From Candidatus Norongarragalinales archaeon (lineage in GTDB: Archaea; Micrarchaeota; Micrarchaeia; Norongarragalinales; Norongarragalinaceae): a stretch of 64,000 nucleotides of DNA. The stretch is taken from NCBI GenBank assembly GCA_038884755.1, contig JAWABJ010000001.1:576001-640000 (forward strand). The letters run 5' to 3'. The notes beneath the pieces were generated by a model. It did no database searches. It saw only the letters and a program-made list of their open reading frames with translations, and was not told the DNA's origin. How positions within the stretch are numbered: the first letter of the stretch is position 1; every line of letters starts with the position of its first letter. This document shows positions 1 through 64,000 of this stretch, piece after piece. The position numbers and the translations under genes are program-made.

Positions 1-1
1 C

Positions 2-124
2 GCGAAAATTGAGGCTGAAGTTGAGAAAAAAAAGCAGCTTGAGACGCTCAAGAAAGGCTTGATGCAAGACTTGCTTACTGGAAGGGTTCGTTTTCCAGAG
101 TTTGTTAAAGGTGCAAACACATGA
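2..124 (+). CDS. hsdS: Type I restriction-modification specificity subunit, C-terminal end (partial)
   Basis: Frame 2 reads ...KKQLETLKKGLMQDLLTGRVRFPEFVKGANT*. KKGLMQDLLTG is the typical HsdS C-terminal signature, and the TGA overlaps the hsdR start (ATGA). Confidence 0.85.
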   Translation, partial: AKIEAEVEKKKQLETLKKGLMQDLLTGRVRFPEFVKGANT

Positions 125-3078
125 TGGAGCACTCTGAAGAGTGGAACGAGTTTTACTTGAGCGAAAAACCAGCGTTCGAACTCTTGCGGGATAAGTTGGG
201 TTATTCTTTCAAAGAAGGCGAAGAAATCGATTTAGAGCGCGAAAGCCCGAAGCAAGTAGTCTTGGAAAAACGCTTGGCTGAGGCAGTAAAGAGAATAAAC
301 CCGTGGATTGACTACTACAACTTAACCCGTGTCGTCAGACGCCTGGCTACAATCGTGGCAAGCGGCGTAATGGAAGCCAACTTAAAGGTTTACACTGACT
401 TGGTTCACAACATTGCAGTAGAGCAAGACGTGGGCTCTGGAAAAAAGAACCAGACAGTCAAGATAATTGATTTTGAAAACCCCGAGAACAACGAATTCTT
501 GGTCGTGCGACAGCTCAAGATTTGGGGCCCGAAAGAAAACATCAAGCCAGACTTGATTGTGTTCGTGAACGGCTTGCCCGTTGCAGTTATCGAGTGCAAG
601 AGTCCAACCATCAACGAGCCAATAGAAAAAGGAGTTACGCAACTCCTGCGCTACCAAGACAAAGACATCGGAGCGCCACAGTTATTCTACTACAACCAAA
701 TTCTTGTTTCTGCTTGCGGCCAAGCAGCAGAGTGCTCGACAATAGGCGCTCAAAGACGGCATTTTCACGCTTGGCGAGATCCTTGGCCGTACACAGAAGA
801 AAAAATCGAGAAGATTCTGGGCAAGAAACCCACTCCACAAGATATTCTCTTGTTCGGGGTTTTCGACAAACGCAGTTTGCTGGACTTGATTCAAAACTTT
901 ATCGTCTTCGACCCTGAAAACGGAGTAATGGTCAAGAAACTAGCTCGTTACCAACAGTTTAGGACCGTAAACAAGGCGTTGGAGAAAGTCAGAACCGCAA
1001 AGAGTCTGCGCGAACGCGGCGGCATTGTCTGGCACTGGCAAGGCTCGGGCAAGTCGCTTACAATGCTTTGGCTTGCCGTAAAACTAAGGAGAGAAGCCAG
1101 GCTGCACAATCCAGCGCTTATTATTGTTACCGACAGAATTCAACTCGATAATCAAATCTCAGGAACCTTTGAGCGCTGTGGCTTTCCGAACCCGGTTCAC
1201 GCCGAGAGTTCTGAAGAATTAAGGGAGTTGCTCAAAACTGGTTCAGGCCAAACCGTGCTTACTACTATCCAAAAGTTTTTGACGAGAACGGGAGAAAAGA
1301 AAGGCGAGTTTCCAGTTCTTTCAACGTCTAAAGACGTTTTTGTTCTCGTCGACGAAGCGCATAGAACACAATATCGCGATTTTGCGGCGAACATGCGGCA
1401 AGCCCTCCCAAACGCCTGTTATTTTGCTTTCACTGGAACACCGATAGACAAGAAAGACAGGAGCACGCCAGCAACTTTCGGCGATTACATTGACAAATAC
1501 ACGATAGAACAATCGGTTGAAGACAAGGCGACAGTCCCGATTTTCTATGAAAGCAGGTTGCCGCAATTGCGAGTAGAAGGAGAGTCTCTAGACAAGATTT
1601 TTGACAGGGTATTCGCCGATTTAAGCGACAAAGAAAAGAAGGAATTGAAAAAGAAGTATGCCAACGAACAGGCAATCGCGGGAGCGCCGCAGAGGATAGA
1701 AAAGATTTGCTTGGATTTGCTGGAGCATTACGAGAAATTCATTCAGCCCAACGGCTTTAAAGCCCAAATCGTAGCCATCGACAGGAAAACAGCAGTTCTT
1801 TACAAGAAAACTCTCGACCGTCTAAAAGGGCCTAATTCTGCTGTAATTGTTTCGGAAGCACCAGACGACCCTGAAGAAATGCGAATTTACCCGAAAACCC
1901 AAGAAGAACGAGACTTGCTTATAGAACGATTCAAGCAGCCAATGGACAAAGACCCGCTTTCTATACTTGTTGTTTGCGATATGCTGTTAACGGGTTTTGA
2001 CGCGCCAATCGAGCAAGTAATGTACTTAGACAGCCCCTTGAAAGAGCATAATTTGCTGCAAGCAATCGCGAGAGTAAACCGGCCTTATGATAAAAAAACG
2101 TACGGCTTGATTGTCGATTATTATGGTGTTTCCAACTTTTTGAGCCAAGCGCTTGAAGTATTCAAGACGCAAGACATTAAAGGCGTTCTGCGGCCTGTTT
2201 CCGACCAATTACCTCTATTGCAAGCGAGACACAGGAAAGTCCTCTCTTACTTTAAAAAAGTAGACAAGAACGATTTGGACGCTTGCGTTGCAGTTTTAGA
2301 ACCTGAAGACGTGAGGGCCGAGTTCGAGCTTGCGTTCAAGAAATTCGCGGAAAGCATGGACATGATACTGCCGGACCCGGCAGCGAACCCGTACCGTGAG
2401 GACTTGAAGGCTCTTGGGAAAATCCGCAACGCCGCCAGGCTGAGGTTTAGAGACGACCAAATGAGCCTTTCCGGCTACGGGAGCAAAGTAAGGCAGTTAA
2501 TTGAAGAACACATTAGGGCAACTGGCGTTGATCCACTCCTGAAACCCATTTCTATTCTTGACAAGGAATTCAAGAAACAAGTCGAAAACCTTTCTTCAGA
2601 CGAAGCTAAGGCAAGCGAGATGGAGCACGCTTTAAGGTTCGAGATTCGAGTCAAGAGAGAAGAAAACCCTGTTTACTACGATTCTCTGAAGGAAAAGCTT
2701 GAGCGGTTGATTGAAGAGCGCAAGGCCAAGCGCATAGAAATGGCTAAGCTGCTCGACTCGTTGCGGGAATTGACTGAGGAAGCGAAAAGCGTTCAAGACA
2801 AGGCTAAAGAGCTGGGACTAAACAAGTTCGAGTTCGGCGTTTACGAAACCCTGCAAAAAGAAGGATTGGCGCAAGAAACGCTGAAGCAATTAACGAAAAG
2901 AATATCGAAAGAACTAGACGAAATACTGGTGGTGGATTGGGGTTCTAAAGAAAACGTTCAACGCGAGGCTCGAAGAGCAATTAAGCGGAGCTTGCGGGCG
3001 TTTGATTGTCCTGAAGACAAGCTTAACGGAATAACGCCTCAAATCATGGACTTGGCGAGGGTGCACTTGCGCAAGTAA
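121..3078 (+). CDS. hsdR: Type I restriction endonuclease subunit R
   Basis: 985 aa. Nuclease motif PDLIVFVNGLPVAVIECK, Walker A WHWQGSGKS, DEAH box, and the FTGTP, MLLTGFDAP and QAIARVNR motifs. Confidence 0.96.
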   Translation: MMEHSEEWNEFYLSEKPAFELLRDKLGYSFKEGEEIDLERESPKQVVLEKRLAEAVKRINPWIDYYNLTRVVRRLATIVASGVMEANLKVYTDLVHNIAVEQDVGSGKKNQTVKIIDFENPENNEFLVVRQLKIWGPKENIKPDLIVFVNGLPVAVIECKSPTINEPIEKGVTQLLRYQDKDIGAPQLFYYNQILVSACGQAAECSTIGAQRRHFHAWRDPWPYTEEKIEKILGKKPTPQDILLFGVFDKRSLLDLIQNFIVFDPENGVMVKKLARYQQFRTVNKALEKVRTAKSLRERGGIVWHWQGSGKSLTMLWLAVKLRREARLHNPALIIVTDRIQLDNQISGTFERCGFPNPVHAESSEELRELLKTGSGQTVLTTIQKFLTRTGEKKGEFPVLSTSKDVFVLVDEAHRTQYRDFAANMRQALPNACYFAFTGTPIDKKDRSTPATFGDYIDKYTIEQSVEDKATVPIFYESRLPQLRVEGESLDKIFDRVFADLSDKEKKELKKKYANEQAIAGAPQRIEKICLDLLEHYEKFIQPNGFKAQIVAIDRKTAVLYKKTLDRLKGPNSAVIVSEAPDDPEEMRIYPKTQEERDLLIERFKQPMDKDPLSILVVCDMLLTGFDAPIEQVMYLDSPLKEHNLLQAIARVNRPYDKKTYGLIVDYYGVSNFLSQALEVFKTQDIKGVLRPVSDQLPLLQARHRKVLSYFKKVDKNDLDACVAVLEPEDVRAEFELAFKKFAESMDMILPDPAANPYREDLKALGKIRNAARLRFRDDQMSLSGYGSKVRQLIEEHIRATGVDPLLKPISILDKEFKKQVENLSSDEAKASEMEHALRFEIRVKREENPVYYDSLKEKLERLIEERKAKRIEMAKLLDSLRELTEEAKSVQDKAKELGLNKFEFGVYETLQKEGLAQETLKQLTKRISKELDEILVVDWGSKENVQREARRAIKRSLRAFDCPEDKLNGITPQIMDLARVHLRK

Positions 3079-3089
3079 ATGGTGTTTGT

Positions 3090-3803
3090 ATGCCCGAAGT
3101 AATTTTTGGAGAACAAAAAATTGAGTTCGAGAGACTTGCTTCAAAGTCAAAGAACACCATTACTATTCAAGTTGATTCTGGAAAGAAAGTCAGCGTAAAA
3201 GCACCAACTGATTTGAGTGAAGGAGAACTAACCAGAATCGTTAAAACCAAGACGTCGTGGATCATCGACAAATTCCAAAGAATTGACGAAATCAAGGGAT
3301 TTGAAAACACTCGAGAATTCGTTTCAGGCGAAAGCTTCCTTTACAAGGGCAAGCTGTTACGGCTTAAAGTAATCCCAGCTCCTGACGCAGAAGAAGTCTA
3401 CACTGATACGACAACTATCTTTTGCAAGACAGGTAACAGCAAAAACCCCGAACGAATCGCTCAATTACTGGAAGAATGGTATAAACAAAGGGCGAAGCAA
3501 TACCTCGAAAACAGAGTGCTCCGTTTCTCTAACAAATTCAAGAAGAAACCAGCGAAGATAAGAATTCGGAACCAAAGCTTGCGCTGGGGAAGCTGCACGA
3601 AAAAAGGCGAAATCCTGCTCAACTGGCGTATCATAATGGCGCCGCCCTCAGTCATCGACTACGTTATAATCCACGAGCTCGCGCACTTAAAAGAAAAGAA
3701 TCATACGAAAGAATTTTGGGAACTAGTAAAGAACGCAATGCCGAACTACGAAGAAAAAAGAGAATGGCTTAGGGTGAATGGAACTTTATTATCGCTTAGA
3801 TAA
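3090..3803 (+). CDS. YgjP/DUF45 (M48-like) zinc metallopeptidase associated with type I RM
   Basis: RWGSC...LNWR...DYVIIHELAHLKEKNH..FW signature; usual position immediately after hsdR. Confidence 0.9.
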   Translation: MPEVIFGEQKIEFERLASKSKNTITIQVDSGKKVSVKAPTDLSEGELTRIVKTKTSWIIDKFQRIDEIKGFENTREFVSGESFLYKGKLLRLKVIPAPDAEEVYTDTTTIFCKTGNSKNPERIAQLLEEWYKQRAKQYLENRVLRFSNKFKKKPAKIRIRNQSLRWGSCTKKGEILLNWRIIMAPPSVIDYVIIHELAHLKEKNHTKEFWELVKNAMPNYEEKREWLRVNGTLLSLR

Positions 3804-4047
3804 TGTTTTCCTAGGAAACACCCCGCCTCTCCCGCGCTTTTTAATCTCAGTCAATCAACGAGTCCGTCCTCGTCGCCACGGCGTTTTCAGAGCAGAGTTT
3901 ATTAATGCCGAATGCAACAATCTGGTGCGTGAAGGGGCATTTTCGGGAGGGTTCTCTGCTTGGAGCTTTTGCTCCAAGTCTCGCCAAAACCTGCGTGGTT
4001 TCGCCGATGCTTTGAGGCGTGGTCTTACCTTGCTCCCCCTGCATTTT

Positions 4048-4842
4048 TTATGCCCAGCAGTTAGTTCCGCCTGCAATCCACGTTTCCCTGCACCTGTTGA
4101 TTTGCGCTATGTATCCTTGCGTGTCGTTCTCGTAGGAAGGAGCGTAAATGGGCATTATTTCTTCGGGCGTGTCCCTGCCGCGCGGCAGGTAGTGGCGCGA
4201 GTGCGTCATGTAATAGAAAAAGTGTTCGATTGAATTCTCGAAACTGTCGTAGCCGCAGTGCCCGTTAGAACGCCTGAAAGAGCAAAACTGCTTTCCAGGG
4301 GCATTGTAAACTATGTTTCCCCAAGCCAAGTGCTGCATGTATCCCCTTGCTTTCAATAAGCCCGATTCTTTCAAGCCTATGGCCATTGCAAACCAATCGT
4401 CAATGCGGTACTTGTCGCTTTTTTCGTAAATCAACTGCGCTGCGCTCTTTCCGCTGGGCTTGTCGCGAAAGCCGCACAAGGGAGATTTGTAATGGCACAA
4501 AATGCGTTCTATTTGCTCTGGCGAAAGCGAAGGCTTCGCTCCTTGAGCGAGTATTATAGACCTTCCGGAAGAGCGGACGTAAGAGCCGTACGGAAACGTG
4601 TAGCCGTCGCCTCCGGCTTGCCGCGAGGTTTTCGAGAGTTCGGTTTCGCTTTTGCCTGTAGCAACGCTCACTTCCTGCATGGTTTTTCCGCCCACGTCAA
4701 CCGAGTCTTTCGGAACGTCGACTTTAAAACCTAAAAAAATTCCTACGGCGTCGGGCGGCAGCCGCACGAGGGAAGTTTGGGCGTAAATTAAGGAAGAAAA
4801 GAAGGCGGTGAAGAGCAACAGCACAAAAACCGTTTTTCGCAT
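4048..4842 (-). CDS. Secreted glucosaminidase (GH73-like, lysozyme-fold) domain protein
   Basis: Sec signal (MRKTVFVLLLFTAFFSSLIYA/Q). The C-terminal half has IDDWFAMAIGLKESG (putative catalytic Glu), GN, YDSFENSI and TPEEIMPIYAP...YIAQI, a pattern resembling PF01832-like domains. Recognised by motif only. Confidence 0.65.
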   Translation of the reverse strand: MRKTVFVLLLFTAFFSSLIYAQTSLVRLPPDAVGIFLGFKVDVPKDSVDVGGKTMQEVSVATGKSETELSKTSRQAGGDGYTFPYGSYVRSSGRSIILAQGAKPSLSPEQIERILCHYKSPLCGFRDKPSGKSAAQLIYEKSDKYRIDDWFAMAIGLKESGLLKARGYMQHLAWGNIVYNAPGKQFCSFRRSNGHCGYDSFENSIEHFFYYMTHSRHYLPRGRDTPEEIMPIYAPSYENDTQGYIAQINRCRETWIAGGTNCWA

Positions 4843-4882
4843 GAAAACACTTTCTCAAAACGGCTTTTTGTTACTTTGCGTT

Positions 4883-5458
4883 TCAAGGTTTTTTCAGGAA
4901 AGACAAGAATGAAGTGTGCACTAGTCCCACGTTCTTGGGCCGCGTGCCTTTTTCGCGCACGAGCCACTCGCGCGCTATGCTTTCCAGCGAAAGCCAATGC
5001 TCAAAACCCTGTTTTTCCCCTTCGCTGACGAAAGCGTTGACTTGCTCGGCGTTCGGGAGAAAGCCTATGCACAACCCGCCTTTGCGCAGGCAAGCGAACG
5101 CATTAGCCAAGAGCATATGCGAGTCTCCGCAATCCAAAACCACGCAATCCAATTCCTTTTCTTCAAACCCTTCTGCAGCGTCTTTCAGCTTGAACTCCAC
5201 GCGGTCGGCAAAACCGGCTTTCGCCGCGTTTTTCTTCGCCAAATCCAAAAAATCCTCGCGGCGTTCGTAAGAATATACTTTTCCGTTCACACCAATCGCG
5301 TTGGCTAAAAACACGGTAAGCCACCCGCTGCCGCTGCCGGCTTCCGCAACGCGGTCTCCTTCGCCTATGCCTGCGTAGCCCAACAGCAAACCCGCGTCTT
5401 TGGGCAAGACGACTTGCGGGCCGCGCTTGAACTTGCGCCATTCGAAAGCCGGAATCAT
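4883..5458 (-). CDS. trmI: tRNA (adenine-N1, m1A57/58) methyltransferase, compact form
   Basis: KRGPQVVLPKD, EAGSGSG SAM motif, YERREDF, VVLD, RP...VHTSFL. Start placed at ATG 5458 because the longer ORF overlaps the tRNA. Confidence 0.9.
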   Translation of the reverse strand: MIPAFEWRKFKRGPQVVLPKDAGLLLGYAGIGEGDRVAEAGSGSGWLTVFLANAIGVNGKVYSYERREDFLDLAKKNAAKAGFADRVEFKLKDAAEGFEEKELDCVVLDCGDSHMLLANAFACLRKGGLCIGFLPNAEQVNAFVSEGEKQGFEHWLSLESIAREWLVREKGTRPKNVGLVHTSFLSFLKKP

Positions 5459-5494
5459 TTCAACGCCTTTTTGTTGTCGCTTGTTTGTTTGCAG

Positions 5495-5618
5495 AGCCCC
5501 AGGGGAGTTTCGAACTCCCGACCTCCTGTTTTCGCGTTTCTTTTCTCCCAAGGGTCTTTTCTTTTTGAAAGAAAAGAGGCTTTACAAAACAGGCGCTCTA
5601 CCACTGAGCTACTGAGGC
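5495..5618 (-). tRNA. tRNA-Thr(UGU) with a 52-nt intron at position 37/38
   Basis: Acceptor stem GCCTCAG/CTGGGGC with U73, D arm GCTC-AGTGGTA-GAGC, anticodon stem CCTGT/ACAGG, loop TT-TGT-A|A, T arm GGGAG-TTCGAAA-CTCCC. Exons are 5583-5618 and 5495-5530; no encoded CCA. Confidence 0.92.
5531..5582 (-). other. tRNA intron (canonical position)
   Basis: Removing these 52 nt gives a standard 72-nt cloverleaf. The intron contains TCTTTTCT and two AGAAAAGA copies able to pair with it. Confidence 0.85.
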
Positions 5619-5665
5619 AGTAAAGAAAATAGTTTGTGAAGAAGGGGAAAATAAAGCAAGGCGTT

Positions 5666-8600
5666 TTACGCCTCAAAACGCCTTGTTCTCACGAACAGCA
5701 CGCCCGCAAGCAAGACGCCCATCATCGCCGCAAACCACAACGCGTCTGCAGGCCAGGAAGGCAAGAGCAGGTTTTGCCTGCGGCGTTGGAACGAACCGTC
5801 GTCTGCCGGAGGCAAGGCGAACGGGTTGGTTCCGGGAACGCCGCGCGTTCCTTCTGGCGTTCCGATGAAGCTCATGCCTTGCGAGGCGAAACGCGGGTCC
5901 ATCGGCAAATCCTGGCCGTTGTATACGGTAATCGCGCCAGTGGAAGGGTTGAACGTGAATATTCCGCCGGGCCCTTTGGCCGCTTCAAGCAGCCCGGAGT
6001 CTTTAAAGCCGGGACCGTTGACGTTGATTATCGGCTGGCCTTGGGCATTGAGCCCGGTTCCGAAGGAAATGTTGCCCTTGTCCGTCGGGAATACGACGTT
6101 TCCGTTCGCGTCTGTGAAAGGCTGCCCCGTGATTTTGAATGTTTCCGTTGCGCCCGTCTTTTTGTCGGTTATGGTAAGCGTCCCATCGGGGTTGAACTTG
6201 TAAATCTTGTCCGGAGTTTCGAGAATCTGCATTCCGCCCTTCCCGCCTTGCGAGTCTTGCTGGATTTTCGCCAGCGCGTCTCGCAATTGCTTGACCACGT
6301 CTTCAAAACCAGTCTTCCCTCGCAAGTCGAGGTTCACTACGGGAATTATTTTTCCGTTGGAATTCACCGTCCCGCCTTTAGCGATGACGTCGGAAATAGT
6401 CTGCGCCTTGCCGTCACCTATGACGTAAACGAAAACGTACAGGCGTTTTACGACGGGGTCGTACTCAATTTTTCCCTTCTCTCCAATAATCGTTTTTAGG
6501 ATTCCTATTTCTTCAACGCCGAAATCCCTGGGAGAGGAGAGCGTTACGCTGCCATTGCCCAAAACGGTGAGGCTGACGCCTGCAGTGGAAGCACCCAACC
6601 CCGCCGTTTTTGCAGCTTGCTCTAGAGTTGGGGCGCGCGTCGCCACTCCCGCCTCGCCCAGCGAAGTTCTAGTGAAGGTTATCGAGTCTCCAGTGAACGA
6701 AGCGGTGCCAAGCGTAGTGTCCACGCTCGAGATTTTTCCGAACACTTTCTCCAAATTGGTTCCGTCGAATTCCACGAGTTTTTTCAGCTCGCTTTCGAAG
6801 CAGTTCGCCGCAGGGCAGGTTTTGTCCGCCAACGCCGCGCTTCCAGAAGCGCTTATTGAAATGAACGGCTTGTCGCCACAGTCCAACAACGTAGTAATAA
6901 TGTGGTTGGGCACTATCATTCTCGCTAATTCCTGTGAGCGCAGGATGCTCGAAGCGCGCAGTTTCCAGTAGAAGTCGTTGAAGTCGAACGCTACGCTGCC
7001 GTCCTTGTTTATTTTCTTCAGCCCGTTTTTAGAAATCACGAGCGCCCCGCCGTCTGCGGTCGGCAGGGTTTCTTCCAAATTGCATCCCGTTCCGTTCAGG
7101 GTGTCGAAAATCCCGCCTGGCACCATCCACGCCGAGCGGTCTACGTGCACTGCAACGATTTCGTCAGGCTGCACGAAACCTTGCTGGTCTTGCAGTTGAG
7201 TCTTGAGGTTGAGCACTTCGGTATATTTCGCAAGTTCGTTTTGCACCTTGTCGCCTTCGCTGCCGAAAGTGTTGGCGAAAGACTGGGAAACGTCTTGAAG
7301 CACGTTGGAAGCCTTTTGGCTCGCGGTTTGGTTGGCGCGGTTGGTGGCTTCGGGCAAGCGTTGGTAAGCGAGAATCTTGTACTGCGAGTCTCGGCAATTT
7401 GCAGTGTAAATCTGGGCTTGGTTTCCGATGTACCATTGCCAGGCAAGCAGCGGGTCTATCCAGCTCGTAACGTCTCCCACCGCCGCAGCGCCTGTGTAAA
7501 TATTTCTCCAAAACTGGCTGGCAGTTCTGAGCAAGGGCAGGTAAGAAGTAGCTAGAGTGAGGGCGTAGTCGGTGAGCACGGCAGTGCGGTATTTAGCCTT
7601 GAGTTCGTCTTGGATGTCTTTCGAGCATTCTATCCCCTTTCCGAAGTTGGCGTCTATGTTCAAAACTTCTTCTGCCACTAGAAGCGAGCCGGCGAGCCCA
7701 AGCGTTTGCCCGGCTTCGGCAGAAAGGCTGCGGAATATCAGAAAGGGCAGTGCAAGGGTAAGCAGGAAGTTGTAAGTGGCGCTGTCGAATTTCTTGTTCA
7801 AAACTGGGCGCGGGAGTATTTCGTTTGAAACCAAGTGCAATCCAGTGTATTTTTCCGCGCCGGGATAGCGCACGTCCTCAAAGTTCACCGCAAAAGAATT
7901 GCCTTTCCAAACGGTGTTTATCTTCCATCCGGTGTCCGAACCAATCGAGGTCAGCGAATCCCCGCTTTCAGAGGAGGAAGGAAAGTTGCCGATGAAAACT
8001 TTTCCTGCGAAAAACGCTTTGGACGGCGCGCCACCAGTGTATTCGGAAATCAGCTCTTGCACCTTGCCTATTCCGAAAAGGTTGGTCGCATCCCTGAATT
8101 TTTCCGCAACAGGCCGGTTCACCATGATTTTCAGGTATTTGTTTTCGTTGAATCCGGTTGCAGCAAAAAGATTGCGGGTAGCCATGTCGTAAGCAAGCCT
8201 GGCTGGCCCCATCCAAGCGGCGCCCATCATGAGGTTGTAAGAAACGCGGGGTACAGACTGTTTTTTCGCGCGTTCCCACGCGGCTTTCACAGGTTCCGAA
8301 CGCCTTATCTGGTATTCCAAGCCTTCCCTTTCAACCCGCTTCGGGTTCAGGTTGTGCGTGCTGAGCACGCTGTCGATGGTTTGGCCGGCTCCGATTTCTT
8401 CCCGAACCACCAAGGCTCCGCCAGTGTCCCTTACTTCAACCGCTTGCACAGGACGAATAATCGGATTCCCGTGAACGTCGAGAACGGGGTTTCCGGCAGC
8501 ATCCAACAACGGCTCGTCCCTCAAGTGCACCGTGCGCACTAAAACCTCGTCGCCGTTGGTGTTGGTGAAAACCTGGGCACCGGCGCGCTGTTCTATCGGG

Positions 8601-9769
8601 CCGTAAAGGTCGGTCAGCGACTTGTCTTGGAACCCCTTGCTTTGCAGCCTTGCCTGCTCAAGGTTTTGTTTTAACTCAATGTTAGTTTTGCGTATTTTCT
8701 CAATGCGGTTTATCATCGAAGTTGCGCCCAGGCTTATTCCAAGTGAAACGTACAAGTCAGCCCGGGACCACGCGCCCGTGAAAGCCATCCAGTCTTCATA
8801 AAAAGAAGGCAAGAGAATGTTCGCGCCGCCGTTAAGCGAAAGCGAGGAAATTATCGACCGCCCTACAAACCACTGGTTGCTCAAAGGGTCGTCGAGGTCG
8901 GCGTTCGTTTCGTTAGTTGGCGGGTAGATGTATTTCCCCGAAATGGTTTGGTTTCCTGGAATTCCGTAAGTCAAGTCCGAACCCAAAACCCCCAAGTAAG
9001 AAATCCTTCCTTTAATCGTTCCCTTCAACAAGCAAGAATCTGGATTCAACGCTTGCGCGGCTGCGACTTGCGCGTAAGTGATTTCCCGCTGCTTTCCGTT
9101 TTCCCCGACAGGCCCGGGAATTATCACTTTGAGGTTGGCGTAAGGCTCGGGCGTGCCTTGCGGCAGGGGTTGGACGGTCGGAATCTCGCGGTTTCCGCCG
9201 AGAAAATTGTTGAAAACCTGGTTCCATCGTTCCAAAGCGCTCGAACCCCTGCTGAGCTCTCGGCGCATTATTTCGTTAGCTTGCGAAACGGTGACTGCGG
9301 TGTTTTGCAAAACCTCGTCGGCATTGTCTTGCGAAGCGTCGTAATCCTGCACGTACTTCAACAGCTTTTCCTTCGGAACCCCGAACGCCTGCAGCGAAGC
9401 GAGAGTAACCTGTTGGTCCAAAACCGTCAAGGCTGGCGCTGGGTTCAAAGGAGCGTTCGGGTCGAGGGGGTTCGTAATTTTGGCGCCCTGCTGGTTCAAA
9501 GCAACTTCCAAAGGAACGTCTGTAAGCTGTTGAATTGGCTTTGCTGCAGTGTTAGCCCAAAGGGTTTCCCTCTCCGAGTCGGAAATGGTGCTTACCGTGC
9601 AGCTGCCGCCCGACTTTATTTCCGCGGGATAGGGAATGGTGGACGTGGGCTTTGAAGTCGGAGAGGGAGTCGGGTCTGCCGCGAAGGCGAAGGGAGAAAA
9701 CAATTGGACTAAGAAAAGGGAGATTAAGAATAACGAAAAGGTTTTGTGCGGAAAACGCCTTGGCAGCAT
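5666..9769 (-). CDS. Large secreted/surface protein with C-terminal membrane anchor (hypothetical)
   Basis: ~1367 aa. Signal peptide (..FSLFLISLFLVQLFSPFAFA/A), Pro/Thr linker, internal hydrophobic helices, beta-rich C-terminal third, and an LPSWP-TM-RTRR tail. Confidence 0.8.
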   Translation of the reverse strand: MLPRRFPHKTFSLFLISLFLVQLFSPFAFAADPTPSPTSKPTSTIPYPAEIKSGGSCTVSTISDSERETLWANTAAKPIQQLTDVPLEVALNQQGAKITNPLDPNAPLNPAPALTVLDQQVTLASLQAFGVPKEKLLKYVQDYDASQDNADEVLQNTAVTVSQANEIMRRELSRGSSALERWNQVFNNFLGGNREIPTVQPLPQGTPEPYANLKVIIPGPVGENGKQREITYAQVAAAQALNPDSCLLKGTIKGRISYLGVLGSDLTYGIPGNQTISGKYIYPPTNETNADLDDPLSNQWFVGRSIISSLSLNGGANILLPSFYEDWMAFTGAWSRADLYVSLGISLGATSMINRIEKIRKTNIELKQNLEQARLQSKGFQDKSLTDLYGPIEQRAGAQVFTNTNGDEVLVRTVHLRDEPLLDAAGNPVLDVHGNPIIRPVQAVEVRDTGGALVVREEIGAGQTIDSVLSTHNLNPKRVEREGLEYQIRRSEPVKAAWERAKKQSVPRVSYNLMMGAAWMGPARLAYDMATRNLFAATGFNENKYLKIMVNRPVAEKFRDATNLFGIGKVQELISEYTGGAPSKAFFAGKVFIGNFPSSSESGDSLTSIGSDTGWKINTVWKGNSFAVNFEDVRYPGAEKYTGLHLVSNEILPRPVLNKKFDSATYNFLLTLALPFLIFRSLSAEAGQTLGLAGSLLVAEEVLNIDANFGKGIECSKDIQDELKAKYRTAVLTDYALTLATSYLPLLRTASQFWRNIYTGAAAVGDVTSWIDPLLAWQWYIGNQAQIYTANCRDSQYKILAYQRLPEATNRANQTASQKASNVLQDVSQSFANTFGSEGDKVQNELAKYTEVLNLKTQLQDQQGFVQPDEIVAVHVDRSAWMVPGGIFDTLNGTGCNLEETLPTADGGALVISKNGLKKINKDGSVAFDFNDFYWKLRASSILRSQELARMIVPNHIITTLLDCGDKPFISISASGSAALADKTCPAANCFESELKKLVEFDGTNLEKVFGKISSVDTTLGTASFTGDSITFTRTSLGEAGVATRAPTLEQAAKTAGLGASTAGVSLTVLGNGSVTLSSPRDFGVEEIGILKTIIGEKGKIEYDPVVKRLYVFVYVIGDGKAQTISDVIAKGGTVNSNGKIIPVVNLDLRGKTGFEDVVKQLRDALAKIQQDSQGGKGGMQILETPDKIYKFNPDGTLTITDKKTGATETFKITGQPFTDANGNVVFPTDKGNISFGTGLNAQGQPIINVNGPGFKDSGLLEAAKGPGGIFTFNPSTGAITVYNGQDLPMDPRFASQGMSFIGTPEGTRGVPGTNPFALPPADDGSFQRRRQNLLLPSWPADALWFAAMMGVLLAGVLFVRTRRFEA

Positions 9770-9870
9770 GATTACAATAAGGGCTCGCGCTCTTTTAAAA
9801 AACATCTTTACCGGCGTAAAACGAGTGGGAGAAACGCTTTTTTTATATCCGCTTTGAGTAAAGCGTTCGT

Positions 9871-11421
9871 ATGGTTTCCCTCGCCGCCATAGCTTACTAC
9901 GCGTTTTTGTTCGTAGGAGGCATCGGATTCGGATATTTCGTGCTGCGCTTGACCAAACCCGACGCTAGGCTCATGCGCCCGAACGAAAAGCTCGGCGCTT
10001 CGGCAGTATACGGCTTCGCGCTGTTCGCGATAGCGTTCGCGCTCGACTATTTCATCGCCGGAGAAACACGGTTTTTCGAGGCAGCCGGATTTCTCCCAAT
10101 CACGCTTTTCTTCACGATTTTGCTGAGCGTTTTTTTCCTCAAGGTCGCGGGAGCGTTTTCAAAACCAGAATTCCTCGTAGTGGGGGTTCCGGCGGTTAAA
10201 ACCAGCGCGGCTGTGGCCGCGGAAAAAAGCATTTTGTCGCCCACTGCAATCCGAGAGCCTGCGCCGCAGGCTCAAACGCCTTTTAAAACCCAAACTCAGC
10301 CGTTCAAGGAAATAACTTCTTCAAGCGCGCCGGTCGCCGGCGTTGCTATAGGAGACTTGGTTTCAAAACGCGCGCCTGCCGAACAAAAACAGACTCCACA
10401 AATTGTGAAAAAAGAAATTCCTGCCGCGCCAACGCCCACGCAGCCTGCAGCGCTTCCAAAGAGGGAAACGCCCTTGCCTTCGCAACAACCGCCTCTTTCA
10501 AAAATTGATTTGCAGTTCGAGCCGCGCAAAAAACCCGAAGAGCACAAGAAAGCGGGAATGGACGGGTTTTTCGGCGGAATCGCGAATGCGTTGGGAATTG
10601 GAAAGCGCGAGCAGGGCGAAATCCAAATCGCTAAAGTAAAGGAAGAGCGGGTCGCTCCGAGCGAGATAGCAAAGCAAATCGCCCCAAAAAAACAGGAAAT
10701 TCCGGAAAAGAATGAGGCGGGTGCAATAGGGGAAGACGCGGAGTTGAAGGAAAAGGAATTGAAGAAAATAAAAGAGGCGGAGTTGGAGGAGATAGCGAGA
10801 GAACTCGCGGGCGAGGAGAAGGGTGGAATCGAATCTGAGATAACGCACAGGCGGTATTTGGAAAAAAGCGCGGGACAGCAAAAACCGGCGGCGCAGGAAA
10901 AGAAGAAGGAAGTTTCTGAAGAGGAAGAGTTTGAAAGCATGGTGCAGGAGGTTTACAACCAGCTTCAAATAAGCAAAACGCGCGCGGAAGTGAGCGACAA
11001 GCTCAAGCTTTCACCCCCGCCGGCCGAAGGCAAGGCCGAACAGAAGATATCCGCAATGCAGGCGGAGCCTTCGCAGCCGCAGCTTTCGCCCATCTCCTTG
11101 TTTTCCGAAGAGCCGGCGAAAACCGCACCAACGCCTTTGCCTTCACCTTCATCGCTGTTCGACCAGTTGAACGCAATTTCCGGCGGTGGCGCTGGCACAG
11201 CGCAAAAAACCGAGGCCGACGTGAAGTTCGTGAAAATCCCTGCGAACGGTGCGGGATGCCCGCGCTGCCACGCAAGCAACTCGCGCATAGTCTTCTGTCC
11301 TTACTGCGGAAGCGGAATGTGCGCCAATTGCACGCCGCTCATCACGCCAAAAGAAGACGGTTTCGATTACGCTTGCCCCAAGTGCGGGGAAAACGTTTTC
11401 GTGAAAAGGCAGCCTCAGTGA
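9871..11421 (+). CDS. Membrane protein with low-complexity/coiled linker and C-terminal double zinc ribbon
   Basis: Three N-terminal TM helices, a Pro/Glu/Lys-rich middle, and C-terminal CPRC, CPYC, CANC, CPKC. Confidence 0.8.
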   Translation: MVSLAAIAYYAFLFVGGIGFGYFVLRLTKPDARLMRPNEKLGASAVYGFALFAIAFALDYFIAGETRFFEAAGFLPITLFFTILLSVFFLKVAGAFSKPEFLVVGVPAVKTSAAVAAEKSILSPTAIREPAPQAQTPFKTQTQPFKEITSSSAPVAGVAIGDLVSKRAPAEQKQTPQIVKKEIPAAPTPTQPAALPKRETPLPSQQPPLSKIDLQFEPRKKPEEHKKAGMDGFFGGIANALGIGKREQGEIQIAKVKEERVAPSEIAKQIAPKKQEIPEKNEAGAIGEDAELKEKELKKIKEAELEEIARELAGEEKGGIESEITHRRYLEKSAGQQKPAAQEKKKEVSEEEEFESMVQEVYNQLQISKTRAEVSDKLKLSPPPAEGKAEQKISAMQAEPSQPQLSPISLFSEEPAKTAPTPLPSPSSLFDQLNAISGGGAGTAQKTEADVKFVKIPANGAGCPRCHASNSRIVFCPYCGSGMCANCTPLITPKEDGFDYACPKCGENVFVKRQPQ

Positions 11422-11424
11422 TGC

Positions 11425-12273
11425 TCAAGCAAAATCTTCTTTCGACTGCCAAATGCAAATGCGCGTTTTGTATTTGATGAATTTCGAGTCGAGCGAGCCG
11501 CCGCTTGTATCCGAGTACAAAACTTGGAACGGGGATGAAACCGCGAGAATCTGGTATCCGGAGCGCAATGCGGAAAAACACCCTGGCACTTCGCTTGCCG
11601 CACCGTTCTGTGCCTTGTTGCTATATCCTCCCGCCGTTTCCACCCCTACGACGTTCAAGTCTTTGGAATTCGTTATCTCGGGCCCGATGTAATGCACTAT
11701 GCCCTGCGGGGTTCCGCCCGCAATGCCGGGCGCGTCTTGCGACAAGATAGCTTCGAAGTAATACTTGTATCCGGAGAAAGAGAAGGGCTTCATGAGTTCC
11801 TTCAGCGCGCAGCGCACTGCAGTGCGTCCCGGCACTCTCGCTCCGCCGGGCGGCGTGCCGAAACTGTCGTCGAGCTTTGGCATCGCCCCGCCTACGGCAA
11901 GCGTTGGGTCGGAGTCGGCCAAATCGCGTTTCATCAAATCCGTCACGCGCAGGGTTCCTGGATAGTCTTGCAACTGCGCACAGCCGTCGTCGGAATCGTC
12001 CAAATCGTATTTTGCGTTGGTTTCAAAACCGCTTTGCGTGAGGGCTTTCTTGTAAACGTCAATGCCGTCGCTTCCCACGCCCGTGAGCGTGGACGCGTCG
12101 ACGTAATACAGCGCTTTGGAAACGCTTTGCATGTAATTCAGCACGTACGCACTTCTCAAAACCTGGTCTTGGTCTTCGCCCCACGTGCCGACGAAATTGA
12201 AAATCAAGACCGACGAGAAAATGGACACCAATAGGAGTATTATCGCGTCGGTGATTGCCGCTTGGCTTTTCAT
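11425..12273 (-). CDS. Class III signal peptide (pilin-like) protein
   Basis: MKS/QAAITDAIILLLVSIFSSVLIF; ATGA overlap with the upstream gene; four Cys in the globular domain. Confidence 0.75.
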   Translation of the reverse strand: MKSQAAITDAIILLLVSIFSSVLIFNFVGTWGEDQDQVLRSAYVLNYMQSVSKALYYVDASTLTGVGSDGIDVYKKALTQSGFETNAKYDLDDSDDGCAQLQDYPGTLRVTDLMKRDLADSDPTLAVGGAMPKLDDSFGTPPGGARVPGRTAVRCALKELMKPFSFSGYKYYFEAILSQDAPGIAGGTPQGIVHYIGPEITNSKDLNVVGVETAGGYSNKAQNGAASEVPGCFSALRSGYQILAVSSPFQVLYSDTSGGSLDSKFIKYKTRICIWQSKEDFA

Positions 12274-12845
12274 CTCGTAGAATTTCCTTTCCATGTAATC
12301 ACGTTTACCACACCCAGTCCGTTCGTGAAACTGTCTGCGTCAGGACAGGGCACTGCGACTGGAAAGCTGGCGAGGACGCTGTCCCGCGGTTGTTCCAAAA
12401 GCCCGTTTGAAGGCACGTTGGGGTCGTTCGAGCAGGAAAACCACGTTTCCCCCACGCTCTCTGAAGCATCGACGTAAAACGGGCTTGTTTTCTCTGTTTC
12501 CGGAGCATAAGGATTCAACTGAGTGTTGGCGCTTTTGTAGTCTATGGGAATGCCGTTGCAAAATCGCTTTAGGGTAATCAAATATTTTACTCCTAGGGAA
12601 GCGGCGCGCGGCTTGACCTTTCCGTCGCATGTTGCTGCAAGCGTGCTGTTGTCTATGAAGCCCGTTTCCGTGACGAGGTACGACAGCGAAATGAGTCCGT
12701 CGCGGATTTCAAGCTGTTTTGCTTTCGCGGAAATCAATTGGTTCGCGTAAATGATTGTTCCGGTGAAAATCAGTATGGCGAATACTATTGGGAAAATGCT
12801 TGGAATGTCGTCGCCAAGCGGGCCTATGTACGCTTTAAGCTTCAT
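12270..12845 (-). CDS. Pilin-like protein
   Basis: MKLKA/YIGPLGDDIPSIFPIVFAILIF followed by a Cys-containing domain; lies inside the pilin operon. Confidence 0.7.
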   Translation of the reverse strand: MKLKAYIGPLGDDIPSIFPIVFAILIFTGTIIYANQLISAKAKQLEIRDGLISLSYLVTETGFIDNSTLAATCDGKVKPRAASLGVKYLITLKRFCNGIPIDYKSANTQLNPYAPETEKTSPFYVDASESVGETWFSCSNDPNVPSNGLLEQPRDSVLASFPVAVPCPDADSFTNGLGVVNVITWKGNSTR

Positions 12846-12854
12846 TTTTTCACC

Positions 12855-13508
12855 TTACGCGAAACGGCATTCGGACACCGCGTCCAGTTTCAGGCACTTG
12901 TCTGGGTCCACGCTCGTCGAGCCGGGAAAAACGTAATTGCAGTTCTGGAGGTACAAGAACGTCTTCCCCCGAAAGGTCGATTTCTCGCGGCACCGCAGCA
13001 CTATCAAGTAAGAACTCCTGTCCCCGGGGTTGGACGGCGTGAGATGCAGGGTTTTGAAAACGTTAAAGCCGAAACGTTCTTCAATAATGTGCTTCGAGTC
13101 GGTCCCGTCGGAAGGCACGTGCGAAGGCTGGAATACCACGTTGTCTTCGTCAATGTTGCCGTATCCCACGCTTTGAAATGCGATGCAGTCTTTCGAGTCG
13201 GTGGCAACGCCCACCACCAGGGTTTTGGAGTCCGGACGCTTGGTGATGTTCACCACGTACCGGGACCGGTCTTTTTCTCCCACGTTCAGAGCAGCAACAA
13301 GCGGAACGAGTTTCCGCTCGTCTTCCGCGGGGGAAGTCAAAACCTGGTTTATGGAAGAAGCGATTTGCCTTGCCGCAAGCTCGGCTTGCGTTTGACACAA
13401 TCCTTTTTGTTCAGCGTTGGAAAACAACAGGACTATCAAAGCCAAGCTCGTTATGAAAAACACCATCGCGAAGCGCGTGAGCATCGAAAGTTCGATTTGA
13501 CTTTTCAA
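12855..13508 (-). CDS. Class III signal peptide (pilin-like) protein
   Basis: TTG start, MKS/QIELSMLTRFAMVFFITSLALIVLLF; six Cys. Confidence 0.75.
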   Translation of the reverse strand: MKSQIELSMLTRFAMVFFITSLALIVLLFSNAEQKGLCQTQAELAARQIASSINQVLTSPAEDERKLVPLVAALNVGEKDRSRYVVNITKRPDSKTLVVGVATDSKDCIAFQSVGYGNIDEDNVVFQPSHVPSDGTDSKHIIEERFGFNVFKTLHLTPSNPGDRSSYLIVLRCREKSTFRGKTFLYLQNCNYVFPGSTSVDPDKCLKLDAVSECRFA

Positions 13509-13510
13509 TT

Positions 13511-14179
13511 TTAATCAGCCGCCGTAGCGCAAACCTCGATCGAACCCCGCTCGTTCCCGCCGGCGAGTTCGGTTGTTTTCGTGAGTTTTATCTTGAAAGA
13601 ACGCACGTCCAAGCCCGACAAGGTTTTCCAGCGCGAGGGGCTGGTGGGGTCGCCTTCCCTCCAAACGCTCGTCGTGACCCCGAAGTCTGTCGGATTGCAA
13701 CCGGCCTCTTGGAAGCAAGGGGCGTTCGAAAGCTGAATCCCCCCGGCGCATTCTTTTATTTGAACGTCGCCAGCCATGTTCACGCAGGAAATCGCGTCGG
13801 GAACTTGCGAATAGCGGTTTCTATTTGCTGGGTCGCGGGAGATGGGGACAACCTGCCAGCAATACCCGTAATTCCCTTGGCACAAACGGCAATACTCAGG
13901 CTGCAGGTAAAGCACGAATTGCAGTCCGTCGACTTTCTCGTTTCCGCAGGTGGGCAAGTCGAAATAAACGGTGCGCGTTGTTCCCGCGCTTCCCAGCGCC
14001 ACGTCGATCATCGCGTTTTTCAACTGTTGCGTTTGCGTCTTGAGCGTGGCGACGCACTTTCCTTCCTCCACGTCGCCAATGACTTTCAACCCCAAACCCA
14101 AAGCCATGGCGAGGATTATTACTGCTACGAAAAGCTCTATAGGCGCTGACACTTGAGATTTGAAAAAGCGAATGCGCAT
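13511..14179 (-). CDS. Class III signal peptide (pilin-like) protein, Cys-rich
   Basis: FFKS/QVSAPIELFVAVIILAMALGLG; about ten Cys. Confidence 0.75.
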   Translation of the reverse strand: MRIRFFKSQVSAPIELFVAVIILAMALGLGLKVIGDVEEGKCVATLKTQTQQLKNAMIDVALGSAGTTRTVYFDLPTCGNEKVDGLQFVLYLQPEYCRLCQGNYGYCWQVVPISRDPANRNRYSQVPDAISCVNMAGDVQIKECAGGIQLSNAPCFQEAGCNPTDFGVTTSVWREGDPTSPSRWKTLSGLDVRSFKIKLTKTTELAGGNERGSIEVCATAAD

Positions 14180-14223
14180 GAGTTGATTAAGAAAAATCTG
14201 TTTAAAACGAGTGCGTTTTCAAT

Positions 14224-14409
14224 TCAAGAAAAAGCCAAGGCGATTGAATTCAAAACCTGCCTGGCGGTGTCGGTTGTTTGCGAGGCAGTTCCGCTCGCCT
14301 GGTTGAACAGCGGCTTTACGAAAGTCACCAAAAGGATTACGGCTATCGCTATCACGATAATCATGTAAATGGGAGTCCAATTCTGCCCTTTGCTCGCATT
14401 GCCGCGCAT
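14224..14409 (-). CDS. Minimal 61-aa pilin
   Basis: SKG/QNWTPIYMIIVIAIAVILLVTFV then a short amphipathic tail. Confidence 0.7.
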   Translation of the reverse strand: MRGNASKGQNWTPIYMIIVIAIAVILLVTFVKPLFNQASGTASQTTDTARQVLNSIALAFS

Positions 14410-14444
14410 AAACGAAAGAAAGGTGAAAGGCGTTAATTAATCTT

Positions 14445-14915
14445 TCAGGATATGCCGCACTTGGAGGTGCAGGCGGTCCTGGCTTCCTCGGGATTTCGTC
14501 CTACTCCCACGCAGTACTTGGGGTCTGTAGGGCGGGTGTCGTCGCCGCAAATCACTATTTGCGCTTCAATCCTTATGTTGGCCTCTATCTTGTCGTCGGT
14601 AACGTCGAGCTTGTCGGCGGTGCAAATGCTTCCGTTGCACGCGAAGGCGAGTTCGGACGGGTCTATCGGAACGTCTTGGATGACAGAGCGTTTTACTATC
14701 AACGCGTCTTTCTCGAAAGTCGCCTTCTTTGCGGTCGTAATCCCAAAGCCTTTCGACTGCACGGTTTTCAAGCCGTCTTGCATCACGGCGCTCGGGTCTC
14801 CGACGCCGAAGCTTATTCCCCCGAGGATGTTCAACAAAACTCCCAAAATCGCCAAAGCCACGATTACGCTTATCACTAGCATCATGGTTTCGAAAGCTTG
14901 CCCTTTCAAACGCAT
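14445..14915 (-). CDS. Class III signal peptide pilin (candidate major pilin)
   Basis: MRLKG/QAFETMMLVISVIVALAILGVLLNILGG; GGTG RBS upstream; six Cys. Confidence 0.8.
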   Translation of the reverse strand: MRLKGQAFETMMLVISVIVALAILGVLLNILGGISFGVGDPSAVMQDGLKTVQSKGFGITTAKKATFEKDALIVKRSVIQDVPIDPSELAFACNGSICTADKLDVTDDKIEANIRIEAQIVICGDDTRPTDPKYCVGVGRNPEEARTACTSKCGIS

Positions 14916-14998
14916 TGAAAATTCACCCCGAACAACACCGACTGAAAGCATTACAGAATCGTGCTTTTAAAGCTTGCAATTTGCGGCCGAGCGCGGGT

Positions 14999-17212
14999 TC
15001 ACCCGACTATCGCGCCTATGAAGTTCGCGGAAAAGAACACCACCGCGCAATACAAGAGTATCGCGATGGGCAAGGCTTTTGCAATCGAAACGTAAGTGTG
15101 CAGCTTGTTGTTCGTGTCTTCGATTTGCGAGTTGAAGTAAGTGAGAATGGCGACTACTTGAATGACATAAACGCCCATTATGAAAACGAAAGTCGCCGGG
15201 TCCGCCGTTGATTTCAGCGCGTCGCTTTGGCTGAAAAGCTTGGTGAGCCCGCTGAATCCTCCCGCGCCCGTCCCTTCCAACTGGGGAAGCGTGGAGCCGG
15301 CGCCGGACTGCTGCGACAAGGAATTCACGATAATGCGCTGCAGCGCCGACACTACGCCCAGCACTATGGGCGCGACGAAAACGCTCATTGTTTTCAGCAT
15401 GGTCGTGACGTCTGCAAGCAAAGCGCGTAGCGCCTGGTCGGTTTTCTGGGCGTTGCGCAACTGCATCGACAGGCCTATCAGCGATTTTGCTGCGACGTTG
15501 ACTCCCAACTGCACGGCGTCAATCATGAACTGCAACCCGCTGCGGATGGTGCGCGAAGGCAGGTTTTTCAACACTCCGAAAGTCTTGTCGAAAACCGCGG
15601 CGTCGAGGGTCATGCCCAGCAAAGTGATGTTTTCGAGAATGCGTTTGAAAACGTCTTTCCCGATCCTGCTTTTGGGAAGGAATTGGACCGAAGAGCGAAG
15701 GGCTTCCTCGATGGGCTTATTTTCTCCAAGCCGCGAAGCGAGCACGTACAACGCGTCTTGGAACTCGCTTTCCATAAAGCGGATTTCGTCCTGCACTCGC
15801 TTTCGCTCGAAATACTCGCCCAACAGCCACAAACTCGCCAATAGAGAAAACCCGATGAGCAGACCGAATATCGTAAACTGCCCGATGAAAGTTCCTTGCG
15901 GGATTAAAACAAGCGGGCCTAAGCCCAAAGCGTTTTTGTCGAAGAAAGTAAAATGTGGGAGAGAAGCTATTGCTTCTGCTCGGGAAGCTTCGTCCAAAAA
16001 ATCCGGAACTGTTCCCAGCGTTCCGCTTATGACCAGCCCTTCATCCACCCCGGCGCCGGCAAGCGAATTGATTTGATTTTGAGTCCAGCCTTGGTCGGTC
16101 AAAAACCCGAGCGAAAGCAAAAGCACGAAGAAAATCACGCCCAGCGTTTTCGCAGGAATCACCGCGGAACCGAGCTTGAACGACCCTCGCGGGGGCAAGC
16201 CGGGGTGGTTTTCTGGAACGTCGGGAGGAACGTAAGTTGGAGGGCGGGATGAAACGATGAAAGAGCCAAAAGCGAAAACCAAGAGGGGAAGGAAAAGGTT
16301 GTAGGCAATCAGCAAATACTCTGCTTTCGCTAACGCTATGTTGGCGAAAGCCCCGCCTATCGGAAGAATAATCGCCAAAAGCAAGGGAAGCAAAATCCCG
16401 AAGTAATACAAATAAACCGTGGGCTGCTGCAGGTTGCGCGCGTACACGTCCATTTTTTCCCGCGCGCCTTCAAGCACGTCGGCATTCGCCTTCGTCAGCA
16501 AATCTTCGCGTTTTTTCGCGTCCCCCTCGAGGACGGAAGCGCGGATGAGCATCAACGCCTGCTTGAAGTCTTCGTTGTAAGGCCCCCATTTGTACGCCAG
16601 TTCGTCCAAAGCTTCCTCCACGCTCTCGTAACGCCCCAACTGCAAGTCCCAAACTATTTCCTTCAATTCCTCCGCAATCTTGCCTTGCCCGTGGTTTGCC
16701 GCGAATTCCACCGCCTTCTCGAGATTAGGCGTCAAACGCAAGCTCATCGTAAGGTAATTCACTATTTCAGGCACGTAAGCCAACGCAAGCAGTTTTTCCT
16801 TTCCGGCCGCCTGCTTGGGGTAGTTAGAGTAAACGAAAGGCGCTACTACCGCAGCGAGAAGCATTATTCCCACCAAGGCCATGAAAAACGGGTTTTCAGG
16901 GTTCTGGTCGAAAACCGCGAAGAAAGAAATTCCGCCTACAACGAGAGCCAAGCCTAGAAAAAGGAACAGGATTCCGAAGTACGCCGAGCGGAATTCCTTG
17001 GGGGAAACGTCCCACTCTAAAAACGAGAACGCCTCCTGCTGTTCCTGCGTGAATTCCGCCTTTCTTCCGAACGAAGGCGCGATTTTAGAGAAAAATCGGG
17101 TTGCGCGCAGGAAAAGAGGCTCTTGCTCGGGCTTTTTATCTCCTCCCGATTGCCTTTCGCGAGGCGGTTCGTACAAGCGTTCCCTCTCTCGTTCCCTTTT
17201 TGGCGCAGGCAT
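14999..17212 (-). CDS. Type IV pilus/T2SS membrane platform protein (fused TadB-TadC-like)
   Basis: 737 aa, multi-TM, with two T2SSF-like halves (MSLRLTPNLEKAV..; LASRLGENKPIEEAL..); directly downstream of the secretion ATPase. Confidence 0.82.
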   Translation of the reverse strand: MPAPKRERERERLYEPPRERQSGGDKKPEQEPLFLRATRFFSKIAPSFGRKAEFTQEQQEAFSFLEWDVSPKEFRSAYFGILFLFLGLALVVGGISFFAVFDQNPENPFFMALVGIMLLAAVVAPFVYSNYPKQAAGKEKLLALAYVPEIVNYLTMSLRLTPNLEKAVEFAANHGQGKIAEELKEIVWDLQLGRYESVEEALDELAYKWGPYNEDFKQALMLIRASVLEGDAKKREDLLTKANADVLEGAREKMDVYARNLQQPTVYLYYFGILLPLLLAIILPIGGAFANIALAKAEYLLIAYNLFLPLLVFAFGSFIVSSRPPTYVPPDVPENHPGLPPRGSFKLGSAVIPAKTLGVIFFVLLLSLGFLTDQGWTQNQINSLAGAGVDEGLVISGTLGTVPDFLDEASRAEAIASLPHFTFFDKNALGLGPLVLIPQGTFIGQFTIFGLLIGFSLLASLWLLGEYFERKRVQDEIRFMESEFQDALYVLASRLGENKPIEEALRSSVQFLPKSRIGKDVFKRILENITLLGMTLDAAVFDKTFGVLKNLPSRTIRSGLQFMIDAVQLGVNVAAKSLIGLSMQLRNAQKTDQALRALLADVTTMLKTMSVFVAPIVLGVVSALQRIIVNSLSQQSGAGSTLPQLEGTGAGGFSGLTKLFSQSDALKSTADPATFVFIMGVYVIQVVAILTYFNSQIEDTNNKLHTYVSIAKALPIAILLYCAVVFFSANFIGAIVG

Positions 17213-17260
17213 GAAACCATTACGCTTGAACGAATAAAAACGTTCAGAAAACAGAAAAAA

Positions 17261-19510
17261 TCAGCCGCGCCTGCGCATGAGTTCTTTCACGAGCGAATCG
17301 TTAACCCACGCTTTCCAGTCTCTCAAAAGCGCTTCGTGGTCCACCACTCCGTTTTCCTGGATTTGCAGTTCGCGGTTCAAAAGGTATTTCGAATGAGCGA
17401 CCACGCTGTTTTCCGCTTCCAAAAGCTCGGGAAGGTTGAGCTTGTTCTTCAAATCAACCAAATACTGTTTTTCCTCTCCGCGCGCCTTGATTTCAACCAT
17501 CACTTCCTCCAAGCTTATTCCCCTGAGTTTTTTGAGTTTCGCGAGCCACTCGCTTTCTCCTAGCTTGGAGTGGTTGAATTCCAACGCGTCCTTGCCTGCA
17601 TCAAAGCTAGACCAGTTCAAAAACCCGTTTTCGTCCAGCGGGTCGTCGTTCCATTCTTTCTTCACTTCCGTAATCTCGATGAGCCTGCGTTTTCGCTCGA
17701 GCGAGCCTTTGAAGCGTATTGGAGCCGAAACGACTGCGAAATCAGTTGCTTTGAAACTCGTGGAAGGCACGCCCAAGTCGTTCACAACCCTGTCCCAAAT
17801 GCTGTACGCGCTTTCGCCGTGAATCGTCCCCATGACCGTGTTTCCAACTGCACCAATGCGCATTGCTTCGTAAAGCGCCAACGCTTCTTTGCTTCGCACT
17901 TCGCCTACTATTAAAACGGAATCTCCAAGCCGCAGTGCGGTTCGCAACGCGTCTTCGGCGGAAACTTCGCCTTCCATCACCGCCCCCAGCGGCGGGCGGG
18001 TTTTCAAACGCTGGATGTTGTAACCGATTTTCTTCATTTGCGGAATCGGCAATTCCTGCGTGTCTTCCTGCACGATTATGCGCAGGTTTTGAGGAAGTTC
18101 GAGCATCATTGCCTGCAAAAGAGAAGTTTTCCCGGAACCTCGCGAGCCCACTATCAACTGAGAAGCTTGCGCGTCGACGAAAAACGAAAGAAGCCCTGCC
18201 GTGAACGAGTCCATCATGTTCACGTCCACGAACTGCGAAAGCGTCCACGGCGTGTCCTTGTGCAGGCGGAAGGCGAATGCAGTTCCATCCAAAGCCAAAG
18301 GCTTGCCGATTACCGCTACGCGCGTCTGCAAGTCGGGCAAGTCGAAGTCGAGAATCGGATGCGCTTCGTCGAAAGGCCTGCCGCTCAACGCGCGAAAGCG
18401 CGAGACGATGCTCCTCGCTTCCTCGCTTGAAAACAAGATGTTGGTTTGGCATTGACCGTATTTACTGTGCACCAAGTAAATGGGTTTAGTGCCCAGCGGC
18501 GAGTCGACATAAACGTCGGTTATGCGCCGGTCGCTCAAAATGATTTCGAGAATCCCGTAACCGATGGTGTAGCGGGCTACTATTTCCGCAAGTTCCTCGC
18601 GCTCTTCCTGCGAAAGCAGGATGTTGTTTTTCGCCGCGATGTCGCCTATTGTCGCCACGTAAACTTTCTTGAAATAACGCCTTGCCTGCGTGATGTCGAG
18701 AAACTCCACGTTTTCCGGCCTGTGAGCTGCAACAACCTCCTTGGTTTTTTCGAGGAGGAAATACTTTTCCGGCGGGAGTGAGTATTCGGGCGGGTTGATG
18801 AAGTAGAACGCTTCGATTTTGTCGGGATGCCGGTAAATGTATACTTTCGTGCCTAGGACTTCGTACTGGTCGACCAGCTCCAGCTGTTCAGTTTCGGTGA
18901 AAAAGATTTGCGAGCCGATGAACGACGGTTTTATCGCAGCTTCGAAGAAAGAATGGTATATGCCTCGGTCGGCGGGAATGCTGCCCAACTGCTGTAAATA
19001 TTCTTTCATTTTGCGCAGCAACTTCGTCCTTTCCAGCCTGTCGCGCATGTATTCGAGAGTCGCGAGGTACAGCTTCAAGTCTTCTTGCTCTTCGGGGGGA
19101 AGCACTTGCATTTTCTGCATTTGCGCCTTGACTTCAGCTATGATCATGAGATATGCTTTGAACGGGTCGCCGCGAAGGGTGTTGAATATGCTGAGCACTG
19201 AGTCGTGCCTTTGCGCTAGCGTTTTGCTGCGCTGGTCTTTGCTCAAATGCCGGGGGCTCCACACGCCTTCCGCTTCGAACTCTGAAACTATTTCGGAAAT
19301 TTCCTTGAGCCAGCCCGTTTGTTCGGCGTCGTAAACGCGCTCGTAATACTCGCTGAGCACGATTTCATCCACGTCCGCCTCGCGAAGCTTGTCGATGACG
19401 TCTTGCATTACTTGCGCGTATTGCGCCAAGTCGGCGCCGTACTGCGAGCCGCGGTAGTCGATGACTAAACGCTTTTTACCCCCTTCGGTTTTAATTACGC
19501 TCTCGGGCAT
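17261..19510 (-). CDS. Type II/IV secretion (VirB11/TadA/FlaI family) ATPase with long N-terminal extension
   Basis: 749 aa. Walker A GSRGSGKT, Asp box QEDTQEL, Walker B VLIVGEVR, His box GTIHG. Confidence 0.92.
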   Translation of the reverse strand: MPESVIKTEGGKKRLVIDYRGSQYGADLAQYAQVMQDVIDKLREADVDEIVLSEYYERVYDAEQTGWLKEISEIVSEFEAEGVWSPRHLSKDQRSKTLAQRHDSVLSIFNTLRGDPFKAYLMIIAEVKAQMQKMQVLPPEEQEDLKLYLATLEYMRDRLERTKLLRKMKEYLQQLGSIPADRGIYHSFFEAAIKPSFIGSQIFFTETEQLELVDQYEVLGTKVYIYRHPDKIEAFYFINPPEYSLPPEKYFLLEKTKEVVAAHRPENVEFLDITQARRYFKKVYVATIGDIAAKNNILLSQEEREELAEIVARYTIGYGILEIILSDRRITDVYVDSPLGTKPIYLVHSKYGQCQTNILFSSEEARSIVSRFRALSGRPFDEAHPILDFDLPDLQTRVAVIGKPLALDGTAFAFRLHKDTPWTLSQFVDVNMMDSFTAGLLSFFVDAQASQLIVGSRGSGKTSLLQAMMLELPQNLRIIVQEDTQELPIPQMKKIGYNIQRLKTRPPLGAVMEGEVSAEDALRTALRLGDSVLIVGEVRSKEALALYEAMRIGAVGNTVMGTIHGESAYSIWDRVVNDLGVPSTSFKATDFAVVSAPIRFKGSLERKRRLIEITEVKKEWNDDPLDENGFLNWSSFDAGKDALEFNHSKLGESEWLAKLKKLRGISLEEVMVEIKARGEEKQYLVDLKNKLNLPELLEAENSVVAHSKYLLNRELQIQENGVVDHEALLRDWKAWVNDSLVKELMRRRG

Positions 19511-19631
19511 GAAGTTATTAAACAGAGTTTATTAAATTGGCTTTTTAGGCGGGCGTTCCATGAATTTGCGAGTGGTAGGTCGTCGTGATTAGTGGCTCAA
19601 GCTGGTGGCGTATAGAAGGTCTAAAAAAACG

Positions 19632-22478
19632 CTAGCTCAATACCACAGCGGGCTTGAAAGGCATCGCCCTTGCGGCTTTTTCCTCTTTCGAACGCTCTTC
19701 GCTTTCTATTTCCACGCGCAAGCTAAGCTGTTTTTCCAAAAACTCTTTCGACGACTTTAGGATCTTCTCCTCGTCGACGCTGGCGTAATGCGGATTCGCC
19801 ACCAGTTCGAAAAACGTTTTCTCCAAATACTTTTTCGTAAGCTCGTCCTCCACGACGGGAATGACAGCTTTTTCCGCGCTCCGTCCTTCCTCAACGAGTT
19901 TTCTCACGAAATCCCGCTTTTTCTTCGAGGCGGTTATTATTTTCGCGCCGGAAATCTTGCGCTTTCCTGACAAAAGAGCAGCGATGCTGCGCACGTCTTC
20001 CAAAACGCTTTGCACGAAGTCCTCGCTTGCCTCCGCGTTCAAGTCGATTTTCTTTTCATTGCATTCAGGCCATGCGGCAACGCTGCACAGACCCTTTTGC
20101 TTAGCTTTTTCCCAAAACTCTTCGCAGGCGTGCGGCATCAATGGCGAAAGCAGGCGAATCCACTTTAAGACGCTTTTCGCGATTGCCGCGCGTTCCTCGT
20201 CCGACGCGCGCGAGTCGAAATACTCGAAATCGCGCAGCGTTTTGAAGAAAGCGTTTTGCACGTAATCACGCAAGGCGAATTCCTCGAGGTTTTTCGTGGA
20301 CTCCGCGACTGCTGACTCGAGCTTGGATTCAATCCATTTGGTCAAATGCGTCTTCTTTCCCGAGCCCGAACCGAGCAAGCCAACGTATTTCAGGCATAGA
20401 AACTCGAACTTCGAGAGTATTTTCCTCATCGCCTCTACGTCTTTCTTCCTGAAGTCCAGGGTGCTCGCGAAATCGGCGGTGCCTACGCTATACAACCGAA
20501 ACAAGTCGGCGCCGTACTGCTCTGCAACAGCGTTAAGCAAGACGACATTCCCCTTGCTCTTGCTCATTTTCGACCCTTCGCTCAGAACCATTTCGTTGAG
20601 AGTAATCGCGCGCGGCCAGTGTTTTTTCTCGAAAAGCGCAGCATGGGCGAAGACGAAAAAGCTCAGGTGGTTCGTCAAATGCGCTATTGCCGTATGGCGT
20701 TGGTCGTTCGGATACCAGTACAAAAACTCGCTTCGCACGTCATTCATTATTTTCGGCGAAATTACGCCGGAGTATTGCTTTCCCGAAAACACGAAGTCGA
20801 AAAACGCCTCGTCCAAAAACTCTTGCTTGATCTTGTGTTCCCTGATTTTTTTTATTACCGTGTAAAGAGCCATGTATACGGTGGAATCGCTGAGGCTTTC
20901 GATTATCCACTCGCGGTTGAACGGCAGGCGCGTGCCCAAACCGCGGCGTCGGGCGCAAGGCCGTTTGTCGAGCCACTCGAAAACGTCTTCGAATTGCTTG
21001 CGGTAAATCGGCGGGAAGATGGTCATTTCACGCAGGCATTCGAAAGCCTTGTCCTTCCATCCTTTCGCGTTGAAGTCCAAAAACCACTGGTCGGGAAGGA
21101 TTGCTACTACGATTTTCCCGCCGGCGCGCGAAAAAGCGGGGCGGCTGGTTTCATAAAACCAAAATGCGGCGCCGTCCTTGACGAGCCACTGGGAAACTTC
21201 TTCCTTCGCTTCCACAACTGTTTTTCCGGCGAAGCCCATTGCGTTTTCCTTCATCACTCCGCCGTAAAACTCTGCTTTGTACAAGTGCTGCGTGGCTTTC
21301 TCGATTTTTTGCTTCTCGCGCACGTTCATTATCTTGAATTGTTCGGCCATTTCTTGCGCTGGAAAACCACCGAACCCCTCGAGTTTAATCAAAGGAATGG
21401 GTTTTAAGGATTCGACGAGTTCCTTGAGTTTTACGTGCTCGTATTTTTTCAAGGTTTTCTCGTCTTTCTTCAAGTCCTCGAGTGCAAGCCAGTCTACTAC
21501 GGCATGCGCAGGCACACTGTGCACGAATCCGCTCGCGTTGTCCGCGTCCACAAACTCCGCGGGAAGTATGGGAACGCGCTGCTGCAAAGGCGTTTCCACG
21601 AACTTTCCCACGAAAAACCCGCCGTCGATTTCTTTTTCCACGCTCACCGAATGGTGCTGGAACGAAAGCTTTTCGGCAGCCTGCGCGCTCACGAAAAGCG
21701 TTTCTCCGTCCATCTTGATTTTCGCGTATTTCGCGCGGGGGTTGACGAACAAGTTCGTTATTCCGAAAACGGTTTCCGGGCGCAGGGTCGCTGAAACGAT
21801 AAAGCCATCTTCGCCTTCGGCCGAAAACTTCGACTTGAGGCCCACGAACTTTCGCAATTCGACCGGGTCGGTGTCTCCGTCTTTGATGTCGTCCTCGCCC
21901 ACCGCGTTCTTTTCTTGAACGTCGAACAAGATGGGGTAAGAGCCTTGCGTCAAAAACCCTTTTTCCTCGTACTTCTTGAACTGCCATTCGACGAACTTGT
22001 TGTACTCGGCGTCACCGCTCGTGAACTGCCGCGTGAAATCGATGCCGAACCCCATTCTCGAAAAGTCGAGGATTATTTTTTTTGAAAAGTAATTTACGAC
22101 GTTCCAGGGGTTTTCGAATGAAAAAACTATTTCTTCGGTCTTGCGCTCGTCCTTCTCGTATATCCCGACGTATTCCTTGTACATGGATATGGCGTCGTAA
22201 TCGCGGTTTTTGATTTTCTGGCTTACCGCCAGAACCGGCGTTCCGGTGATGTGGAACGCCATGGGCCAGAGCACGTTAAAGCCGCGCATTCGCTTGAAGC
22301 GCGCAATCACGTCGCCTATCGCGTAAGTCCTTCCGTGGCCAACGTGCAAATTGCCGGAAACGTAGGGGTAGGGCACGGTGAAGAAAAACTTTTTTTTCTT
22401 GGAATCTGCGATAGGCTCGAACGTTTTTTCGGCAGCCCAACGCGCCTGCCATTTTTTTTCCACGCCAGCAAAATCCAA
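19632..22478 (-). CDS. leuS: Leucine--tRNA ligase (archaeal type)
   Basis: PYPY..GNLHVGH, FHITGTP, ATLRPET editing domain, IESLSDST, KMSKSKGN. Start likely TTG 22478 (ORF extends to 22511). Confidence 0.96.
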   Translation of the reverse strand: MDFAGVEKKWQARWAAEKTFEPIADSKKKKFFFTVPYPYVSGNLHVGHGRTYAIGDVIARFKRMRGFNVLWPMAFHITGTPVLAVSQKIKNRDYDAISMYKEYVGIYEKDERKTEEIVFSFENPWNVVNYFSKKIILDFSRMGFGIDFTRQFTSGDAEYNKFVEWQFKKYEEKGFLTQGSYPILFDVQEKNAVGEDDIKDGDTDPVELRKFVGLKSKFSAEGEDGFIVSATLRPETVFGITNLFVNPRAKYAKIKMDGETLFVSAQAAEKLSFQHHSVSVEKEIDGGFFVGKFVETPLQQRVPILPAEFVDADNASGFVHSVPAHAVVDWLALEDLKKDEKTLKKYEHVKLKELVESLKPIPLIKLEGFGGFPAQEMAEQFKIMNVREKQKIEKATQHLYKAEFYGGVMKENAMGFAGKTVVEAKEEVSQWLVKDGAAFWFYETSRPAFSRAGGKIVVAILPDQWFLDFNAKGWKDKAFECLREMTIFPPIYRKQFEDVFEWLDKRPCARRRGLGTRLPFNREWIIESLSDSTVYMALYTVIKKIREHKIKQEFLDEAFFDFVFSGKQYSGVISPKIMNDVRSEFLYWYPNDQRHTAIAHLTNHLSFFVFAHAALFEKKHWPRAITLNEMVLSEGSKMSKSKGNVVLLNAVAEQYGADLFRLYSVGTADFASTLDFRKKDVEAMRKILSKFEFLCLKYVGLLGSGSGKKTHLTKWIESKLESAVAESTKNLEEFALRDYVQNAFFKTLRDFEYFDSRASDEERAAIAKSVLKWIRLLSPLMPHACEEFWEKAKQKGLCSVAAWPECNEKKIDLNAEASEDFVQSVLEDVRSIAALLSGKRKISGAKIITASKKKRDFVRKLVEEGRSAEKAVIPVVEDELTKKYLEKTFFELVANPHYASVDEEKILKSSKEFLEKQLSLRVEIESEERSKEEKAARAMPFKPAVVLS

Positions 22479-22545
22479 ATCAACCGCCTTTCGGGGGGAA
22501 AAGCAAAACAAATGTTATTAACGGCGGGAAGATTAAAGCGTTTTC

Positions 22546-23106
22546 GTGAAGAAAAAAAACAAGAGCGCTTCGCATCGCGGGGAAAGCGACTTGCGCAAGG
22601 CAGTGAAGTTCGTAGCATTATTCGCCTTGCTGTTTTTGCCCGCGTACTCCGTTTTGGCTTACACGCCGCTGGGCGGCGCATTCGGCGGGATTGCAGCCGA
22701 CTCTTCACAGTTCGCCTTGAAGCTTTTGGGCGTGCAAACGCAAAAAACCGTCTTGGAAAACGGGAGTTACGCGCTGGAAGGCGAGGGTTTCGTCGCGGAA
22801 CTCAACCAGGCTTGCGCCGCGCTCATTGAAATAGCGGTTTTGTTCGCAATCGTTTTCGCGAGCTTCGAAAAAACGCTTGGGGAAAGGGTGAAAGGCTTTG
22901 CGTACGGGACGGCGTTGCTTTTGCTGTTGAATCCCGTGCGCATCGCGCTGAGCATAATTTTCATAGACCCGCTGGTTCACGACGTCCTCTTCCGCATTAC
23001 GCTCGTGATAACCATAATCGGCTTCTACGCGTTTTGGCATTACGGAGAGCTTGCGAAAAGCAAGAGCTTTTGGCTGGGAATGCACGAGAAAATCAGGCTA
23101 AAGTGA
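22546..23106 (+). CDS. Archaeosortase/exosortase family membrane protease
   Basis: 186-aa multi-TM protein with ELNQAC (catalytic Cys), LLNPVRI (Arg) and HDVLFR, the spacing expected for this family. Confidence 0.8.
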   Translation: MKKKNKSASHRGESDLRKAVKFVALFALLFLPAYSVLAYTPLGGAFGGIAADSSQFALKLLGVQTQKTVLENGSYALEGEGFVAELNQACAALIEIAVLFAIVFASFEKTLGERVKGFAYGTALLLLLNPVRIALSIIFIDPLVHDVLFRITLVITIIGFYAFWHYGELAKSKSFWLGMHEKIRLK

Positions 23107-23158
23107 ATAGAAAAAAAAAGGCTATTAATATATGTGGCGTAGAAGTAATCGGTTTCGC

Positions 23159-24691
23159 ATGCGCAGCAAAAAGGGATTCATTTCCGCCCCGCTCATAGGC
23201 ACCGTGATTTTCCTTTCGGCGGTAGTGTTCGTGGTTAATTTGCAGAACGTCGAGGCGCAAAACTCTCTGCGGATAGCGAACGACGCTTACCACAACCGAA
23301 TCTCCAGCGTGCTGGAGCAGCACCGCTCGGATTTGGCGTCCATATTTCGCGAGGGGTTGAGCCGGACGATTTCGTATTATTTGCTCAACCCGGGGTGGGA
23401 CGTTTTCGTTTGGAACAACGACCCGAACTCGCGTTATTACAGCACTGCCGCCCACTACCGCAACAGGAACGGGCTCGACCCCGACCCTCTCGTCGACGGG
23501 TCTTTAGGCAGCAACCCCGACCCAGGCAGGGTTTCGCTTGCGGAAGTGAAGTTCGCGAAATGCGAGACGGTAAAGGCGTTGACGAGCGACGTGATTTGCA
23601 GCATTCCCGACAGCGTCAATTTGAACAACGAACGCGAGTACAAGTACGGGCTTCCGCAGTGGATGAGCAAGTTCGTGGAGAACGAAGGGATTTTCGTTTT
23701 CGAAGGCATTACGTTCAACACTTCCAACCAGAAGGAGATCAAAGTTTTCTTGCCCGGCTCGAGAACCGACGTGAGCCAAGCACAGGCGGTTCAAGAATAC
23801 CAGGATTACTGCAAAGCCTTGCTTCGCGGTAGTGTTTTCGACTGCAAGGCTTTCGCCACGCAGACGGACCCGCGCACGGGCGGAAGCCTCATGCGCTGTT
23901 CAGAAGATTTGAACAACGACGGGACAATACAGGAAAACGAAATTCTGGAAGGGTGCGAAGACGGCAGGTTTTTCGTCAGGGTAAACGTTGAAAACGAGGT
24001 TGACGGAATCGAAGTGTACCCAAACATTCCGCGCGTGGAGGCGAAGGACACGGGAGGAAACGTTTTTCGAAGCAGCGGAGTGGGAGAAAAGAATTTTTAC
24101 TTGCCCATCAACCTGCGCATTTTCAAGTATTTCGACGAAACGTTCAAGGTGTACAGTCATCTTGCTTACGGGCCTACTGAAAGCTCCAGCTCCAGGGCAC
24201 CAGCCGGAAACGAAGGAAATAACGAAGGGGTTGCCGACGGCAACTGCGGGCAAGCGATTCCCAACAGGTGCGAACGCCCGGACAGCGGGTTTAACGACGG
24301 CGGCTACGACCTTCCCAACGCTATCAACCCGAACGACATCGACAAGATTGTCAAGGAAGTGCGCAGGAATTACTTCGACTTGGTTTTCAAGCGGGCTTGC
24401 ACGCAGGCGAACGCGCCCGATTTGGACTTGAGGTTTTGCTCTGGAACAGCTTGCGACCCCAACGCGTCCCCCAAGTGCGACGCTTCTCTCGTTTTCACGC
24501 CTTACGACAGGAATGAAGATTTTCCTGTAACGCCTTGCGAAGCGCCCGGCGGTGGAGACCGCGGCTGCGCTTTCGTTGAAAAGCCGGCGTGGAGGTTTTT
24601 GATGGTCGACTCGAACGCCGCTTTCCGAATCGATCCCCAGCGGCCGGTGAACTTCGAGTGGGGGGTGCAATTGCAGCACGACACGGTTTGA
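23159..24691 (+). CDS. Large class III signal peptide protein (minor pilin/adhesin-like), Cys-rich
   Basis: MRSKKG/FISAPLIGTVIFLSAVVFVVNL; many paired Cys; DLNNDGTIQENE EF-hand-like loop. Confidence 0.78.
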   Translation: MRSKKGFISAPLIGTVIFLSAVVFVVNLQNVEAQNSLRIANDAYHNRISSVLEQHRSDLASIFREGLSRTISYYLLNPGWDVFVWNNDPNSRYYSTAAHYRNRNGLDPDPLVDGSLGSNPDPGRVSLAEVKFAKCETVKALTSDVICSIPDSVNLNNEREYKYGLPQWMSKFVENEGIFVFEGITFNTSNQKEIKVFLPGSRTDVSQAQAVQEYQDYCKALLRGSVFDCKAFATQTDPRTGGSLMRCSEDLNNDGTIQENEILEGCEDGRFFVRVNVENEVDGIEVYPNIPRVEAKDTGGNVFRSSGVGEKNFYLPINLRIFKYFDETFKVYSHLAYGPTESSSSRAPAGNEGNNEGVADGNCGQAIPNRCERPDSGFNDGGYDLPNAINPNDIDKIVKEVRRNYFDLVFKRACTQANAPDLDLRFCSGTACDPNASPKCDASLVFTPYDRNEDFPVTPCEAPGGGDRGCAFVEKPAWRFLMVDSNAAFRIDPQRPVNFEWGVQLQHDTV

Positions 24692-24745
24692 AGCGCGCAA
24701 AAAAAAACGCAACTATTTTAATAGCCCAAACCCACTATTCTCTAC

Positions 24746-27700
24746 ATGGCTGAAGGGGGTAAAGGTGTTTTGGATTCACTGGGTGAAGCTTACGAAAATT
24801 TCGTCTCTTCACTCGAGGAAAAAGGCGTGCCTTCTCCCAGAACGCTCGTGCCAGTCGCAGCTGCGGTAATAATCATTGCAATAGCACTGGTGCTGTTGCC
24901 TTCTTTGCTCAATCCCACCACCACGATAGAGTTCAAGGTGTTGAATTCGCGGGGCGCGCCTGTTGCAGGAGCGGACGTCACTATTTACGCGGGCGAAAAG
25001 CCGTTCAACAGCCGCTCTGAGAGCGACGGGACCGTGGTTTTCGATAAAGTGCCGCAGCAGGCAGAGTACGAAGTTTCGGTAAGCGCGTTGGGATACCAGC
25101 CGAAGAAAGGCGTGGTGGAAAACAAGGGCGAGGTTTTCCTTTCAGGAAACACCGCTTCGCAAAAAAAGACTTTGAAAATCAAGGTTTTGGGCTCGGACAG
25201 GAGCACGCCAGTGGGAGAGGCGAGCGTGGTCTTGAGTTTCGACGACGGGACCAAGAGAAGCGAAGACACGGATGACTGGGGGGACGCGATTTTCGATTTG
25301 AGTGGCGTAGACAAGACAATCGCCACTGTTGAAGTAAGCAAGGAAGGTTTTAAGTCGAAAACTAAGACGGTGAACGTTGACGACGGAACGATAACCATAG
25401 ATTTGAAGGAAACGGGTGAGGGAAAGAAAAGCGAAGCACTGAACGGCGATTTCATAGTCAAAGTTTCAGGCGGCGAAGCCGAAGGCGTGGTAGTTTCCCT
25501 CGTCGACCTTTACACGCAAACCCCGATTTCAAAAACCAAAGTAGGTTCAGACAACCAGGCGGTGTTCGCACGCCTTGCATTCGGGTCAAGGTTTGCAATC
25601 AACGCTTTCGACCCTGAAGGGAGGTTTGAAACCTACGCGGGACAAGAAATGGTTTTCGAGGAAAACCTGCAGGAAGAACACATAGCGTTAATCAAAAAGG
25701 AAGGCGCGGAAGACGAGCTTGTAATAACCGTAAAAGGCAAGGACGGAGAGCGCATTGCGGGCGCCGAAGTCAAGCTTTACGACAAGACCACGCGCACGTG
25801 GTACGCCGAAGACTCGACGGACGCGAGCGGAAACGTTAGGATTGCGGTCGCAGGGAGAACCTATTATGCGACCGCGTTCAAGGAAGGCTATTTGCCCGGC
25901 TTCGCCGAAAACGCGAGGCGCGGCGACGCGAAGACCATTGAACTGGAAAAGGAAGGCGCTGACAACTCGGCCGAAGCGTCCGTCCTCGTCAAGGAAAACG
26001 GCGAGCCTCTGCCGGACGCTGAAGTGAACTTTTTCAAGGCGAACGGCTTTCCACTAGGAATTCCCACTGTTTTCACGAGCGCCGACGGTTCCGCCGTCTT
26101 CAACATGCCTTTGATTCTCGACGGGAAGAACTACAAGGCTTACGCTTCCGCTAGCGTTGGAAACAAGATTGGAAAAAGCGATTTGGTGGACATGGCGGAA
26201 GGAATTGAATTCGTCATAACAGTCCAAGCTCCTCCCGCTAACGTCACGCTGATGGCGAAAAACCTTTTGACCAATGAAAGGATTTCCAACGCGTTGTTTT
26301 CGGTCACCGATGCAGGCGAAAGCATAATCAACGACTGCTCTTCGCCATGCACAATCACGGTTCCAGCGCAAGTCGAAGTGAAAATAATCGCGAGCGCAGG
26401 CAATTACATGCAGACTACCACCGCGCCGGTTTCTTTCGAGCCAGGGGAAACGAAAACGGTGGAAGTGCTCATGTACCCGCTTTCAATTTCCAAGAAAAAT
26501 TCCCTTGCGTTCCTAGGGTTTTTCGACAATAACGGGAACAACGTGGTTGAACTGCAGAGGGCGCAAGAGTACGACGCGAAATTCATGCTGGCTTTGGGAG
26601 AGAAGGGCGACGCTTTCGCTTTCTTCCAGGCAGGCGAGTCTTCCGACGCGCTTTCCGAACCTTTCGAACTCAAGGGGTTCAAAAGCGCCTTGAAACCCAA
26701 AACCGTTTTCGCCGGAGAAAATGCGGAAAGCGTTTGCTCGCCGGAAGAAAAAACCCAGCCCGAAGCCTTGAAGTGGGTCGAGCTCGATTACACCAACCAA
26801 CTGGGTGCGGGTGAAATAGTTTTGGAAATCGCGGTTAGGCCGGACGCGCCCGCAAGGAGCGAAGTGAAAATCCTGCACAGGGCAGGCGGGTTCATCGGAG
26901 CAAACGGAATTCCATTCACCTCGCCGCAGGACGACGATTTGATAATGCAATTGCTTTCGCAAAGCTCTAAAGGCAGGAGCGTGTTCTGCAGCGCCAAAAC
27001 CGGCGTTGCAACCGCCCGCGTGCACGCAAACCCCTTGACTTGCAAGGACGGGCTGTGCAGCAGGATTATTCTCGAGCGTGAGGACGGGTTCAAGTCTTCC
27101 AACAACCTCGTCGTTCCAGTAGGCCAGCAGTTCAAAATGAATTTCGACTTGTTCGCGCCGGACGAGAGCATAGACAGCGTCGCGCTTGAAGAATCGCCTT
27201 CGTTCGAAATAATTTCCGGCAGTGCGGGAGAAGCGCATTTCGCCGAACGCACTTTCGCAGCGACGGGAACGGAAAAAACGTCGGGAAGCATAACCATGCG
27301 CGCGTTGAGGCAAACCGCTAGGGCGGCATTGAGATTGAAGGCTGGCTTCGCCAGCGAAAAACCGCCCATGACGCTCGAAAAGTCGGTTGAAATAACTGGA
27401 ACTAACTCGTTCCAAATTTCCGTCTCCCCCCAGCAGGCGGTTCTCGGCGAAAGCGTGAGGGCGCAGGCCATAGTGCTCGACTCGTTCTCCCGGCCTGTGA
27501 CTGACGCAGAAGTGAGCGTGCTGAACTGCGAAGGCTCGCCGCGCGTGTTGCAGGAAACCAGGACCGTTCTGGGAAGGAACGCGCAAGGCGAAGGCAGGGA
27601 CGGGAAATACGAATTCCGTTTTACACCGCAGACCGTCGGCAAAATCTGTTTTGAAGCCAGGGCCGACGGTTTCGAAACCAAAACAAACGAAGGCATTGAA

Positions 27701-30700
27701 GTCGGGGCGGAAGACTTTTTGACTCTTGACAAAGAGAAAATTTCTTTCGAAGGCGTTGCAAGCGAACAGACGCCTGCCGCCGTCGAAGTGAAAAGCGCTC
27801 TGAAGGGAGCGAAAATAAAAATCCAGGCTGGAGTGAACGCCGAGTGCGCGTTGCTCTTGAGCGTTGTTCCAGCAGTAAAGGAAAAAGTCGAAGACTCGGG
27901 GCAATTCAACGTGCGCCTCAACTCTTTCGACGCAATCGAGCCAACCGAATGCTCGGTTACGTTCATAGGCGAAGCCAATCCGACAACGAAAGCCACGGTA
28001 ATCCTTCCGGTTTCGATAAGCACGAGCGCGGGCCCGCCGCCAGAAGCGCAGCAGTGCGACCCCAACGCTTGCCTCACGACTTCCGAAGCGCAAAGCGCAG
28101 GCTGCTCGCCGAGAAGCGGATTCGCCTGCGAAGACCCTGCAAAAAGCTGTTTCGTGTGTGGAAGCGGGCTGGACGGCATAAGCAACATTTCGCTGAGCGT
28201 AAGCAACTTGAAGAACGACAGGCGCGTTTACCCGTTGTTTTTGGACTTCGACCCCCGCTTCAACGAAGAATTCGACTTGGTTTGGGACCAGCAAATCAAC
28301 ACCCGCCTCAACGGGCTTCCACAGCAATACCCGCAGGGAGGCGGAATGCCTTACGACGCTTGGGCCACTCAACAGTACGGCGCTTCGCCTTACTACTCCC
28401 CCAACTACCCGTTTGGAATAGGACAAGGCTACTACTCACAATACCAATACAATCCCGAATTCCAAAACCCCATTCGCACTGGAGTTCCGCCCGAACTCCT
28501 GGGTTCAACCTACCCGTTCCAGCAGACAGGATTGTTCGGCTATTCGCAAAGCCAACTTGCGATTCCCCCGCAATTCATGATGCAACAAGGTTTTGGAAGC
28601 ATATGCGGCGGTTTTGCAGGCGTTCAATGCCCGCCTGGTTTTGCTTGCGACAACTCGCTTGGAAGTGCGGGAAGGTGCGTTCCTACAGGCGGCGCTTACC
28701 CCGGACTGCAGCCGGGCCAGCCCGTAGTCCCGCCTTACTGTTATAATTACGTCTACAACTCGCAATCCGCATTCAACTACCAATACTCTCAAGTGGGGTT
28801 CAGTGCGTATACGCCTGGAGTTCCTTACGGCTTGCCTCCGCAGTGCCAATATCCGCTCGTATGCCAAAACCCGCAAGCGTGCGGGTACATTGCAGGCGGC
28901 GCGCAAGGCTTGATGAGCGGCGGAGTGCCGTTCGAATGCCAGTATCCGCAAGTGTGCAACAACCCTTCGGCATGCAGGCTGTTCGGAGGTCTAGGCGGGC
29001 AGCCGCAAGTGCAATTCAAACAAGTCGCACAGCCGTTCAGGCTTACAGTAGAATTGACTAAAGCGCAATTGGTCGTTTCAGCCGTTTACACGGGCGACGA
29101 ATACTTTTTTGCTGGCGGAAGGCCTGCGAGCGCAAGAGGGTTTTTGATAATCCGCGACTCGCGCGGCACTGAAATCAAGAGAATAGCAATTACGGTGCAA
29201 GTCGGCTATTCCGGAAGCATACCCCCACAAGGCGGATTCGGGTTGCCAGGAGGAATTCCACCTGCTGGAGTTCCGCCTTACGGGTTCCCGTCGCGCATTC
29301 CGCCCGAATGCTTTGCTTTGTTCTACCCGCAAGCTTACGGCGCTGGGCAATTCGCCTTGCCTCAAAACATGGTTGTCGCTTTCAACGCGTATACCGGAAA
29401 AGGACAGGCTGAATACTCGTTCGATGCTCCGCGCATCGGGAAAATAACTTGCCAAACGCAAACAAGCGTGAGCGATGTTTCCTGCTCGATGACTGAAAGG
29501 AAAGAAAGCGTGCAAACCGTGCAGGGAAGCCGCACGGTAAACAAAACGGTTGCCAAGCAAGTTGCGGTTTTGACGGCAAAAGCAAGCAAAGCCCGAAAGG
29601 ACGCGGAAGCACAGGGTAAAGTTTCGTTCGTCTGGAGCGTTCAAGCGCAAAACAAGATAGAACAAGATTTCGTCCTGAAGCCTGACGAGTTCAAGCCGCA
29701 AAAAATACAACTGCTGAAATTCCTGCAAAACCAGGATTCCGCATCTTTCGAAGTTGAAGTCGAGAAAGAAAACTGCGAGTTCAAAGGCGACGTCGCGAAA
29801 GTAACCTGCAACGGAACCATAAAAGCAGAGACAACCGGCAGCAAATTCGGGGAAGGCGTTCTCACAATCAAAAGCTTGAACGACAACCAAGTGAGGGAAA
29901 TTCCAGTCGTAGTTTCCAACATCGTCCAAAACACGTTCAAGATAGATTCCAGCGGAAAGGGAACGAACAAAATCACTTTCAACCCCAAGCTGGACTATGC
30001 TAAAGAAGGAGCGAAAGCTTTGGGAATAGGAATTCCAGAGTTTTTGGAAGGCGAAGGGGGGAAATGCTACAGCGTCGACGCGGCGTTGGAAAACAACGAA
30101 GTGAAGATAACCGCCGATTGCACCAACCTGGTCAAAGACAACAAACTCCCAGACTTCGTAAATTACTACGTAGTAAAACTCGAACTGCCTGAAAACGCCG
30201 GCGGAAGGGCGTATCCCATTCCTTTCATAATCTCCAACAAGCCAGTCCAATTCGACTTTACCAAACCAGTCATCATCAGCCCGACTACCGCGCCCAAAAG
30301 TTCGGAAGTAACAGTCAAAGTTTTGTACTTGATGCAAGACGACCCTGCGTTCAGGGTTGTCGAGGCAACAGGCGTTTCGAAAGACGGAAAAATCAAGAGG
30401 ATTTTGGCGAAAGCAAGCGGAAGCGAAGCAAACGCGCTTTCGTTCAAGATGGTGAACACGGAAGGCTCGATTGCAGAAGTGAAAGCTTCCACCAGAGTAA
30501 ACGGAAAAACGGTGGAGAACACAAAGAAAATCGGGCTGACCGATGAAAAAGCCGCAAGCGCACAAGGAAAGCCCGAAGAAAAACAAGCGGCCTCTTCTAC
30601 AGGCGGGGAAGAGGGTTCAGGCGGTGGAGTTTCAACAGGAAGCGAGGGCGGCGGGGCAACTGCAGTGGAATACGGAACGTGCACCGTGGAAGCTGGGAAA

Positions 30701-31816
30701 AGGACGAAAGAAACCACTAAAGACTCCAGCAGGATTCTCAACAAGGGAGTTTCCAGCGGTTTGAAAGGACAATGTGGCGACGTTTCCCAATGCACTTCAA
30801 GCGGAGGAAAGGCGTACAGCGGATTCTGTTCCGGCAGTTCAAACATTCAATGCTGCGTGGGTGGAAAAACTGGCGAGGCAACAGCAGGCCCGACTGCGCA
30901 AGGCATTCTTGAAGCGAAAATCGGAACCGGCAGGTTCGAAAACTTCAAGGAAAAAAGCGACTTCGGCACTATCGAAGACATGAACGGAAGAATCAAAATA
31001 CCGCTTTCCTTGATTCCCGAGGGAGATTTCGGGGTTGTAATGTCTTTGTACTACACCAAAAACGCGGGGCTTTACTCCGCGGGAGACAGGGCCGAAAGTG
31101 CTTACGTAAATTACAGGCGCGACAAGAAAACGTTCTACTGGAAGAGCCCGGACGGGGAAAAAATATCCGAAAGCATCAAGCTGGTCAAAACCGAAGGACA
31201 GGAATTGGTGTTCATAGACCCGGCATACGAGTTGAGCAGGCTCATTGACGAACAAGGAAAGTGGAAGGACAACGGAAAACCAGCCGAAAGCACTTACAAC
31301 GCGGAATTCAAGATTAAGAAAGGCGACGCGCTCAACGGACAGCAAATCGCTTACGCGAAAGTTGCAAAACCCGTCACCATCCACGCTGCTCCGCAGTCCG
31401 GACTGTGCGACGAACAAGAAGTCAGCTTGTACGTTCCAGGGCACGGAACCAGTGTTTATTCCTGCAAAACCAAGTCTGGCGGTTCTTACGAAATCAATCT
31501 GAAGGGGATTTGCGACGTCAACATTGCAACCAAACCCGGCATTTGGCACTACGATGCGGGGTACAACGCGTTTTTCGAAGTGAAGAAAGACGGCACTTAC
31601 AGGGACTGCTTTGCGGACTGGCAGTGGGTTTCTGAAGTTGCCGCGTGCGCGAAAGGCGTAAACCCGTGGGACGGAAGCGGCTTTAAGGAAGACCCGTTGC
31701 CCGTGCCTGCTGCAGAAACATACTGCCACGGCTTGAAAGTCTCTAAAGTAAAGTGGCTCGTCGACCGTTCTGGAGAAAAAAGCGGAATAGCGGTAAAACT
31801 CCTGATAGAGGATTGA
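24746..31816 (+). CDS. Giant membrane-anchored surface protein (carboxypeptidase-regulatory-like/Ig-like repeats, Gln/Pro/Tyr/Gly-rich and Cys-rich modules)
   Basis: 2356 aa. N-terminal TM, repeated V.D..G.PV.GA.V...T...G....F beta-sandwich units, a low-complexity QPYG region and small Cys modules. Confidence 0.85.
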   Translation: MAEGGKGVLDSLGEAYENFVSSLEEKGVPSPRTLVPVAAAVIIIAIALVLLPSLLNPTTTIEFKVLNSRGAPVAGADVTIYAGEKPFNSRSESDGTVVFDKVPQQAEYEVSVSALGYQPKKGVVENKGEVFLSGNTASQKKTLKIKVLGSDRSTPVGEASVVLSFDDGTKRSEDTDDWGDAIFDLSGVDKTIATVEVSKEGFKSKTKTVNVDDGTITIDLKETGEGKKSEALNGDFIVKVSGGEAEGVVVSLVDLYTQTPISKTKVGSDNQAVFARLAFGSRFAINAFDPEGRFETYAGQEMVFEENLQEEHIALIKKEGAEDELVITVKGKDGERIAGAEVKLYDKTTRTWYAEDSTDASGNVRIAVAGRTYYATAFKEGYLPGFAENARRGDAKTIELEKEGADNSAEASVLVKENGEPLPDAEVNFFKANGFPLGIPTVFTSADGSAVFNMPLILDGKNYKAYASASVGNKIGKSDLVDMAEGIEFVITVQAPPANVTLMAKNLLTNERISNALFSVTDAGESIINDCSSPCTITVPAQVEVKIIASAGNYMQTTTAPVSFEPGETKTVEVLMYPLSISKKNSLAFLGFFDNNGNNVVELQRAQEYDAKFMLALGEKGDAFAFFQAGESSDALSEPFELKGFKSALKPKTVFAGENAESVCSPEEKTQPEALKWVELDYTNQLGAGEIVLEIAVRPDAPARSEVKILHRAGGFIGANGIPFTSPQDDDLIMQLLSQSSKGRSVFCSAKTGVATARVHANPLTCKDGLCSRIILEREDGFKSSNNLVVPVGQQFKMNFDLFAPDESIDSVALEESPSFEIISGSAGEAHFAERTFAATGTEKTSGSITMRALRQTARAALRLKAGFASEKPPMTLEKSVEITGTNSFQISVSPQQAVLGESVRAQAIVLDSFSRPVTDAEVSVLNCEGSPRVLQETRTVLGRNAQGEGRDGKYEFRFTPQTVGKICFEARADGFETKTNEGIEVGAEDFLTLDKEKISFEGVASEQTPAAVEVKSALKGAKIKIQAGVNAECALLLSVVPAVKEKVEDSGQFNVRLNSFDAIEPTECSVTFIGEANPTTKATVILPVSISTSAGPPPEAQQCDPNACLTTSEAQSAGCSPRSGFACEDPAKSCFVCGSGLDGISNISLSVSNLKNDRRVYPLFLDFDPRFNEEFDLVWDQQINTRLNGLPQQYPQGGGMPYDAWATQQYGASPYYSPNYPFGIGQGYYSQYQYNPEFQNPIRTGVPPELLGSTYPFQQTGLFGYSQSQLAIPPQFMMQQGFGSICGGFAGVQCPPGFACDNSLGSAGRCVPTGGAYPGLQPGQPVVPPYCYNYVYNSQSAFNYQYSQVGFSAYTPGVPYGLPPQCQYPLVCQNPQACGYIAGGAQGLMSGGVPFECQYPQVCNNPSACRLFGGLGGQPQVQFKQVAQPFRLTVELTKAQLVVSAVYTGDEYFFAGGRPASARGFLIIRDSRGTEIKRIAITVQVGYSGSIPPQGGFGLPGGIPPAGVPPYGFPSRIPPECFALFYPQAYGAGQFALPQNMVVAFNAYTGKGQAEYSFDAPRIGKITCQTQTSVSDVSCSMTERKESVQTVQGSRTVNKTVAKQVAVLTAKASKARKDAEAQGKVSFVWSVQAQNKIEQDFVLKPDEFKPQKIQLLKFLQNQDSASFEVEVEKENCEFKGDVAKVTCNGTIKAETTGSKFGEGVLTIKSLNDNQVREIPVVVSNIVQNTFKIDSSGKGTNKITFNPKLDYAKEGAKALGIGIPEFLEGEGGKCYSVDAALENNEVKITADCTNLVKDNKLPDFVNYYVVKLELPENAGGRAYPIPFIISNKPVQFDFTKPVIISPTTAPKSSEVTVKVLYLMQDDPAFRVVEATGVSKDGKIKRILAKASGSEANALSFKMVNTEGSIAEVKASTRVNGKTVENTKKIGLTDEKAASAQGKPEEKQAASSTGGEEGSGGGVSTGSEGGGATAVEYGTCTVEAGKRTKETTKDSSRILNKGVSSGLKGQCGDVSQCTSSGGKAYSGFCSGSSNIQCCVGGKTGEATAGPTAQGILEAKIGTGRFENFKEKSDFGTIEDMNGRIKIPLSLIPEGDFGVVMSLYYTKNAGLYSAGDRAESAYVNYRRDKKTFYWKSPDGEKISESIKLVKTEGQELVFIDPAYELSRLIDEQGKWKDNGKPAESTYNAEFKIKKGDALNGQQIAYAKVAKPVTIHAAPQSGLCDEQEVSLYVPGHGTSVYSCKTKSGGSYEINLKGICDVNIATKPGIWHYDAGYNAFFEVKKDGTYRDCFADWQWVSEVAACAKGVNPWDGSGFKEDPLPVPAAETYCHGLKVSKVKWLVDRSGEKSGIAVKLLIED

Positions 31817-31818
31817 AA

Positions 31819-32115
31819 ATGGCTTTCGAAACCCTAGCGCTCGCAGTTGTCCTTGTTTTCGCAGCCAACGCTTTTTTGTATTACCGATGGAAGGCGCTCA
31901 AGGAAATTTACGACGAAAAACAGCAGGGCAGCCGAATGGTTTTCGCCAGGGAAATGCTCGACACAGTTTACGCCACGCCATCGCACTACCGCCGCGAAGC
32001 AAGCCTAGTCGACGAAGCAAAAGGGATTGCCGCGCAGTTGAAAAGAATTGCCGACGACGATTTGGTGCAACTGCACCAAAAGCTCGTTTCGGCAGACCAA
32101 AAGCTCTCCGCGTAA
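31819..32115 (+). CDS. Small single-TM hypothetical protein
   Basis: 98 aa starting 2 nt after the giant gene; TM helix then YYRWK and a helical tail. Confidence 0.65.
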   Translation: MAFETLALAVVLVFAANAFLYYRWKALKEIYDEKQQGSRMVFAREMLDTVYATPSHYRREASLVDEAKGIAAQLKRIADDDLVQLHQKLVSADQKLSA

Positions 32116-32196
32116 AGCACGCAAACAATAAGCATTTATTTCCGGTTCCGGCAAATTACGTTTTCCCTAAAAACTCTGTAAGGTGAAAGCACTCGC

Positions 32197-32625
32197 ATGG
32201 CTTTAGAAAGGACTTTCGTGATGTTCAAGCCCGACTGCATGAAGAACGGCGTTCTCGGCAAAGTAATCCAGCGGCTTTTAGACTCGGGGCTCAAGCTCGA
32301 GGCAATGAAAATGGTTTGGCTGGACAATAATGCGTTGGATGCGCACTACGCCCACCACAAAGACAAGCCGTTCTTTCCCGCGTTCAAGAAATTCATGAAA
32401 AGCGCGCCCGTAGTGATGAGCGTTTGGGCGGGGGACGGTGCTGTCGCGCGCGTACGCGACTTGTGCGGGCCTACGGATTCTAAGAAAGCGCCCAAAGGGA
32501 GCATTCGCGGGGATTTCGGGAAAGACGTGCAGGAAAACGTCATCCACGCTTCCGACTCGATTGAAACTGCGAAAGCAGAAATCAAGCGCTTTTTCTCCCC
32601 CAATGAAATTTTCGACCGGTCTTGA
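32197..32625 (+). CDS. ndk: Nucleoside-diphosphate kinase
   Basis: ERTFVMFKPD, GSIRGDFG, NVIHASDS. Confidence 0.97.
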   Translation: MALERTFVMFKPDCMKNGVLGKVIQRLLDSGLKLEAMKMVWLDNNALDAHYAHHKDKPFFPAFKKFMKSAPVVMSVWAGDGAVARVRDLCGPTDSKKAPKGSIRGDFGKDVQENVIHASDSIETAKAEIKRFFSPNEIFDRS

Positions 32626-32628
32626 AAA

Positions 32629-33129
32629 ATGATTCTATCCAAAAGCGAGATTCTAGAACTCATCCTAAAGGAAAAACTCGTGGAAGGCTATGTAGATTTG
32701 AAGCACCAGCTTCAACCGGCAAGCTTCGACCTCACGGTCGCGCAGGTGTTTGCTCTGGAAAGCCCGGCGACGATAGACTTCGACAACTCCTCTCGCAAGG
32801 TAAGCAAAACCAAGGAAATTCCGTGGGAAAACAATGAAATCACGCTCGCGCAAGGAGAGTACAAAATCCAGTACAACGAAACCGTGCGGTTGCCAGCTGA
32901 TATCGCCGCGTTGACCGTAAACCGCTCTTCCTTGGGAAGAAGCGGGTGCATAGTGCAAAGCGGATGGTGGGACCCGGGATATCACGGCAAGGGAGGAAGC
33001 ATGCTTACCGTCGGAAAACAAGGTTTGCACGTAAAGAAAAACGCGAAAGTCGCGCAAATGGTTTTCATGCGCGTTTCAGGCGAAAACACGCATATCTACG
33101 AAGGCGCTTACCACAAGGAAAACATTTGA
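32629..33129 (+). CDS. dut: Archaeal-type trimeric dUTPase (dCTP deaminase superfamily)
   Basis: LQPASFDLTV, RSSLGRSG, WWDPGYHGKG, AQMVF, YEGAY. Confidence 0.8.
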   Translation: MILSKSEILELILKEKLVEGYVDLKHQLQPASFDLTVAQVFALESPATIDFDNSSRKVSKTKEIPWENNEITLAQGEYKIQYNETVRLPADIAALTVNRSSLGRSGCIVQSGWWDPGYHGKGGSMLTVGKQGLHVKKNAKVAQMVFMRVSGENTHIYEGAYHKENI

Positions 33130-33227
33130 ACCAAAAACGCAATGCTTTTTATTCGCAGAAAGCGATAATTGAAAAAGCAGGAAAACTAGGTTTTCCCTAA
33201 TTCTGCTTTTTGGGTTGGGTGTTAGCA

Positions 33228-34280
33228 ATGAAAACATACCGGAAGGCGTATAGCTTCGACGACATGCTCCTCGTGCCGAAATACTCGGAAGTATTGCCTT
33301 CGCAGGCGGACGTTTCAACGCAATTGACCAAAAAAATCAGGTTGAGCCTTCCGATTTTGACTGCCGCAATGGATACGGTGACGGAAAAGCAAATGGCAAT
33401 CGCAGTTGCCGAAGAAGGCGGGCTTGGCGTTATACACAAGAACCTTTCGATCGAAGAGCAGGCGAAGCACGTTGTAGCAGTAAAAGCGAGAAAGCTGTTG
33501 GTGGGCGCTGCAGTCGGAGTGAATGACGACAAGCGCATCGAAACGTTGCTTGACGCGAAATGCGATTTGATAGTGGTGGATTCGGCGCACGGCGACAGCA
33601 AAAACGTATTGGAAGCAATAAAGCGCGCAAAAGCAATGGGCGCGCAAGTCTGCGGGGGAAATGTTGTTACGAAAGAAGGAGCAAGGGCGCTGGTCAAGGC
33701 GGGCGCCGACTGCGTGAAAGTGGGAGTCGGACCAGGTTCTATTTGCACTACTAGAATCGTTACTGGAGTAGGATTTCCGCAATTGAGCGCTGTTTTCGAC
33801 ACTGTAGAGTGCGGCGTTCCAGTGATTTCCGACGGCGGGATAAAGTATTCAGGAGACTTGGCTAAAGCTCTCGCCGCAGGCGCAAGCGCAGTAATGGCAG
33901 GCGGGCTTTTCGCCGGGACAGACGAAGCGCCTGGCGAAACAATGGACATTGATGGAAAGAAATACAAGGCATATCGCGGAATGGGGTCGATAAGCGCCAT
34001 GAAAAAAGGCTCTTCCTCGCGCTACAACCAAGACGACCTAGAGCACGGAAAACTCATCGCGCAAGGAGTGGAAGGAATAGTCGAATACAAAGGTTCCGTG
34101 AAAAGGATTTTCATGCAACTTGCAGGAGGACTGCGCAGCGGAATGGGCTTCGTCGGCGCTAAAAACCTGAAGGAACTGCAGAAAAAAGCCGAATTCGTGG
34201 AAATCACTTGGGCTGGAGTCAAGGAAAGCCACCCGCACTCGCTCAAAGGCTTCAAGAAGGAAGAAAACTACAGGGGTTAA
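33228..34280 (+). CDS. guaB: IMP dehydrogenase lacking the CBS subdomain
   Basis: [47 protein letters not shown]; 350 aa. Confidence 0.9.
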
Positions 34281-34325
34281 GGCTATTTCAATCAAACCGG
34301 ACAAGAGGTATTAAGGTGTTTTAGA

Positions 34326-36089
34326 ATGCTTCGCCAACCCATTGTCACGGTAATGGGCCACGTCGACCACGGCAAGACGTCCCTATTGGATGCCATACGC
34401 CAGAGCAGCGTCGCCAAGCGCGAGCATGGTGGAATAACACAACATGTTGGCGCTAGCGAAGTGCCGCTTGAAGTCGTAAAAAACATTTGCGGGCCAATGC
34501 TCGAACGCATGAACACCGAATTCACGATTCCCGGCCTCTTGTTCATCGACACGCCCGGCCACGAGGCTTTTACGAATTTGAGAAGGCGCGGAGGCAGCGT
34601 GGCGGACATTGCTATTTTGGTTATAGACGTAACGAAAGGGATAGAAGCGCAGACCATCGAGGCAATAGAAATCCTGAAGGAATACAAAACCCCGTTTGTA
34701 ATTGCCTTGAACAAAATCGACGCGTTGAGCGGGTGGAATTTCAAAGGCGCAAGCGTTTCCGATTCGCTGCCGCTCCAAAGGCAGGACGTTCTCAACGCCT
34801 TGGACGAAAAGGCCTATGCGTTAATAGGGCGGCTGTACGAATTCGGCCTTCAAGCAGAGCGTTTCGACCGTATAAGCGATTTCACAAAGCAGGTGATTAT
34901 CATTCCCTGCAGCGCGAAAACGCGCGAGGGGCTGCCCGAGCTTTTGATGTTTGTCGCTGGCTTGGCGCAGCGCTTTCTCAAGCAACGGCTGGAATTGCAC
35001 GAAAGCATCGCGGGCAAGGGAAGCATTCTCGAAGTGCGCGAAGAAGAAGGGCTGGGAAAAACGCTTGACGTTATTTTGTACGACGGGAAAATCGCGCAGG
35101 GCGACGAAATCGTTTTCGCGACGGACGAAGGCCCGAAGGTTTCGAAAGTCAAGGCTTTGCTCGAGCCAAAACCGTTGGACGAAATGCGCGACCCGCGGCA
35201 AAAATTCGATTCGGTCGAAAGCGTTACCGCGGCGAGCGGAGTAAAAATAGCCTGCGAACACTCGGAAAAGGCCATCGCAGGCTCTAGCTTGGTGGTAGTT
35301 GGAAAAGAAGAGAACGAAGAACAGGCAATCGAATACATAAGCCAGGAACTGAGGGACTTGGTGGTGGAGAATGAAGGCGAAGGAGTGATTTTGCGGGCGG
35401 ATACGCTCGGAAGCCTCGAAGCGATAACGCGCCTGTTTTCAATGGAAAAAATCCCGGTGAAAAGCGCGAGCATCGGCAACGTGTTCAGAAAACAGGTGTT
35501 CCAAGCGGCGTCGGTGAGGGAGAAAGAAAAACTTTTGGGGGTTGTCTTTGCGTTCAACGTGGAAGTTGACGATTCTGCAAAGGCAGAAGCGGAAAACGAA
35601 AGCGTGAAAATATTCGAGGAGGAAATCATTTACAATTTGATTGAAGGTTATAAGCAGTGGCGCGATGCAGAGAAGGCGAAGGAAAAGAAAGAGGCGTTTT
35701 CTAAGGTTTGCTTTCCGGCTAAAATCTTGCTTTTACCCAACGCTTGTTTCAGAGTCTCCAACCCTGCAGTCTTCGGCGTGGAGGTTTTGGAAGGCAGAAT
35801 TCGCAAAAACCAGAGTTTCATCAATGTCCAAGGGCAGAGCGTCGGAACAATCCGTGCGATTCAGCATGAGAAGGAAGAAATCGAGGAAGCAAAGAAAGGA
35901 CAGCAGGTTGCAGTCTCGATGCCCGAGCCGTTCTACGGCAGGCAAATAAAACAAAGCGAAATTTTGTACGCCGATTGTTCGAAGGACGATATCAAAACAC
36001 TCGAAACTAAATACGCCTCGTCGCTGAGCGACGGGGAAAAGGAGTTGCTGAAGGAAATAAAACGCATGAAGGGCTACTCCGTGTTCTGA
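34326..36089 (+). CDS. infB: Translation initiation factor aIF5B (IF-2)
   Basis: [39 protein letters not shown]. Confidence 0.97.
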
Positions 36090-36174
36090 AAAGTATTAAA
36101 AACCGAAAACTGGCAAATATAATTTCCTCTATAAAGTTCAGCGTATAATTTTTGCGCTTTAAAGGTGGTTACGG

Positions 36175-36597
36175 ATGAAGATAGTGTTCAGCGAAGGAAA
36201 GCAAAGCTTCCAGAAGGATTACGAAGGAAAAGCTTTAGTGGGAAAGAAAATCGGCGACGAGTTCGAAGGCGGAATCATAGGCCTTGACGGCTATAAGCTT
36301 AAGATTACGGGCGGAAGCGCGAAAGACGGCTCGCCCATGCATCCGGCAATCGCCGGGCAAAAAAGACTCAAAGCCGTTTTGGGCAGGGGAATAGGAACGA
36401 GGCACTTGCCCCGCGGAAAAAAACTCAAGAAAGGAGTTGCAGGAAACACCGTTTCCGAGAGCGTAACGCAAATCAACGCGAAAATAACCGCGAAAGGAAG
36501 CAAAACCCTCGCTGAATTAGGCTTTACTCCAAAACCAAAGGGCGAAAAGAAAGCCGAGGAAAAAGAAACAAAGCCGGCTGCTAAAAAGAAGAAGTAA
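36175..36597 (+). CDS. rps6e: 30S ribosomal protein S6e
   Basis: GKKIGDEF.G..IGLDGYKLKITGGS.KDG.PM...V.GN...QINAKI. Confidence 0.93.
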   Translation: MKIVFSEGKQSFQKDYEGKALVGKKIGDEFEGGIIGLDGYKLKITGGSAKDGSPMHPAIAGQKRLKAVLGRGIGTRHLPRGKKLKKGVAGNTVSESVTQINAKITAKGSKTLAELGFTPKPKGEKKAEEKETKPAAKKKK

Positions 36598-36600
36598 GGT

Positions 36601-37503
36601 TCAACGCAGTTCCGCAAGCACGTCCTTGTGCGCGTGCGAATTGATTACGACCCCGGCGCCTATTTCCACGCCTGCCCAAACGCTTTTCCTCGGGTAGAAT
36701 TCTATATGCAAGTGCCCGGTTTCGTGGAAAACGAAATTGTAAGATTCGCTTATCCCTGAAGTTTTCTTGATGCACTGTTGTATCGCCTGCAAAAGCAAAA
36801 CGCCTTCGTGCACGCTTAAATCCTTTAAACGCAAAACGTGTTTTTTCGGGACAATCCACAATTCGTAGCCAAACCTACCGAACTCTGGCGCGACCACGCG
36901 CGCGAAGGAATTCTCAAAAACCGCGTGCTGTTTCGAAGAAAAGTAGCAGTAAAAACATTTTCCGGTATTGCGACGGAAAGATTCGAAAAACCACTCTTCG
37001 TGAAAGAGCAACGGAGGCTTGAAGGGGAAAGAGAATATTTGTGCGTGCTCGTGGGGAATGCTCGCCCCTCCGGCAAGCCCGTGATTTTTGATGAGCAACA
37101 CGCTGTCCACGCCCGTTCTTTTTTTCAAAAGCTTTAGCCGAGAAACGTAAGTCTCGAAAACCAGGCGCAACTGCCGTTCGTCAAGGTTTTGAAACAGCTC
37201 TTCATGCGAAGGCGTCTCAACTATAACCTCGTGTTCCCCGAAAGCCGGACCGGGAATTTTGGTGAAACGCCCGTACGGCTTCAACGCCGGAAAGGCGTTT
37301 TCGAAAACCCGCGTTTGCCAGTGTTTTGCGTTAGGCAGAGCGAAACGCGTGGGCGGCGTCATTTTCTCGCTGCCCTTGCAGAAAGGGCACGGCGGCTTTT
37401 CTTTCGATTTCGCGAAAAGCCTAGGGCGTTTCGAGCGTTTTCCGGCCACTATTACGATTTGCCCTTTCGTCGGGTCGAACGTAATCTTGTTTTCGTCCGT
37501 CAT
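36601..37503 (-). CDS. galT: Galactose-1-phosphate uridylyltransferase-like (GalT/HIT) protein
   Basis: RSKRP, CPFCKG.E, NAFPAL, GEHEVIVE, NHG..GGASIPHEHAQI. Confidence 0.85.
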   Translation of the reverse strand: MTDENKITFDPTKGQIVIVAGKRSKRPRLFAKSKEKPPCPFCKGSEKMTPPTRFALPNAKHWQTRVFENAFPALKPYGRFTKIPGPAFGEHEVIVETPSHEELFQNLDERQLRLVFETYVSRLKLLKKRTGVDSVLLIKNHGLAGGASIPHEHAQIFSFPFKPPLLFHEEWFFESFRRNTGKCFYCYFSSKQHAVFENSFARVVAPEFGRFGYELWIVPKKHVLRLKDLSVHEGVLLLQAIQQCIKKTSGISESYNFVFHETGHLHIEFYPRKSVWAGVEIGAGVVINSHAHKDVLAELR

Positions 37504-37712
37504 TTCTTTTCACCGACGCTCAAGCTCGTTCCGAGAAGCGAAAAAAGCAAAGCCAATACTATCAAGTCGTAATAGCCCACGCTGCGCGAGGAAACGGTGG
37601 AAAGGAGTATGTCAAAGAGGAGTGTAGATGCGAAAATGAACGCGAAAAGCTTTTTGTTAAATTTCACCGCCAACGCAATCCCCGCTGAAAAAATCCGAAG
37701 TGGATTACGCAA
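37500..37712 (-). CDS. Small two-TM membrane protein (hypothetical)
   Basis: Fills the gap between two co-oriented genes, with ATGA overlap into galT; two hydrophobic stretches. Confidence 0.55.
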   Translation of the reverse strand: MRNPLRIFSAGIALAVKFNKKLFAFIFASTLLFDILLSTVSSRSVGYYDLIVLALLFSLLGTSLSVGEKK

Positions 37713-37731
37713 GGGCGGTTAAAAAACCATT

Positions 37732-39102
37732 TCAGCTGGCAAGAACTATGAGTTCGGCAAGGGAATTCAGGCGGACGGAAGCGCTTTTCTCAACCTGCTT
37801 TGTCGAAGGGTTTACGCACACGCTCAGTCCCGCGCTTTCGAACATTTCGACATCCTGTTTCGAATCCCCGACCGCTATGACTTCTTCGATCCGCGCCGAG
37901 TACTTGCGCATCAAGTATTTTACTGCCGCACCTTTGGAAAAGACGTTTTCCCTGGAATCGACACTGGAAAAGGGAATCTTGCATTTCCCCGTGAAGATGC
38001 CGTTTTTCTCTTCCAGCTGGGGCGAAATTATTTCGTCGAAAAAGCCTTGGGGAAAAACGGAATTCACCGCCCGCCTGAAAGAGTAGGAAACCACGGCAAG
38101 CTTATACCCCATGCGCTTCAAGTAAGTCAAAGTTTCGACTGCATAAGGGGTTTTTGGCATTTCAGACGCGGCTGCCGCAAGCTGGCGCGAAGTCTTGCCT
38201 TTCAGCAGCAAGGCGATGTTTTGCGTAAGCTGGCGTTCGGTAATGCTGCCCGAAAGGAACTTTCTCCGCTCCCGCTCGAGATTGCGCTCGAAACCAAGTT
38301 TTTTGGAAACGAAGGCAATGCTGCTTCCGGCAACGAGAGTCTTGTCGAAATCCAAGACTATGAGCTTGTGTTTGTTGGCGAAAAACCCAGCCCGTTGGAG
38401 TATGGTCTTGATGACGTGGCGCGAGGTCACTGCCAAGCTCGAAAGCGAACGGTGCTTGTGCTTCAACGAGCCTATGTTTACTTCAACGATTTTCTCCCCG
38501 CCCTGGAGTGCGTCTAGCACGAGCGCTATGTCCACGCCCCAATCGTCGGCAATGTCAAGCCTTTCAAGCAATTCGCGAGTGGCGCAAAACTGTCCGCTCA
38601 ACGGCTCGGAAAGGGAAAAGCCCGGAAACAAGTATCCCAACAGCGGTTTTGCCGCCAGTTCAGTAACCCGCCCTCCCTCGCCGCGCTTGAACGTAGCTTT
38701 TGCAAAAGCAGCTTGCCCCAACGCAACCGGCTCGATGAGAGGGAACAATTTCGATGGGGAGATGTTTTCCAGGTCTCCGTCGACGAAAAGCAGGACGTTG
38801 TTCTCAGCGCGTTTGATGCCCGTTTTTATCGCGTGCCCTTTGCCGAGGTTTTTCGCATGCTTTACTACCCGCGCACCGGCTTTTCTTGCCGCAGTGGCAG
38901 TTGCGTCTGTCGAACCGTCATCCACGACGATTATTTCGCTTACTGAGCGTGTTTTCTTCAAGGCTTCGATTACCGAAGCAATAGTCTTGGACTCATTGAA
39001 GGCGGGAATTATCGCGGATACTGGCGCGAGCTCCATATCGCCCCAAGCCTTGCCGAAAATCTTCAAAACGCTTTTCAACGGTTTGAATTCCTTAAAACGC
39101 AT
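37732..39102 (-). CDS. Glucosyl-3-phosphoglycerate synthase-like glycosyltransferase fused to a HAD-IB phosphatase
   Basis: N half: IIPAFNE, VDDGSTD, GKG, FVDGD, GGRVTEL.AKPLL, PLSGQF, WGVDIALVLD, HKH. C half: DFDKTL, VVS, K, GDSKQD. Start may be ATG 39036. Confidence 0.85.
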   Translation of the reverse strand: MRFKEFKPLKSVLKIFGKAWGDMELAPVSAIIPAFNESKTIASVIEALKKTRSVSEIIVVDDGSTDATATAARKAGARVVKHAKNLGKGHAIKTGIKRAENNVLLFVDGDLENISPSKLFPLIEPVALGQAAFAKATFKRGEGGRVTELAAKPLLGYLFPGFSLSEPLSGQFCATRELLERLDIADDWGVDIALVLDALQGGEKIVEVNIGSLKHKHRSLSSLAVTSRHVIKTILQRAGFFANKHKLIVLDFDKTLVAGSSIAFVSKKLGFERNLERERRKFLSGSITERQLTQNIALLLKGKTSRQLAAAASEMPKTPYAVETLTYLKRMGYKLAVVSYSFRRAVNSVFPQGFFDEIISPQLEEKNGIFTGKCKIPFSSVDSRENVFSKGAAVKYLMRKYSARIEEVIAVGDSKQDVEMFESAGLSVCVNPSTKQVEKSASVRLNSLAELIVLAS

Positions 39103-39156
39103 TAGGCAAACACCATGAATCCTCCCGGCTTTGCAAGTGAAAGCCAGCCGTAAAAA

Positions 39157-39864
39157 CTACCACTGCTCGAACTTTATTTTTTCCTGCGTCACGCCCAGGC
39201 TTTTGAGCACTTCGAAAGCGCCGTGCGTATAGCGCGGAGGCCCGCAAATGTAATAGCTTTGCGTTTCGGGATAAGGAACGTGGCGCGTGAGCATTTCCGC
39301 AGTCAAATAGCCTTCTTCCTTAGTTCCGTCCCAAGGCGCGCTTTCTTCCGGGCGCGTCAAGTCCAAAACGTACTTGAAGTCGGGATTGCGTTTTTCCAAA
39401 TCTTTGAAATACCCCAAAAACGGCGTTTCCTGCACGGTTCGGTTCGAGTGTATCAAAACCATTTTAGTAGGCAACTTCTTCTCATCTACGTATTTTATCA
39501 TGGAAAGCAAGGGTGCGATGCCCACTCCTCCCGCCAGGAAAACCACGCTTTCCGCTCGCTCGTCAAAAACGAAATTGCCGTAAGGCCCGAAAAAACCCAT
39601 TTTGTCGCCGGGCTTTATCGACTGGAGCTTGGTGGGAAAATTGGGCGTCATGCGGTATGTGATGGACACTTTGTCGGTCAAAAGCGGGGAAGAGGAAATG
39701 GAGTAAACCCTGCCTTCGCCGTAAGACCCGTCTTCCTTCAAAAGAAAATAAGTGCAGCACTGCCCGGGCTTGGGCTGAATGGGAGTGGAAAGCTGGAATT
39801 CGCTTGTTTTTACCGTCGCACACTCGTCGTAAGTCCGCAGGAGGGTTACAAGCTGCCTCTTCAA
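39157..39864 (-). CDS. Ferredoxin--NAD(P)+ reductase family FAD oxidoreductase
   Basis: PGQ, RVYSISSSP, GPYGNF, LAGGVGIAPLLSM, YICGPP, terminal EQW. TTG start after an AGGTG RBS. Confidence 0.9.
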   Translation of the reverse strand: MKRQLVTLLRTYDECATVKTSEFQLSTPIQPKPGQCCTYFLLKEDGSYGEGRVYSISSSPLLTDKVSITYRMTPNFPTKLQSIKPGDKMGFFGPYGNFVFDERAESVVFLAGGVGIAPLLSMIKYVDEKKLPTKMVLIHSNRTVQETPFLGYFKDLEKRNPDFKYVLDLTRPEESAPWDGTKEEGYLTAEMLTRHVPYPETQSYYICGPPRYTHGAFEVLKSLGVTQEKIKFEQW

Positions 39865-40005
39865 TAATAAACACCTTTTCAAAAGCCAAAAAGCAATAGC
39901 TTGCTATGACTGGATTTTACCAAATAACTTTTGGAACGAAATCGTTTTTAATCCCGACGGGCAAATGTTTTTTTAAAAATCTATTCGAAAAGAGCGTGTT
40001 TTGTT

Positions 40006-40257
40006 TTGGCGAGATACAAGATAGTTTACGAGCGCGTAGGGTGCATCGGCGCTGCAGTGTGTGTTGCAGTAAACCCTGCACGGTGGGAGTTGGATGCGGA
40101 CAGCAAAGCCAACCTCATAGGCGGAATCAAGAACGGCGATTCTTTCGAACTTGAGCTTGACGAGGGTGAGATAGAACAAATGAAGCAGGCGGCTGAAGGC
40201 TGTCCCGTCAACGTCATTCACATTATCAACCTCGATACAGGCGAAAAGTTAATTTGA
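40006..40257 (+). CDS. Ferredoxin (single cluster, probably 3Fe-4S)
   Basis: CIGAAVC...AAEGCPVNVI; second Cys of CxxCxxC replaced by Ala. Confidence 0.88.
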   Translation: MARYKIVYERVGCIGAAVCVAVNPARWELDADSKANLIGGIKNGDSFELELDEGEIEQMKQAAEGCPVNVIHIINLDTGEKLI

Positions 40258-40266
40258 AAACGGGGC

Positions 40267-40896
40267 GTGGAATTTTACATGCTTAAAACAATAAAGACGG
40301 GGCTGGTTGCGGTCGCGGTCGTTGCAATCGCGCTGCTCGCGTACCAAGCTTTCCTTTCGCCCAAAGCCGCATCTCCTTCGACCCGAGAATACCACGCGCA
40401 CGCGGATTTCGCCGTTTTCGTCAACGGACAAAAGCTTGATTTTGCGAAAGAAGAGTTCATGCACAAGGAAACGTGCGGCAAGCCAGGCGAGGAAGAGCCG
40501 CCCATAGACTTGAATACACCAGAGGGCATGGCCGAAGCCGCGCACTTGCACGACTTGAACGGAAACGTAGCGCATTTCCACCACGAGAACGCCACTCTCG
40601 CCATGTTCTTCAAAGGGCTGGATTTTGGCCTGACTGGAGAGTGTTTTGAAACTCGCGAGGCAAGATACTGCAACACAGACTTCAAAAAAATAAAGGTTTT
40701 TGCCAACGGAATGCAAATTGCGGACATCGAAAAATACGTTCCCAGCGATTTGGACAAGATTCTTGTTACTTACGGCGAGGAAAGCGCTTCGGAAATCCGC
40801 GCCGAGAACGAGCAGTTGACTAACCAGGCGTGTATTTATTCGGAAAAATGTCCTAAACCCGAGGGCTTCGTGATAACGCCCGAATCGTGCGCTTAG
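40267..40896 (+). CDS. Membrane-anchored His-rich putative metal-binding protein
   Basis: N-terminal TM, YHAHADFAVFVNG, AHLHD..G.VAHFH, DLDKILVTYG, C-terminal Cys cluster. Confidence 0.7.
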   Translation: MEFYMLKTIKTGLVAVAVVAIALLAYQAFLSPKAASPSTREYHAHADFAVFVNGQKLDFAKEEFMHKETCGKPGEEEPPIDLNTPEGMAEAAHLHDLNGNVAHFHHENATLAMFFKGLDFGLTGECFETREARYCNTDFKKIKVFANGMQIADIEKYVPSDLDKILVTYGEESASEIRAENEQLTNQACIYSEKCPKPEGFVITPESCA

Positions 40897-40903
40897 CCGG
40901 GCG

Positions 40904-41934
40904 TCATTCTTTCGGAAACTTGGTTTTTCCCGTATTCACGATAAGCATTTTCTTGTTTTTCGGCAGTTTTTCCTTGAGCTGCAGCATTAGCGCCAGACCT
41001 GCTATGCCTGAAGGCTCGCAGCTTATGCCCTGCGCTTGCGCTAAATCCATAGCTTCGTCGAAGTGGTTCTCTTTAACTAAGTGAACGTTAGAAAGCGGAC
41101 CACAATAACCAGCATAGCGGTAGAGCCGAATCCATTGTTCGTCGTAGTGCATAAACGGCAAGTGTGGGGAGTAAAGTTTGTCCGCTTTCGAATTCGGGTT
41201 GTTCGTAGTTGCACCGAAGAAGTTGCATTTTGTCAGGGCGCTTAGTTTTCCTTCGAAGCGCGGATCGTGACTTTGGGCTGAAGAGATTTCGCGCTTGTTG
41301 ACGTTAAGGATATTTTCATAAAGGTTTCCGGAACCAAACGGAATGAAGCAATAGTCTGGAGAATTGTTGAGTATTTCGTAGCTCATCCAGTCGTAAAAGC
41401 GCGTGTCGGGGTCCAGCGCTTGCGCCGAGGTTACGTCGAAGCCGCCTTTGTTGTTGGTAAGCGAAAGGATTTCGTTCCAGGAAAATGCTTTCTTGCTCAA
41501 GTCAGTCTGGTATATTTCACACCCGATTTTTTTTAGTCCGGAAAGAATTTTGCCGTTTATGCGGATGTCCACCAAAACCTTGAGCCGCGGGAGGCCGTAC
41601 TTGCTCAACATGGTTTGGATTGCAGTTGCTGCCGAACCTGAAGAGATTATGGACATGTGGGGCAAAGGACCGCTTATTTGCCCACGTTTTTTCGCCAGGA
41701 GAAAATCCCTGTAAGTTACTATGATTTCCCAAGCCATGCGGTCTTTGTGCGTGCCCGTCGGGTTGACGCTCTCGTCTTTCAGCCAAACGTCGGAAAAATC
41801 CGAAACCTTGATTTTGAATGTGGGGGTGGCGGGAAATTTGGGGTTGTCTGTCGGGAATTCCGGCTTTCTAGGTCGTTTTCAGAAGTGGTCGGAATAGCGT
41901 CGAGGATTTTCTGTTCTTCGGAAGTCAAAACCAT
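40904..41934 (-). pseudogene. PLP-dependent fold-type II enzyme (threonine synthase-like) with a 1-nt frameshift near 41871
   Basis: VWLKDESVNPTGTHKDR (PLP Lys), ISSGSAA, IPFGSGNL, CEPSGIAGLA, NTG. The N-terminus MVLTSEEQKILDAIPTTSEND is in another frame; adding one C (GACC to GACCC) gives a continuous 343-aa ORF. Confidence 0.8.
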
Positions 41935-42003
41935 GAAATACCCTTTGAAAAAACAATCTTAAAATATGATGGCGTCGTATGCTTTTAGAGAGGTGGGGGA
42001 ACT

Positions 42004-42600
42004 TTGTTTGAATTGCCTAAGCTTGAATACTCGTATAACGCGTTAGAGCCGTACATAGACGAAATGACGATGACTATCCATCATACTAAACACCACCAGG
42101 CGTATATCGACAACGTGAACAAAGCAATCGCAGGAACGCCGTTCGACGGAAAGCCTGTTGAAGAGTTGCTGAAAAACTTGAACGCTATTCCTGAGAACAT
42201 TCGCAACGCGGTGCGCAACCACGGCGGAGGGCATTACAACCACTCGCTTTTCTGGAAGATGATGGGGCCTGGAAAAGGCGGGCAGCCTTCAGGAAATATG
42301 TCTGATGCGTTGAACGAACGGTTTGGTTCTTTTGACAAGTTCGTCGAGCAATTCACCGCAAGCGCACTGGGGCGTTTTGGAAGCGGATGGGCTTGGCTGG
42401 TTTCCAACAACGGCACTCTCGAAATAGTTTCGACTGCAAACCAGGACAATCCAGTCAGCGAAGGGAAAAAGCCTCTGCTTGGCGTGGACGTTTGGGAGCA
42501 CGCGTATTATTTGAAGTACCAGAACAAGCGCGCAGATTACGTGAAAGCATGGTGGAACGTGGTCGATTGGGATTACGCGCAAAGCCAGTTCGAAAAATAG
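42004..42600 (+). CDS. sod: Superoxide dismutase (Mn/Fe family, Mn-like signature)
   Basis: [43 protein letters not shown] start after GGTGG. Confidence 0.96.
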
Positions 42601-42625
42601 GAGAAAAAAAGTCCGGGAGCTTTTT

Positions 42626-43852
42626 TCAGCTGAATAGTATTTTCAGGTAGACTAACGGACTGGTCAGCTCTTTTCGCGCGGTCTCGTTCGCGAGCGTCTC
42701 TGCAATCATGTCTCTCGCGTGCTTGTTCGTCGCCGCTTTCTTTACGATGTAGTTCAACAGCCAGTAGTTTCCGTTGATGTTCCATGAGCCGCGTTTTTGC
42801 AGCTTGTAGCTCTTCTGCAATTCGTTGTCCAACTCTGCGCTCAAATCTTTCTCGTACTTAAATAAAGTAACTTCGGAAAAGTCGTTCTTCGAGAAAGCTT
42901 CGTGAATGGTGTTAGCGGCAATCTTGCCCGAAGTCATCGCGTTTCCAATTCCCTCTCCGGTGAAAGGATCAATCAAAGAAGCTGCATCTCCGATCAAAAC
43001 GAATCCGTTGCCGTGGTTTTTTCTTCTCTTGGAACCGAAAGGCAGGTTCCAAGCTTTTACTTCAGAAACCTGCTCTGCGTTCGCAAAGCGTTCTTTGAAC
43101 AGCGGGTTGGTTTTGATTTCGTTCAACATCCATTCCTTGAGGTTGATTTTCTTCTGCTTGAAGTCTTTAGTGAGAAGGCCGGCGCCGACGTTGGCCAAAC
43201 CATTGTCGAGCGGGAAAATCCAAAAGTAGCCTGGAACTATCGACTGCACGAAGTGCAATTCTATGTTTTTCGTCATTCCAGTCACGCCTTTGTAGTAAGC
43301 GCGCACTGCGACGCAGTGGTGGTTTTCGTCTATCTTGTCCAAGCCCAGCTTGTTGGCGACTATCGACGTGGCGCCGTCGGCGCCGACGACCACTTTAGCG
43401 CGAAACTCGCGCGGAGTCTTGTCTTTCATGCTTATGCCTTTCACTCCCACGACGAAATCTCCTTCCTTGACGACGTCTGTAACGGCAAATTCTTCCATTA
43501 CGGTGGCGAATTTCTTGCAATGCTGGAACAAGAGGTTGTCGTACACGAGGCGTCGGGCGCAATAGCCCACGTTTTCTTCAGTGCGGAACGGAATTTCTAC
43601 CACATAGCCTTCTGGCGAAGAAAACGTTACTCCGTATATTTTTTCGTTGTCTATAGCTTCCACGCCTTGAAGCAGTCCCATCTCGCGCAGCACGCCCATG
43701 CTTTTTCCGCTTATCGCGTCTCCGCAAGTCTTGTCGCGCGGGAATTTCGCCTTGTCCAAAAGCAAGACCTTGTGCGCCATTTGGCCCAAGAACGTGGCGC
43801 AAGTCGAGCCTGCAGGCCCGCCACCAACGATTATGACGTCGTAGTTTTCCAT
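42626..43852 (-). CDS. Geranylgeranyl reductase family flavoprotein
   Basis: GGGPAGS, PRDKTCGD, GADG, PGYFWIFP, GDAASLIDPFTGEGI..A..SG. Confidence 0.9.
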   Translation of the reverse strand: MENYDVIIVGGGPAGSTCATFLGQMAHKVLLLDKAKFPRDKTCGDAISGKSMGVLREMGLLQGVEAIDNEKIYGVTFSSPEGYVVEIPFRTEENVGYCARRLVYDNLLFQHCKKFATVMEEFAVTDVVKEGDFVVGVKGISMKDKTPREFRAKVVVGADGATSIVANKLGLDKIDENHHCVAVRAYYKGVTGMTKNIELHFVQSIVPGYFWIFPLDNGLANVGAGLLTKDFKQKKINLKEWMLNEIKTNPLFKERFANAEQVSEVKAWNLPFGSKRRKNHGNGFVLIGDAASLIDPFTGEGIGNAMTSGKIAANTIHEAFSKNDFSEVTLFKYEKDLSAELDNELQKSYKLQKRGSWNINGNYWLLNYIVKKAATNKHARDMIAETLANETARKELTSPLVYLKILFS

Positions 43853-44035
43853 TCTCTTCCAACCATTTTTTAGAATATCTTTAAACGCTTGCCTAGGGGG
43901 GTTAGCGCCGCCAAAGGCAAATAGACTTTACTGCTTTATTCTACAGGTTCGAACAAGAATAAAAAGGGTTTCGTTTGGACTTTCGGGCAAGGCATAAAAA
44001 CACCGTTTGGCTTAAAACAATTACGGGAAAGCGGA

Positions 44036-44236
44036 ATGGCTAAAGGCGAAATTCCTTTCGTGGACAAGGCAAAGTGCATAGGCAGCGGCATGTGCGCGAT
44101 TGTCGCGTCGAAAACATTCAAGGTCGTCGATGGAAAAAGCACGGTGATAGAACCGCAAGGCGATTCGGAGGAAAACATCCAGGCGGCTATAGACGGCTGC
44201 CCCGCCCAAGCGATCTTCTGGAAGAAAAAACAGTAA
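44036..44236 (+). CDS. Ferredoxin (single cluster)
   Basis: CIGSGMC...AIDGCPAQAI; second Cys replaced by Ser. Confidence 0.88.
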   Translation: MAKGEIPFVDKAKCIGSGMCAIVASKTFKVVDGKSTVIEPQGDSEENIQAAIDGCPAQAIFWKKKQ

Positions 44237-44246
44237 AAAGCCGAAA

Positions 44247-44795
44247 TTAGCTTCTTGCGAAGTATTTGGCGTAGGCTACGCCCACGAGCAAGCCGCCCAA
44301 GTGTGCCGCGCTCGCTATTCCGCTTGCGGGGTTGAACGTGCCGAGGAATTCTATCAAAACCCAAAACACGGCAGCGTAACGCATGGGCATGGGCACGAAC
44401 ATCACGAAAACGGTCATGTTTGGCATCAATACGGCAAGCGCCCCGAGAATGCCGTAAATCGCACCGCTCGCGCCCAACGCCGGCAAGGACGGAATAACTC
44501 CCAAGGCGACGAACGCGTAGTAGGAAAAGCTTCCTATCACTCCCGCGGCCAGGAACAGTTCCAAAAACTTTCTCGAGCCTATGCGCGTTTCCAAGAAAGG
44601 CCCGAACATGAGCAGGGCGAAGCCGTTGAAGAACAAGTGCATAAGCCCGCCGTGGAGGAAAATGGAGGTGAAAAAGCCCCACGGCTGGGTTGAAACCGAG
44701 GCGGGGTTGAACCAAAACAATTCCGTAAAACCGGGAATCGCGAGCTGTAGCACGAAAACAGTTATTAGGAGAACGAGAAGGGTCGTTGAGTACAA
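44247..44795 (-). CDS. Rhomboid family intramembrane serine protease
   Basis: PW..FTSIFLHGGLMHLFFN, GASGAIYG (Ser), AHLGG (His). Confidence 0.93.
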   Translation of the reverse strand: MYSTTLLVLLITVFVLQLAIPGFTELFWFNPASVSTQPWGFFTSIFLHGGLMHLFFNGFALLMFGPFLETRIGSRKFLELFLAAGVIGSFSYYAFVALGVIPSLPALGASGAIYGILGALAVLMPNMTVFVMFVPMPMRYAAVFWVLIEFLGTFNPASGIASAAHLGGLLVGVAYAKYFARS

Positions 44796-44859
44796 GGAAT
44801 AACACCTGGCGGCTAGGAAATATTAAGCGGGCCTCTTTTTATAATTAGAACTGGTTGGA

Positions 44860-45222
44860 ATGAAATTGCACTTGAAAAAATGTGTTCCATGCGAAGGCGG
44901 CATTACGCCCTTGCCTTTGCGCGAAGCTCGAAAAATGCTCGAAATCCTGCCCGCGGGCTGGAAGATAGCCGAAAACGGCGCAGGAATCCCCCAATTGAGA
45001 AAGACGTTCGTTTTCAAAAACTTCGCTAAAGCAATCGCATTCGTCAACCGCATCGCAGCAATAGCTGAAAGCCAAGGCCACCATCCGGACATAGTCGTTT
45101 TCGGTTGGAACAAGGTGCGCATAGAGCTTTACACGCACGCCATTCGCGGCTTGCATGAGAACGATTTCGTGATGGCCGCGCGAATAGACCATGTTTACAC
45201 GGTCAAAAACAAGGGTTTTTAA
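44860..45222 (+). CDS. Pterin-4a-carbinolamine dehydratase
   Basis: CVPCEGG, F.FKNF..A..FVN, AE.QGHHPDI, THAIRGLHENDF..AARID. Confidence 0.93.
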   Translation: MKLHLKKCVPCEGGITPLPLREARKMLEILPAGWKIAENGAGIPQLRKTFVFKNFAKAIAFVNRIAAIAESQGHHPDIVVFGWNKVRIELYTHAIRGLHENDFVMAARIDHVYTVKNKGF

Positions 45223-45363
45223 GGCGAACGAAGTAAAGAACTTTAGAGAAACCTAGTTCTAGGCGAGAACAATTGAAAGAGGAAGTTTCAATAGCTTTTT
45301 CTGATAGATTTTCTGGCTACGAGCGGGTTTAATGCACTGTAGAAGTGCAGGGTGAACAGAAGT

Positions 45364-45552
45364 ATGGAAGACACAAGTGGAGGCCAAGGCGGCTTTAGAG
45401 GTGGCTACGGCGACAGGAAAATGTATAAGGCGACTTGCTCCGATTGCGGAGCCGAGTGCGAAGTTCCTTTTGAACCTTCGCCCGGAAGGCCTGTGTACTG
45501 CAGGAACTGCTACCAAAACCACAGGAAACCCCATCACGGCGGCAGAAGGTAA
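45364..45552 (+). CDS. CxxC-x17-CxxC domain protein
   Basis: Gly-rich N-terminus, then MYKATCSDCG.ECEVPF.P..GRPVYCRNCY. Confidence 0.9.
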   Translation: MEDTSGGQGGFRGGYGDRKMYKATCSDCGAECEVPFEPSPGRPVYCRNCYQNHRKPHHGGRR

Positions 45553-45665
45553 AAACTTCTGAATTCCTGTAAAAGAAAAAAGGGCGTAAAAAACCCTTTT
45601 CTCCTTCTTATTCGTTTTTTCTGTCAACTTCGATTATTCAATGTAAAACCTAAAGTGGCTTGAAA

Positions 45666-45819
45666 ATGGTTTTGGAAAGCGAAGCCGCATGCCCAAAATG
45701 CTTTGAACGAAAACGGCTATACTATAATGATGTCTAAAGACAAGAGCGGAGCGTTTCACTGCAAGTACGGACACAAGTTCAAGGAAGACTCGAAAGGGTT
45801 TCTCAAGCCCTTAGCTTGA
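45666..45819 (+). pseudogene. Small zinc-ribbon-like protein with an apparent 1-nt insertion near 45703
   Basis: Removing one T of the TTT run gives MVLESEAACPKCLNENGYTIMMSKDKSGAFHCKYGHKFKEDSKGFLKPLA* (CxxC...CxxxH). Confidence 0.5.
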
Positions 45820-45923
45820 CCCCAAATTTTTTGCTGGCCAGGAGGAGTCATAAATACCTCTAGAAAGCAGGAGTATTAATTTTTGTCTAAGCGGGCGGCT
45901 TAGTAAAGGAAAGAGGTTTCCAA

Positions 45924-45944
45924 GGAGAAAACCACGTTTTCTCC
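45924..45944. terminator. Perfect 9-bp hairpin just 3' of the C/D RNA
   Basis: GGAGAAAAC-CAC-GTTTTCTCC; the function is inferred from position only. Confidence 0.45.
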
Positions 45945-45948
45945 CGGA

Positions 45949-46001
45949 TCAGACCGTCCGTCATTCATCATTCTGAGTCAGAAAGAATTCTAGGTCATCA
46001 T
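45949..46001 (-). ncRNA. Archaeal box C/D 2'-O-methylation guide sRNA
   Basis: Minus strand: ATGATGA (C) - cctagaattcttt - CTGA (D') - ctcaga - ATGATGA (C') - atgacggacggt - CTGA (D). Four perfect boxes with 13- and 12-nt guides in an ORF-free gap. Confidence 0.9.
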
Positions 46002-46025
46002 ACAAAGGAAAATGCTTTAGCGGGA

Positions 46026-46032
46026 TATTAAA
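46026..46032 (-). promoter_or_regulatory. Putative TATA box for the C/D sRNA
   Basis: TTTAATA on the minus strand, about 25 nt upstream of box C. Confidence 0.5.
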
Positions 46033-46111
46033 CGGTTGGGGCTGACGCTGGAACGTTGAAAAGAAAAAAGAAGAAAATAAAAAAAGAAAAAGAGAGCCTG
46101 AGGGTTTAAAC

Positions 46112-46558
46112 TCAGACTACCCTGACGAAACCGGTTTCGTTGTGCGCTAAGCCGGACAATTGAGAAATGTATCCGACGGTCACGGGAACCTGGTCTCCGA
46201 CTGCAAAGCTCGCTCCGCTAGTAACGCTGCAAGAGAATTTGCTGTTAGCAGCAACGCCGGTTGAAGGATTGCAAGTCGCTGCAACTCCGTCGATGGTAAC
46301 GCTGATGGAGTTCATGGTCGTTCCGGCCGCGTTTCCGAACACCACCTCGGCCGTAGTCGGGGCGGTGGTGGTGTAGTCAATCACGGTAAGCGTTGAAAAG
46401 CCTCCTGATTGCTTTCCTGCCGCGTACCTGTTCGGGTTGAATACGCCGAGATACCACAGTACTGCGGCGATGATTACAATCGCCAATACTGCCCAACCGT
46501 AAGTAACAAGATACTCGAGAGCAGCTTGTCCTTTCCTACTTTCTTTCATTACTTTCAT
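46112..46558 (-). CDS. Type IV pilin (class III signal peptide), likely major pilin
   Basis: RKG/QAALEYLVTYGWAVLAIVIIAAVLWYLGVFNP with Glu at +5; GAGGGG RBS. Confidence 0.88.
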   Translation of the reverse strand: MKVMKESRKGQAALEYLVTYGWAVLAIVIIAAVLWYLGVFNPNRYAAGKQSGGFSTLTVIDYTTTAPTTAEVVFGNAAGTTMNSISVTIDGVAATCNPSTGVAANSKFSCSVTSGASFAVGDQVPVTVGYISQLSGLAHNETGFVRVV

Positions 46559-46651
46559 CCAACAATCCCCTCTTTTCTTTTTTAAATAAAGGAATTGTAT
46601 GCATAACCGAACGGTATTTTTAAAGCTTATCGTAGGTCGGGATGGGGGGGT

Positions 46652-47683
46652 TTATTTTATGAAACCCGAAAACGCGCCTTCCAAGCCTATTGAGAAGAAG
46701 AAATACAGGCCTAAGGCTACGAGAACGAATATCGGCGCGTATTTCAGCCCGCGCACCGACTTGCCTTCGCGTATCAGTCCCAGGATGAGCGAGGCGAAAA
46801 ACGCCGATACTGCAATCGTTGTTATTGAGAAAAGCCGTATTTCGTTCGAGGTTATGCCGCCTTTCTTTTGTCCCGGGCTGCTTACGAAAGCGGAAAAAGG
46901 CCCTGCCTGCGGGGGGAGGGAAAAGTTCTGGCCTTCGCTGCCCTTCAGCTGCTTTTCAGCCAGCTTTTCGTTCAAGACCGCGTAGTAAGTGGAAACCGAA
47001 AACAGCAAGGGCGAAGCCACCACCGCAGCGAAAATGATGAAAATCGCGTATGTTGTCGTAGCAACGGCTATCTCCTTTTGGAGCAGCTGCGTGGAGCGTA
47101 TGTCGGAAGCCACTTGGTCGAGCAGGTGGGCCATTTCTCCTCCAAGAACGATGCCTTCGTTGATGAGTCGTATGGCACGCTCGACTAACTGCGAATTCAC
47201 GCGCTTCGACATTTCCTTGAGGGTTTCGTTGAGCGGCGCGCCTCCGAAAGACTTGGCGCTCATGCGCTGGATTTCGTCCTTGAAAGGACCGAATTCAGGG
47301 CGTGCCGAAGACCAGACGGCATTTTCCAAAGTCATTCCCGCGCGGATGTTGGCTGAAATCATTTGCAATGCAACAGGCAACACTTCCTCAATTTTTCTCG
47401 AGCGCGAGTCTACGCGCGAGTTGAGCCAGACGTAAAACAATGCCAGCGATAGCAGGAAAGCGACGGGCGCGGTTGTAATTTGTATCAACGCGTCGGGAAA
47501 GAAGGCGGGGGAAACGAAGAAAGCGAGGAGGGCTGCGCTTATGGAAGTGAACAGCGCGAAACCCAGGAAACTCCGCGCGTCAAGCTGCTCCAACCCGCCT
47601 TGCAGGAGAAGGTTGGAAGTCGCCTTGACCAAAGGACGCGGGAACAACGCCGAAAAGCGTCGGTATACTGAAAGCAAGATCAT
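46652..47683 (-). CDS. Type II secretion system F family (TadC-like) platform protein
   Basis: LP.ALQMISANIRAGMTLENAV..SARPEFG, GGEMA.LL; multi-TM. Confidence 0.88.
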   Translation of the reverse strand: MILLSVYRRFSALFPRPLVKATSNLLLQGGLEQLDARSFLGFALFTSISAALLAFFVSPAFFPDALIQITTAPVAFLLSLALFYVWLNSRVDSRSRKIEEVLPVALQMISANIRAGMTLENAVWSSARPEFGPFKDEIQRMSAKSFGGAPLNETLKEMSKRVNSQLVERAIRLINEGIVLGGEMAHLLDQVASDIRSTQLLQKEIAVATTTYAIFIIFAAVVASPLLFSVSTYYAVLNEKLAEKQLKGSEGQNFSLPPQAGPFSAFVSSPGQKKGGITSNEIRLFSITTIAVSAFFASLILGLIREGKSVRGLKYAPIFVLVALGLYFFFSIGLEGAFSGFIK

Positions 47684-47694
47684 GAATGCACCAC

Positions 47695-48564
47695 TTAAAT
47701 CAGCGGCCTCCGGCTCGAAACGAAGCTCATGAAGAAAACCTGGAATCCGACTACAAGCAGCAAAACAAGCGGCAGGATTATTGTTGGAATGTTGACGCTC
47801 AGGAAAGAGGAAATCACGATTATCATAGTTATGCCTAGACTGGGCAACACGACTGCGGCCATCATGTAAAACATGGTCCAAGGAGAAAGCTCCTGGCCGT
47901 AACGGTGAATTTCGTCGATTTTTTCCTTCGTCAATTCGCCAAGCAAAGACTCGAGCGAATCGCCAACATCGCTCCCGACTTTCAGCGCGTTTTGGATTTG
48001 CCAAAGCACTTTCCTGAATTGCGGCGAGGGCGTTTCCCGCGACGCTTCGCTCAAAGCATCGAGCTCGGAAACCCCGCTGTTGACTCTCGTGATTATTTTC
48101 CTGAATTGGACTGAAACTTCCCCGTATCCAGTCGAAACGCTAGTCATGGCGTTGAACAAAGGCACGCCCGAACGCAATTCTATCAGCAGCTGCCTTACCG
48201 CGGGAATGAGCTGGTTTTCCTGAAGGCGCCTTACGCGCATCATTATTATTTTCGGGTAGAAAATTACTGTGAAAAAACTGGCTGCGCCGACGAGGAGGAA
48301 AAACCCGATTGCGGGAAGCAGCAAGTCCAAGCCCGCGGCAAGCGAGATTGCCAAAACCGCAAGGATTACCGCAATCGCATTGGTCAAGCCAACGCTCAAG
48401 GCGACCGCGACGTAATCGCGCGGGATTTCTTCAATCTCGGCTTGGATCAGGTTTTCGTGAAGCTGGGGGAAAAAGCCGCTGAAAAAGCCGCCCACGTTCT
48501 TGAGCGAGTGCGCGAGCCCCAGCACCACGGGCCTGGGGAAGAACGAAAAAGGTATTTTCAGCAT
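47695..48564 (-). CDS. Type II secretion system F family (TadB/C-like) platform protein
   Basis: RQLLIELRSGVPLFNAM....GYGEVS, FRKVLWQI.NAL..GSD, YMMAAVVLPSLG. Confidence 0.88.
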   Translation of the reverse strand: MLKIPFSFFPRPVVLGLAHSLKNVGGFFSGFFPQLHENLIQAEIEEIPRDYVAVALSVGLTNAIAVILAVLAISLAAGLDLLLPAIGFFLLVGAASFFTVIFYPKIIMMRVRRLQENQLIPAVRQLLIELRSGVPLFNAMTSVSTGYGEVSVQFRKIITRVNSGVSELDALSEASRETPSPQFRKVLWQIQNALKVGSDVGDSLESLLGELTKEKIDEIHRYGQELSPWTMFYMMAAVVLPSLGITMIIVISSFLSVNIPTIILPLVLLLVVGFQVFFMSFVSSRRPLI

Positions 48565-48596
48565 CGCGTGTTTCCACTCGCTTTTTTTCAAAAACT

Positions 48597-50117
48597 TCAA
48601 AGGCAGTTCGAAAGGTCCGGAATCAGTTCGCACAACTCCTTGCGAGAAGCGTTCTTGTCCGACATGTTCAAGACTTTTTCCGGATCGCGGTAGTACCTTG
48701 CCACGACCCGGCCTACGGCGTTCACGCTCCTCACTCCCTGTTTAATCATGTACTTCAAGAGCGTCTGCTTGTTCCTCAAATCGGCTTGAATTTCCTTGGA
48801 GCTGAAGCCCGTGTGCAAGGAAAGCTCGCCGAAAAGCCTCGAGCTGTCTCCGACTTTCAACAGCTTGTCTTCGCGCGGGTCCCACGAGTAAAGCACGTTG
48901 ACGTTGGCCTTGTTTTCTTCAGGCACCACTTCGGCAACTTCGAAAGTCCTCCTTACGCCAGTCCTCCTCTGTCGGTATTGCACTACCACCAAATGCAAAG
49001 CACCCAAAACTTCTTCGGGAATGGAAATCGGCGGGTTGGTCAGGCGGTGTTTTGCCTGCGAAGCGTTGTCCGCGTGCAGGGTGGCGTAAACGCTGTGCCC
49101 AGTATGCATCGCCTCGAACAGTACTTCGGCTTCCCTCTGCCTTCGGATTTCCCCTACGACTATTCGGTCGGGACGCATACGCAGGGAGTTCACCATCAAA
49201 TCGAGCATGTCCACCCCTCCCTTTCCTTCTGGGTTGGGCAAGCGCGTGAGCAAGGGCGTCCAGTGCAAAAAGTCTGGCAGCACGAGCTCGCGCGTGTCTT
49301 CTATGCTTACAATCCGCTGGTTGGGCGGCGAAAAGACGAGAATCGAATTCAAGAAAGAAGTTTTTCCCGACGCGGTTCCGCCTGCGATGAGAGTGTTCAT
49401 TTCATACTGCACTGCAAGCCAAATCAGCGCGGCCACTTCTGCGTCGAGAGTGTTGTTCTGCACGAAATCCACGATTGTCCACGGCTCGCCGCGGAACTGG
49501 CGTATGGTCATGCCGTTTCCTTTCGAGGAAATGGGGAACAGGGTGGCGTTCACCCTGCTTCCGCTCAAGAGAGTGGCGTCCATCAGGGGAGTCAGGTTAG
49601 TGATTTGCCTTCCCACCCTTCGGCCGATTATCGAGGCGTAGTTGTGGATTTGCTCTTCGGTGGGAATGACGAGGTTGGTTTTCAGCCAGCCGAACTGCTT
49701 GTGGTAGACGAAAACCGGCTCTTTGGAAGAGTTTATGACTATTTCCTCGAGGTTGCCGTCGGAAAGCACGAGCTCAAGCTCGCCCAGCCCCACCATATCC
49801 TGTATCAAGCGTCCGACGAGAATGTCCTCTTCTTCATTGCTGAGGCCCTTCAACTCTTGCTTGACCAAAGCCCGCGCTGCTTCGGCCAGCCTCTTCTTGA
49901 CCGATTCGGCCTCGCGCGGGTCGATCACTTCGGAAATTTTGATGTTGACCGCTTCGATGATTTTCCTCTTGAGAAAGTCGAGAATGACTTTCGTCGACTG
50001 CTTGACGCGCGTGTGGCGCAGTTCGTAGGTGTTTATGAAATCGTTTTCGCTGTCCAACACCACCACTTGGGCGGGAACGCCTTCGCTTTCCACGGAGTAA
50101 GATGCAAGTTCCTTCAT
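48597..50117 (-). CDS. CpaF/TadA (VirB11 family) pilus assembly ATPase
   Basis: GSRVNAT, GGTASGKT, IEDTREL, LRMRPDRIVVGEIR, TGHSVYATLHA. Confidence 0.94.
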   Translation of the reverse strand: MKELASYSVESEGVPAQVVVLDSENDFINTYELRHTRVKQSTKVILDFLKRKIIEAVNIKISEVIDPREAESVKKRLAEAARALVKQELKGLSNEEEDILVGRLIQDMVGLGELELVLSDGNLEEIVINSSKEPVFVYHKQFGWLKTNLVIPTEEQIHNYASIIGRRVGRQITNLTPLMDATLLSGSRVNATLFPISSKGNGMTIRQFRGEPWTIVDFVQNNTLDAEVAALIWLAVQYEMNTLIAGGTASGKTSFLNSILVFSPPNQRIVSIEDTRELVLPDFLHWTPLLTRLPNPEGKGGVDMLDLMVNSLRMRPDRIVVGEIRRQREAEVLFEAMHTGHSVYATLHADNASQAKHRLTNPPISIPEEVLGALHLVVVQYRQRRTGVRRTFEVAEVVPEENKANVNVLYSWDPREDKLLKVGDSSRLFGELSLHTGFSSKEIQADLRNKQTLLKYMIKQGVRSVNAVGRVVARYYRDPEKVLNMSDKNASRKELCELIPDLSNCL

Positions 50118-50124
50118 TTTTCAA

Positions 50125-51045
50125 TCAACGCCTTTCCTTCTTTTTTGCGCGCCGGCTCCGTTGTTTTGCTGTTGCGCGTTTTTTTACGCCTTTGCGCTTG
50201 CGCGCGGGCTTTTCCCTCTTTCGGGGGGTGTTGCGCGGCTTGCTTTCAGGCGTGGTTTTTTTCTCGGAAACGCGGGATTTGGAAATGCTAAAGTTCGGCA
50301 GCTGGATTTTTCCAAGCGAAGGAAGCGCGTTTTTCTGCTCGCGTTTTGGCGTGCCCTCGGGTTGCGGCTGGGGCTTCTTTTCTTCAGCCTTCGGCTTGGC
50401 CTGCGAAGCCTGTTTTTTGTTCGAAGTAAGGTTTTGGAACCACGCTATCAAAAACGCGAGAAAGTGCGCGAGGAACGCGAGCGCGTTTTTCTTTTCCCCG
50501 GCAAAACTTGTTTTCTCCAGCTCCAAAAGCTTTTCCTGGAATTTTGAAATCTTCTGTTCGAAAGAAACTTCCCCTAATTCTATTTTCTTGACGTTCTCCT
50601 GGAAAGTCTTAAGGCGCTCTTGCAGGAACGACAATTCCTTCCTTATCGCTTCGATGTCGCTTTTCTTCAAGTCTTTCCTTGCGCTTGCTGCCGAAAGCGC
50701 CTTTTCGGCCTTGGAAAGCCGTTCGATAAAATCCTTCTCGATGAACTCGGCGACGTTCTCCACGCTTTTTATGTCTTCCAAAACCTCTTCCTCTTTCGCG
50801 GCCTTCGGCTGGGCGAACGGAATCATGGTTTTCTGCTGCTCGGTTTTTTTCGGCATGAGAATAGAGCCGCCGAGGGTGTATTGTATTTCTATCAAGTCGC
50901 TTTCTTCCAGGATCATGGCGAGCTTTTCAACCTGCTCTTCGGTCAGCGACAACGCAAGGGCAGCTTCCTTCACGGTAACCTTGTTTCCAGCCTTGACTAA
51001 ATCGTAAAGCTTGTCTATGACCGTTTCAATGTCTTCCTTTACCAA
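50125..51045 (-). CDS. Winged-helix plus coiled-coil protein with basic tail, upstream of the pilus ATPase
   Basis: IETVIDKLYDLV...VTVKEAA..L......VEKLA.ILEE.DLIEIQY wHTH-like pattern; K/R-rich C-terminus. Confidence 0.7.
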   Translation of the reverse strand: MVKEDIETVIDKLYDLVKAGNKVTVKEAALALSLTEEQVEKLAMILEESDLIEIQYTLGGSILMPKKTEQQKTMIPFAQPKAAKEEEVLEDIKSVENVAEFIEKDFIERLSKAEKALSAASARKDLKKSDIEAIRKELSFLQERLKTFQENVKKIELGEVSFEQKISKFQEKLLELEKTSFAGEKKNALAFLAHFLAFLIAWFQNLTSNKKQASQAKPKAEEKKPQPQPEGTPKREQKNALPSLGKIQLPNFSISKSRVSEKKTTPESKPRNTPRKREKPARKRKGVKKRATAKQRSRRAKKKERR

Positions 51046-51121
51046 AGCGCTCCACCAGTTCGCAATCCATAACGCCGTCTCGTTTTAAACTATTTTTGCT
51101 TAAGCTGCAAGCGACGCTTTC

Positions 51122-52069
51122 TTAGCACCCGGGGGTTTGCGCTGTAACGCCGTAAAACGCCGCGTGAGCACAATCGAGCTTTAGCCAAGCGTGGGACGAG
51201 CCGGTCACCCTGTTCCCCTGGTCGGAAAGCGTAGTGTTGAAGTACAAGTGGTCGGCGTGGCTTTGGTTGCGGATGGGAAGGTCTTGCGCTATGAATTCGT
51301 TTAGGTTTACGATAGTTTCTATCCCGAATTGCGAGGCGGACAGGTTTCCTTCAAGCCTGTTGAAAAAATCAGGGGAGTCGGGGTTGGGCACGTACGCTTC
51401 CGAAGTTATCGCATTGTCCAACGCCGCAATCCCGAAAACGTCCGAAGAGTTTGCGTAAAACAGCCTCGAAACAATGCCTTGCGAGTTCAAAGCGTAAAGC
51501 GGGTCTTCGAAACTCTCGATGGAAACAACCGCAACGGCGGAATAAACGCGGGTAAAGTTGAACGAATCGGGATTAGCCAGCGGCTTGACGAAAACCGAAA
51601 CGTTGGCGGAAAACAATACTGCATAAGGGCCGTAGTTGGAAACCGAAACGTCGTTTGGGGTTATGGAAATCGTCGAGTTCAGCCCGTAATAAAGCGATAG
51701 GTTTTGCATTGAAGACGTCCAGTGGGAAAGGTAGTTGAAGCCCATGGCAGGGTAGGATGGCGCGCTGCCGTCCGCAGAACCGTTCACTACCAGGTTTTTG
51801 AGCGAAGCGCGCGAGTCTGCCAAAGGCGCGCCTTCCGAAACCACGGTGCTTATCGCAGAGAGCACCGCGCTTTTTCCGCTGGCGCCCAACGCCCTGGAAA
51901 AATCGGAGTCTATGGAATTTATGAAATTCACCGCCTCGCGGGAAACCACTTTGGAAACGCCGGCGGAATAAGATTGAGAGGAGTTTATGGAATAGAAAAC
52001 CACGAGAGCGATGAGTGGAGTCAAGATTATCAAGACTGCTATTGAGTAGAAAAACGCCTTCAACGCCAC
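51122..52069 (-). CDS. Minor pilin-like protein
   Basis: LKA/FFYSIAVLIILTPLIALVVFY; later EDPLYAL, PDFFNRLEG and GIET.VN segments; many N-x-S/T sequons. Confidence 0.75.
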   Translation of the reverse strand: MALKAFFYSIAVLIILTPLIALVVFYSINSSQSYSAGVSKVVSREAVNFINSIDSDFSRALGASGKSAVLSAISTVVSEGAPLADSRASLKNLVVNGSADGSAPSYPAMGFNYLSHWTSSMQNLSLYYGLNSTISITPNDVSVSNYGPYAVLFSANVSVFVKPLANPDSFNFTRVYSAVAVVSIESFEDPLYALNSQGIVSRLFYANSSDVFGIAALDNAITSEAYVPNPDSPDFFNRLEGNLSASQFGIETIVNLNEFIAQDLPIRNQSHADHLYFNTTLSDQGNRVTGSSHAWLKLDCAHAAFYGVTAQTPGC

Positions 52070-55000
52070 ACCACCACTGAAAAGTCCGTAGAATTCAATG
52101 CTGGCAACCCGCTGTTTGAAATCAGCGTGGAAACCACGTCTTCCGCGAGGGCGACGTCTATGGGGTTGGTTTGCATTCCGGGAGCGCCGCCGCTCGTGTT
52201 CAAGTCCAGCTGCAGGAGCAGGCGCAAGAACGCGTCTTCAATCGCGTTGTTGCCGTTCTGGTTTAACTGGCTGGTGTTGATTGCGGTTTCGTTAGCCGTC
52301 CCCCCGATTTGCACGTTGACCGAACCGTCGGGAAGGTTGTCTCCGTCCAAATCGTAGTGCACAGTAACGTTCCTGGCGAAGCAGTACGGGAAGAACGCGC
52401 CGTACCCCACAGAACCGTTCACCCACCCGGAATAACGGACGGAGTTGTTGGTAGAGCAAAGGGCGCTTTCGTTATACGGGGAGAAGGCCGTGCGCACGTC
52501 GATGGTGTTGACCGCACCTTGTTGTATGAAAACGGGGTTTATTTGCACGGGAAACGGGTCTCCCACTCCGAAGTATGAAGTGGAGTTGTAAGCGCTGAGG
52601 TTGAAGACGTTGTTCAAACCAAGCAAAGCGTTTGTGGTGGAAACGTTGCTCGTCCACCTGTCGGCGGAGTAAGAAGCGATGCGGAAGTCATATATGGAAA
52701 AGTTAACGGGCGTGTTGACTGGGCCTTGGCAGGTGGAGAGGTTTGCCGAGCGGCTTATTGAAATCGACTGGTATGGCGGGTAGTACTGCGGGTCGAAAAC
52801 GAAGTCCAAGTACGAATCTGGGTAGAGGGAAGCTTGCACGCCTCCGACTATGGTGACTGTTTGCGAAGTGTTGGACTGTTGTACTATGGCTTGCGCGAGG
52901 GAAGTGTAGAATTGCGCGAGTTCGCTTGCGTTAGAGCTTGCAAAGAAAGTGCCGTTGCCGCACTTCGCTATTTCGCTCAGCGTGGTGTTACCCAAGGCGC
53001 ACGTGGAAACGGGCCCGAAGCCCACCGCGTAATTCGTGGAATTCAAGTACTGCCTCAGCCTGCACGAGCTCCAATTCGCGTTTTGAGCGGCGTAGTTTCT
53101 GGAAAAGGCGGTGCCGCAAGAATCAGCATCGTTGCAATCCGCGGCCCTTGAAAGCGTTCCGGTGTAACGCGCATCCCGTGCCAGCGCCCACGCGCCCTCC
53201 GAATAGGCGTAAATCAGGCCGTTTGAAGTCGCGATTTTCCCGAGCGAATCGTTGTAGAAGGAAATGCCGTTGATTTGAGTTGAGGTGGGCGAAGCGAAAC
53301 TCGCGAACGAAGTGCCGTCCCACCTGTAAATAGCGCCTCCGCTTCCTGCCACGTAAACAGCGCTGGAGTTTATTACCGACAGCGCGCGCCAAGTCTGGCT
53401 GCCGGTATCCTGGTATTCCGCCCAATTGGCGCCGTTCCACCTGTAAATCTTTCCGGAACTCCCGACTGCAAAAGCCCACGACGAGTTCACGTGTTTCACG
53501 TCGTAAAACTGGTAGTTGCTTACCGACGTCAAAGTCCAGCTCGTTCCTCCGTTCCACTTCAGCAGCTGTCCGGTGCTGCCGGAATACCCTGCAATCAAAA
53601 CGTTGCTCGAGGCATCCCACGCCGAAACGCTCCTGTAAGTCTGGCTTCCCTGGTCGGTGTTCTGCACCCAAGACCCGCCATTAAGCTGGTATATCTTTCC
53701 GGAAGTGCCTACGGCAAAGCCGAAAGTGGAATTCAAAAGCGATATTCCGTAGAAATCGTGGGAGCCCGTGTCTTGCGTTTCACTCCACCCCGTCCCGTTC
53801 CAGCCGAAGAATTTCCCACTCAAACCCGCGGCAACAGCAAACGAGGAATTCAAAGGCGCGATGGAAAAAACGTCGTTTGAACCGCCGTACGAGTAGTCGG
53901 TCCAATTGGAGGCGTTGAACGGGTCGTAGTGGACGAACCCGCCCCAATCCCCGGGAAAGTATTCCAAGCCGCTGCTCTCGGCGTCGTCCAAAGCGCACCA
54001 CCCGGCGCCCCGGTAGTTTGCAACCCCGTCGCTCATCACTATCACGTGTTTCGTGCGGTTGTTGCCCACCGGGCTTTGCTGTGCAATCAATTCGAAAGCC
54101 TTGTTTATCGCACAGGCGATGCACGTGCCCCCGCCGGCTGGATAGGAATTTATGGTGTTGTTCAAATACACGGTGTCGTTCGTGAATTCGGTGTAGTTGC
54201 TTATTCCAGCGCTGAAGGAAACGAGCGCAACGCGGTTGCCTACGCCCTCGAAAATCTTTTGCACGAAATTCTGGTCCACGCACTTCGCCACGCTGATGCG
54301 CTTGGTGGAATCGTCGTAAAGCAGCGGGTCGTTGCAATTCCTCGCAGTCCCGCTCACCCCGTCCTGGTCCATCCTCCAGTCCATGCTTCCCGAAACGTCT
54401 GTTATGAGCACGACGTCAGCGTTCCCCACTCGGCCGGTAAGGTTCGCTTTGGTTCCCAAACGCAACGGCACTGTTTTCAAGCTAATCTCGCGGTAGTCGG
54501 GAAACGCGCCGGAAAAGTTCGAGTTGGGTATGGAAACGATGCGCGATTCGTTCGTGCCGTTGTCCTCGTAAACCGTCTTGTTGCCTATAGTAAGAAAAGT
54601 AGTGTAATTGTTCAGCAGGTGAAGCGAGCCCGTGATTTGCGTGATGTTGCCCGGAATGTAGAACGACGAGTAGTAGTTTATTACGCCATCGACTCCGTTG
54701 AAGTAATAGCGCGTGAAACCGCTTTGGGTTGGCGCGAGGTCGGTGGTGTTGTAGGTTATTTTCACGAAACCGCCCCCGAAATACTTGAGGGAAAGGTTTT
54801 CGCCGGTAAAGTTGAACTCGAAAACGTTGTCCGCGCCTGCGACGGCGGCGTTCAGGCACGCGGTCCCGGTTGAGAAAGTCCATTCGTTCACGTCGTACAA
54901 CCCACTGGTTTTGTTGAGCGTGCCGCAGTTGACGCCGTTCAAGCTCAAGGAAAAGTTGGTTCCTGCATTCGCTTCTATCGAAACGCGCGACACGTTCGCG

Positions 55001-55614
55001 CCAGCCGGAACGCCACGCACTACCGCGGTTATGTTGCCTTCGCCTTCGAAACCGCCGAAGTACGTTATGGCAGCCTCTTCCTTTCCTCGGATTTTTTGGA
55101 CGAAAGCGCGCGCGACGCAACCCACCGCAAGGCTCCGGTTGGAGGAAATTCCGGAAACGAAATTCCGGCTTACCGTAGCCACCGAATAATCGCCAGAGGG
55201 CGTGCGGTTGGAAATGGATTGGTTAGAGGCGTAAACGGCGTAGTTGCTTCCAGCAGGGAAAAATCGGGAGAGGAAAAAGTCGGTTATGTTCTGGGCGCGG
55301 GAAAGGTTTTGCGCGTCTCCCGACGCCCACAAGTCGGCTACAAGCTGCATGAGCGTTTCGTTCAACGATTCCACGCCGACCACGCCCGAATCGAAAAGCA
55401 GCGCGACCGGCGCTTCCCGCCTTGCGTCTCTAACCTGGACGAAGGAAAGCACGCTCACGGAATCGCTGGCCTTCAAGTGCAAATTTTCTTGCACCGCCTG
55501 CGGGACTATGCTGACGGAAGAAAACAAGAGCACTACTGCCGAGACTGAGACCAGCAGCAGGAACGCGACGCCCGCGTCCAGCGTGAAAACTATGCCCTTC
55601 CTCCATTCAACCAT
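52060..55614 (-). CDS. Pilus-associated adhesin with vWA (MIDAS) domain and inserted beta-propeller
   Basis: RKG/IVFTLDA class III signal; DVSGSM, GGTC and MSDG MIDAS elements; about 6-7 repeats of ~39 aa (AVG.SGKIY.WNG..W). Confidence 0.85.
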   Translation of the reverse strand: MVEWRKGIVFTLDAGVAFLLLVSVSAVVLLFSSVSIVPQAVQENLHLKASDSVSVLSFVQVRDARREAPVALLFDSGVVGVESLNETLMQLVADLWASGDAQNLSRAQNITDFFLSRFFPAGSNYAVYASNQSISNRTPSGDYSVATVSRNFVSGISSNRSLAVGCVARAFVQKIRGKEEAAITYFGGFEGEGNITAVVRGVPAGANVSRVSIEANAGTNFSLSLNGVNCGTLNKTSGLYDVNEWTFSTGTACLNAAVAGADNVFEFNFTGENLSLKYFGGGFVKITYNTTDLAPTQSGFTRYYFNGVDGVINYYSSFYIPGNITQITGSLHLLNNYTTFLTIGNKTVYEDNGTNESRIVSIPNSNFSGAFPDYREISLKTVPLRLGTKANLTGRVGNADVVLITDVSGSMDWRMDQDGVSGTARNCNDPLLYDDSTKRISVAKCVDQNFVQKIFEGVGNRVALVSFSAGISNYTEFTNDTVYLNNTINSYPAGGGTCIACAINKAFELIAQQSPVGNNRTKHVIVMSDGVANYRGAGWCALDDAESSGLEYFPGDWGGFVHYDPFNASNWTDYSYGGSNDVFSIAPLNSSFAVAAGLSGKFFGWNGTGWSETQDTGSHDFYGISLLNSTFGFAVGTSGKIYQLNGGSWVQNTDQGSQTYRSVSAWDASSNVLIAGYSGSTGQLLKWNGGTSWTLTSVSNYQFYDVKHVNSSWAFAVGSSGKIYRWNGANWAEYQDTGSQTWRALSVINSSAVYVAGSGGAIYRWDGTSFASFASPTSTQINGISFYNDSLGKIATSNGLIYAYSEGAWALARDARYTGTLSRAADCNDADSCGTAFSRNYAAQNANWSSCRLRQYLNSTNYAVGFGPVSTCALGNTTLSEIAKCGNGTFFASSNASELAQFYTSLAQAIVQQSNTSQTVTIVGGVQASLYPDSYLDFVFDPQYYPPYQSISISRSANLSTCQGPVNTPVNFSIYDFRIASYSADRWTSNVSTTNALLGLNNVFNLSAYNSTSYFGVGDPFPVQINPVFIQQGAVNTIDVRTAFSPYNESALCSTNNSVRYSGWVNGSVGYGAFFPYCFARNVTVHYDLDGDNLPDGSVNVQIGGTANETAINTSQLNQNGNNAIEDAFLRLLLQLDLNTSGGAPGMQTNPIDVALAEDVVSTLISNSGLPALNSTDFSVVVWR

Positions 55615-56761
55615 TCCACAACACCAGGGTCGCGGCAACCGGAATCCTCCTGTCGCCTTCGATGAACGCAAAACGCGTTTGCGGAATCACGAAAGAAGCG
55701 TTGGCGTAAGGCGCGATTCCGTAATCCAGCTTCCATCCGATTATGTTGAAAACGTCCTTTCCCTGAACACCCGCAAAGTCCGCCTGAAAATCGCTTGCAA
55801 AATACACTTTCCCCAGTCTGTATTCCCAGCTTGCGACAACGGCTTCCGAAGCGTTGGTGGCGTTGGAAACGAAAATTTGCGGGGAAACGCCGTTGGGAGA
55901 GAACGCCACCCAACGTCCCGCGGAAGTGACGTTGGAGCCCACGCTGGTGTTATGCAGGAAAAACCCTTTCTCTTGCACCACGCCGTTAACCGCAGCGGCA
56001 GCCTTCCTGAAGAACATGCTGAGGTTTCCTATCAACAGTTCGCCTTCAGCATTGCCGGCAAGGTAAACCAACACGCCCCCTTCATCAAAAAATTTCTCGA
56101 GCAAAGTTTGGTTTACCAGTGCCAAAGCCATTTCCGGAGACTCGACCACGATTGAATTGTACGAACTCTGGTTTGCTAGCATGGAATTGAAAACGCCCGC
56201 CTTTTCCCCACCGTACTGGTTTCTCGACGAGCCCCAGTCCGGCTGCGCCAGTACGCCCTGCCCCCAGTAGTAATCCCACGTGACGTTCGCCTGGTTGATG
56301 GTTTCGAAAAAATCGCGCGAGTCGGAAGCGAAATAAGCGATTGGCTCTCTAGCTATGCCGCTCAACGCGGGCCGGGGGTCTGAAACGTTTTCGTAAAACG
56401 AAAGCCTGTAGTCGAAACGCTGCATTCCCGCCTTCGCCTTGAAAGCTAGGTAGTCTGAAGAAACGTCGAACAAGGCCAGGAGTTTTTTCAAGGAAATGCC
56501 TTTGTTTCCCTTCAAGCCCACGTTGGAAACGTTCGCAAGGGAAAGGCCGGCAGAATCTTCCCAATCCTCGGGGTAGCCGGGAGAAGAGACGAGGAAATCG
56601 GCAGCCAACGCCGAAGTTTCGAACGCCCTGCGCCTGTCCTCTTGCTGCGAGATGGAAGACTGCAGGCTGAGCCAGGTCGAGCCCAGCAGAGACAGTATCA
56701 AAACCAAAACCACTATGCTGAAAACGAAGTCCAGCGAAAAAATTTGTGCCTTGCGGTTCAA
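55607..56761 (-). CDS. Minor pilin-like protein
   Basis: MNRKA/QIFSLDFVFSIVVLVLIL; LVSSPGYPEDW. Confidence 0.8.
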   Translation of the reverse strand: MNRKAQIFSLDFVFSIVVLVLILSLLGSTWLSLQSSISQQEDRRRAFETSALAADFLVSSPGYPEDWEDSAGLSLANVSNVGLKGNKGISLKKLLALFDVSSDYLAFKAKAGMQRFDYRLSFYENVSDPRPALSGIAREPIAYFASDSRDFFETINQANVTWDYYWGQGVLAQPDWGSSRNQYGGEKAGVFNSMLANQSSYNSIVVESPEMALALVNQTLLEKFFDEGGVLVYLAGNAEGELLIGNLSMFFRKAAAAVNGVVQEKGFFLHNTSVGSNVTSAGRWVAFSPNGVSPQIFVSNATNASEAVVASWEYRLGKVYFASDFQADFAGVQGKDVFNIIGWKLDYGIAPYANASFVIPQTRFAFIEGDRRIPVAATLVLWNG

Positions 56762-57144
56762 TTCAAAACCACCACTCCGTTTTCAAAACGCATGAAATTC
56801 GGGCCTTGGCTTACCGCGCCCGAAACGTTGGCGAGCAAAGGTGTCGAACACCCCCCGCCGCTCCAACTCACCCCCACCCGCCGCTCGTTGTTGTCGAATT
56901 CAATCGAGTAAGGAAATTGAGTGTAGACGAAAGGCATTACGAAAGAGCGCTCGTACCCTTCGCCCAGCGAAGCCGCGGTGTTAACTTCAGTCGCAAGAAA
57001 AACGCACAAGTCCGCCCCGCCCGAAGAGGTTTTCTGGGTGTTCAGCTGTTGGGAAATGACGAAGGACAACACTACCACGAGAACAAGCACGAGAGAAAGT
57101 ATTCCGACGAGGGAAAGCAATTCCACGGAAACTTGGTTGCGCAT
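56758..57144 (-). CDS. Minor pilin
   Basis: MRN/QVSVELLSLVGILSLVLVLVVVLSF; EVNTAASLGEGY. Confidence 0.78.
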   Translation of the reverse strand: MRNQVSVELLSLVGILSLVLVLVVVLSFVISQQLNTQKTSSGGADLCVFLATEVNTAASLGEGYERSFVMPFVYTQFPYSIEFDNNERRVGVSWSGGGCSTPLLANVSGAVSQGPNFMRFENGVVVLN

Positions 57145-57153
57145 AAGCCCATC

Positions 57154-57603
57154 TCACCCGGAAATCAACACGCACGGAAACCCGTTGAAATCAACTGCCT
57201 CCACTTGAATGCGCCTCAAGCCCGGTTTTCCGACGAGGAAAGACAAGTCCCCGGAAACGTTGCCTGAAACCGGCGCGAACACTTGCGTGGTCTTCCCGTC
57301 CAACGCCGTCAAAACCAGCATTATTTCGCGGCTTGAGCAAGTCGCGTTGGAAGAAGGACTCGCCGAAAGAACTCCGTCTGGATTGTTCACTTCAACAAAC
57401 ATTTTCGCGGGCGTGCCTTGCACGAAAACCAAGTTCGCCGCGTCCGCCAGCCGCGTGACGACCTGCTTCCCAAAACCAACTTTCAAGTCCTGCTGCACGG
57501 CCGCGTTTGAAGAATTCACGTAAAGCCAGATGACGAAGAAAGCCGCCAGGCTCAATCCCACCATGGCCATGTACTCGACCGAAACTTGACCGCGCTTTTG
57601 CAT
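57154..57603 (-). CDS. Minor pilin (QxSxE class III signal)
   Basis: MQKRG/QVSVEYMAMVGLSL; LADAANLVFVQG.PAK. Confidence 0.82.
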   Translation of the reverse strand: MQKRGQVSVEYMAMVGLSLAAFFVIWLYVNSSNAAVQQDLKVGFGKQVVTRLADAANLVFVQGTPAKMFVEVNNPDGVLSASPSSNATCSSREIMLVLTALDGKTTQVFAPVSGNVSGDLSFLVGKPGLRRIQVEAVDFNGFPCVLISG

Positions 57604-57704
57604 ACTCAATTCATAAGACAAGGGAATTAAAAAACAGTTTTACCTTTTAATTTCTATAGCAAAAAACTTCAATCGGAAGCGCTGCAAAGCGCTTCCGGAG
57701 GAGA

Positions 57705-58871
57705 TTGGCGTTGGCAGTAAAACTCGAGATAATCGACGGCAAGGCGATAGCTTCGGACGCCGCATCCGTGGAATCCTTGAACAAAGGGTTTTTCGGAGAA
57801 GGCGTGGACGGAAAGAAAAACAAGCTACTGTTGAGTCCAGAGGAAGCGTTATACCTGTCGGACGTGCGCAACGCTGAAGTCATGCGCAATGAAAAGAAAA
57901 TCGATTTCAACCAGCTTGCGTTCGACCACCGCGACAAGCGCAAGTTTTTGGCTCGATATTTCTGCTATCGCGACTGGCGAGACAGGGGGCTAATCGCACG
58001 TAGCATAAGCGAAGCGCAAGACAATTACGGCCGCTCTCCGGTAGTAAAATACCCTTCGAAAGACTTTGCGCCGCACAAAATCAAGGGCAAGGGCTTGTTT
58101 TTCAACGACGACCTCATGACCACTCTCGACGAGGAAGAAGACAAGGTTTTATTCGAAAATTACTGGTTCGGGCAGTGGGGCACGTACAAGGCGAAAAAAC
58201 ACGGCAGACTCCTCAAGCTTGACGCTTACGAAACGCTGTTTTTGATGAAGCACGCTTCGCTGAAATGCAACATCCAGGAAAAACGCATGGTGCAGGAAGC
58301 ATTGGCGAGGCGCGCCGACTTTTTGTCGTTGTATAGCGTTTACGAAGACTTTCGCCTGCGCGGGTTTGTCGTGAAAACGGGATTCAAATTCGGAACTCAC
58401 TTCCGGCTGTATTTTCCCGGTGCGGCGCCTTCGTTAGAGCAGGGGGAATGGATGCACTCGAAACACGTGATTCACGTTTTTCCGCGCGAGGCGAAAATGC
58501 TCATAAGCGAGTGGAGCCGCGCTATAAGAGTAGCCCATGGAGTTAGAAAAACATTCATTCTTGCGATTCCAGGTGAAAAGCGCGTCGAGCGCGAAGAATT
58601 GGACTTCCTGCTTTACCATCGAAAAAAAGGAGGTTTGATTGAAAATCCTAAGGAAGACAAACCCAAATTTGTCATGATGGCTTTGAGCGAAGAAGAGGAA
58701 ATCGGAGGCGCAGAGCTGGCTCGCGCTATAGAACGCGCGAAAGAACTAGGCCTCGATTTGATTCTTGCGATTTGCGACCGAGAGACGAGCATAACGTATT
58801 ACAGGGTCAAGCGAATCGAGCTTCCAAAAAGCAAGTACGAATATTACGAGATAGAGTGGATTCAACCCTAA
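57705..58871 (+). CDS. endA: tRNA-intron splicing endonuclease, three-unit epsilon-type
   Basis: 388 aa. Two alpha-like units (LLSPEEALYL..YRDWRDRGL; LDAYETLFL..YEDFRLRGFVVKTGFKFGTHFRLY..HSKH..RVAHGVRK) plus a C-terminal beta unit ending EIEWIQP; GTYK loop. Confidence 0.9.
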   Translation: MALAVKLEIIDGKAIASDAASVESLNKGFFGEGVDGKKNKLLLSPEEALYLSDVRNAEVMRNEKKIDFNQLAFDHRDKRKFLARYFCYRDWRDRGLIARSISEAQDNYGRSPVVKYPSKDFAPHKIKGKGLFFNDDLMTTLDEEEDKVLFENYWFGQWGTYKAKKHGRLLKLDAYETLFLMKHASLKCNIQEKRMVQEALARRADFLSLYSVYEDFRLRGFVVKTGFKFGTHFRLYFPGAAPSLEQGEWMHSKHVIHVFPREAKMLISEWSRAIRVAHGVRKTFILAIPGEKRVEREELDFLLYHRKKGGLIENPKEDKPKFVMMALSEEEEIGGAELARAIERAKELGLDLILAICDRETSITYYRVKRIELPKSKYEYYEIEWIQP

Positions 58872-58905
58872 AAAAAACGCTCACGAACAGAGCGGATGCG
58901 GTCAT

Positions 58906-60465
58906 ATGAGCGAAAAAGAAAAACACGACATGTTTTGGGCCGACCAAATAGCACGCGAGGCTAAAGCGTATAAAGGAAAGCACGTAGTGGGCGACGCAAA
59001 AACGCCTTCCGGGCGCATACACGTCGGCTCGCTGCGCGGGCTGGTTATCCACGATTTGATTCACAAGGCCGTTCTCGACAGCGGGCAGAAGAGCGAGTAC
59101 GTCTATCGTTTCGACGATTTCGACCCCATGGACGGGTTTCCGCCCGACCTGCCTGAATCGTATCGAAAGTATATGGGTGAGCCCTTATGTAATATTCCTT
59201 CTCCGGAAAAAGGGTTCGACTCCCTCGCTCAATATTATGCGTTGGAATTCAAGGAAGTTTTTGAGAAACTAGGGTGCAACCCCAAAATCGTTTGGGCTTC
59301 AGAGGCATACCACAGCGGGAAAATGAACGAGTTCGTGCGAATAGCTTTAGAAAATGCTGAGAAAATCCGCGAGATAAACGTTCGCATCAGCGGGGCAAAA
59401 AAACAGGAAGGCTGGCTGCCCATCAACGTGGTATGCGAAAAATGCGGGAAGATAGGGACTACGCACGTCACGGATTTCGACGGAAAAACAGTGCATTACG
59501 CTTGTGTTGGGGCGAAATACGCCGACGGGTGCAAGCAAGACGCTCGCATAAGCCCGTTCGACGGGAACGCAAAACTAACGTGGAAAGTGGAGTGGGCGGC
59601 GCAATTCAAGCTTTACGAAGTTACGATTGAAGGCGCAGGGAAAGACCATTATGCTTCGGGAGGGGCGCGCGACGTTTCCAACGAAATAACCGAAAAAGTT
59701 TTCAATTATCCCGCGCCCTACAATTTCCCGTACGAGTTCTTTTTGTTCGGGGGAAGGAAAATGTCTTCCTCGAAAGGCATAGGGTTGAGCGCAAAAAGCG
59801 TAAGCGATTCCCTTCCGCCGGAATTGCTTCGCTTCGTTTTCACGAAATACAAGCCCAAAACTGCGATTGAGTTCAACCCAGAAGGAGAAACCATTCCACG
59901 ATTGTACGACGATTGGGACAAGTTTTCGCGCGTGTATTTCGGGAAAGAGGAAAGCCGCGACCCGGACGTCCCCCGCATTTTCGCTTTGAGCCAACTGCAC
60001 GGAAAACCGAAAGAGCATTTCCATCCCCAGTTTTCTTTCGTCGCGTTTTTGGTGCAAGTTCCAGGCGTTGACGTTGCGAAAGCAATCGAAAAGCACAAAG
60101 GCGCGGAATTGACGAAGGAAGAAAGCGAAGAGCTGGCGGAAAGGGTTGCTTACGCCAAACTGTGGTTGGAAAAATTCGCTGACGAGAACGCGAAAATCTC
60201 TATCGCAAAGCACGCCGACTGGAACGGCGTTTCCGACAAGGCGAGGGAAGCGCTTGCGGAATACTCGAATTACTTGAATTTGGACGAGAGCGGGCAGTCC
60301 GAGAAAGTGAAGGAAATCTGCGCTGGGCACGGGATTTCGGTGCAAGAGTTTTACAAGGCGGCTTACAGGATTTTCATCTCGCGCGACAAAGGCCCAAAGT
60401 TGATTCCGTTTTTGAACGCGCTTGACAAGGAGTTCGTGGAGCATAGGCTGAAGGGAAAGGCATGA
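58906..60465 (+). CDS. lysS: Lysine--tRNA ligase, class I
   Basis: FWAD, TPSGRIHVGSLR, DDFDPMD, CEKCGKI, KLTWKVEW, GKDH, KMSSSKG. Confidence 0.96.
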   Translation: MSEKEKHDMFWADQIAREAKAYKGKHVVGDAKTPSGRIHVGSLRGLVIHDLIHKAVLDSGQKSEYVYRFDDFDPMDGFPPDLPESYRKYMGEPLCNIPSPEKGFDSLAQYYALEFKEVFEKLGCNPKIVWASEAYHSGKMNEFVRIALENAEKIREINVRISGAKKQEGWLPINVVCEKCGKIGTTHVTDFDGKTVHYACVGAKYADGCKQDARISPFDGNAKLTWKVEWAAQFKLYEVTIEGAGKDHYASGGARDVSNEITEKVFNYPAPYNFPYEFFLFGGRKMSSSKGIGLSAKSVSDSLPPELLRFVFTKYKPKTAIEFNPEGETIPRLYDDWDKFSRVYFGKEESRDPDVPRIFALSQLHGKPKEHFHPQFSFVAFLVQVPGVDVAKAIEKHKGAELTKEESEELAERVAYAKLWLEKFADENAKISIAKHADWNGVSDKAREALAEYSNYLNLDESGQSEKVKEICAGHGISVQEFYKAAYRIFISRDKGPKLIPFLNALDKEFVEHRLKGKA

Positions 60466-60466
60466 G

Positions 60467-60718
60467 CTATTGCTTTTCCTCGACAGTAGCTACGAGGACG
60501 CAGTTTCTTTCGTCGTAGTAGTGCCCGACGACATCATGGTTTTCTCTCAAAAGCCTCAGGATTTCGCTCTTGCCGTGCGGCGTCACGGTTTGCGCTTGAA
60601 TGTGGTAAGACGCTGGCAGTTTAAACCCTTCGGGAGGCTTGAGATTGGCGTGAACCGGCGTTATGCTGAAACGGTGGTCGTCGCAGTGCTTGTACAGAAT
60701 CCGCGCGATTTCGTCCAT
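60467..60718 (-). CDS. Small hypothetical protein
   Basis: 83-aa ATG ORF filling the gap between lysS and aIF2-gamma; no recognisable motif. Confidence 0.45.
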   Translation of the reverse strand: MDEIARILYKHCDDHRFSITPVHANLKPPEGFKLPASYHIQAQTVTPHGKSEILRLLRENHDVVGHYYDERNCVLVATVEEKQ

Positions 60719-60834
60719 GGGAATGATTTGCTTCGCAGGGGGATAATAAACTTACTTTTTGAAAAGTGTTTTTAACTCCCGCAAAGCAATTATTTTGTTC
60801 TCTTTTTTAGGGTTCAAAAAGAGTGGGTTTAGCA

Positions 60835-62052
60835 ATGGCGCAAGCGGAATTAAACATTGGAACGATAGGGCACGTGGACCACGGCAAAAGCACGCTAGTC
60901 CAGGCTTTGACTGGCAAGTTTCCGGACACGCACAGCGAAGAGCTGAAGCGCGGCATCACGATCAAGCTCGGCTATTCCGAAGCCGTTTTCTACAAATGCT
61001 CCTCTTGCCCCGAGCCGCAGTGCTATTCAGTAAAGCCGAAGTGCGAAAACTGCGGCAAGGAATCGAAAGCCTTGCGCAAAGTCTCGTTTTTGGATTCGCC
61101 CGGCCACGAAACGCTCATGGCTACCGTAATCGCCGCTTCGAGCATAATGGACGGCGCGTTGTTTTTGATTGCGGCGAACGAAGAGTGCCCCCAGCCGCAA
61201 ACCATAGAGCATTTGATGATTCTCGAGGCGGCTGAAATCAAGAACGTGGTGGTAGTTCAAAACAAGGTCGACTTGGTTTCAAAGGAAAAGGCTTTGGAGA
61301 ACTACAAGCAAATCAAGGAGTTTTTGAAGGGAAGCACGTTGCAAGACGCGCCCGTAGTGCCGCTCGTGGCGAACGTCGGCGGTAATCTCGACGCATTGAT
61401 TCAAACCATCGAAGAAACCATTCCCACCCCCGAACGCGCGGGGGAAGGAAAGCAGGGTAAAATGCTCATAGCACGCAGTTTCGACGTCAACAAACCCGGA
61501 AAAGAAATCTCGAAGCTCACTGGCGGAGTGGTGGGCGGAAGCATAACCGAAGGGGTTTTGCGCGTCGGCGACGAAGTAACGATTTTGCCCGGAGCACTGC
61601 GCGTGAAAAAAGAAAAAGAAACTTACCAGCCGTTGACCACGAAAATCGTTTCCTTGTTTGCTGAAAACGAAAAGCTTGAGGAGGCGAGGCCCGGCGGGCT
61701 TATTGCGGTTGGAACGCAGTTGGACCCTGCGCTCACACACTCGGACTCTCTAGTAGGAAACGTTTTGGGAAATAAAGAAACTCTGCCCAAAGTCTATTCC
61801 GAGTTCAAGATGGAAATAACGCAAATGAAGAGAATGCTCCAGAAGTTCACCGAATCGTTCAAGCCCAGCGAGCCTCTGGTCTTGGGAGCGGGAACTGCAA
61901 CGACGGTCGGATTCGTGGCCGAGCAAAAGAAAAACGTCGTGAAAATCTCCTTGAAAAAGCCAATCTGCCTCGACAAGAGCTCGCGCATTGCGGTCATGCG
62001 CAGGGCCGAAAACCGCTGGCGGTTGTACGGAACCGCAAAACTATTGGAGTAA
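60835..62052 (+). CDS. eif2g: Translation initiation factor aIF2 gamma subunit
   Basis: NIGTIGHVDHGKST, HSEELKRGITIKLGY, zinc knuckle, DSPGHETLMA, PQPQT.EH, NKVD, RSFDVNKPG. Confidence 0.97.
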   Translation: MAQAELNIGTIGHVDHGKSTLVQALTGKFPDTHSEELKRGITIKLGYSEAVFYKCSSCPEPQCYSVKPKCENCGKESKALRKVSFLDSPGHETLMATVIAASSIMDGALFLIAANEECPQPQTIEHLMILEAAEIKNVVVVQNKVDLVSKEKALENYKQIKEFLKGSTLQDAPVVPLVANVGGNLDALIQTIEETIPTPERAGEGKQGKMLIARSFDVNKPGKEISKLTGGVVGGSITEGVLRVGDEVTILPGALRVKKEKETYQPLTTKIVSLFAENEKLEEARPGGLIAVGTQLDPALTHSDSLVGNVLGNKETLPKVYSEFKMEITQMKRMLQKFTESFKPSEPLVLGAGTATTVGFVAEQKKNVVKISLKKPICLDKSSRIAVMRRAENRWRLYGTAKLLE

Positions 62053-62064
62053 AAGGTGTGCTGG

Positions 62065-62703
62065 ATGCGCGTGGTGCTTTTGGGGCCCCCGGGAAGCGGG
62101 AAAGGAACGCTTGGCGTGATGTTCGCGCAAGCCAAGAACATTCCACACTTGAGCACAGGCGACATGCTCAGAAAGGAAGTTGCGGAAGAAACAAAATTGG
62201 GAAGAGAAATCGGGCCGATAATAAACTCGGGAACTCTCATTCCAGACCAAATGATGATTGAAGTAATAAGGCATAGGCTCGGGCGAGGCGATTGCGCGAA
62301 AGGCTTCGTGCTCGACGGTTTTCCTCGCACTACCGCGCAGGCAATCGCTTTGGACGCCATGCTTTCCGAAATGCGCATGGAACTCGACGCAGTGCTCTTG
62401 CTGACAGCCTCGAAAAAAGAAATAGTGCGCAGGCTTTCAGGGCGTAGGGTGTGCAGCCAGTGCGGCAAGATTTACACTGCGGAATATGCGAAAAACGCGT
62501 GCGAAAAGTGCGGCGGGAGGCTCGGCATTCGCGAGGACGACAAGCCCGAAGTGATAGAAAAGCGTTTGGGAATTTACGAAAGGCAGACTGCGCCTCTCGT
62601 CGACTACTACCGGGAGAAAGACCTGATTCTGGAAATAAACGGCGAGCAAAGCCCGCAAAAGGTTTTGAGCGACGTGCTCGCGGTTTTGAAAGAAAGCGAT
62701 TAA
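62065..62703 (+). CDS. adk: Adenylate kinase (bacterial-type, zinc LID)
   Basis: GPPGSGKGT, HLSTGDMLR, LDGFPRT, RRVCSQCG..CEKCG, REDD. Confidence 0.95.
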   Translation: MRVVLLGPPGSGKGTLGVMFAQAKNIPHLSTGDMLRKEVAEETKLGREIGPIINSGTLIPDQMMIEVIRHRLGRGDCAKGFVLDGFPRTTAQAIALDAMLSEMRMELDAVLLLTASKKEIVRRLSGRRVCSQCGKIYTAEYAKNACEKCGGRLGIREDDKPEVIEKRLGIYERQTAPLVDYYREKDLILEINGEQSPQKVLSDVLAVLKESD

Positions 62704-62742
62704 AACGGCGGGACAAAAGAATTATAGCATCGCGGAAACAAT

Positions 62743-62816
62743 GGGCTCGTAGCTCAGCTTGGCAGAGCGGCTGGCTTTTAACCAGCATGTCGTGGGTTCG
62801 AATCCCACCGAGCCCG
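62743..62816 (+). tRNA. tRNA-Lys(UUU), intronless
   Basis: GGGCTCG/CGAGCCC with G73; anticodon arm GCTGG-CT-TTT-AA-CCAGC; T arm GTGGG-TTCGAAT-CCCAC. Confidence 0.96.
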
Positions 62817-62821
62817 CTAAA

Positions 62822-62842
62822 AGGAGAAACTACGTTTCTCCT
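62822..62842. terminator. Hairpin just 3' of tRNA-Lys
   Basis: AGGAGAAAC-TAC-GTTTCTCCT followed by a pyrimidine tract. Confidence 0.45.
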
Positions 62843-62874
62843 CTTTACTCCGCTTCCTTTGAGGGCGTGTGAAA

Positions 62875-63222
62875 ATGAAGGTTCTCATGGACACAAACGT
62901 TCTGCTTGCGTTTCTAGACAACAAGACCGATTTCGCCGGCCTCATCAAGGAAACGTACTTGTACGCAGAGCTTTACGTGCTCAAGCAAAGCATGGACGAA
63001 ATCAAGGCAAAGCGCAAGGCGGCGTTCAGGCACATAGAAGAATACGTGAAAAACAACGGCTTTCGCGTCGTTGGCGGGAGCGGAAAGGCGGATGGCTTGA
63101 TCGAATCGTGGGCGAAGGCGAACAATGGGGTGGTTGCAACGCGCGATTTCGCCTTGAAAAAAAGGTTAAAAAGGGCGGGAATCCAAGTTATTTCGCTGAA
63201 AAACAACAAGCTAGGGCTCTAG
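62875..63222 (+). CDS. PIN domain protein (Fcf1/Utp24-like)
   Basis: VLMDTNVLL, DEI, AD..I, VATRD..LKKRL...GI; conserved position before rpo7. Confidence 0.88.
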   Translation: MKVLMDTNVLLAFLDNKTDFAGLIKETYLYAELYVLKQSMDEIKAKRKAAFRHIEEYVKNNGFRVVGGSGKADGLIESWAKANNGVVATRDFALKKRLKRAGIQVISLKNNKLGL

Positions 63223-63272
63223 CTTGCCGAGCCGATTTGTTTTTTCCTTAATGCTTTCTAGGGGTGTGTTTC

Positions 63273-63836
63273 GTGTACAAACTCGTCACTATCGAACAAA
63301 CAGTCCGCATTCCGCCAAACCTGTTCGGGTTGAAGATGAAGGACGCGGCCTTGTCCATGCTGCGCGAACAGCTGGAAAGGACGGTCGACAAGGAATTGGG
63401 CATAGTGGTGAGCGTCGACAACGCGCGCATAAAAAGCTCGGGGAAAGTCTTACAGGGAGATGGCGCCGCGTATGTTGACGTCGACTTTGACGCGCTGGTT
63501 TACGAGCCGCAAATCAACGAAGTCGTTGACGGCGAGGTGACCGAAATCGTCGAGTTCGGCGCGTTCGTGCGCATAGGGCCGGTCGACGGGCTGATTCACG
63601 TTTCGCAAATCGCGAACGACTTTTTCAGCTTCGACAAGAAAACCGGGAACCTGGTCGGAAGGGAGACCAAGAAGAACGTCAAGAAGGGGGACAAGCTGCG
63701 AGCGAAAATCGCGACGGTAAGCTTGAAGGACACGATTGCGGCGAGCAAAATCGCCTTGACCAGCAGGCCCGAAGGCCTGTCGGAAAAAAAGAAGGAAAGG
63801 GCCGGTAAAGAAAGGAAAGAAAGGAAGAGAGGATAA
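63273..63836 (+). CDS. rpo7: DNA-directed RNA polymerase subunit Rpo7 (E')
   Basis: VRIPP..FG, GDGAAY, P.INEVVDGEV....FGAFVRIGPVDGLIHVSQI (S1 domain). Confidence 0.95.
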   Translation: MYKLVTIEQTVRIPPNLFGLKMKDAALSMLREQLERTVDKELGIVVSVDNARIKSSGKVLQGDGAAYVDVDFDALVYEPQINEVVDGEVTEIVEFGAFVRIGPVDGLIHVSQIANDFFSFDKKTGNLVGRETKKNVKKGDKLRAKIATVSLKDTIAASKIALTSRPEGLSEKKKERAGKERKERKRG

Positions 63837-63839
63837 GGG

Positions 63840-64000
63840 ATGGAAAAAGCTTGCAGGAAATGCAGACGCATAGTCCAGGGCGACGTTTGCCCCGCGGACC
63901 AGTCCACCGATTTGACGAAAACGTTCGAAGGCTACATAGTGATTCTCGGGCCGGAGCAATCCGAAGTGGCCAAAGCAGTGAACGCCACCACTCCCGGAAA
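63840..64000 (+). CDS. spt4: Transcription elongation factor Spt4 (RpoE''), partial
   Basis: MEKACRKCRRIVQGDVCPADQSTDLTKTFEGYIVILGPEQSEVAKAVNATTPG; runs off the window. Confidence 0.9.
   Translation, partial: MEKACRKCRRIVQGDVCPADQSTDLTKTFEGYIVILGPEQSEVAKAVNATTPG

Follow-up and report, generated by a model that had tools for sequence, protein, structure and literature searches.

A conserved locus of the Norongarragalinales predicted to encode a type IV filament system of subclade 4F with linked giant surface proteins

A locus in the genome of a Candidatus Norongarragalinales archaeon, contained in a window of 64,000 nucleotides (the whole stretch of DNA that was analysed), appears to encode a conserved type IV filament system of subclade 4F. 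Comparison with related genomes assigns the window to the order Norongarragalinales of the Micrarchaeota. Judging from the sequence, this system on balance probably builds a dedicated cell-contact pilus accompanied by a 1379-aa protein with a predicted anchor and a membrane-tethered 2356-aa protein, a wall hydrolase being an optional component.

Organisation of the locus

The locus comprises the following features (coordinates of the window):

4048..4842, minus strand: predicted secreted peptidoglycan hydrolase of 264 aa, GH73/glucosaminidase-like (lysozyme-fold); optional accessory
4883..5551, minus strand: trmI/GCD14 tRNA methyltransferase (PF08704); housekeeping passenger
5495..5618, minus strand: intron-containing tRNA (RF00005, 56.4 bits; anticodon read by eye as TGT, Thr); passenger
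5666..9805, minus strand: predicted exported surface protein of 1379 aa with an LPSWP(E)-TM-basic C-terminal tail
9871..11421, plus strand: TM/zinc-ribbon protein of 516 aa, convergent on the pilin operon
11425..12294, minus strand: pilin-like protein of 289 aa, predicted minor pilin (alignment of 26 sequences)
12270..12845, minus strand: pilin-like protein of 191 aa FIGPLGDDIPSIFP, predicted minor pilin (alignment of 26 sequences)
12855..13508, minus strand: pilin-like protein of 217 aa, predicted minor pilin (alignment of 24 sequences)
13511..14179, minus strand: pilin-like protein of 222 aa, predicted minor pilin (alignment of 23 sequences)
14224..14409, minus strand: pilin-like protein of 61 aa, second major-pilin candidate (alignment of 20 sequences)
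14445..14951, minus strand: pilin of 168 aa with an arCOG02981-like N-terminal part; often duplicated in relatives
14999..17212, minus strand: fused TadC-type platform of 737 aa (one gene), arCOG01814 homolog
17261..19510, minus strand: assembly ATPase of 749 aa, subclade 4F type
19632..22511, minus strand: leuS; housekeeping passenger
22546..23106, plus strand: archaeosortase/exosortase-family protein of 186 aa (TIGR04178)
23132..24691, plus strand: large pilin-like protein of 519 aa (510 aa from the second Met), candidate tip pilin
24746..31816, plus strand: N-terminally anchored surface protein of 2356 aa

All genes listed in the original prediction, including leuS, trmI and the tRNA, were found to be present, as was a second pilus operon at 46-57 kb, which encodes a 506-aa ATPase, two separate T2SSF genes, pilin-like ORFs and a 1203-aa VWA protein. 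The start of trmI is probably the ATG near position 5458, since the longer ORF runs into the tRNA. The ORF of the 61-aa pilin falls under the 80-aa floor of the first ORF listing. Counted from an inner Met, the 1379-aa protein comprises about 1370 aa. In the 516-aa protein, three TM segments at the N-terminus are joined by a long low-complexity linker to a C-terminal zinc ribbon, and the position of its gene is unchanged in nearly all loci that span it. Two prepilin peptidase matches (PF01478, A24) over the cut-off were detected in the genome, both outside the locus.

Affiliation of the ATPase and the platform protein

The 749-aa ATPase matches PF00437 above the cut-off (E 6e-20), its catalytic motifs (Walker A, Asp box, Walker B and His box) are intact as seen against 2OAP and CpaF, and it was matched in all 61 relatives searched. 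The closest of 72,556 plasmid records was a Haloterrigena ATPase classified as 4F; the match to the core of the classified 4F ATPase amounts to 44%, and the first 300 residues could not be aligned with the Haloterrigena protein. Both fall into one clade (SH-aLRT 100) in two quick trees, which contained one classified 4F anchor with a close relative and one classified clade 2 anchor, without archaellum or other clade 4 references. Furthermore, an ALRLGD-type motif occurs in all 42 rows of the window ATPase clade; the remaining rows in which this motif was inspected have LRxRP.

The platform protein, with about ten hydrophobic segments, shares 21% identity over 611 columns with the classified 4F arCOG01814 TadC (E 9e-29). 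It had been described as a fused double TadB/C platform; it is indeed fused and encoded by a single gene, but Pfam marks only one T2SSF stretch, with a PF00482 score (23.9 bits) slightly below the cut-off of 25.2.

Based on these sequence comparisons the ATPase and the fused platform group with the archaeal type IV filament subclade 4F and not with System 2. Both components, being of 4F type, have precedents. As anticipated, the ATPase lies outside the characterised adhesion and DNA-uptake clades, its nearest classified group being subclade 4F, for which no role is known (PMC9856176).

Filing the ATPase under System 2/clade 2 was ruled out by the tree, the motif and a test against monophyly (p-AU 5.2e-5), the tested group being the clade 2 anchor (GI 389849140) with two relatives, chosen after the first tree. 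As described in PMC13705601, the clade 2 system of the H. volcanii PilB3/C3 adhesion pili resembles the locus in that its ATPase is extended, its platform is encoded by one gene, and several pilins and large adhesin-like neighbours accompany them, whereas its anchor ATPase is placed outside the window clade and carries the motif LRQRPD. An archaellum was likewise rejected, with NF058587 (FlaI equivalog) reaching 145.6 bits against a cut-off of 550 and no Arl model exceeding its cut-off in the locus.

Examples of subclade 4F are Haloferax volcanii PilB2/PilC2, the Haloterrigena pHTUR04 locus and Nanoarchaeum equitans NEQ425 (Makarova et al. 2016, PMC4858521). Common to subclade 4F and the locus are a long arCOG01818-type ATPase with ALRLGD, a single fused arCOG01814-type platform and a pilin whose N-terminal part is arCOG02981-like. 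A Cys-rich N-terminal ATPase domain, which is frequent but not obligatory in 4F, is found in the Iainarchaeota and Altiarchaeota orthologs; the window ATPase lacks its CxxC, which was lost in 11 of 12 Norongarragalinales rows and occurs in L082 and throughout the 11 Iainarchaeota-type and G203-group rows of the subclade. Subclade 4F also features the pilins arCOG04673, 05166, 06291 and 10216, arCOG07564 and an S-layer-like gene. In contrast to known 4F systems, the locus encodes six extra pilin-like families, is linked to the archaeosortase, 1379-aa and 2356-aa genes and contains no cetZ2.

Pilin-like proteins

Seven pilin-like genes are located at the locus, six in the operon and the one encoding the 519-aa protein. 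Class III signal peptides follow a pattern of basic residues, a small residue and then a hydrophobic helix, and according to the alignments an N-terminus of this type is conserved in all seven families; in 26 sequences of the 289-aa family it reads (R/K)(G/S)-QAA followed by the hydrophobic helix. The 168-aa pilin resembles arCOG02981, for which a role as major pilin of subclade 4F has been proposed (PMC4858521); the HMM match reached E 2e-6 and hhalign a probability of 82.6%, its 71 aligned columns lying mostly in the N-terminal helix. The six further families gave no curated match. Homologs of the 191-aa pilin were detected in Iainarchaeota at E 1e-21 to 1e-23, and the 61-aa pilin, which is devoid of a globular head, weakly matches ComGC (E 0.0099). 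The Haloterrigena arCOG10216 gene was unmatched by HMMs of the six pilins. The 519-aa pilin, whose gene adjoins the archaeosortase gene in 14 loci, appears to have a 68-residue N-terminal helix and a Cys-rich head (model pLDDT 70.9; 15 sequences aligned), and its model retrieved generic helices only in the structure search (best Z 5.2).

The original prediction had suggested that the locus may encode a short pseudopilus or T2SS-like apparatus. That such a device drives the giants or hydrolases across the S-layer of the cell itself, instead of an extended pilus being formed, seems improbable to us. The seven pilins are mostly single-copy with distinct and highly conserved N-terminal helices, the ATPase is very conserved (about 60-94% identity across the order Norongarragalinales) and four other secretion-type ATPases in the genome could make ordinary pili, all of which would suit a pseudopilus. 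However, the often duplicated 168-aa pilin is a likely homolog of the proposed 4F major pilin, both giants have their own membrane anchors and the hydrolase a signal-like N-terminus, so that no piston would be needed, and no secretin-like gene was recognised among the locus proteins. No result shows either a pseudopilus or a T2SS-like apparatus, and the locus encodes both this homolog and the small 61-aa pilin.

The archaeosortase and the giant surface proteins

The 186-aa protein belongs to the archaeosortase family (TIGR04178, 24.6 bits versus a cut-off of 23), and its Cys, Arg and His are conserved in an alignment of 18 sequences. Family signature, the three residues and a motif-TM-basic tail are shared with the described archaeosortase systems (ArtA/PGF-CTERM, ArtB/VPXXXP-CTERM, ArtD, pacearchaeosortase). 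Unlike the named archaeosortases, it scores under the cut-off of every named subfamily, is tied to a pilus locus and is accompanied by an LPSWPE tail that no CTERM model matched. An identity as archaeosortase B/VPXXXP-CTERM was rejected, given that TIGR04144 yielded E 7e-5 but only 22.8 bits against a cut-off of 150 and that the tail was hit by none of the CTERM models. The genome harbours another archaeosortase-like gene away from the locus.

A profile of the tail of the 1379-aa protein retrieved a single strong match from this genome (E 1e-16), the next one being at 0.002. The LPSWPE-TM tail is conserved in relatives; it is likely an archaeosortase signal and the 1379-aa protein likely a substrate of an archaeosortase. 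The protein was found in 63 of the 68 Norongarragalinales genomes, and homologs occur in G201, G202, G203, G204 and G205. It was assigned to no known family: a model of residues 505-1335 (pLDDT 74.4; residues 1-504 lie outside it) gave no clear match in fold searches (Foldseek TMq <=0.10; best VIA Z 7.2 over 77 residues), although single domains may escape such searches given the size of the model, and the ESM Atlas contained no usable match. For a role as pore or translocon no support emerged, the middle of the protein being only mildly hydrophobic and the fold searches remaining without a clear match.

The 2356-aa protein consists of a conserved Ig/carboxypeptidase-regulatory-like stalk, a Q/G/Y/P-rich middle and a variable distal half. 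Its N-terminal half was detected in 55/68 and its C-terminal half in 22/68 genomes of the order, with no match at E 1e-45 in the six genomes of family f7. The genome encodes four paralogs of it, one of which is a better match to the giant adjoining the G204 locus than it is itself. Neither its C-terminal part nor the Cys-rich module near its C-terminal end has a Pfam match.

Conservation of the gene order

The six operon pilins occur in identical order in 16 Norongarragalinales loci as well as in G201, G202 and G205, without variation in the loci spanning them. Where both genes share a contig, 30 kb or less separate the ATPase gene from the 1379-aa gene in 10 of 11 genomes and from the 2356-aa gene in 14 of 15, and in all six G203-group genomes examined it adjoins the archaeosortase gene. 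Archaeosortase, 519-aa pilin and both giants thus travel with the ATPase lineage, as had been proposed. As the order recurs across families, the gene clustering goes beyond chance. The neighbourhood comparison had been set beforehand as the check that could refute the original prediction; it revealed synteny of the archaeosortase and the giants with the ATPase, and the refutation failed.

A functional unit restricted to the ATPase, the platform and the six pilins, with the flanking surface genes being independent envelope genes kept by ancestral order, appears very unlikely. It would be in line with the existence of paralogous giants and with the retention of leuS, often situated between the ATPase and archaeosortase genes in relatives, and of trmI, downstream of the 1379-aa gene in many of them; since both are likewise held in place, part of the gene order may be plain ancestry. 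Moreover, the locus is dispersed in family f10, where the ATPase is isolated within 40 kb on long contigs (G039, G043, G047, G051), and partly in Iainarchaeota, in most loci of which the ATPase is apart from the other locus genes, so that linkage is not obligatory. On the other hand, the adjacency of archaeosortase and ATPase holds in the G203 group and in G204 without an intervening leuS, the order from the pilins to the 1379-aa gene is also found in G201, G202, G204 and G205, and in the rearranged G006 and L089 the platform gene is located directly upstream of the archaeosortase, 519-aa pilin and 2356-aa genes on one strand. In addition, the 1379-aa gene was not found in any of the four f21 genomes, whose 4F ATPase is more distant.

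Wall hydrolases and their possible role

The 264-aa protein has one N-terminal hydrophobic stretch. Taken alone, it had no match in the PDB, only itself at similar length in the protein collection and a PF01832 score of 16.8 bits (E 0.033) versus a cut-off of 30.2. The lysozyme-fold call being weak for the single protein, a homolog profile was needed, which matched the phage cell wall hydrolase 8yxk (E 7.5e-4) and FlgJ (E 0.006). PF01832 was detected in six of the seven family members (best E 2e-5), and Glu, Asn, Tyr and YAP are invariant among the seven homologs. The prediction of a secreted wall hydrolase can thus be upheld by way of the homolog profile, pointing to a putative GH73-like peptidoglycan hydrolase, but its distribution is patchy, and its presence in just 9/68 genomes of the order contradicts an obligatory role at the locus.

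Archaeal peptidoglycan hydrolases have been described by Strock et al. (2025, PMC12352652), and a PF01832 domain occurs in that of Danwoldo. These enzymes resemble those described here in being predicted secreted archaeal proteins with glucosaminidase, M23 or NlpC/P60 domains. Differences are that the window enzyme lies near a pilus locus and has no recognised wall-binding domain, and that M23 in relatives is fused to the distal part of a membrane-tethered protein of 2,100-2,900 aa. Such an M23 peptidase with HxxxD and HxH motifs was detected in five reciprocal-best orthologs of the 2356-aa protein, all from family f10 and distributed over two genera; these fusions probably go back to a single event.

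It is conceivable, but in our view rather doubtful, that the Norongarragalinales parasitise or prey on bacteria and that the locus encodes an attack organelle, in which the 4F pilus and the giants would dock on a bacterium, the archaeosortase-anchored 1379-aa protein would form the contact site and secreted or stalk-tip hydrolases would open the wall for feeding. At least one of GH73-like, M23 and NlpC/P60 was detected in 42 of the 68 genomes, and in 10 genomes from two families a predicted wall hydrolase is encoded no more than 15 kb from the 1379-aa gene, the slot being filled by differing enzyme families. M23 occurs in 30/68 genomes of the order versus 17/127 Micrarchaeota outside Norongarragalinales and family f21. 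For the extracellular M23B of Norongarragalina, predation or parasitism has been raised as a possibility (PMC8561730).

However, none of the three hydrolase families was found in 26/68 genomes, and the genomes counted are kin and not independent. Proximity of the hydrolases follows trmI as well as the 1379-aa gene, and they adjoin trmI even where a different contig carries the 1379-aa gene (G040, G056). The window 2356-aa protein itself has no M23, and the locus is dispersed in the four M23-fusion genomes in which the surroundings of the ATPase or the giant were inspected. According to PMC11291902, all cultivated DPANN need archaeal hosts. Taking the hydrolase in 9/68 genomes together with the absence of M23, the only family searched there, from all five Iainarchaeota/Altiarchaeota-type genomes carrying the locus, host attack would be at most accessory, and no result shows the breaching of a host envelope that had been suggested. 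Autotrophic Altiarchaeota keeping the exact locus would oppose a host role, but this candidate was dropped, since CdhC was not found in G203 and other sampled Altiarchaeota have only more distant 4F ATPases.

The probable cell-contact pilus and its proposed function

For the dedicated cell-contact pilus, which we consider the probable product of the locus, general type IV filament biology suggests that one of the two unlinked A24 peptidases would mature the seven pilins and that the ATPase would drive polymerisation on the fused platform. The shaft may be formed by the 168-aa or the 61-aa subunit, and the 222-, 217-, 191- and 289-aa subunits together with the 519-aa pilin may constitute the priming and tip complex. 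The archaeosortase would cleave and anchor the 1379-aa protein via its LPSWPE tail, and the anchored protein may provide the filament with a pad or portal at the cell surface. A partner cell would be reached and bound by the 2356-aa stalk; its outer half may vary with the partner and in some lineages carry a wall-cutting enzyme.

Our literature search retrieved no paper describing the locus; subscription papers were mostly outside its range, and the supplements of PMC13705601 may list such loci under 4F. The main text of PMC12352652 mentions neither pili nor Micrarch, and that of PMC12892359 on Micrarchaeota contains none of the terms pili, pilus, peptidoglycan, lysozyme, adhes or secretion. 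According to a 2026 survey, type IV filament genes of DPANN are mostly scattered (PMC13705601), and the 2016 classification of archaeal filaments found no cognate pilins for the nanoarchaeal 4F ATPases (PMC4858521).

Little is known of how DPANN archaea locate and retain their hosts. The locus provides an ordered parts list for a 4F-type system common to the Norongarragalinales, Iainarchaeota and one group of Altiarchaeota, including the kind of cognate pilins not found for the nanoarchaeal ATPases, what may be a new archaeosortase signal, and the 1379-aa protein without recognised family. If the link to the hydrolases proved functional, this would point to an archaeal lineage feeding on bacteria.

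Genomic context

Each gene named in the original prediction was found at its position in the window. The genome of the organism (926,659 bases, 93% complete) encodes five secretion-type ATPases and two A24 prepilin peptidases. The GC content of the locus is even (0.51-0.55) with a restriction island of lower GC upstream. This stretch (121-3803, GC 0.46), which directly adjoins the gene of a 264-aa secreted protein (4048-4842, minus strand), encodes a Type I restriction subunit R and a YgjP-like metallopeptidase. An intron-containing tRNA at 5495-5618 was recovered by Rfam and missed by ARAGORN.

A second pilus operon lies at 46112-57621. Alongside genes for a 506-aa ATPase, two separate TadC-like proteins and a 1203-aa VWA protein, it holds several pilin-like ORFs. 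The 506-aa ATPase joins the anchor of clade 2, the System 2 pili, with an SH-aLRT of 96 in a placement marked as a long-branch join.

Filament motor, platform and pilins

The 749-aa ATPase had matches in all 61 genomes searched (the own genome and 60 of the same order; best matches of about 60-94% identity), and orthologs at about 50% were also detected in Iainarchaeota and Altiarchaeota. Across the phylum sample, matches to its C-terminal half at E 1e-40 were obtained from 18/18 genomes of the order and 4/6 of family f21, and from none of the remaining 127 genomes. The best plasmid match was a Haloterrigena ATPase (44% over the core), whose platform and two adjoining pilins belong to the archaeal type IV filament subclade 4F (Haloferax PilB2/C2) according to the supplement of PMC4858521; the text of its Figure S5 lists the Haloterrigena ATPase alongside H. 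volcanii GI 292654911 and NEQ425 of N. equitans. PMC9856176 names arCOG01818 in a 4F setting pilB2 and gives the role of such systems as unknown.

Two quick trees were built, one of 56 rows and one of 26; they held one classified anchor per clade, lacked archaellum and other clade 4 rows and contained long branches flagged by the tool. In them the window ATPase joined the Haloterrigena pair (SH-aLRT 100), apart from the classified clade 2 ATPase, bacterial TadA and the other ATPases of its own genome. The motif LR(L/M/F)G(D/E) precedes Walker B in all 42 rows of its clade, and LRxRP was found in 13 of the 14 rows outside it, the remaining row being unread. On sequence grounds, the motor of the locus is a 4F ATPase. 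Within 4F, the Norongarragalinales, the Iainarchaeota-type genomes and the Altiarchaeota-type group of G203 form one branch (support 99-100). Membership of the window ATPase in clade 2 was rejected when this grouping was forced (p-AU 5e-5).

Many orthologs of the ATPase appear as two matches inside open reading frames some 940-1,790 aa long, split at query positions of about 462-484 or 540 (e.g. G014:C1:143171-146998, G034:C39, G060:C53). This pattern points to inteins at several sites. G264, G203, G259 and G260 (loci L232, L218, L239 and L240, respectively) additionally encode a more distant ATPase-platform pair of 4F type, and several other Altiarchaeota likewise encode two such pairs.

The alignment of the fused platform with the 4F TadC spans 611 columns. 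Similarity of the 168-aa pilin to the proposed 4F major pilin lies chiefly in the N-terminal helix. Judged by the generally known class III N-terminal pattern, class III-type N-termini are conserved in all seven pilin-like families. The six operon pilins keep a single order in the 16 Norongarragalinales loci spanning them and in the genomes G201, G202 and G205; apparent swaps in a 17th locus (G033) arise from ORF calls that overlap, and the six pilins showed no genuine rearrangement in the loci compared. The T2SS-like mechanism considered in the original prediction, with the apparatus acting as a piston, appears improbable.

Surface proteins and archaeosortase

The 1379-aa protein begins with a signal-like stretch and ends in an LPSWP(E)-hydrophobic-basic tail. 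Of the 44 orthologs inspected, nearly all keep this tail or a variant of it; distant orthologs carry LPSMPE, LPWAPD or LPLTPE. In a tail profile search of the own genome it was the sole strong match. We infer that the 1379-aa protein is a likely substrate of the neighbouring archaeosortase. A second archaeosortase-like gene is located at G000:C1:647750-648250. The model of residues 505-1335 of the 1379-aa protein (pLDDT 74.4) comprises a helical bundle and several beta-rich domains, for which fold searches gave no clear match.

The 2356-aa protein combines a single TM segment (residues 37-54) with carboxypeptidase-regulatory and Ig-like repeats and a stretch of 47% Q/G/Y/P. Four paralogs of 1,838-3,040 aa are encoded in the own genome as two tandem pairs:

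G000:C1:260839-272055, paralogs of the 2356-aa protein
G000:C1:301716-317005, paralogs of the 2356-aa protein

The N-terminal half of the 2356-aa protein was detected in 55/68 genomes of the order and its distal half in only 22/68, 21 of them in the own family. Reciprocal best orthologs in G039, G043, G055, G058 and G060 carry an M23 peptidase in which the HxxxD and HxH motifs are present; a Pfam scan of 15 distal halves returned M23 in these five and nothing over a cut-off in the other ten, including that of the window. The distal part also contains a Cys-rich module (about 30560-30940; C-x5-C-x3-GG...G-x-C...CC), without a Pfam match, which we take to be similar to modules on some eukaryotic wall hydrolases. 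A 120-aa single-TM ORF (31753-32115) overlaps the end of the gene and has no homolog in the loci compared.

Linkage of the genes

The 1379-aa protein occurs in 63/68 genomes of the order. Its gene and that of the ATPase were both located in 58 genomes, on the same contig in 11 and within 30 kb in 10 of these; for the 2356-aa gene, counted in the 50 genomes with a located ATPase, the figures are 15 and 14, the genes of the remaining genomes in both counts lying on separate contigs and being mostly uninformative. The archaeosortase gene adjoins that of the 519-aa pilin in 14 loci and flanks the ATPase in 6/6 genomes of the G203 group. The locus is truly dispersed around the ATPase in family f10, and no strong match to the 2356-aa protein was found in family f7. 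Since some distant-search profiles included L115, the locus of G204, the scores of this genome are not independent. That the clustering reflects mere inherited gene order seems very improbable.

Predicted wall hydrolases

The 264-aa protein is probably a GH73-like peptidoglycan hydrolase, as predicted from an invariant Glu and YAP motif common to seven homologs and from profile matches to a phage wall hydrolase and FlgJ. GH73-like hydrolases, at times fused to M23 or NlpC/P60, were detected in 9/68 genomes of the order, M23 in 30/68, NlpC/P60 in 18/68 and any of them in 42/68 (41 of 44 M23 rows used, three second-domain rows being omitted). M23 also occurs in 17/127 other Micrarchaeota and in none of the five distant genomes with the locus. 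Archaeal peptidoglycan hydrolases and an M23B in Norongarragalina have already been reported, in PMC12352652 and PMC8561730, respectively.

The own genome encodes a 572-aa membrane-anchored NlpC/P60 protein (G000:C1:65702-67420). Tandem secreted M23 and M23-GH73 proteins with a common short two-Cys N-terminal tag are encoded at L130-L131 (G020:C30:24675-26990) and L255 (G014).

An attack on bacteria seems a rather unlikely role for the locus. In ten genomes of families f1 and f2 no more than 15 kb separates a predicted wall hydrolase gene from the 1379-aa gene, and hydrolase domain hits sharing a contig with this gene divide into 16 near and 7 far. The hydrolase slot adjoins the tRNA methyltransferase gene trmI, and in G040 and G056 the hydrolase gene is next to trmI and the 1379-aa gene is on a different contig. 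These positions count against a functional tie of the hydrolases to the locus, as do the occurrence of M23 in other Micrarchaeota and the lack of M23 matches in the five distant genomes.

Proposed function

We somewhat favour a 4F-type contact pilus, with an anchored 1379-aa protein, a variable-tipped stalk and wall hydrolases as optional cargo. The steps of filament assembly would follow general type IV filament biology. New here are the 4F placement, the proposed pairing of archaeosortase and tail, the spread over three lineages and the M23-tipped orthologs.

Follow-up and report, generated by a model that had tools for sequence, protein, structure and literature searches.

A conserved archaeal box C/D guide RNA aimed at C1402 of 16S rRNA with a mismatch opposite the target nucleotide

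The window analysed here, a stretch of 64,000 nucleotides from the genome of a Candidatus Norongarragalinales archaeon, holds on its minus strand a 53-nt box C/D sRNA (46001-45949) whose four boxes all stand at consensus. Read from the sequence, these are box C (ATGATGA, 45995..46001), box D' (CTGA, 45978..45981), box C' (ATGATGA, 45965..45971) and box D (CTGA, 45949..45952), with a spacer of 6 nt separating box D' from box C'. The 13-nt D' guide occupies 45982..45994 and the 12-nt D guide, ATGACGGACGGT, occupies 45953..45964; the latter is antisense to 16S positions 1398-1408 (E. coli numbering) and is conserved in relatives. On the same strand, a TATA-like motif, TTTAATAT (46025..46032), lies 31 nt upstream of box C and is predicted to act as the sRNA's own promoter, and in 18 of the 21 homologous loci examined a similar motif precedes box C by 27-34 nt. 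Directly 3' of box D, a predicted hairpin (45920..45948, minus strand, -15.4 kcal/mol) is followed by a pyrimidine-rich tract, the two together possibly representing the 3' end or a terminator; a similar hairpin also lies 3' of the sRNA at G000:C1:212715. The sRNA falls outside every reading frame of at least 100 aa and is located 111 nt downstream of a same-strand pilin-like gene (46112-46558, minus strand), a label taken from reading the gene's sequence, for which NCBIfam gave no match. We noticed that a pilin-like gene also stands just upstream of the sRNA in three relatives (G004, G013 and G023) and is absent from that place in most others.

We show that this 53-nt element is a real box C/D guide-RNA gene, as the first-pass annotation had proposed from its boxes. 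A strict four-box pattern recovered four RNAs in the 927-kb genome versus none in each of 20 block-shuffled genomes. Boxes C, D', C' and D follow in that order within the about 50-70 nt characteristic of archaeal box C/D sRNAs, and the antisense element upstream of box D is of the kind (9-12 nt, against rRNA or tRNA) that such guides carry. The genome also encodes the archaeal box C/D machinery, with the fibrillarin and Nop5 genes adjacent to each other and two L7Ae-family matches, either of which may be L7Ae proper. The sRNA is presumably expressed and assembled into an RNP. No Rfam family matched at its gathering score, the best being sR2 (24.9 bits versus 42). The three further C/D sRNAs, likewise unannotated, lie at G000:C1:212715(+), 272141(-) and 646434(-). 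Two of them have credible 23S targets, which we take to be the A-loop U2552 region, the P-loop G2251 region and others, and the one at C1:646434 has none. Separately, several normally conserved positions of the 23S peptidyl transferase region (G000:C1:681019-681166; L002:1532-1679, minus strand) differ from the Rfam archaeal consensus, which reads ACcUCGAUGUCgG versus ACAUCGCUAUCGG in this genome; the sRNA at C1:212715 has a D guide that fits this divergent version. Divergent peptidyl transferase centres have been described for Thermoprotei and Methanomethylicia (bioRxiv 10.1101/2024.11.12.623245).

Against the organism's own 16S rRNA, the D guide pairs at 10 of 11 positions across 1398-1408, and the sole mismatch is the adenosine at D+5 (45957, minus strand), which stands opposite C1402 (G000:C1:685528). 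The guide therefore lacks the Watson-Crick pair at N+5 that defines a canonical methylation guide. The first-pass annotation had recognised both the aim at C1402 and the exact place of the mismatch, and had deduced from them that this organism has U1402 and would mismatch 1391R/1406R-type primers. The genome's single 16S match reads ACCGCCCGTCA, hence C at 1402, and the site is canonical in all 44 order genomes that gave a match (of 68 searched, with a pattern that left 1402 and 1404 free and tolerated two further mismatches). It is also canonical in 5/5 and 4/5 further genomes of the class, the remaining one giving no match, and in 3/5 genomes of other phyla, the other two giving none. Because the gene is canonical at 1402, there is no U1402 in it and no primer mismatch to expect. 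For every state of the guide described below, the genomes that were checked have a canonical 16S; within Micrarchaeia, D+11 shows no covariation with 16S 1408, which is A throughout while D+11 varies. What the data show is instead the alternative that the annotation had also named, namely a guide that carries a mismatch at its target site. None of 22 contigs from one RNA run reached 99% likeness to the 16S, the contigs having come from other organisms. The 16S gene is itself interrupted near 1498-1500 by a group I intron (G000:C1:685236-685452; L001:1342-1558), and further introns lie within 16S and 23S. A T-rich/A-rich hairpin motif (42 matches) is common to many tRNA introns and short rRNA insertions, which suggests a small mobile intron-like repeat.

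The second guide of the sRNA is an orphan in this order. Across 30 genomes, no position of the D' guide next to box C exceeds 0.57 bits, in a profile whose high D-guide values are partly fixed by the search pattern, and a comparison with the organism's own rRNA and tRNA returned no credible target. When the D' guides of 20 genomes were compared with about 1.9 kb around their own 16S site, only that of G009 beat 30/30 shuffles, with G270 close. Since the D' guide is unconserved in the order and without a credible target, the mismatched D guide is the working part that explains retention of the gene, and no other part accounts for the upkeep of this RNA, one of just four C/D RNAs detected. Elsewhere in Micrarchaeia, the D' guide at eight loci (L145, L146, L150, L160, L163, L165, L171 and L196) matches the 16S 3' end beside the anti-Shine-Dalgarno sequence, and the sRNA there is a putative dual guide spanning helices 44-45. 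As for other means of methylating C1402, neither RsmI nor a second intergenic 1402 guide was found in this genome, which is 93% complete, so that a gene could be missing.

The guide is present in 42 of 68 order genomes (controls 0), 38 of them with A at D+5 and four in which D+5 is G and D+7 is A. An invariant A at +5 was considered and abandoned as an artefact of patterns that fixed D+6, since it fell once the central triplet was freed. With the three central guide bases free, matches were obtained in 154 of 401 Micrarchaeia genomes (157 matches; reversed-pattern control 1), counts that concern only guides preceding a CTGA box and to which related genomes contribute non-independent observations. 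Among the 150 listed of these 157 matches, 72 were GGA (A·C1402), 63 GTG (U·C1403), nine AGG (A·C1404), four GAG (A·C1403), one GAA and one GCT, and none was the perfect GGG; the GCT match, the second in its genome, is probably an unrelated chance occurrence. The other seven lie in order genomes whose guides appear under other patterns as six GGA and one AGG. Overall, the mismatch of Micrarchaeia guides falls opposite C1402, C1403 or C1404, and its position switches within families: states are mixed inside families f12, f19, f30, f7 and f2 and inside genus g47, although switches seen in a single genome could reflect binning errors. Because the states mix in this way, the +5 form has traded places with forms in which +5 is a proper G-C pair and methylation is expected. 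GGG is one substitution away from each main state, and most switches need two substitutions, by way of a perfect form that was never observed or of a double mismatch observed a single time. Among clear copies, A is the only base other than G at D+5, a restriction that may reflect few independent origins plus transition bias, and U is common at D+6. In two genomes (G254 and G124; loci L167 and L168), a second conserved element combines an A-form core with a CTGA box and has no proper C' box; both genomes also carry a GTG-form guide.

The guide is unevenly distributed. Families f13 (0/78), f14 (0/64), f20 (0/9) and f23 (0/9) gave no match despite having fibrillarin; loss of the machinery as the cause in f13 and f14 was rejected, fibrillarin being present in 27/27 and 17/17 genomes, respectively. 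These class-wide guide and fibrillarin counts include one unpublished genome (G094 of f13, with fibrillarin and no guide match), on which the conclusions do not depend. A looser pattern recovered a further imperfect form (U·G1405 plus A·C1404) in 2/2 genomes of f14 and a credible guide in 0/3 genomes of f13. In Aenigmarchaeota, 7 of 151 genomes gave a match, four AGG and three apparently unrelated. The class containing Thermoproteales yielded 29 matches in 98 genomes, 26 with A at +5, two with a U·G wobble and one perfect. In another archaeal phylum (29 genomes), 13 of 18 matches were perfect, as were 8 of 64 in a collection-wide scan whose pattern restricted D+5 and D+7 to A or G and in which several matches labelled bacterial probably arose by chance. 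The data do not support a general rule by which GGG runs are avoided, since the wobble forms retain GGG.

Duplex energies show what the mismatch changes. At 37 °C, a perfect guide would bind the organism's own 16S with -23.0 kcal/mol, the observed single-mismatch forms with -15.8 to -16.8 kcal/mol, the double mismatch with -12.1 kcal/mol and the U·G form with -21.2 kcal/mol, in a model that scores A·C no differently from other mismatches. Other guides of this genome form four credible duplexes, which span -14.1 to -19.9 kcal/mol, each with a Watson-Crick pair at +5. A mismatch whose position wanders, together with the lack of any perfect copy among the listed matches, argues for selected weakening and against C-to-U editing. 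That a weaker duplex is a necessity is opposed by the perfect guides viable elsewhere (13/18 in the other archaeal phylum, 8/64 scan-wide, and the SNORD43 consensus). A further point against it, cited in PMC7089733, is that methylation levels in human cells are uncorrelated with duplex stability. Extensive guide-substrate pairing is reported to inhibit modification (PMC7229835). That effect reportedly concerns duplex length more than strength, and therefore serves only as an analogy for the weakening idea.

The reading that we favour, with a probability of roughly 0.5, is that the mismatch weakens an over-stable, G+C-rich duplex and that the fibrillarin RNP still methylates C1402, perhaps only partly, via an A·C wobble. 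The sRNA would be transcribed from its own promoter and bind L7Ae, Nop5 and fibrillarin, and the resulting RNP would pair with 16S 1398-1408 before helix 44 closes. The mismatch would allow release, making it easier for the RNP to leave the helix 28/44 junction while the 30S subunit assembles; the methyl group would be transferred to C1402 through the A·C pair. When protonated, an A·C pair is similar to a G·U wobble. We infer that the weakening is a selected trait, which brings a duplex of -23 kcal/mol to about -16, and that the A·C pair still permits methylation. The exchange with G-C forms, the restriction to A at +5, the fixed register, the orphan D' guide and the presence of Cm at this site elsewhere all point to transfer of the methyl group. 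Specifically, Table 4 of PMC7005279 gives C1402 as 2'-O-methylated in all five of its organisms (E. coli, T. thermophilus, P. abyssi, yeast and human), and Cm1402 is present in N. equitans, for which PMC5389701 reports no guide candidate. In an in vitro half-complex, a +5 mismatch caused a "significant, although incomplete" drop and mismatches at positions 6-8 had no effect (PMC1635284); the half-complex is described in the same paper as methylating non-specifically, and therefore lends transfer only weak support. On the opposite side, a Watson-Crick pair at N+5 has been called essential and the mismatch of Pyrobaculum sR25 has been read as non-methylating (Lui et al., PMC6009581), and single mismatches were reported to reduce or abolish activity (PMC5558902). 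In a broader form, which we put forward tentatively, the guide may be a natural exception to the N+5 rule, in which archaeal fibrillarin methylates C1402 via A·C and the mismatch belongs to a set of interchangeable release devices (A·C1402, U·C/A·C1403, A·C1404, U·G1405), kept since a perfect guide would grip too tightly. If so, guides dismissed as non-productive and sites that seem to have no guide, such as Cm1402 of N. equitans, would deserve renewed attention.

The strongest competing explanation, which we consider possible if somewhat doubtful, holds that the A·C pair blocks transfer and that the RNP is retained solely for holding or chaperoning 16S 1398-1408 while the small subunit assembles, so that C1402 lacks a ribose methyl. 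This is the published reading of sR25 (PMC6009581), and 16 such interactions were called non-productive by Dennis et al. (PMC4644070). The N+5 rule is itself backed by in vitro and in vivo work cited in PMC6009581, and the uniformity of the A form, in 26 of 29 matches of the Thermoproteales-containing class and 38 of 42 order genomes, fits a binding role. However, pure binding leaves unexplained why sister lineages have repeatedly switched to guides that restore G-C at +5, why neither U nor C ever occurs at that position, and why the register to box D has been kept, the fixed-register guide being found with nearly the frequency (42/68 genomes) of the 16S site (44/68).

Specialised C/D RNAs guide cytidine acetylation in yeast. 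By analogy, the mismatch could expose a cytidine to a base-modifying enzyme, an explanation that draws on a tentative hm5C at the 1404 equivalent of P. abyssi (PMC7005279) and on a base modification "at, or adjacent to, C1402" in N. equitans (PMC5389701). We regard it as improbable, as the exposed position wanders among 1402, 1403 and 1404, which is unfit for one fixed base target. Editing that restores the pair, by turning C1402 into U in the rRNA or the guide A into inosine, seems to us very unlikely, because related guides mismatch C1403 or C1404 and often do so with a U that no C-to-U edit repairs: 63 copies among the 150 listed of 157 have U opposite C1403, beyond repair by either edit. 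Either edit would indeed mend the A·C pair, C-to-U editing of tRNA is known in Methanopyrus, and this genome has two deaminase-fold genes, although these resemble metabolic enzymes, the closest being ComEB/dCMP deaminase and RibD, with neither match reaching its curated cut-off. Nor do we give much credence to a true target in some other RNA with a perfect match. The 9-nt core does match perfectly at five other genomic places, but all five lie in long reading frames and the rRNA operon and tRNA genes contain none (the search covered the unspliced genomic sequence). The only perfect 11-12 nt match in the genome is the sRNA gene itself. Moreover, the GGA, GTG, AGG and GAG variants have only 16S as a common near-match; the Pyrobaculum guides carry C at D+11, where their own 16S has G1408. 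Finally, the guide sequence alone would allow a genomic U1402 or, as the annotation had also considered, an assembly error at the A, both of which can be practically discounted given the C1402 of the organism's own 16S and of all 44/68 order genomes with a match, and the recurrence of the A in 38 order genomes and six Pyrobaculum species.

C1402, a P-site nucleotide, carries a ribose methyl in bacteria, archaea and eukaryotes alike. If the mismatched guide methylates it, this would be a widespread natural exception to the central box C/D targeting rule, and genuine sites would be escaping the prediction tools. In the opposite case, entire archaeal lineages would retain an RNP for assembly alone and go without a near-universal modification. 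The +5 mismatch at the C1402 site is already in print for Pyrobaculum; new here are the census of mismatch states and the orphan second guide. Our literature search, which covered few subscription papers, found nothing on Micrarchaeota C/D guides and no description of a mismatch shifting between positions 1402-1405. The guide targets of Sulfolobus islandicus are reportedly the subject of a published study.

Several known systems act on the same nucleotide or region. SNORD43, presumably the human guide for 18S Cm1703, has the same antisense element. Its Rfam family (RF00221) matches the present sRNA weakly (14.7 bits versus a cut-off of 45), and its consensus differs in having a perfect G at +5 and a eukaryotic architecture. 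Bacterial RsmI/RsmH (m4Cm1402) modify the same nucleotide, but as protein-only enzymes (PMC11551388). Ignicoccus sR11, Sulfolobus acidocaldarius sR122 and Methanopyrus sR114 target the same region with G at +5, and their duplexes, read from the sequences, are also imperfect through a U·G wobble at 1405; unlike the sRNA described here, which uses box D and an A·C pair, they use box D' and a Watson-Crick pair at the target base. For Ignicoccus, sR11 is the proposed guide of Cm1402, a site where less than 50% is methylated (PMC5389701). The D' guide of N. equitans sR05, as given in the supplement of PMC4644070, resembles a 1402 guide short of one G.

The closest counterparts are Pyrobaculum sR25 (PMC6009581) and T. 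tenax sR135 (PMC4644070), whose 9-nt D-guide core is identical to that of the present sRNA, including the A at N+5. Each of the six Pyrobaculum sR25 RNAs in the supplement of PMC6009581 carries this A, and their target "16S C*1368", counted on the alignment of that paper, equals E. coli C1402. The interaction is listed there among conserved N+5 mismatches, and the supplement of PMC4644070 gives 35958 for T. tenax sR135 in the last column of its RNA-seq table, which we read as a read count. The relevant passages of both papers do not link C1368 to C1402, name the mismatched base or describe a moving mismatch. On the modification status of the site in Pyrobaculum, the main text of bioRxiv 10.1101/2024.11.12.623245 has no mention of 1368 or 1402. 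The sRNA of this study differs from sR25, which has a productive D' guide to C1328 (E. coli 1362; PMC6009581), in its orphan D' guide and its different phylum. Overall, it works like the D guide of sR25 but falls outside the sR25 family.
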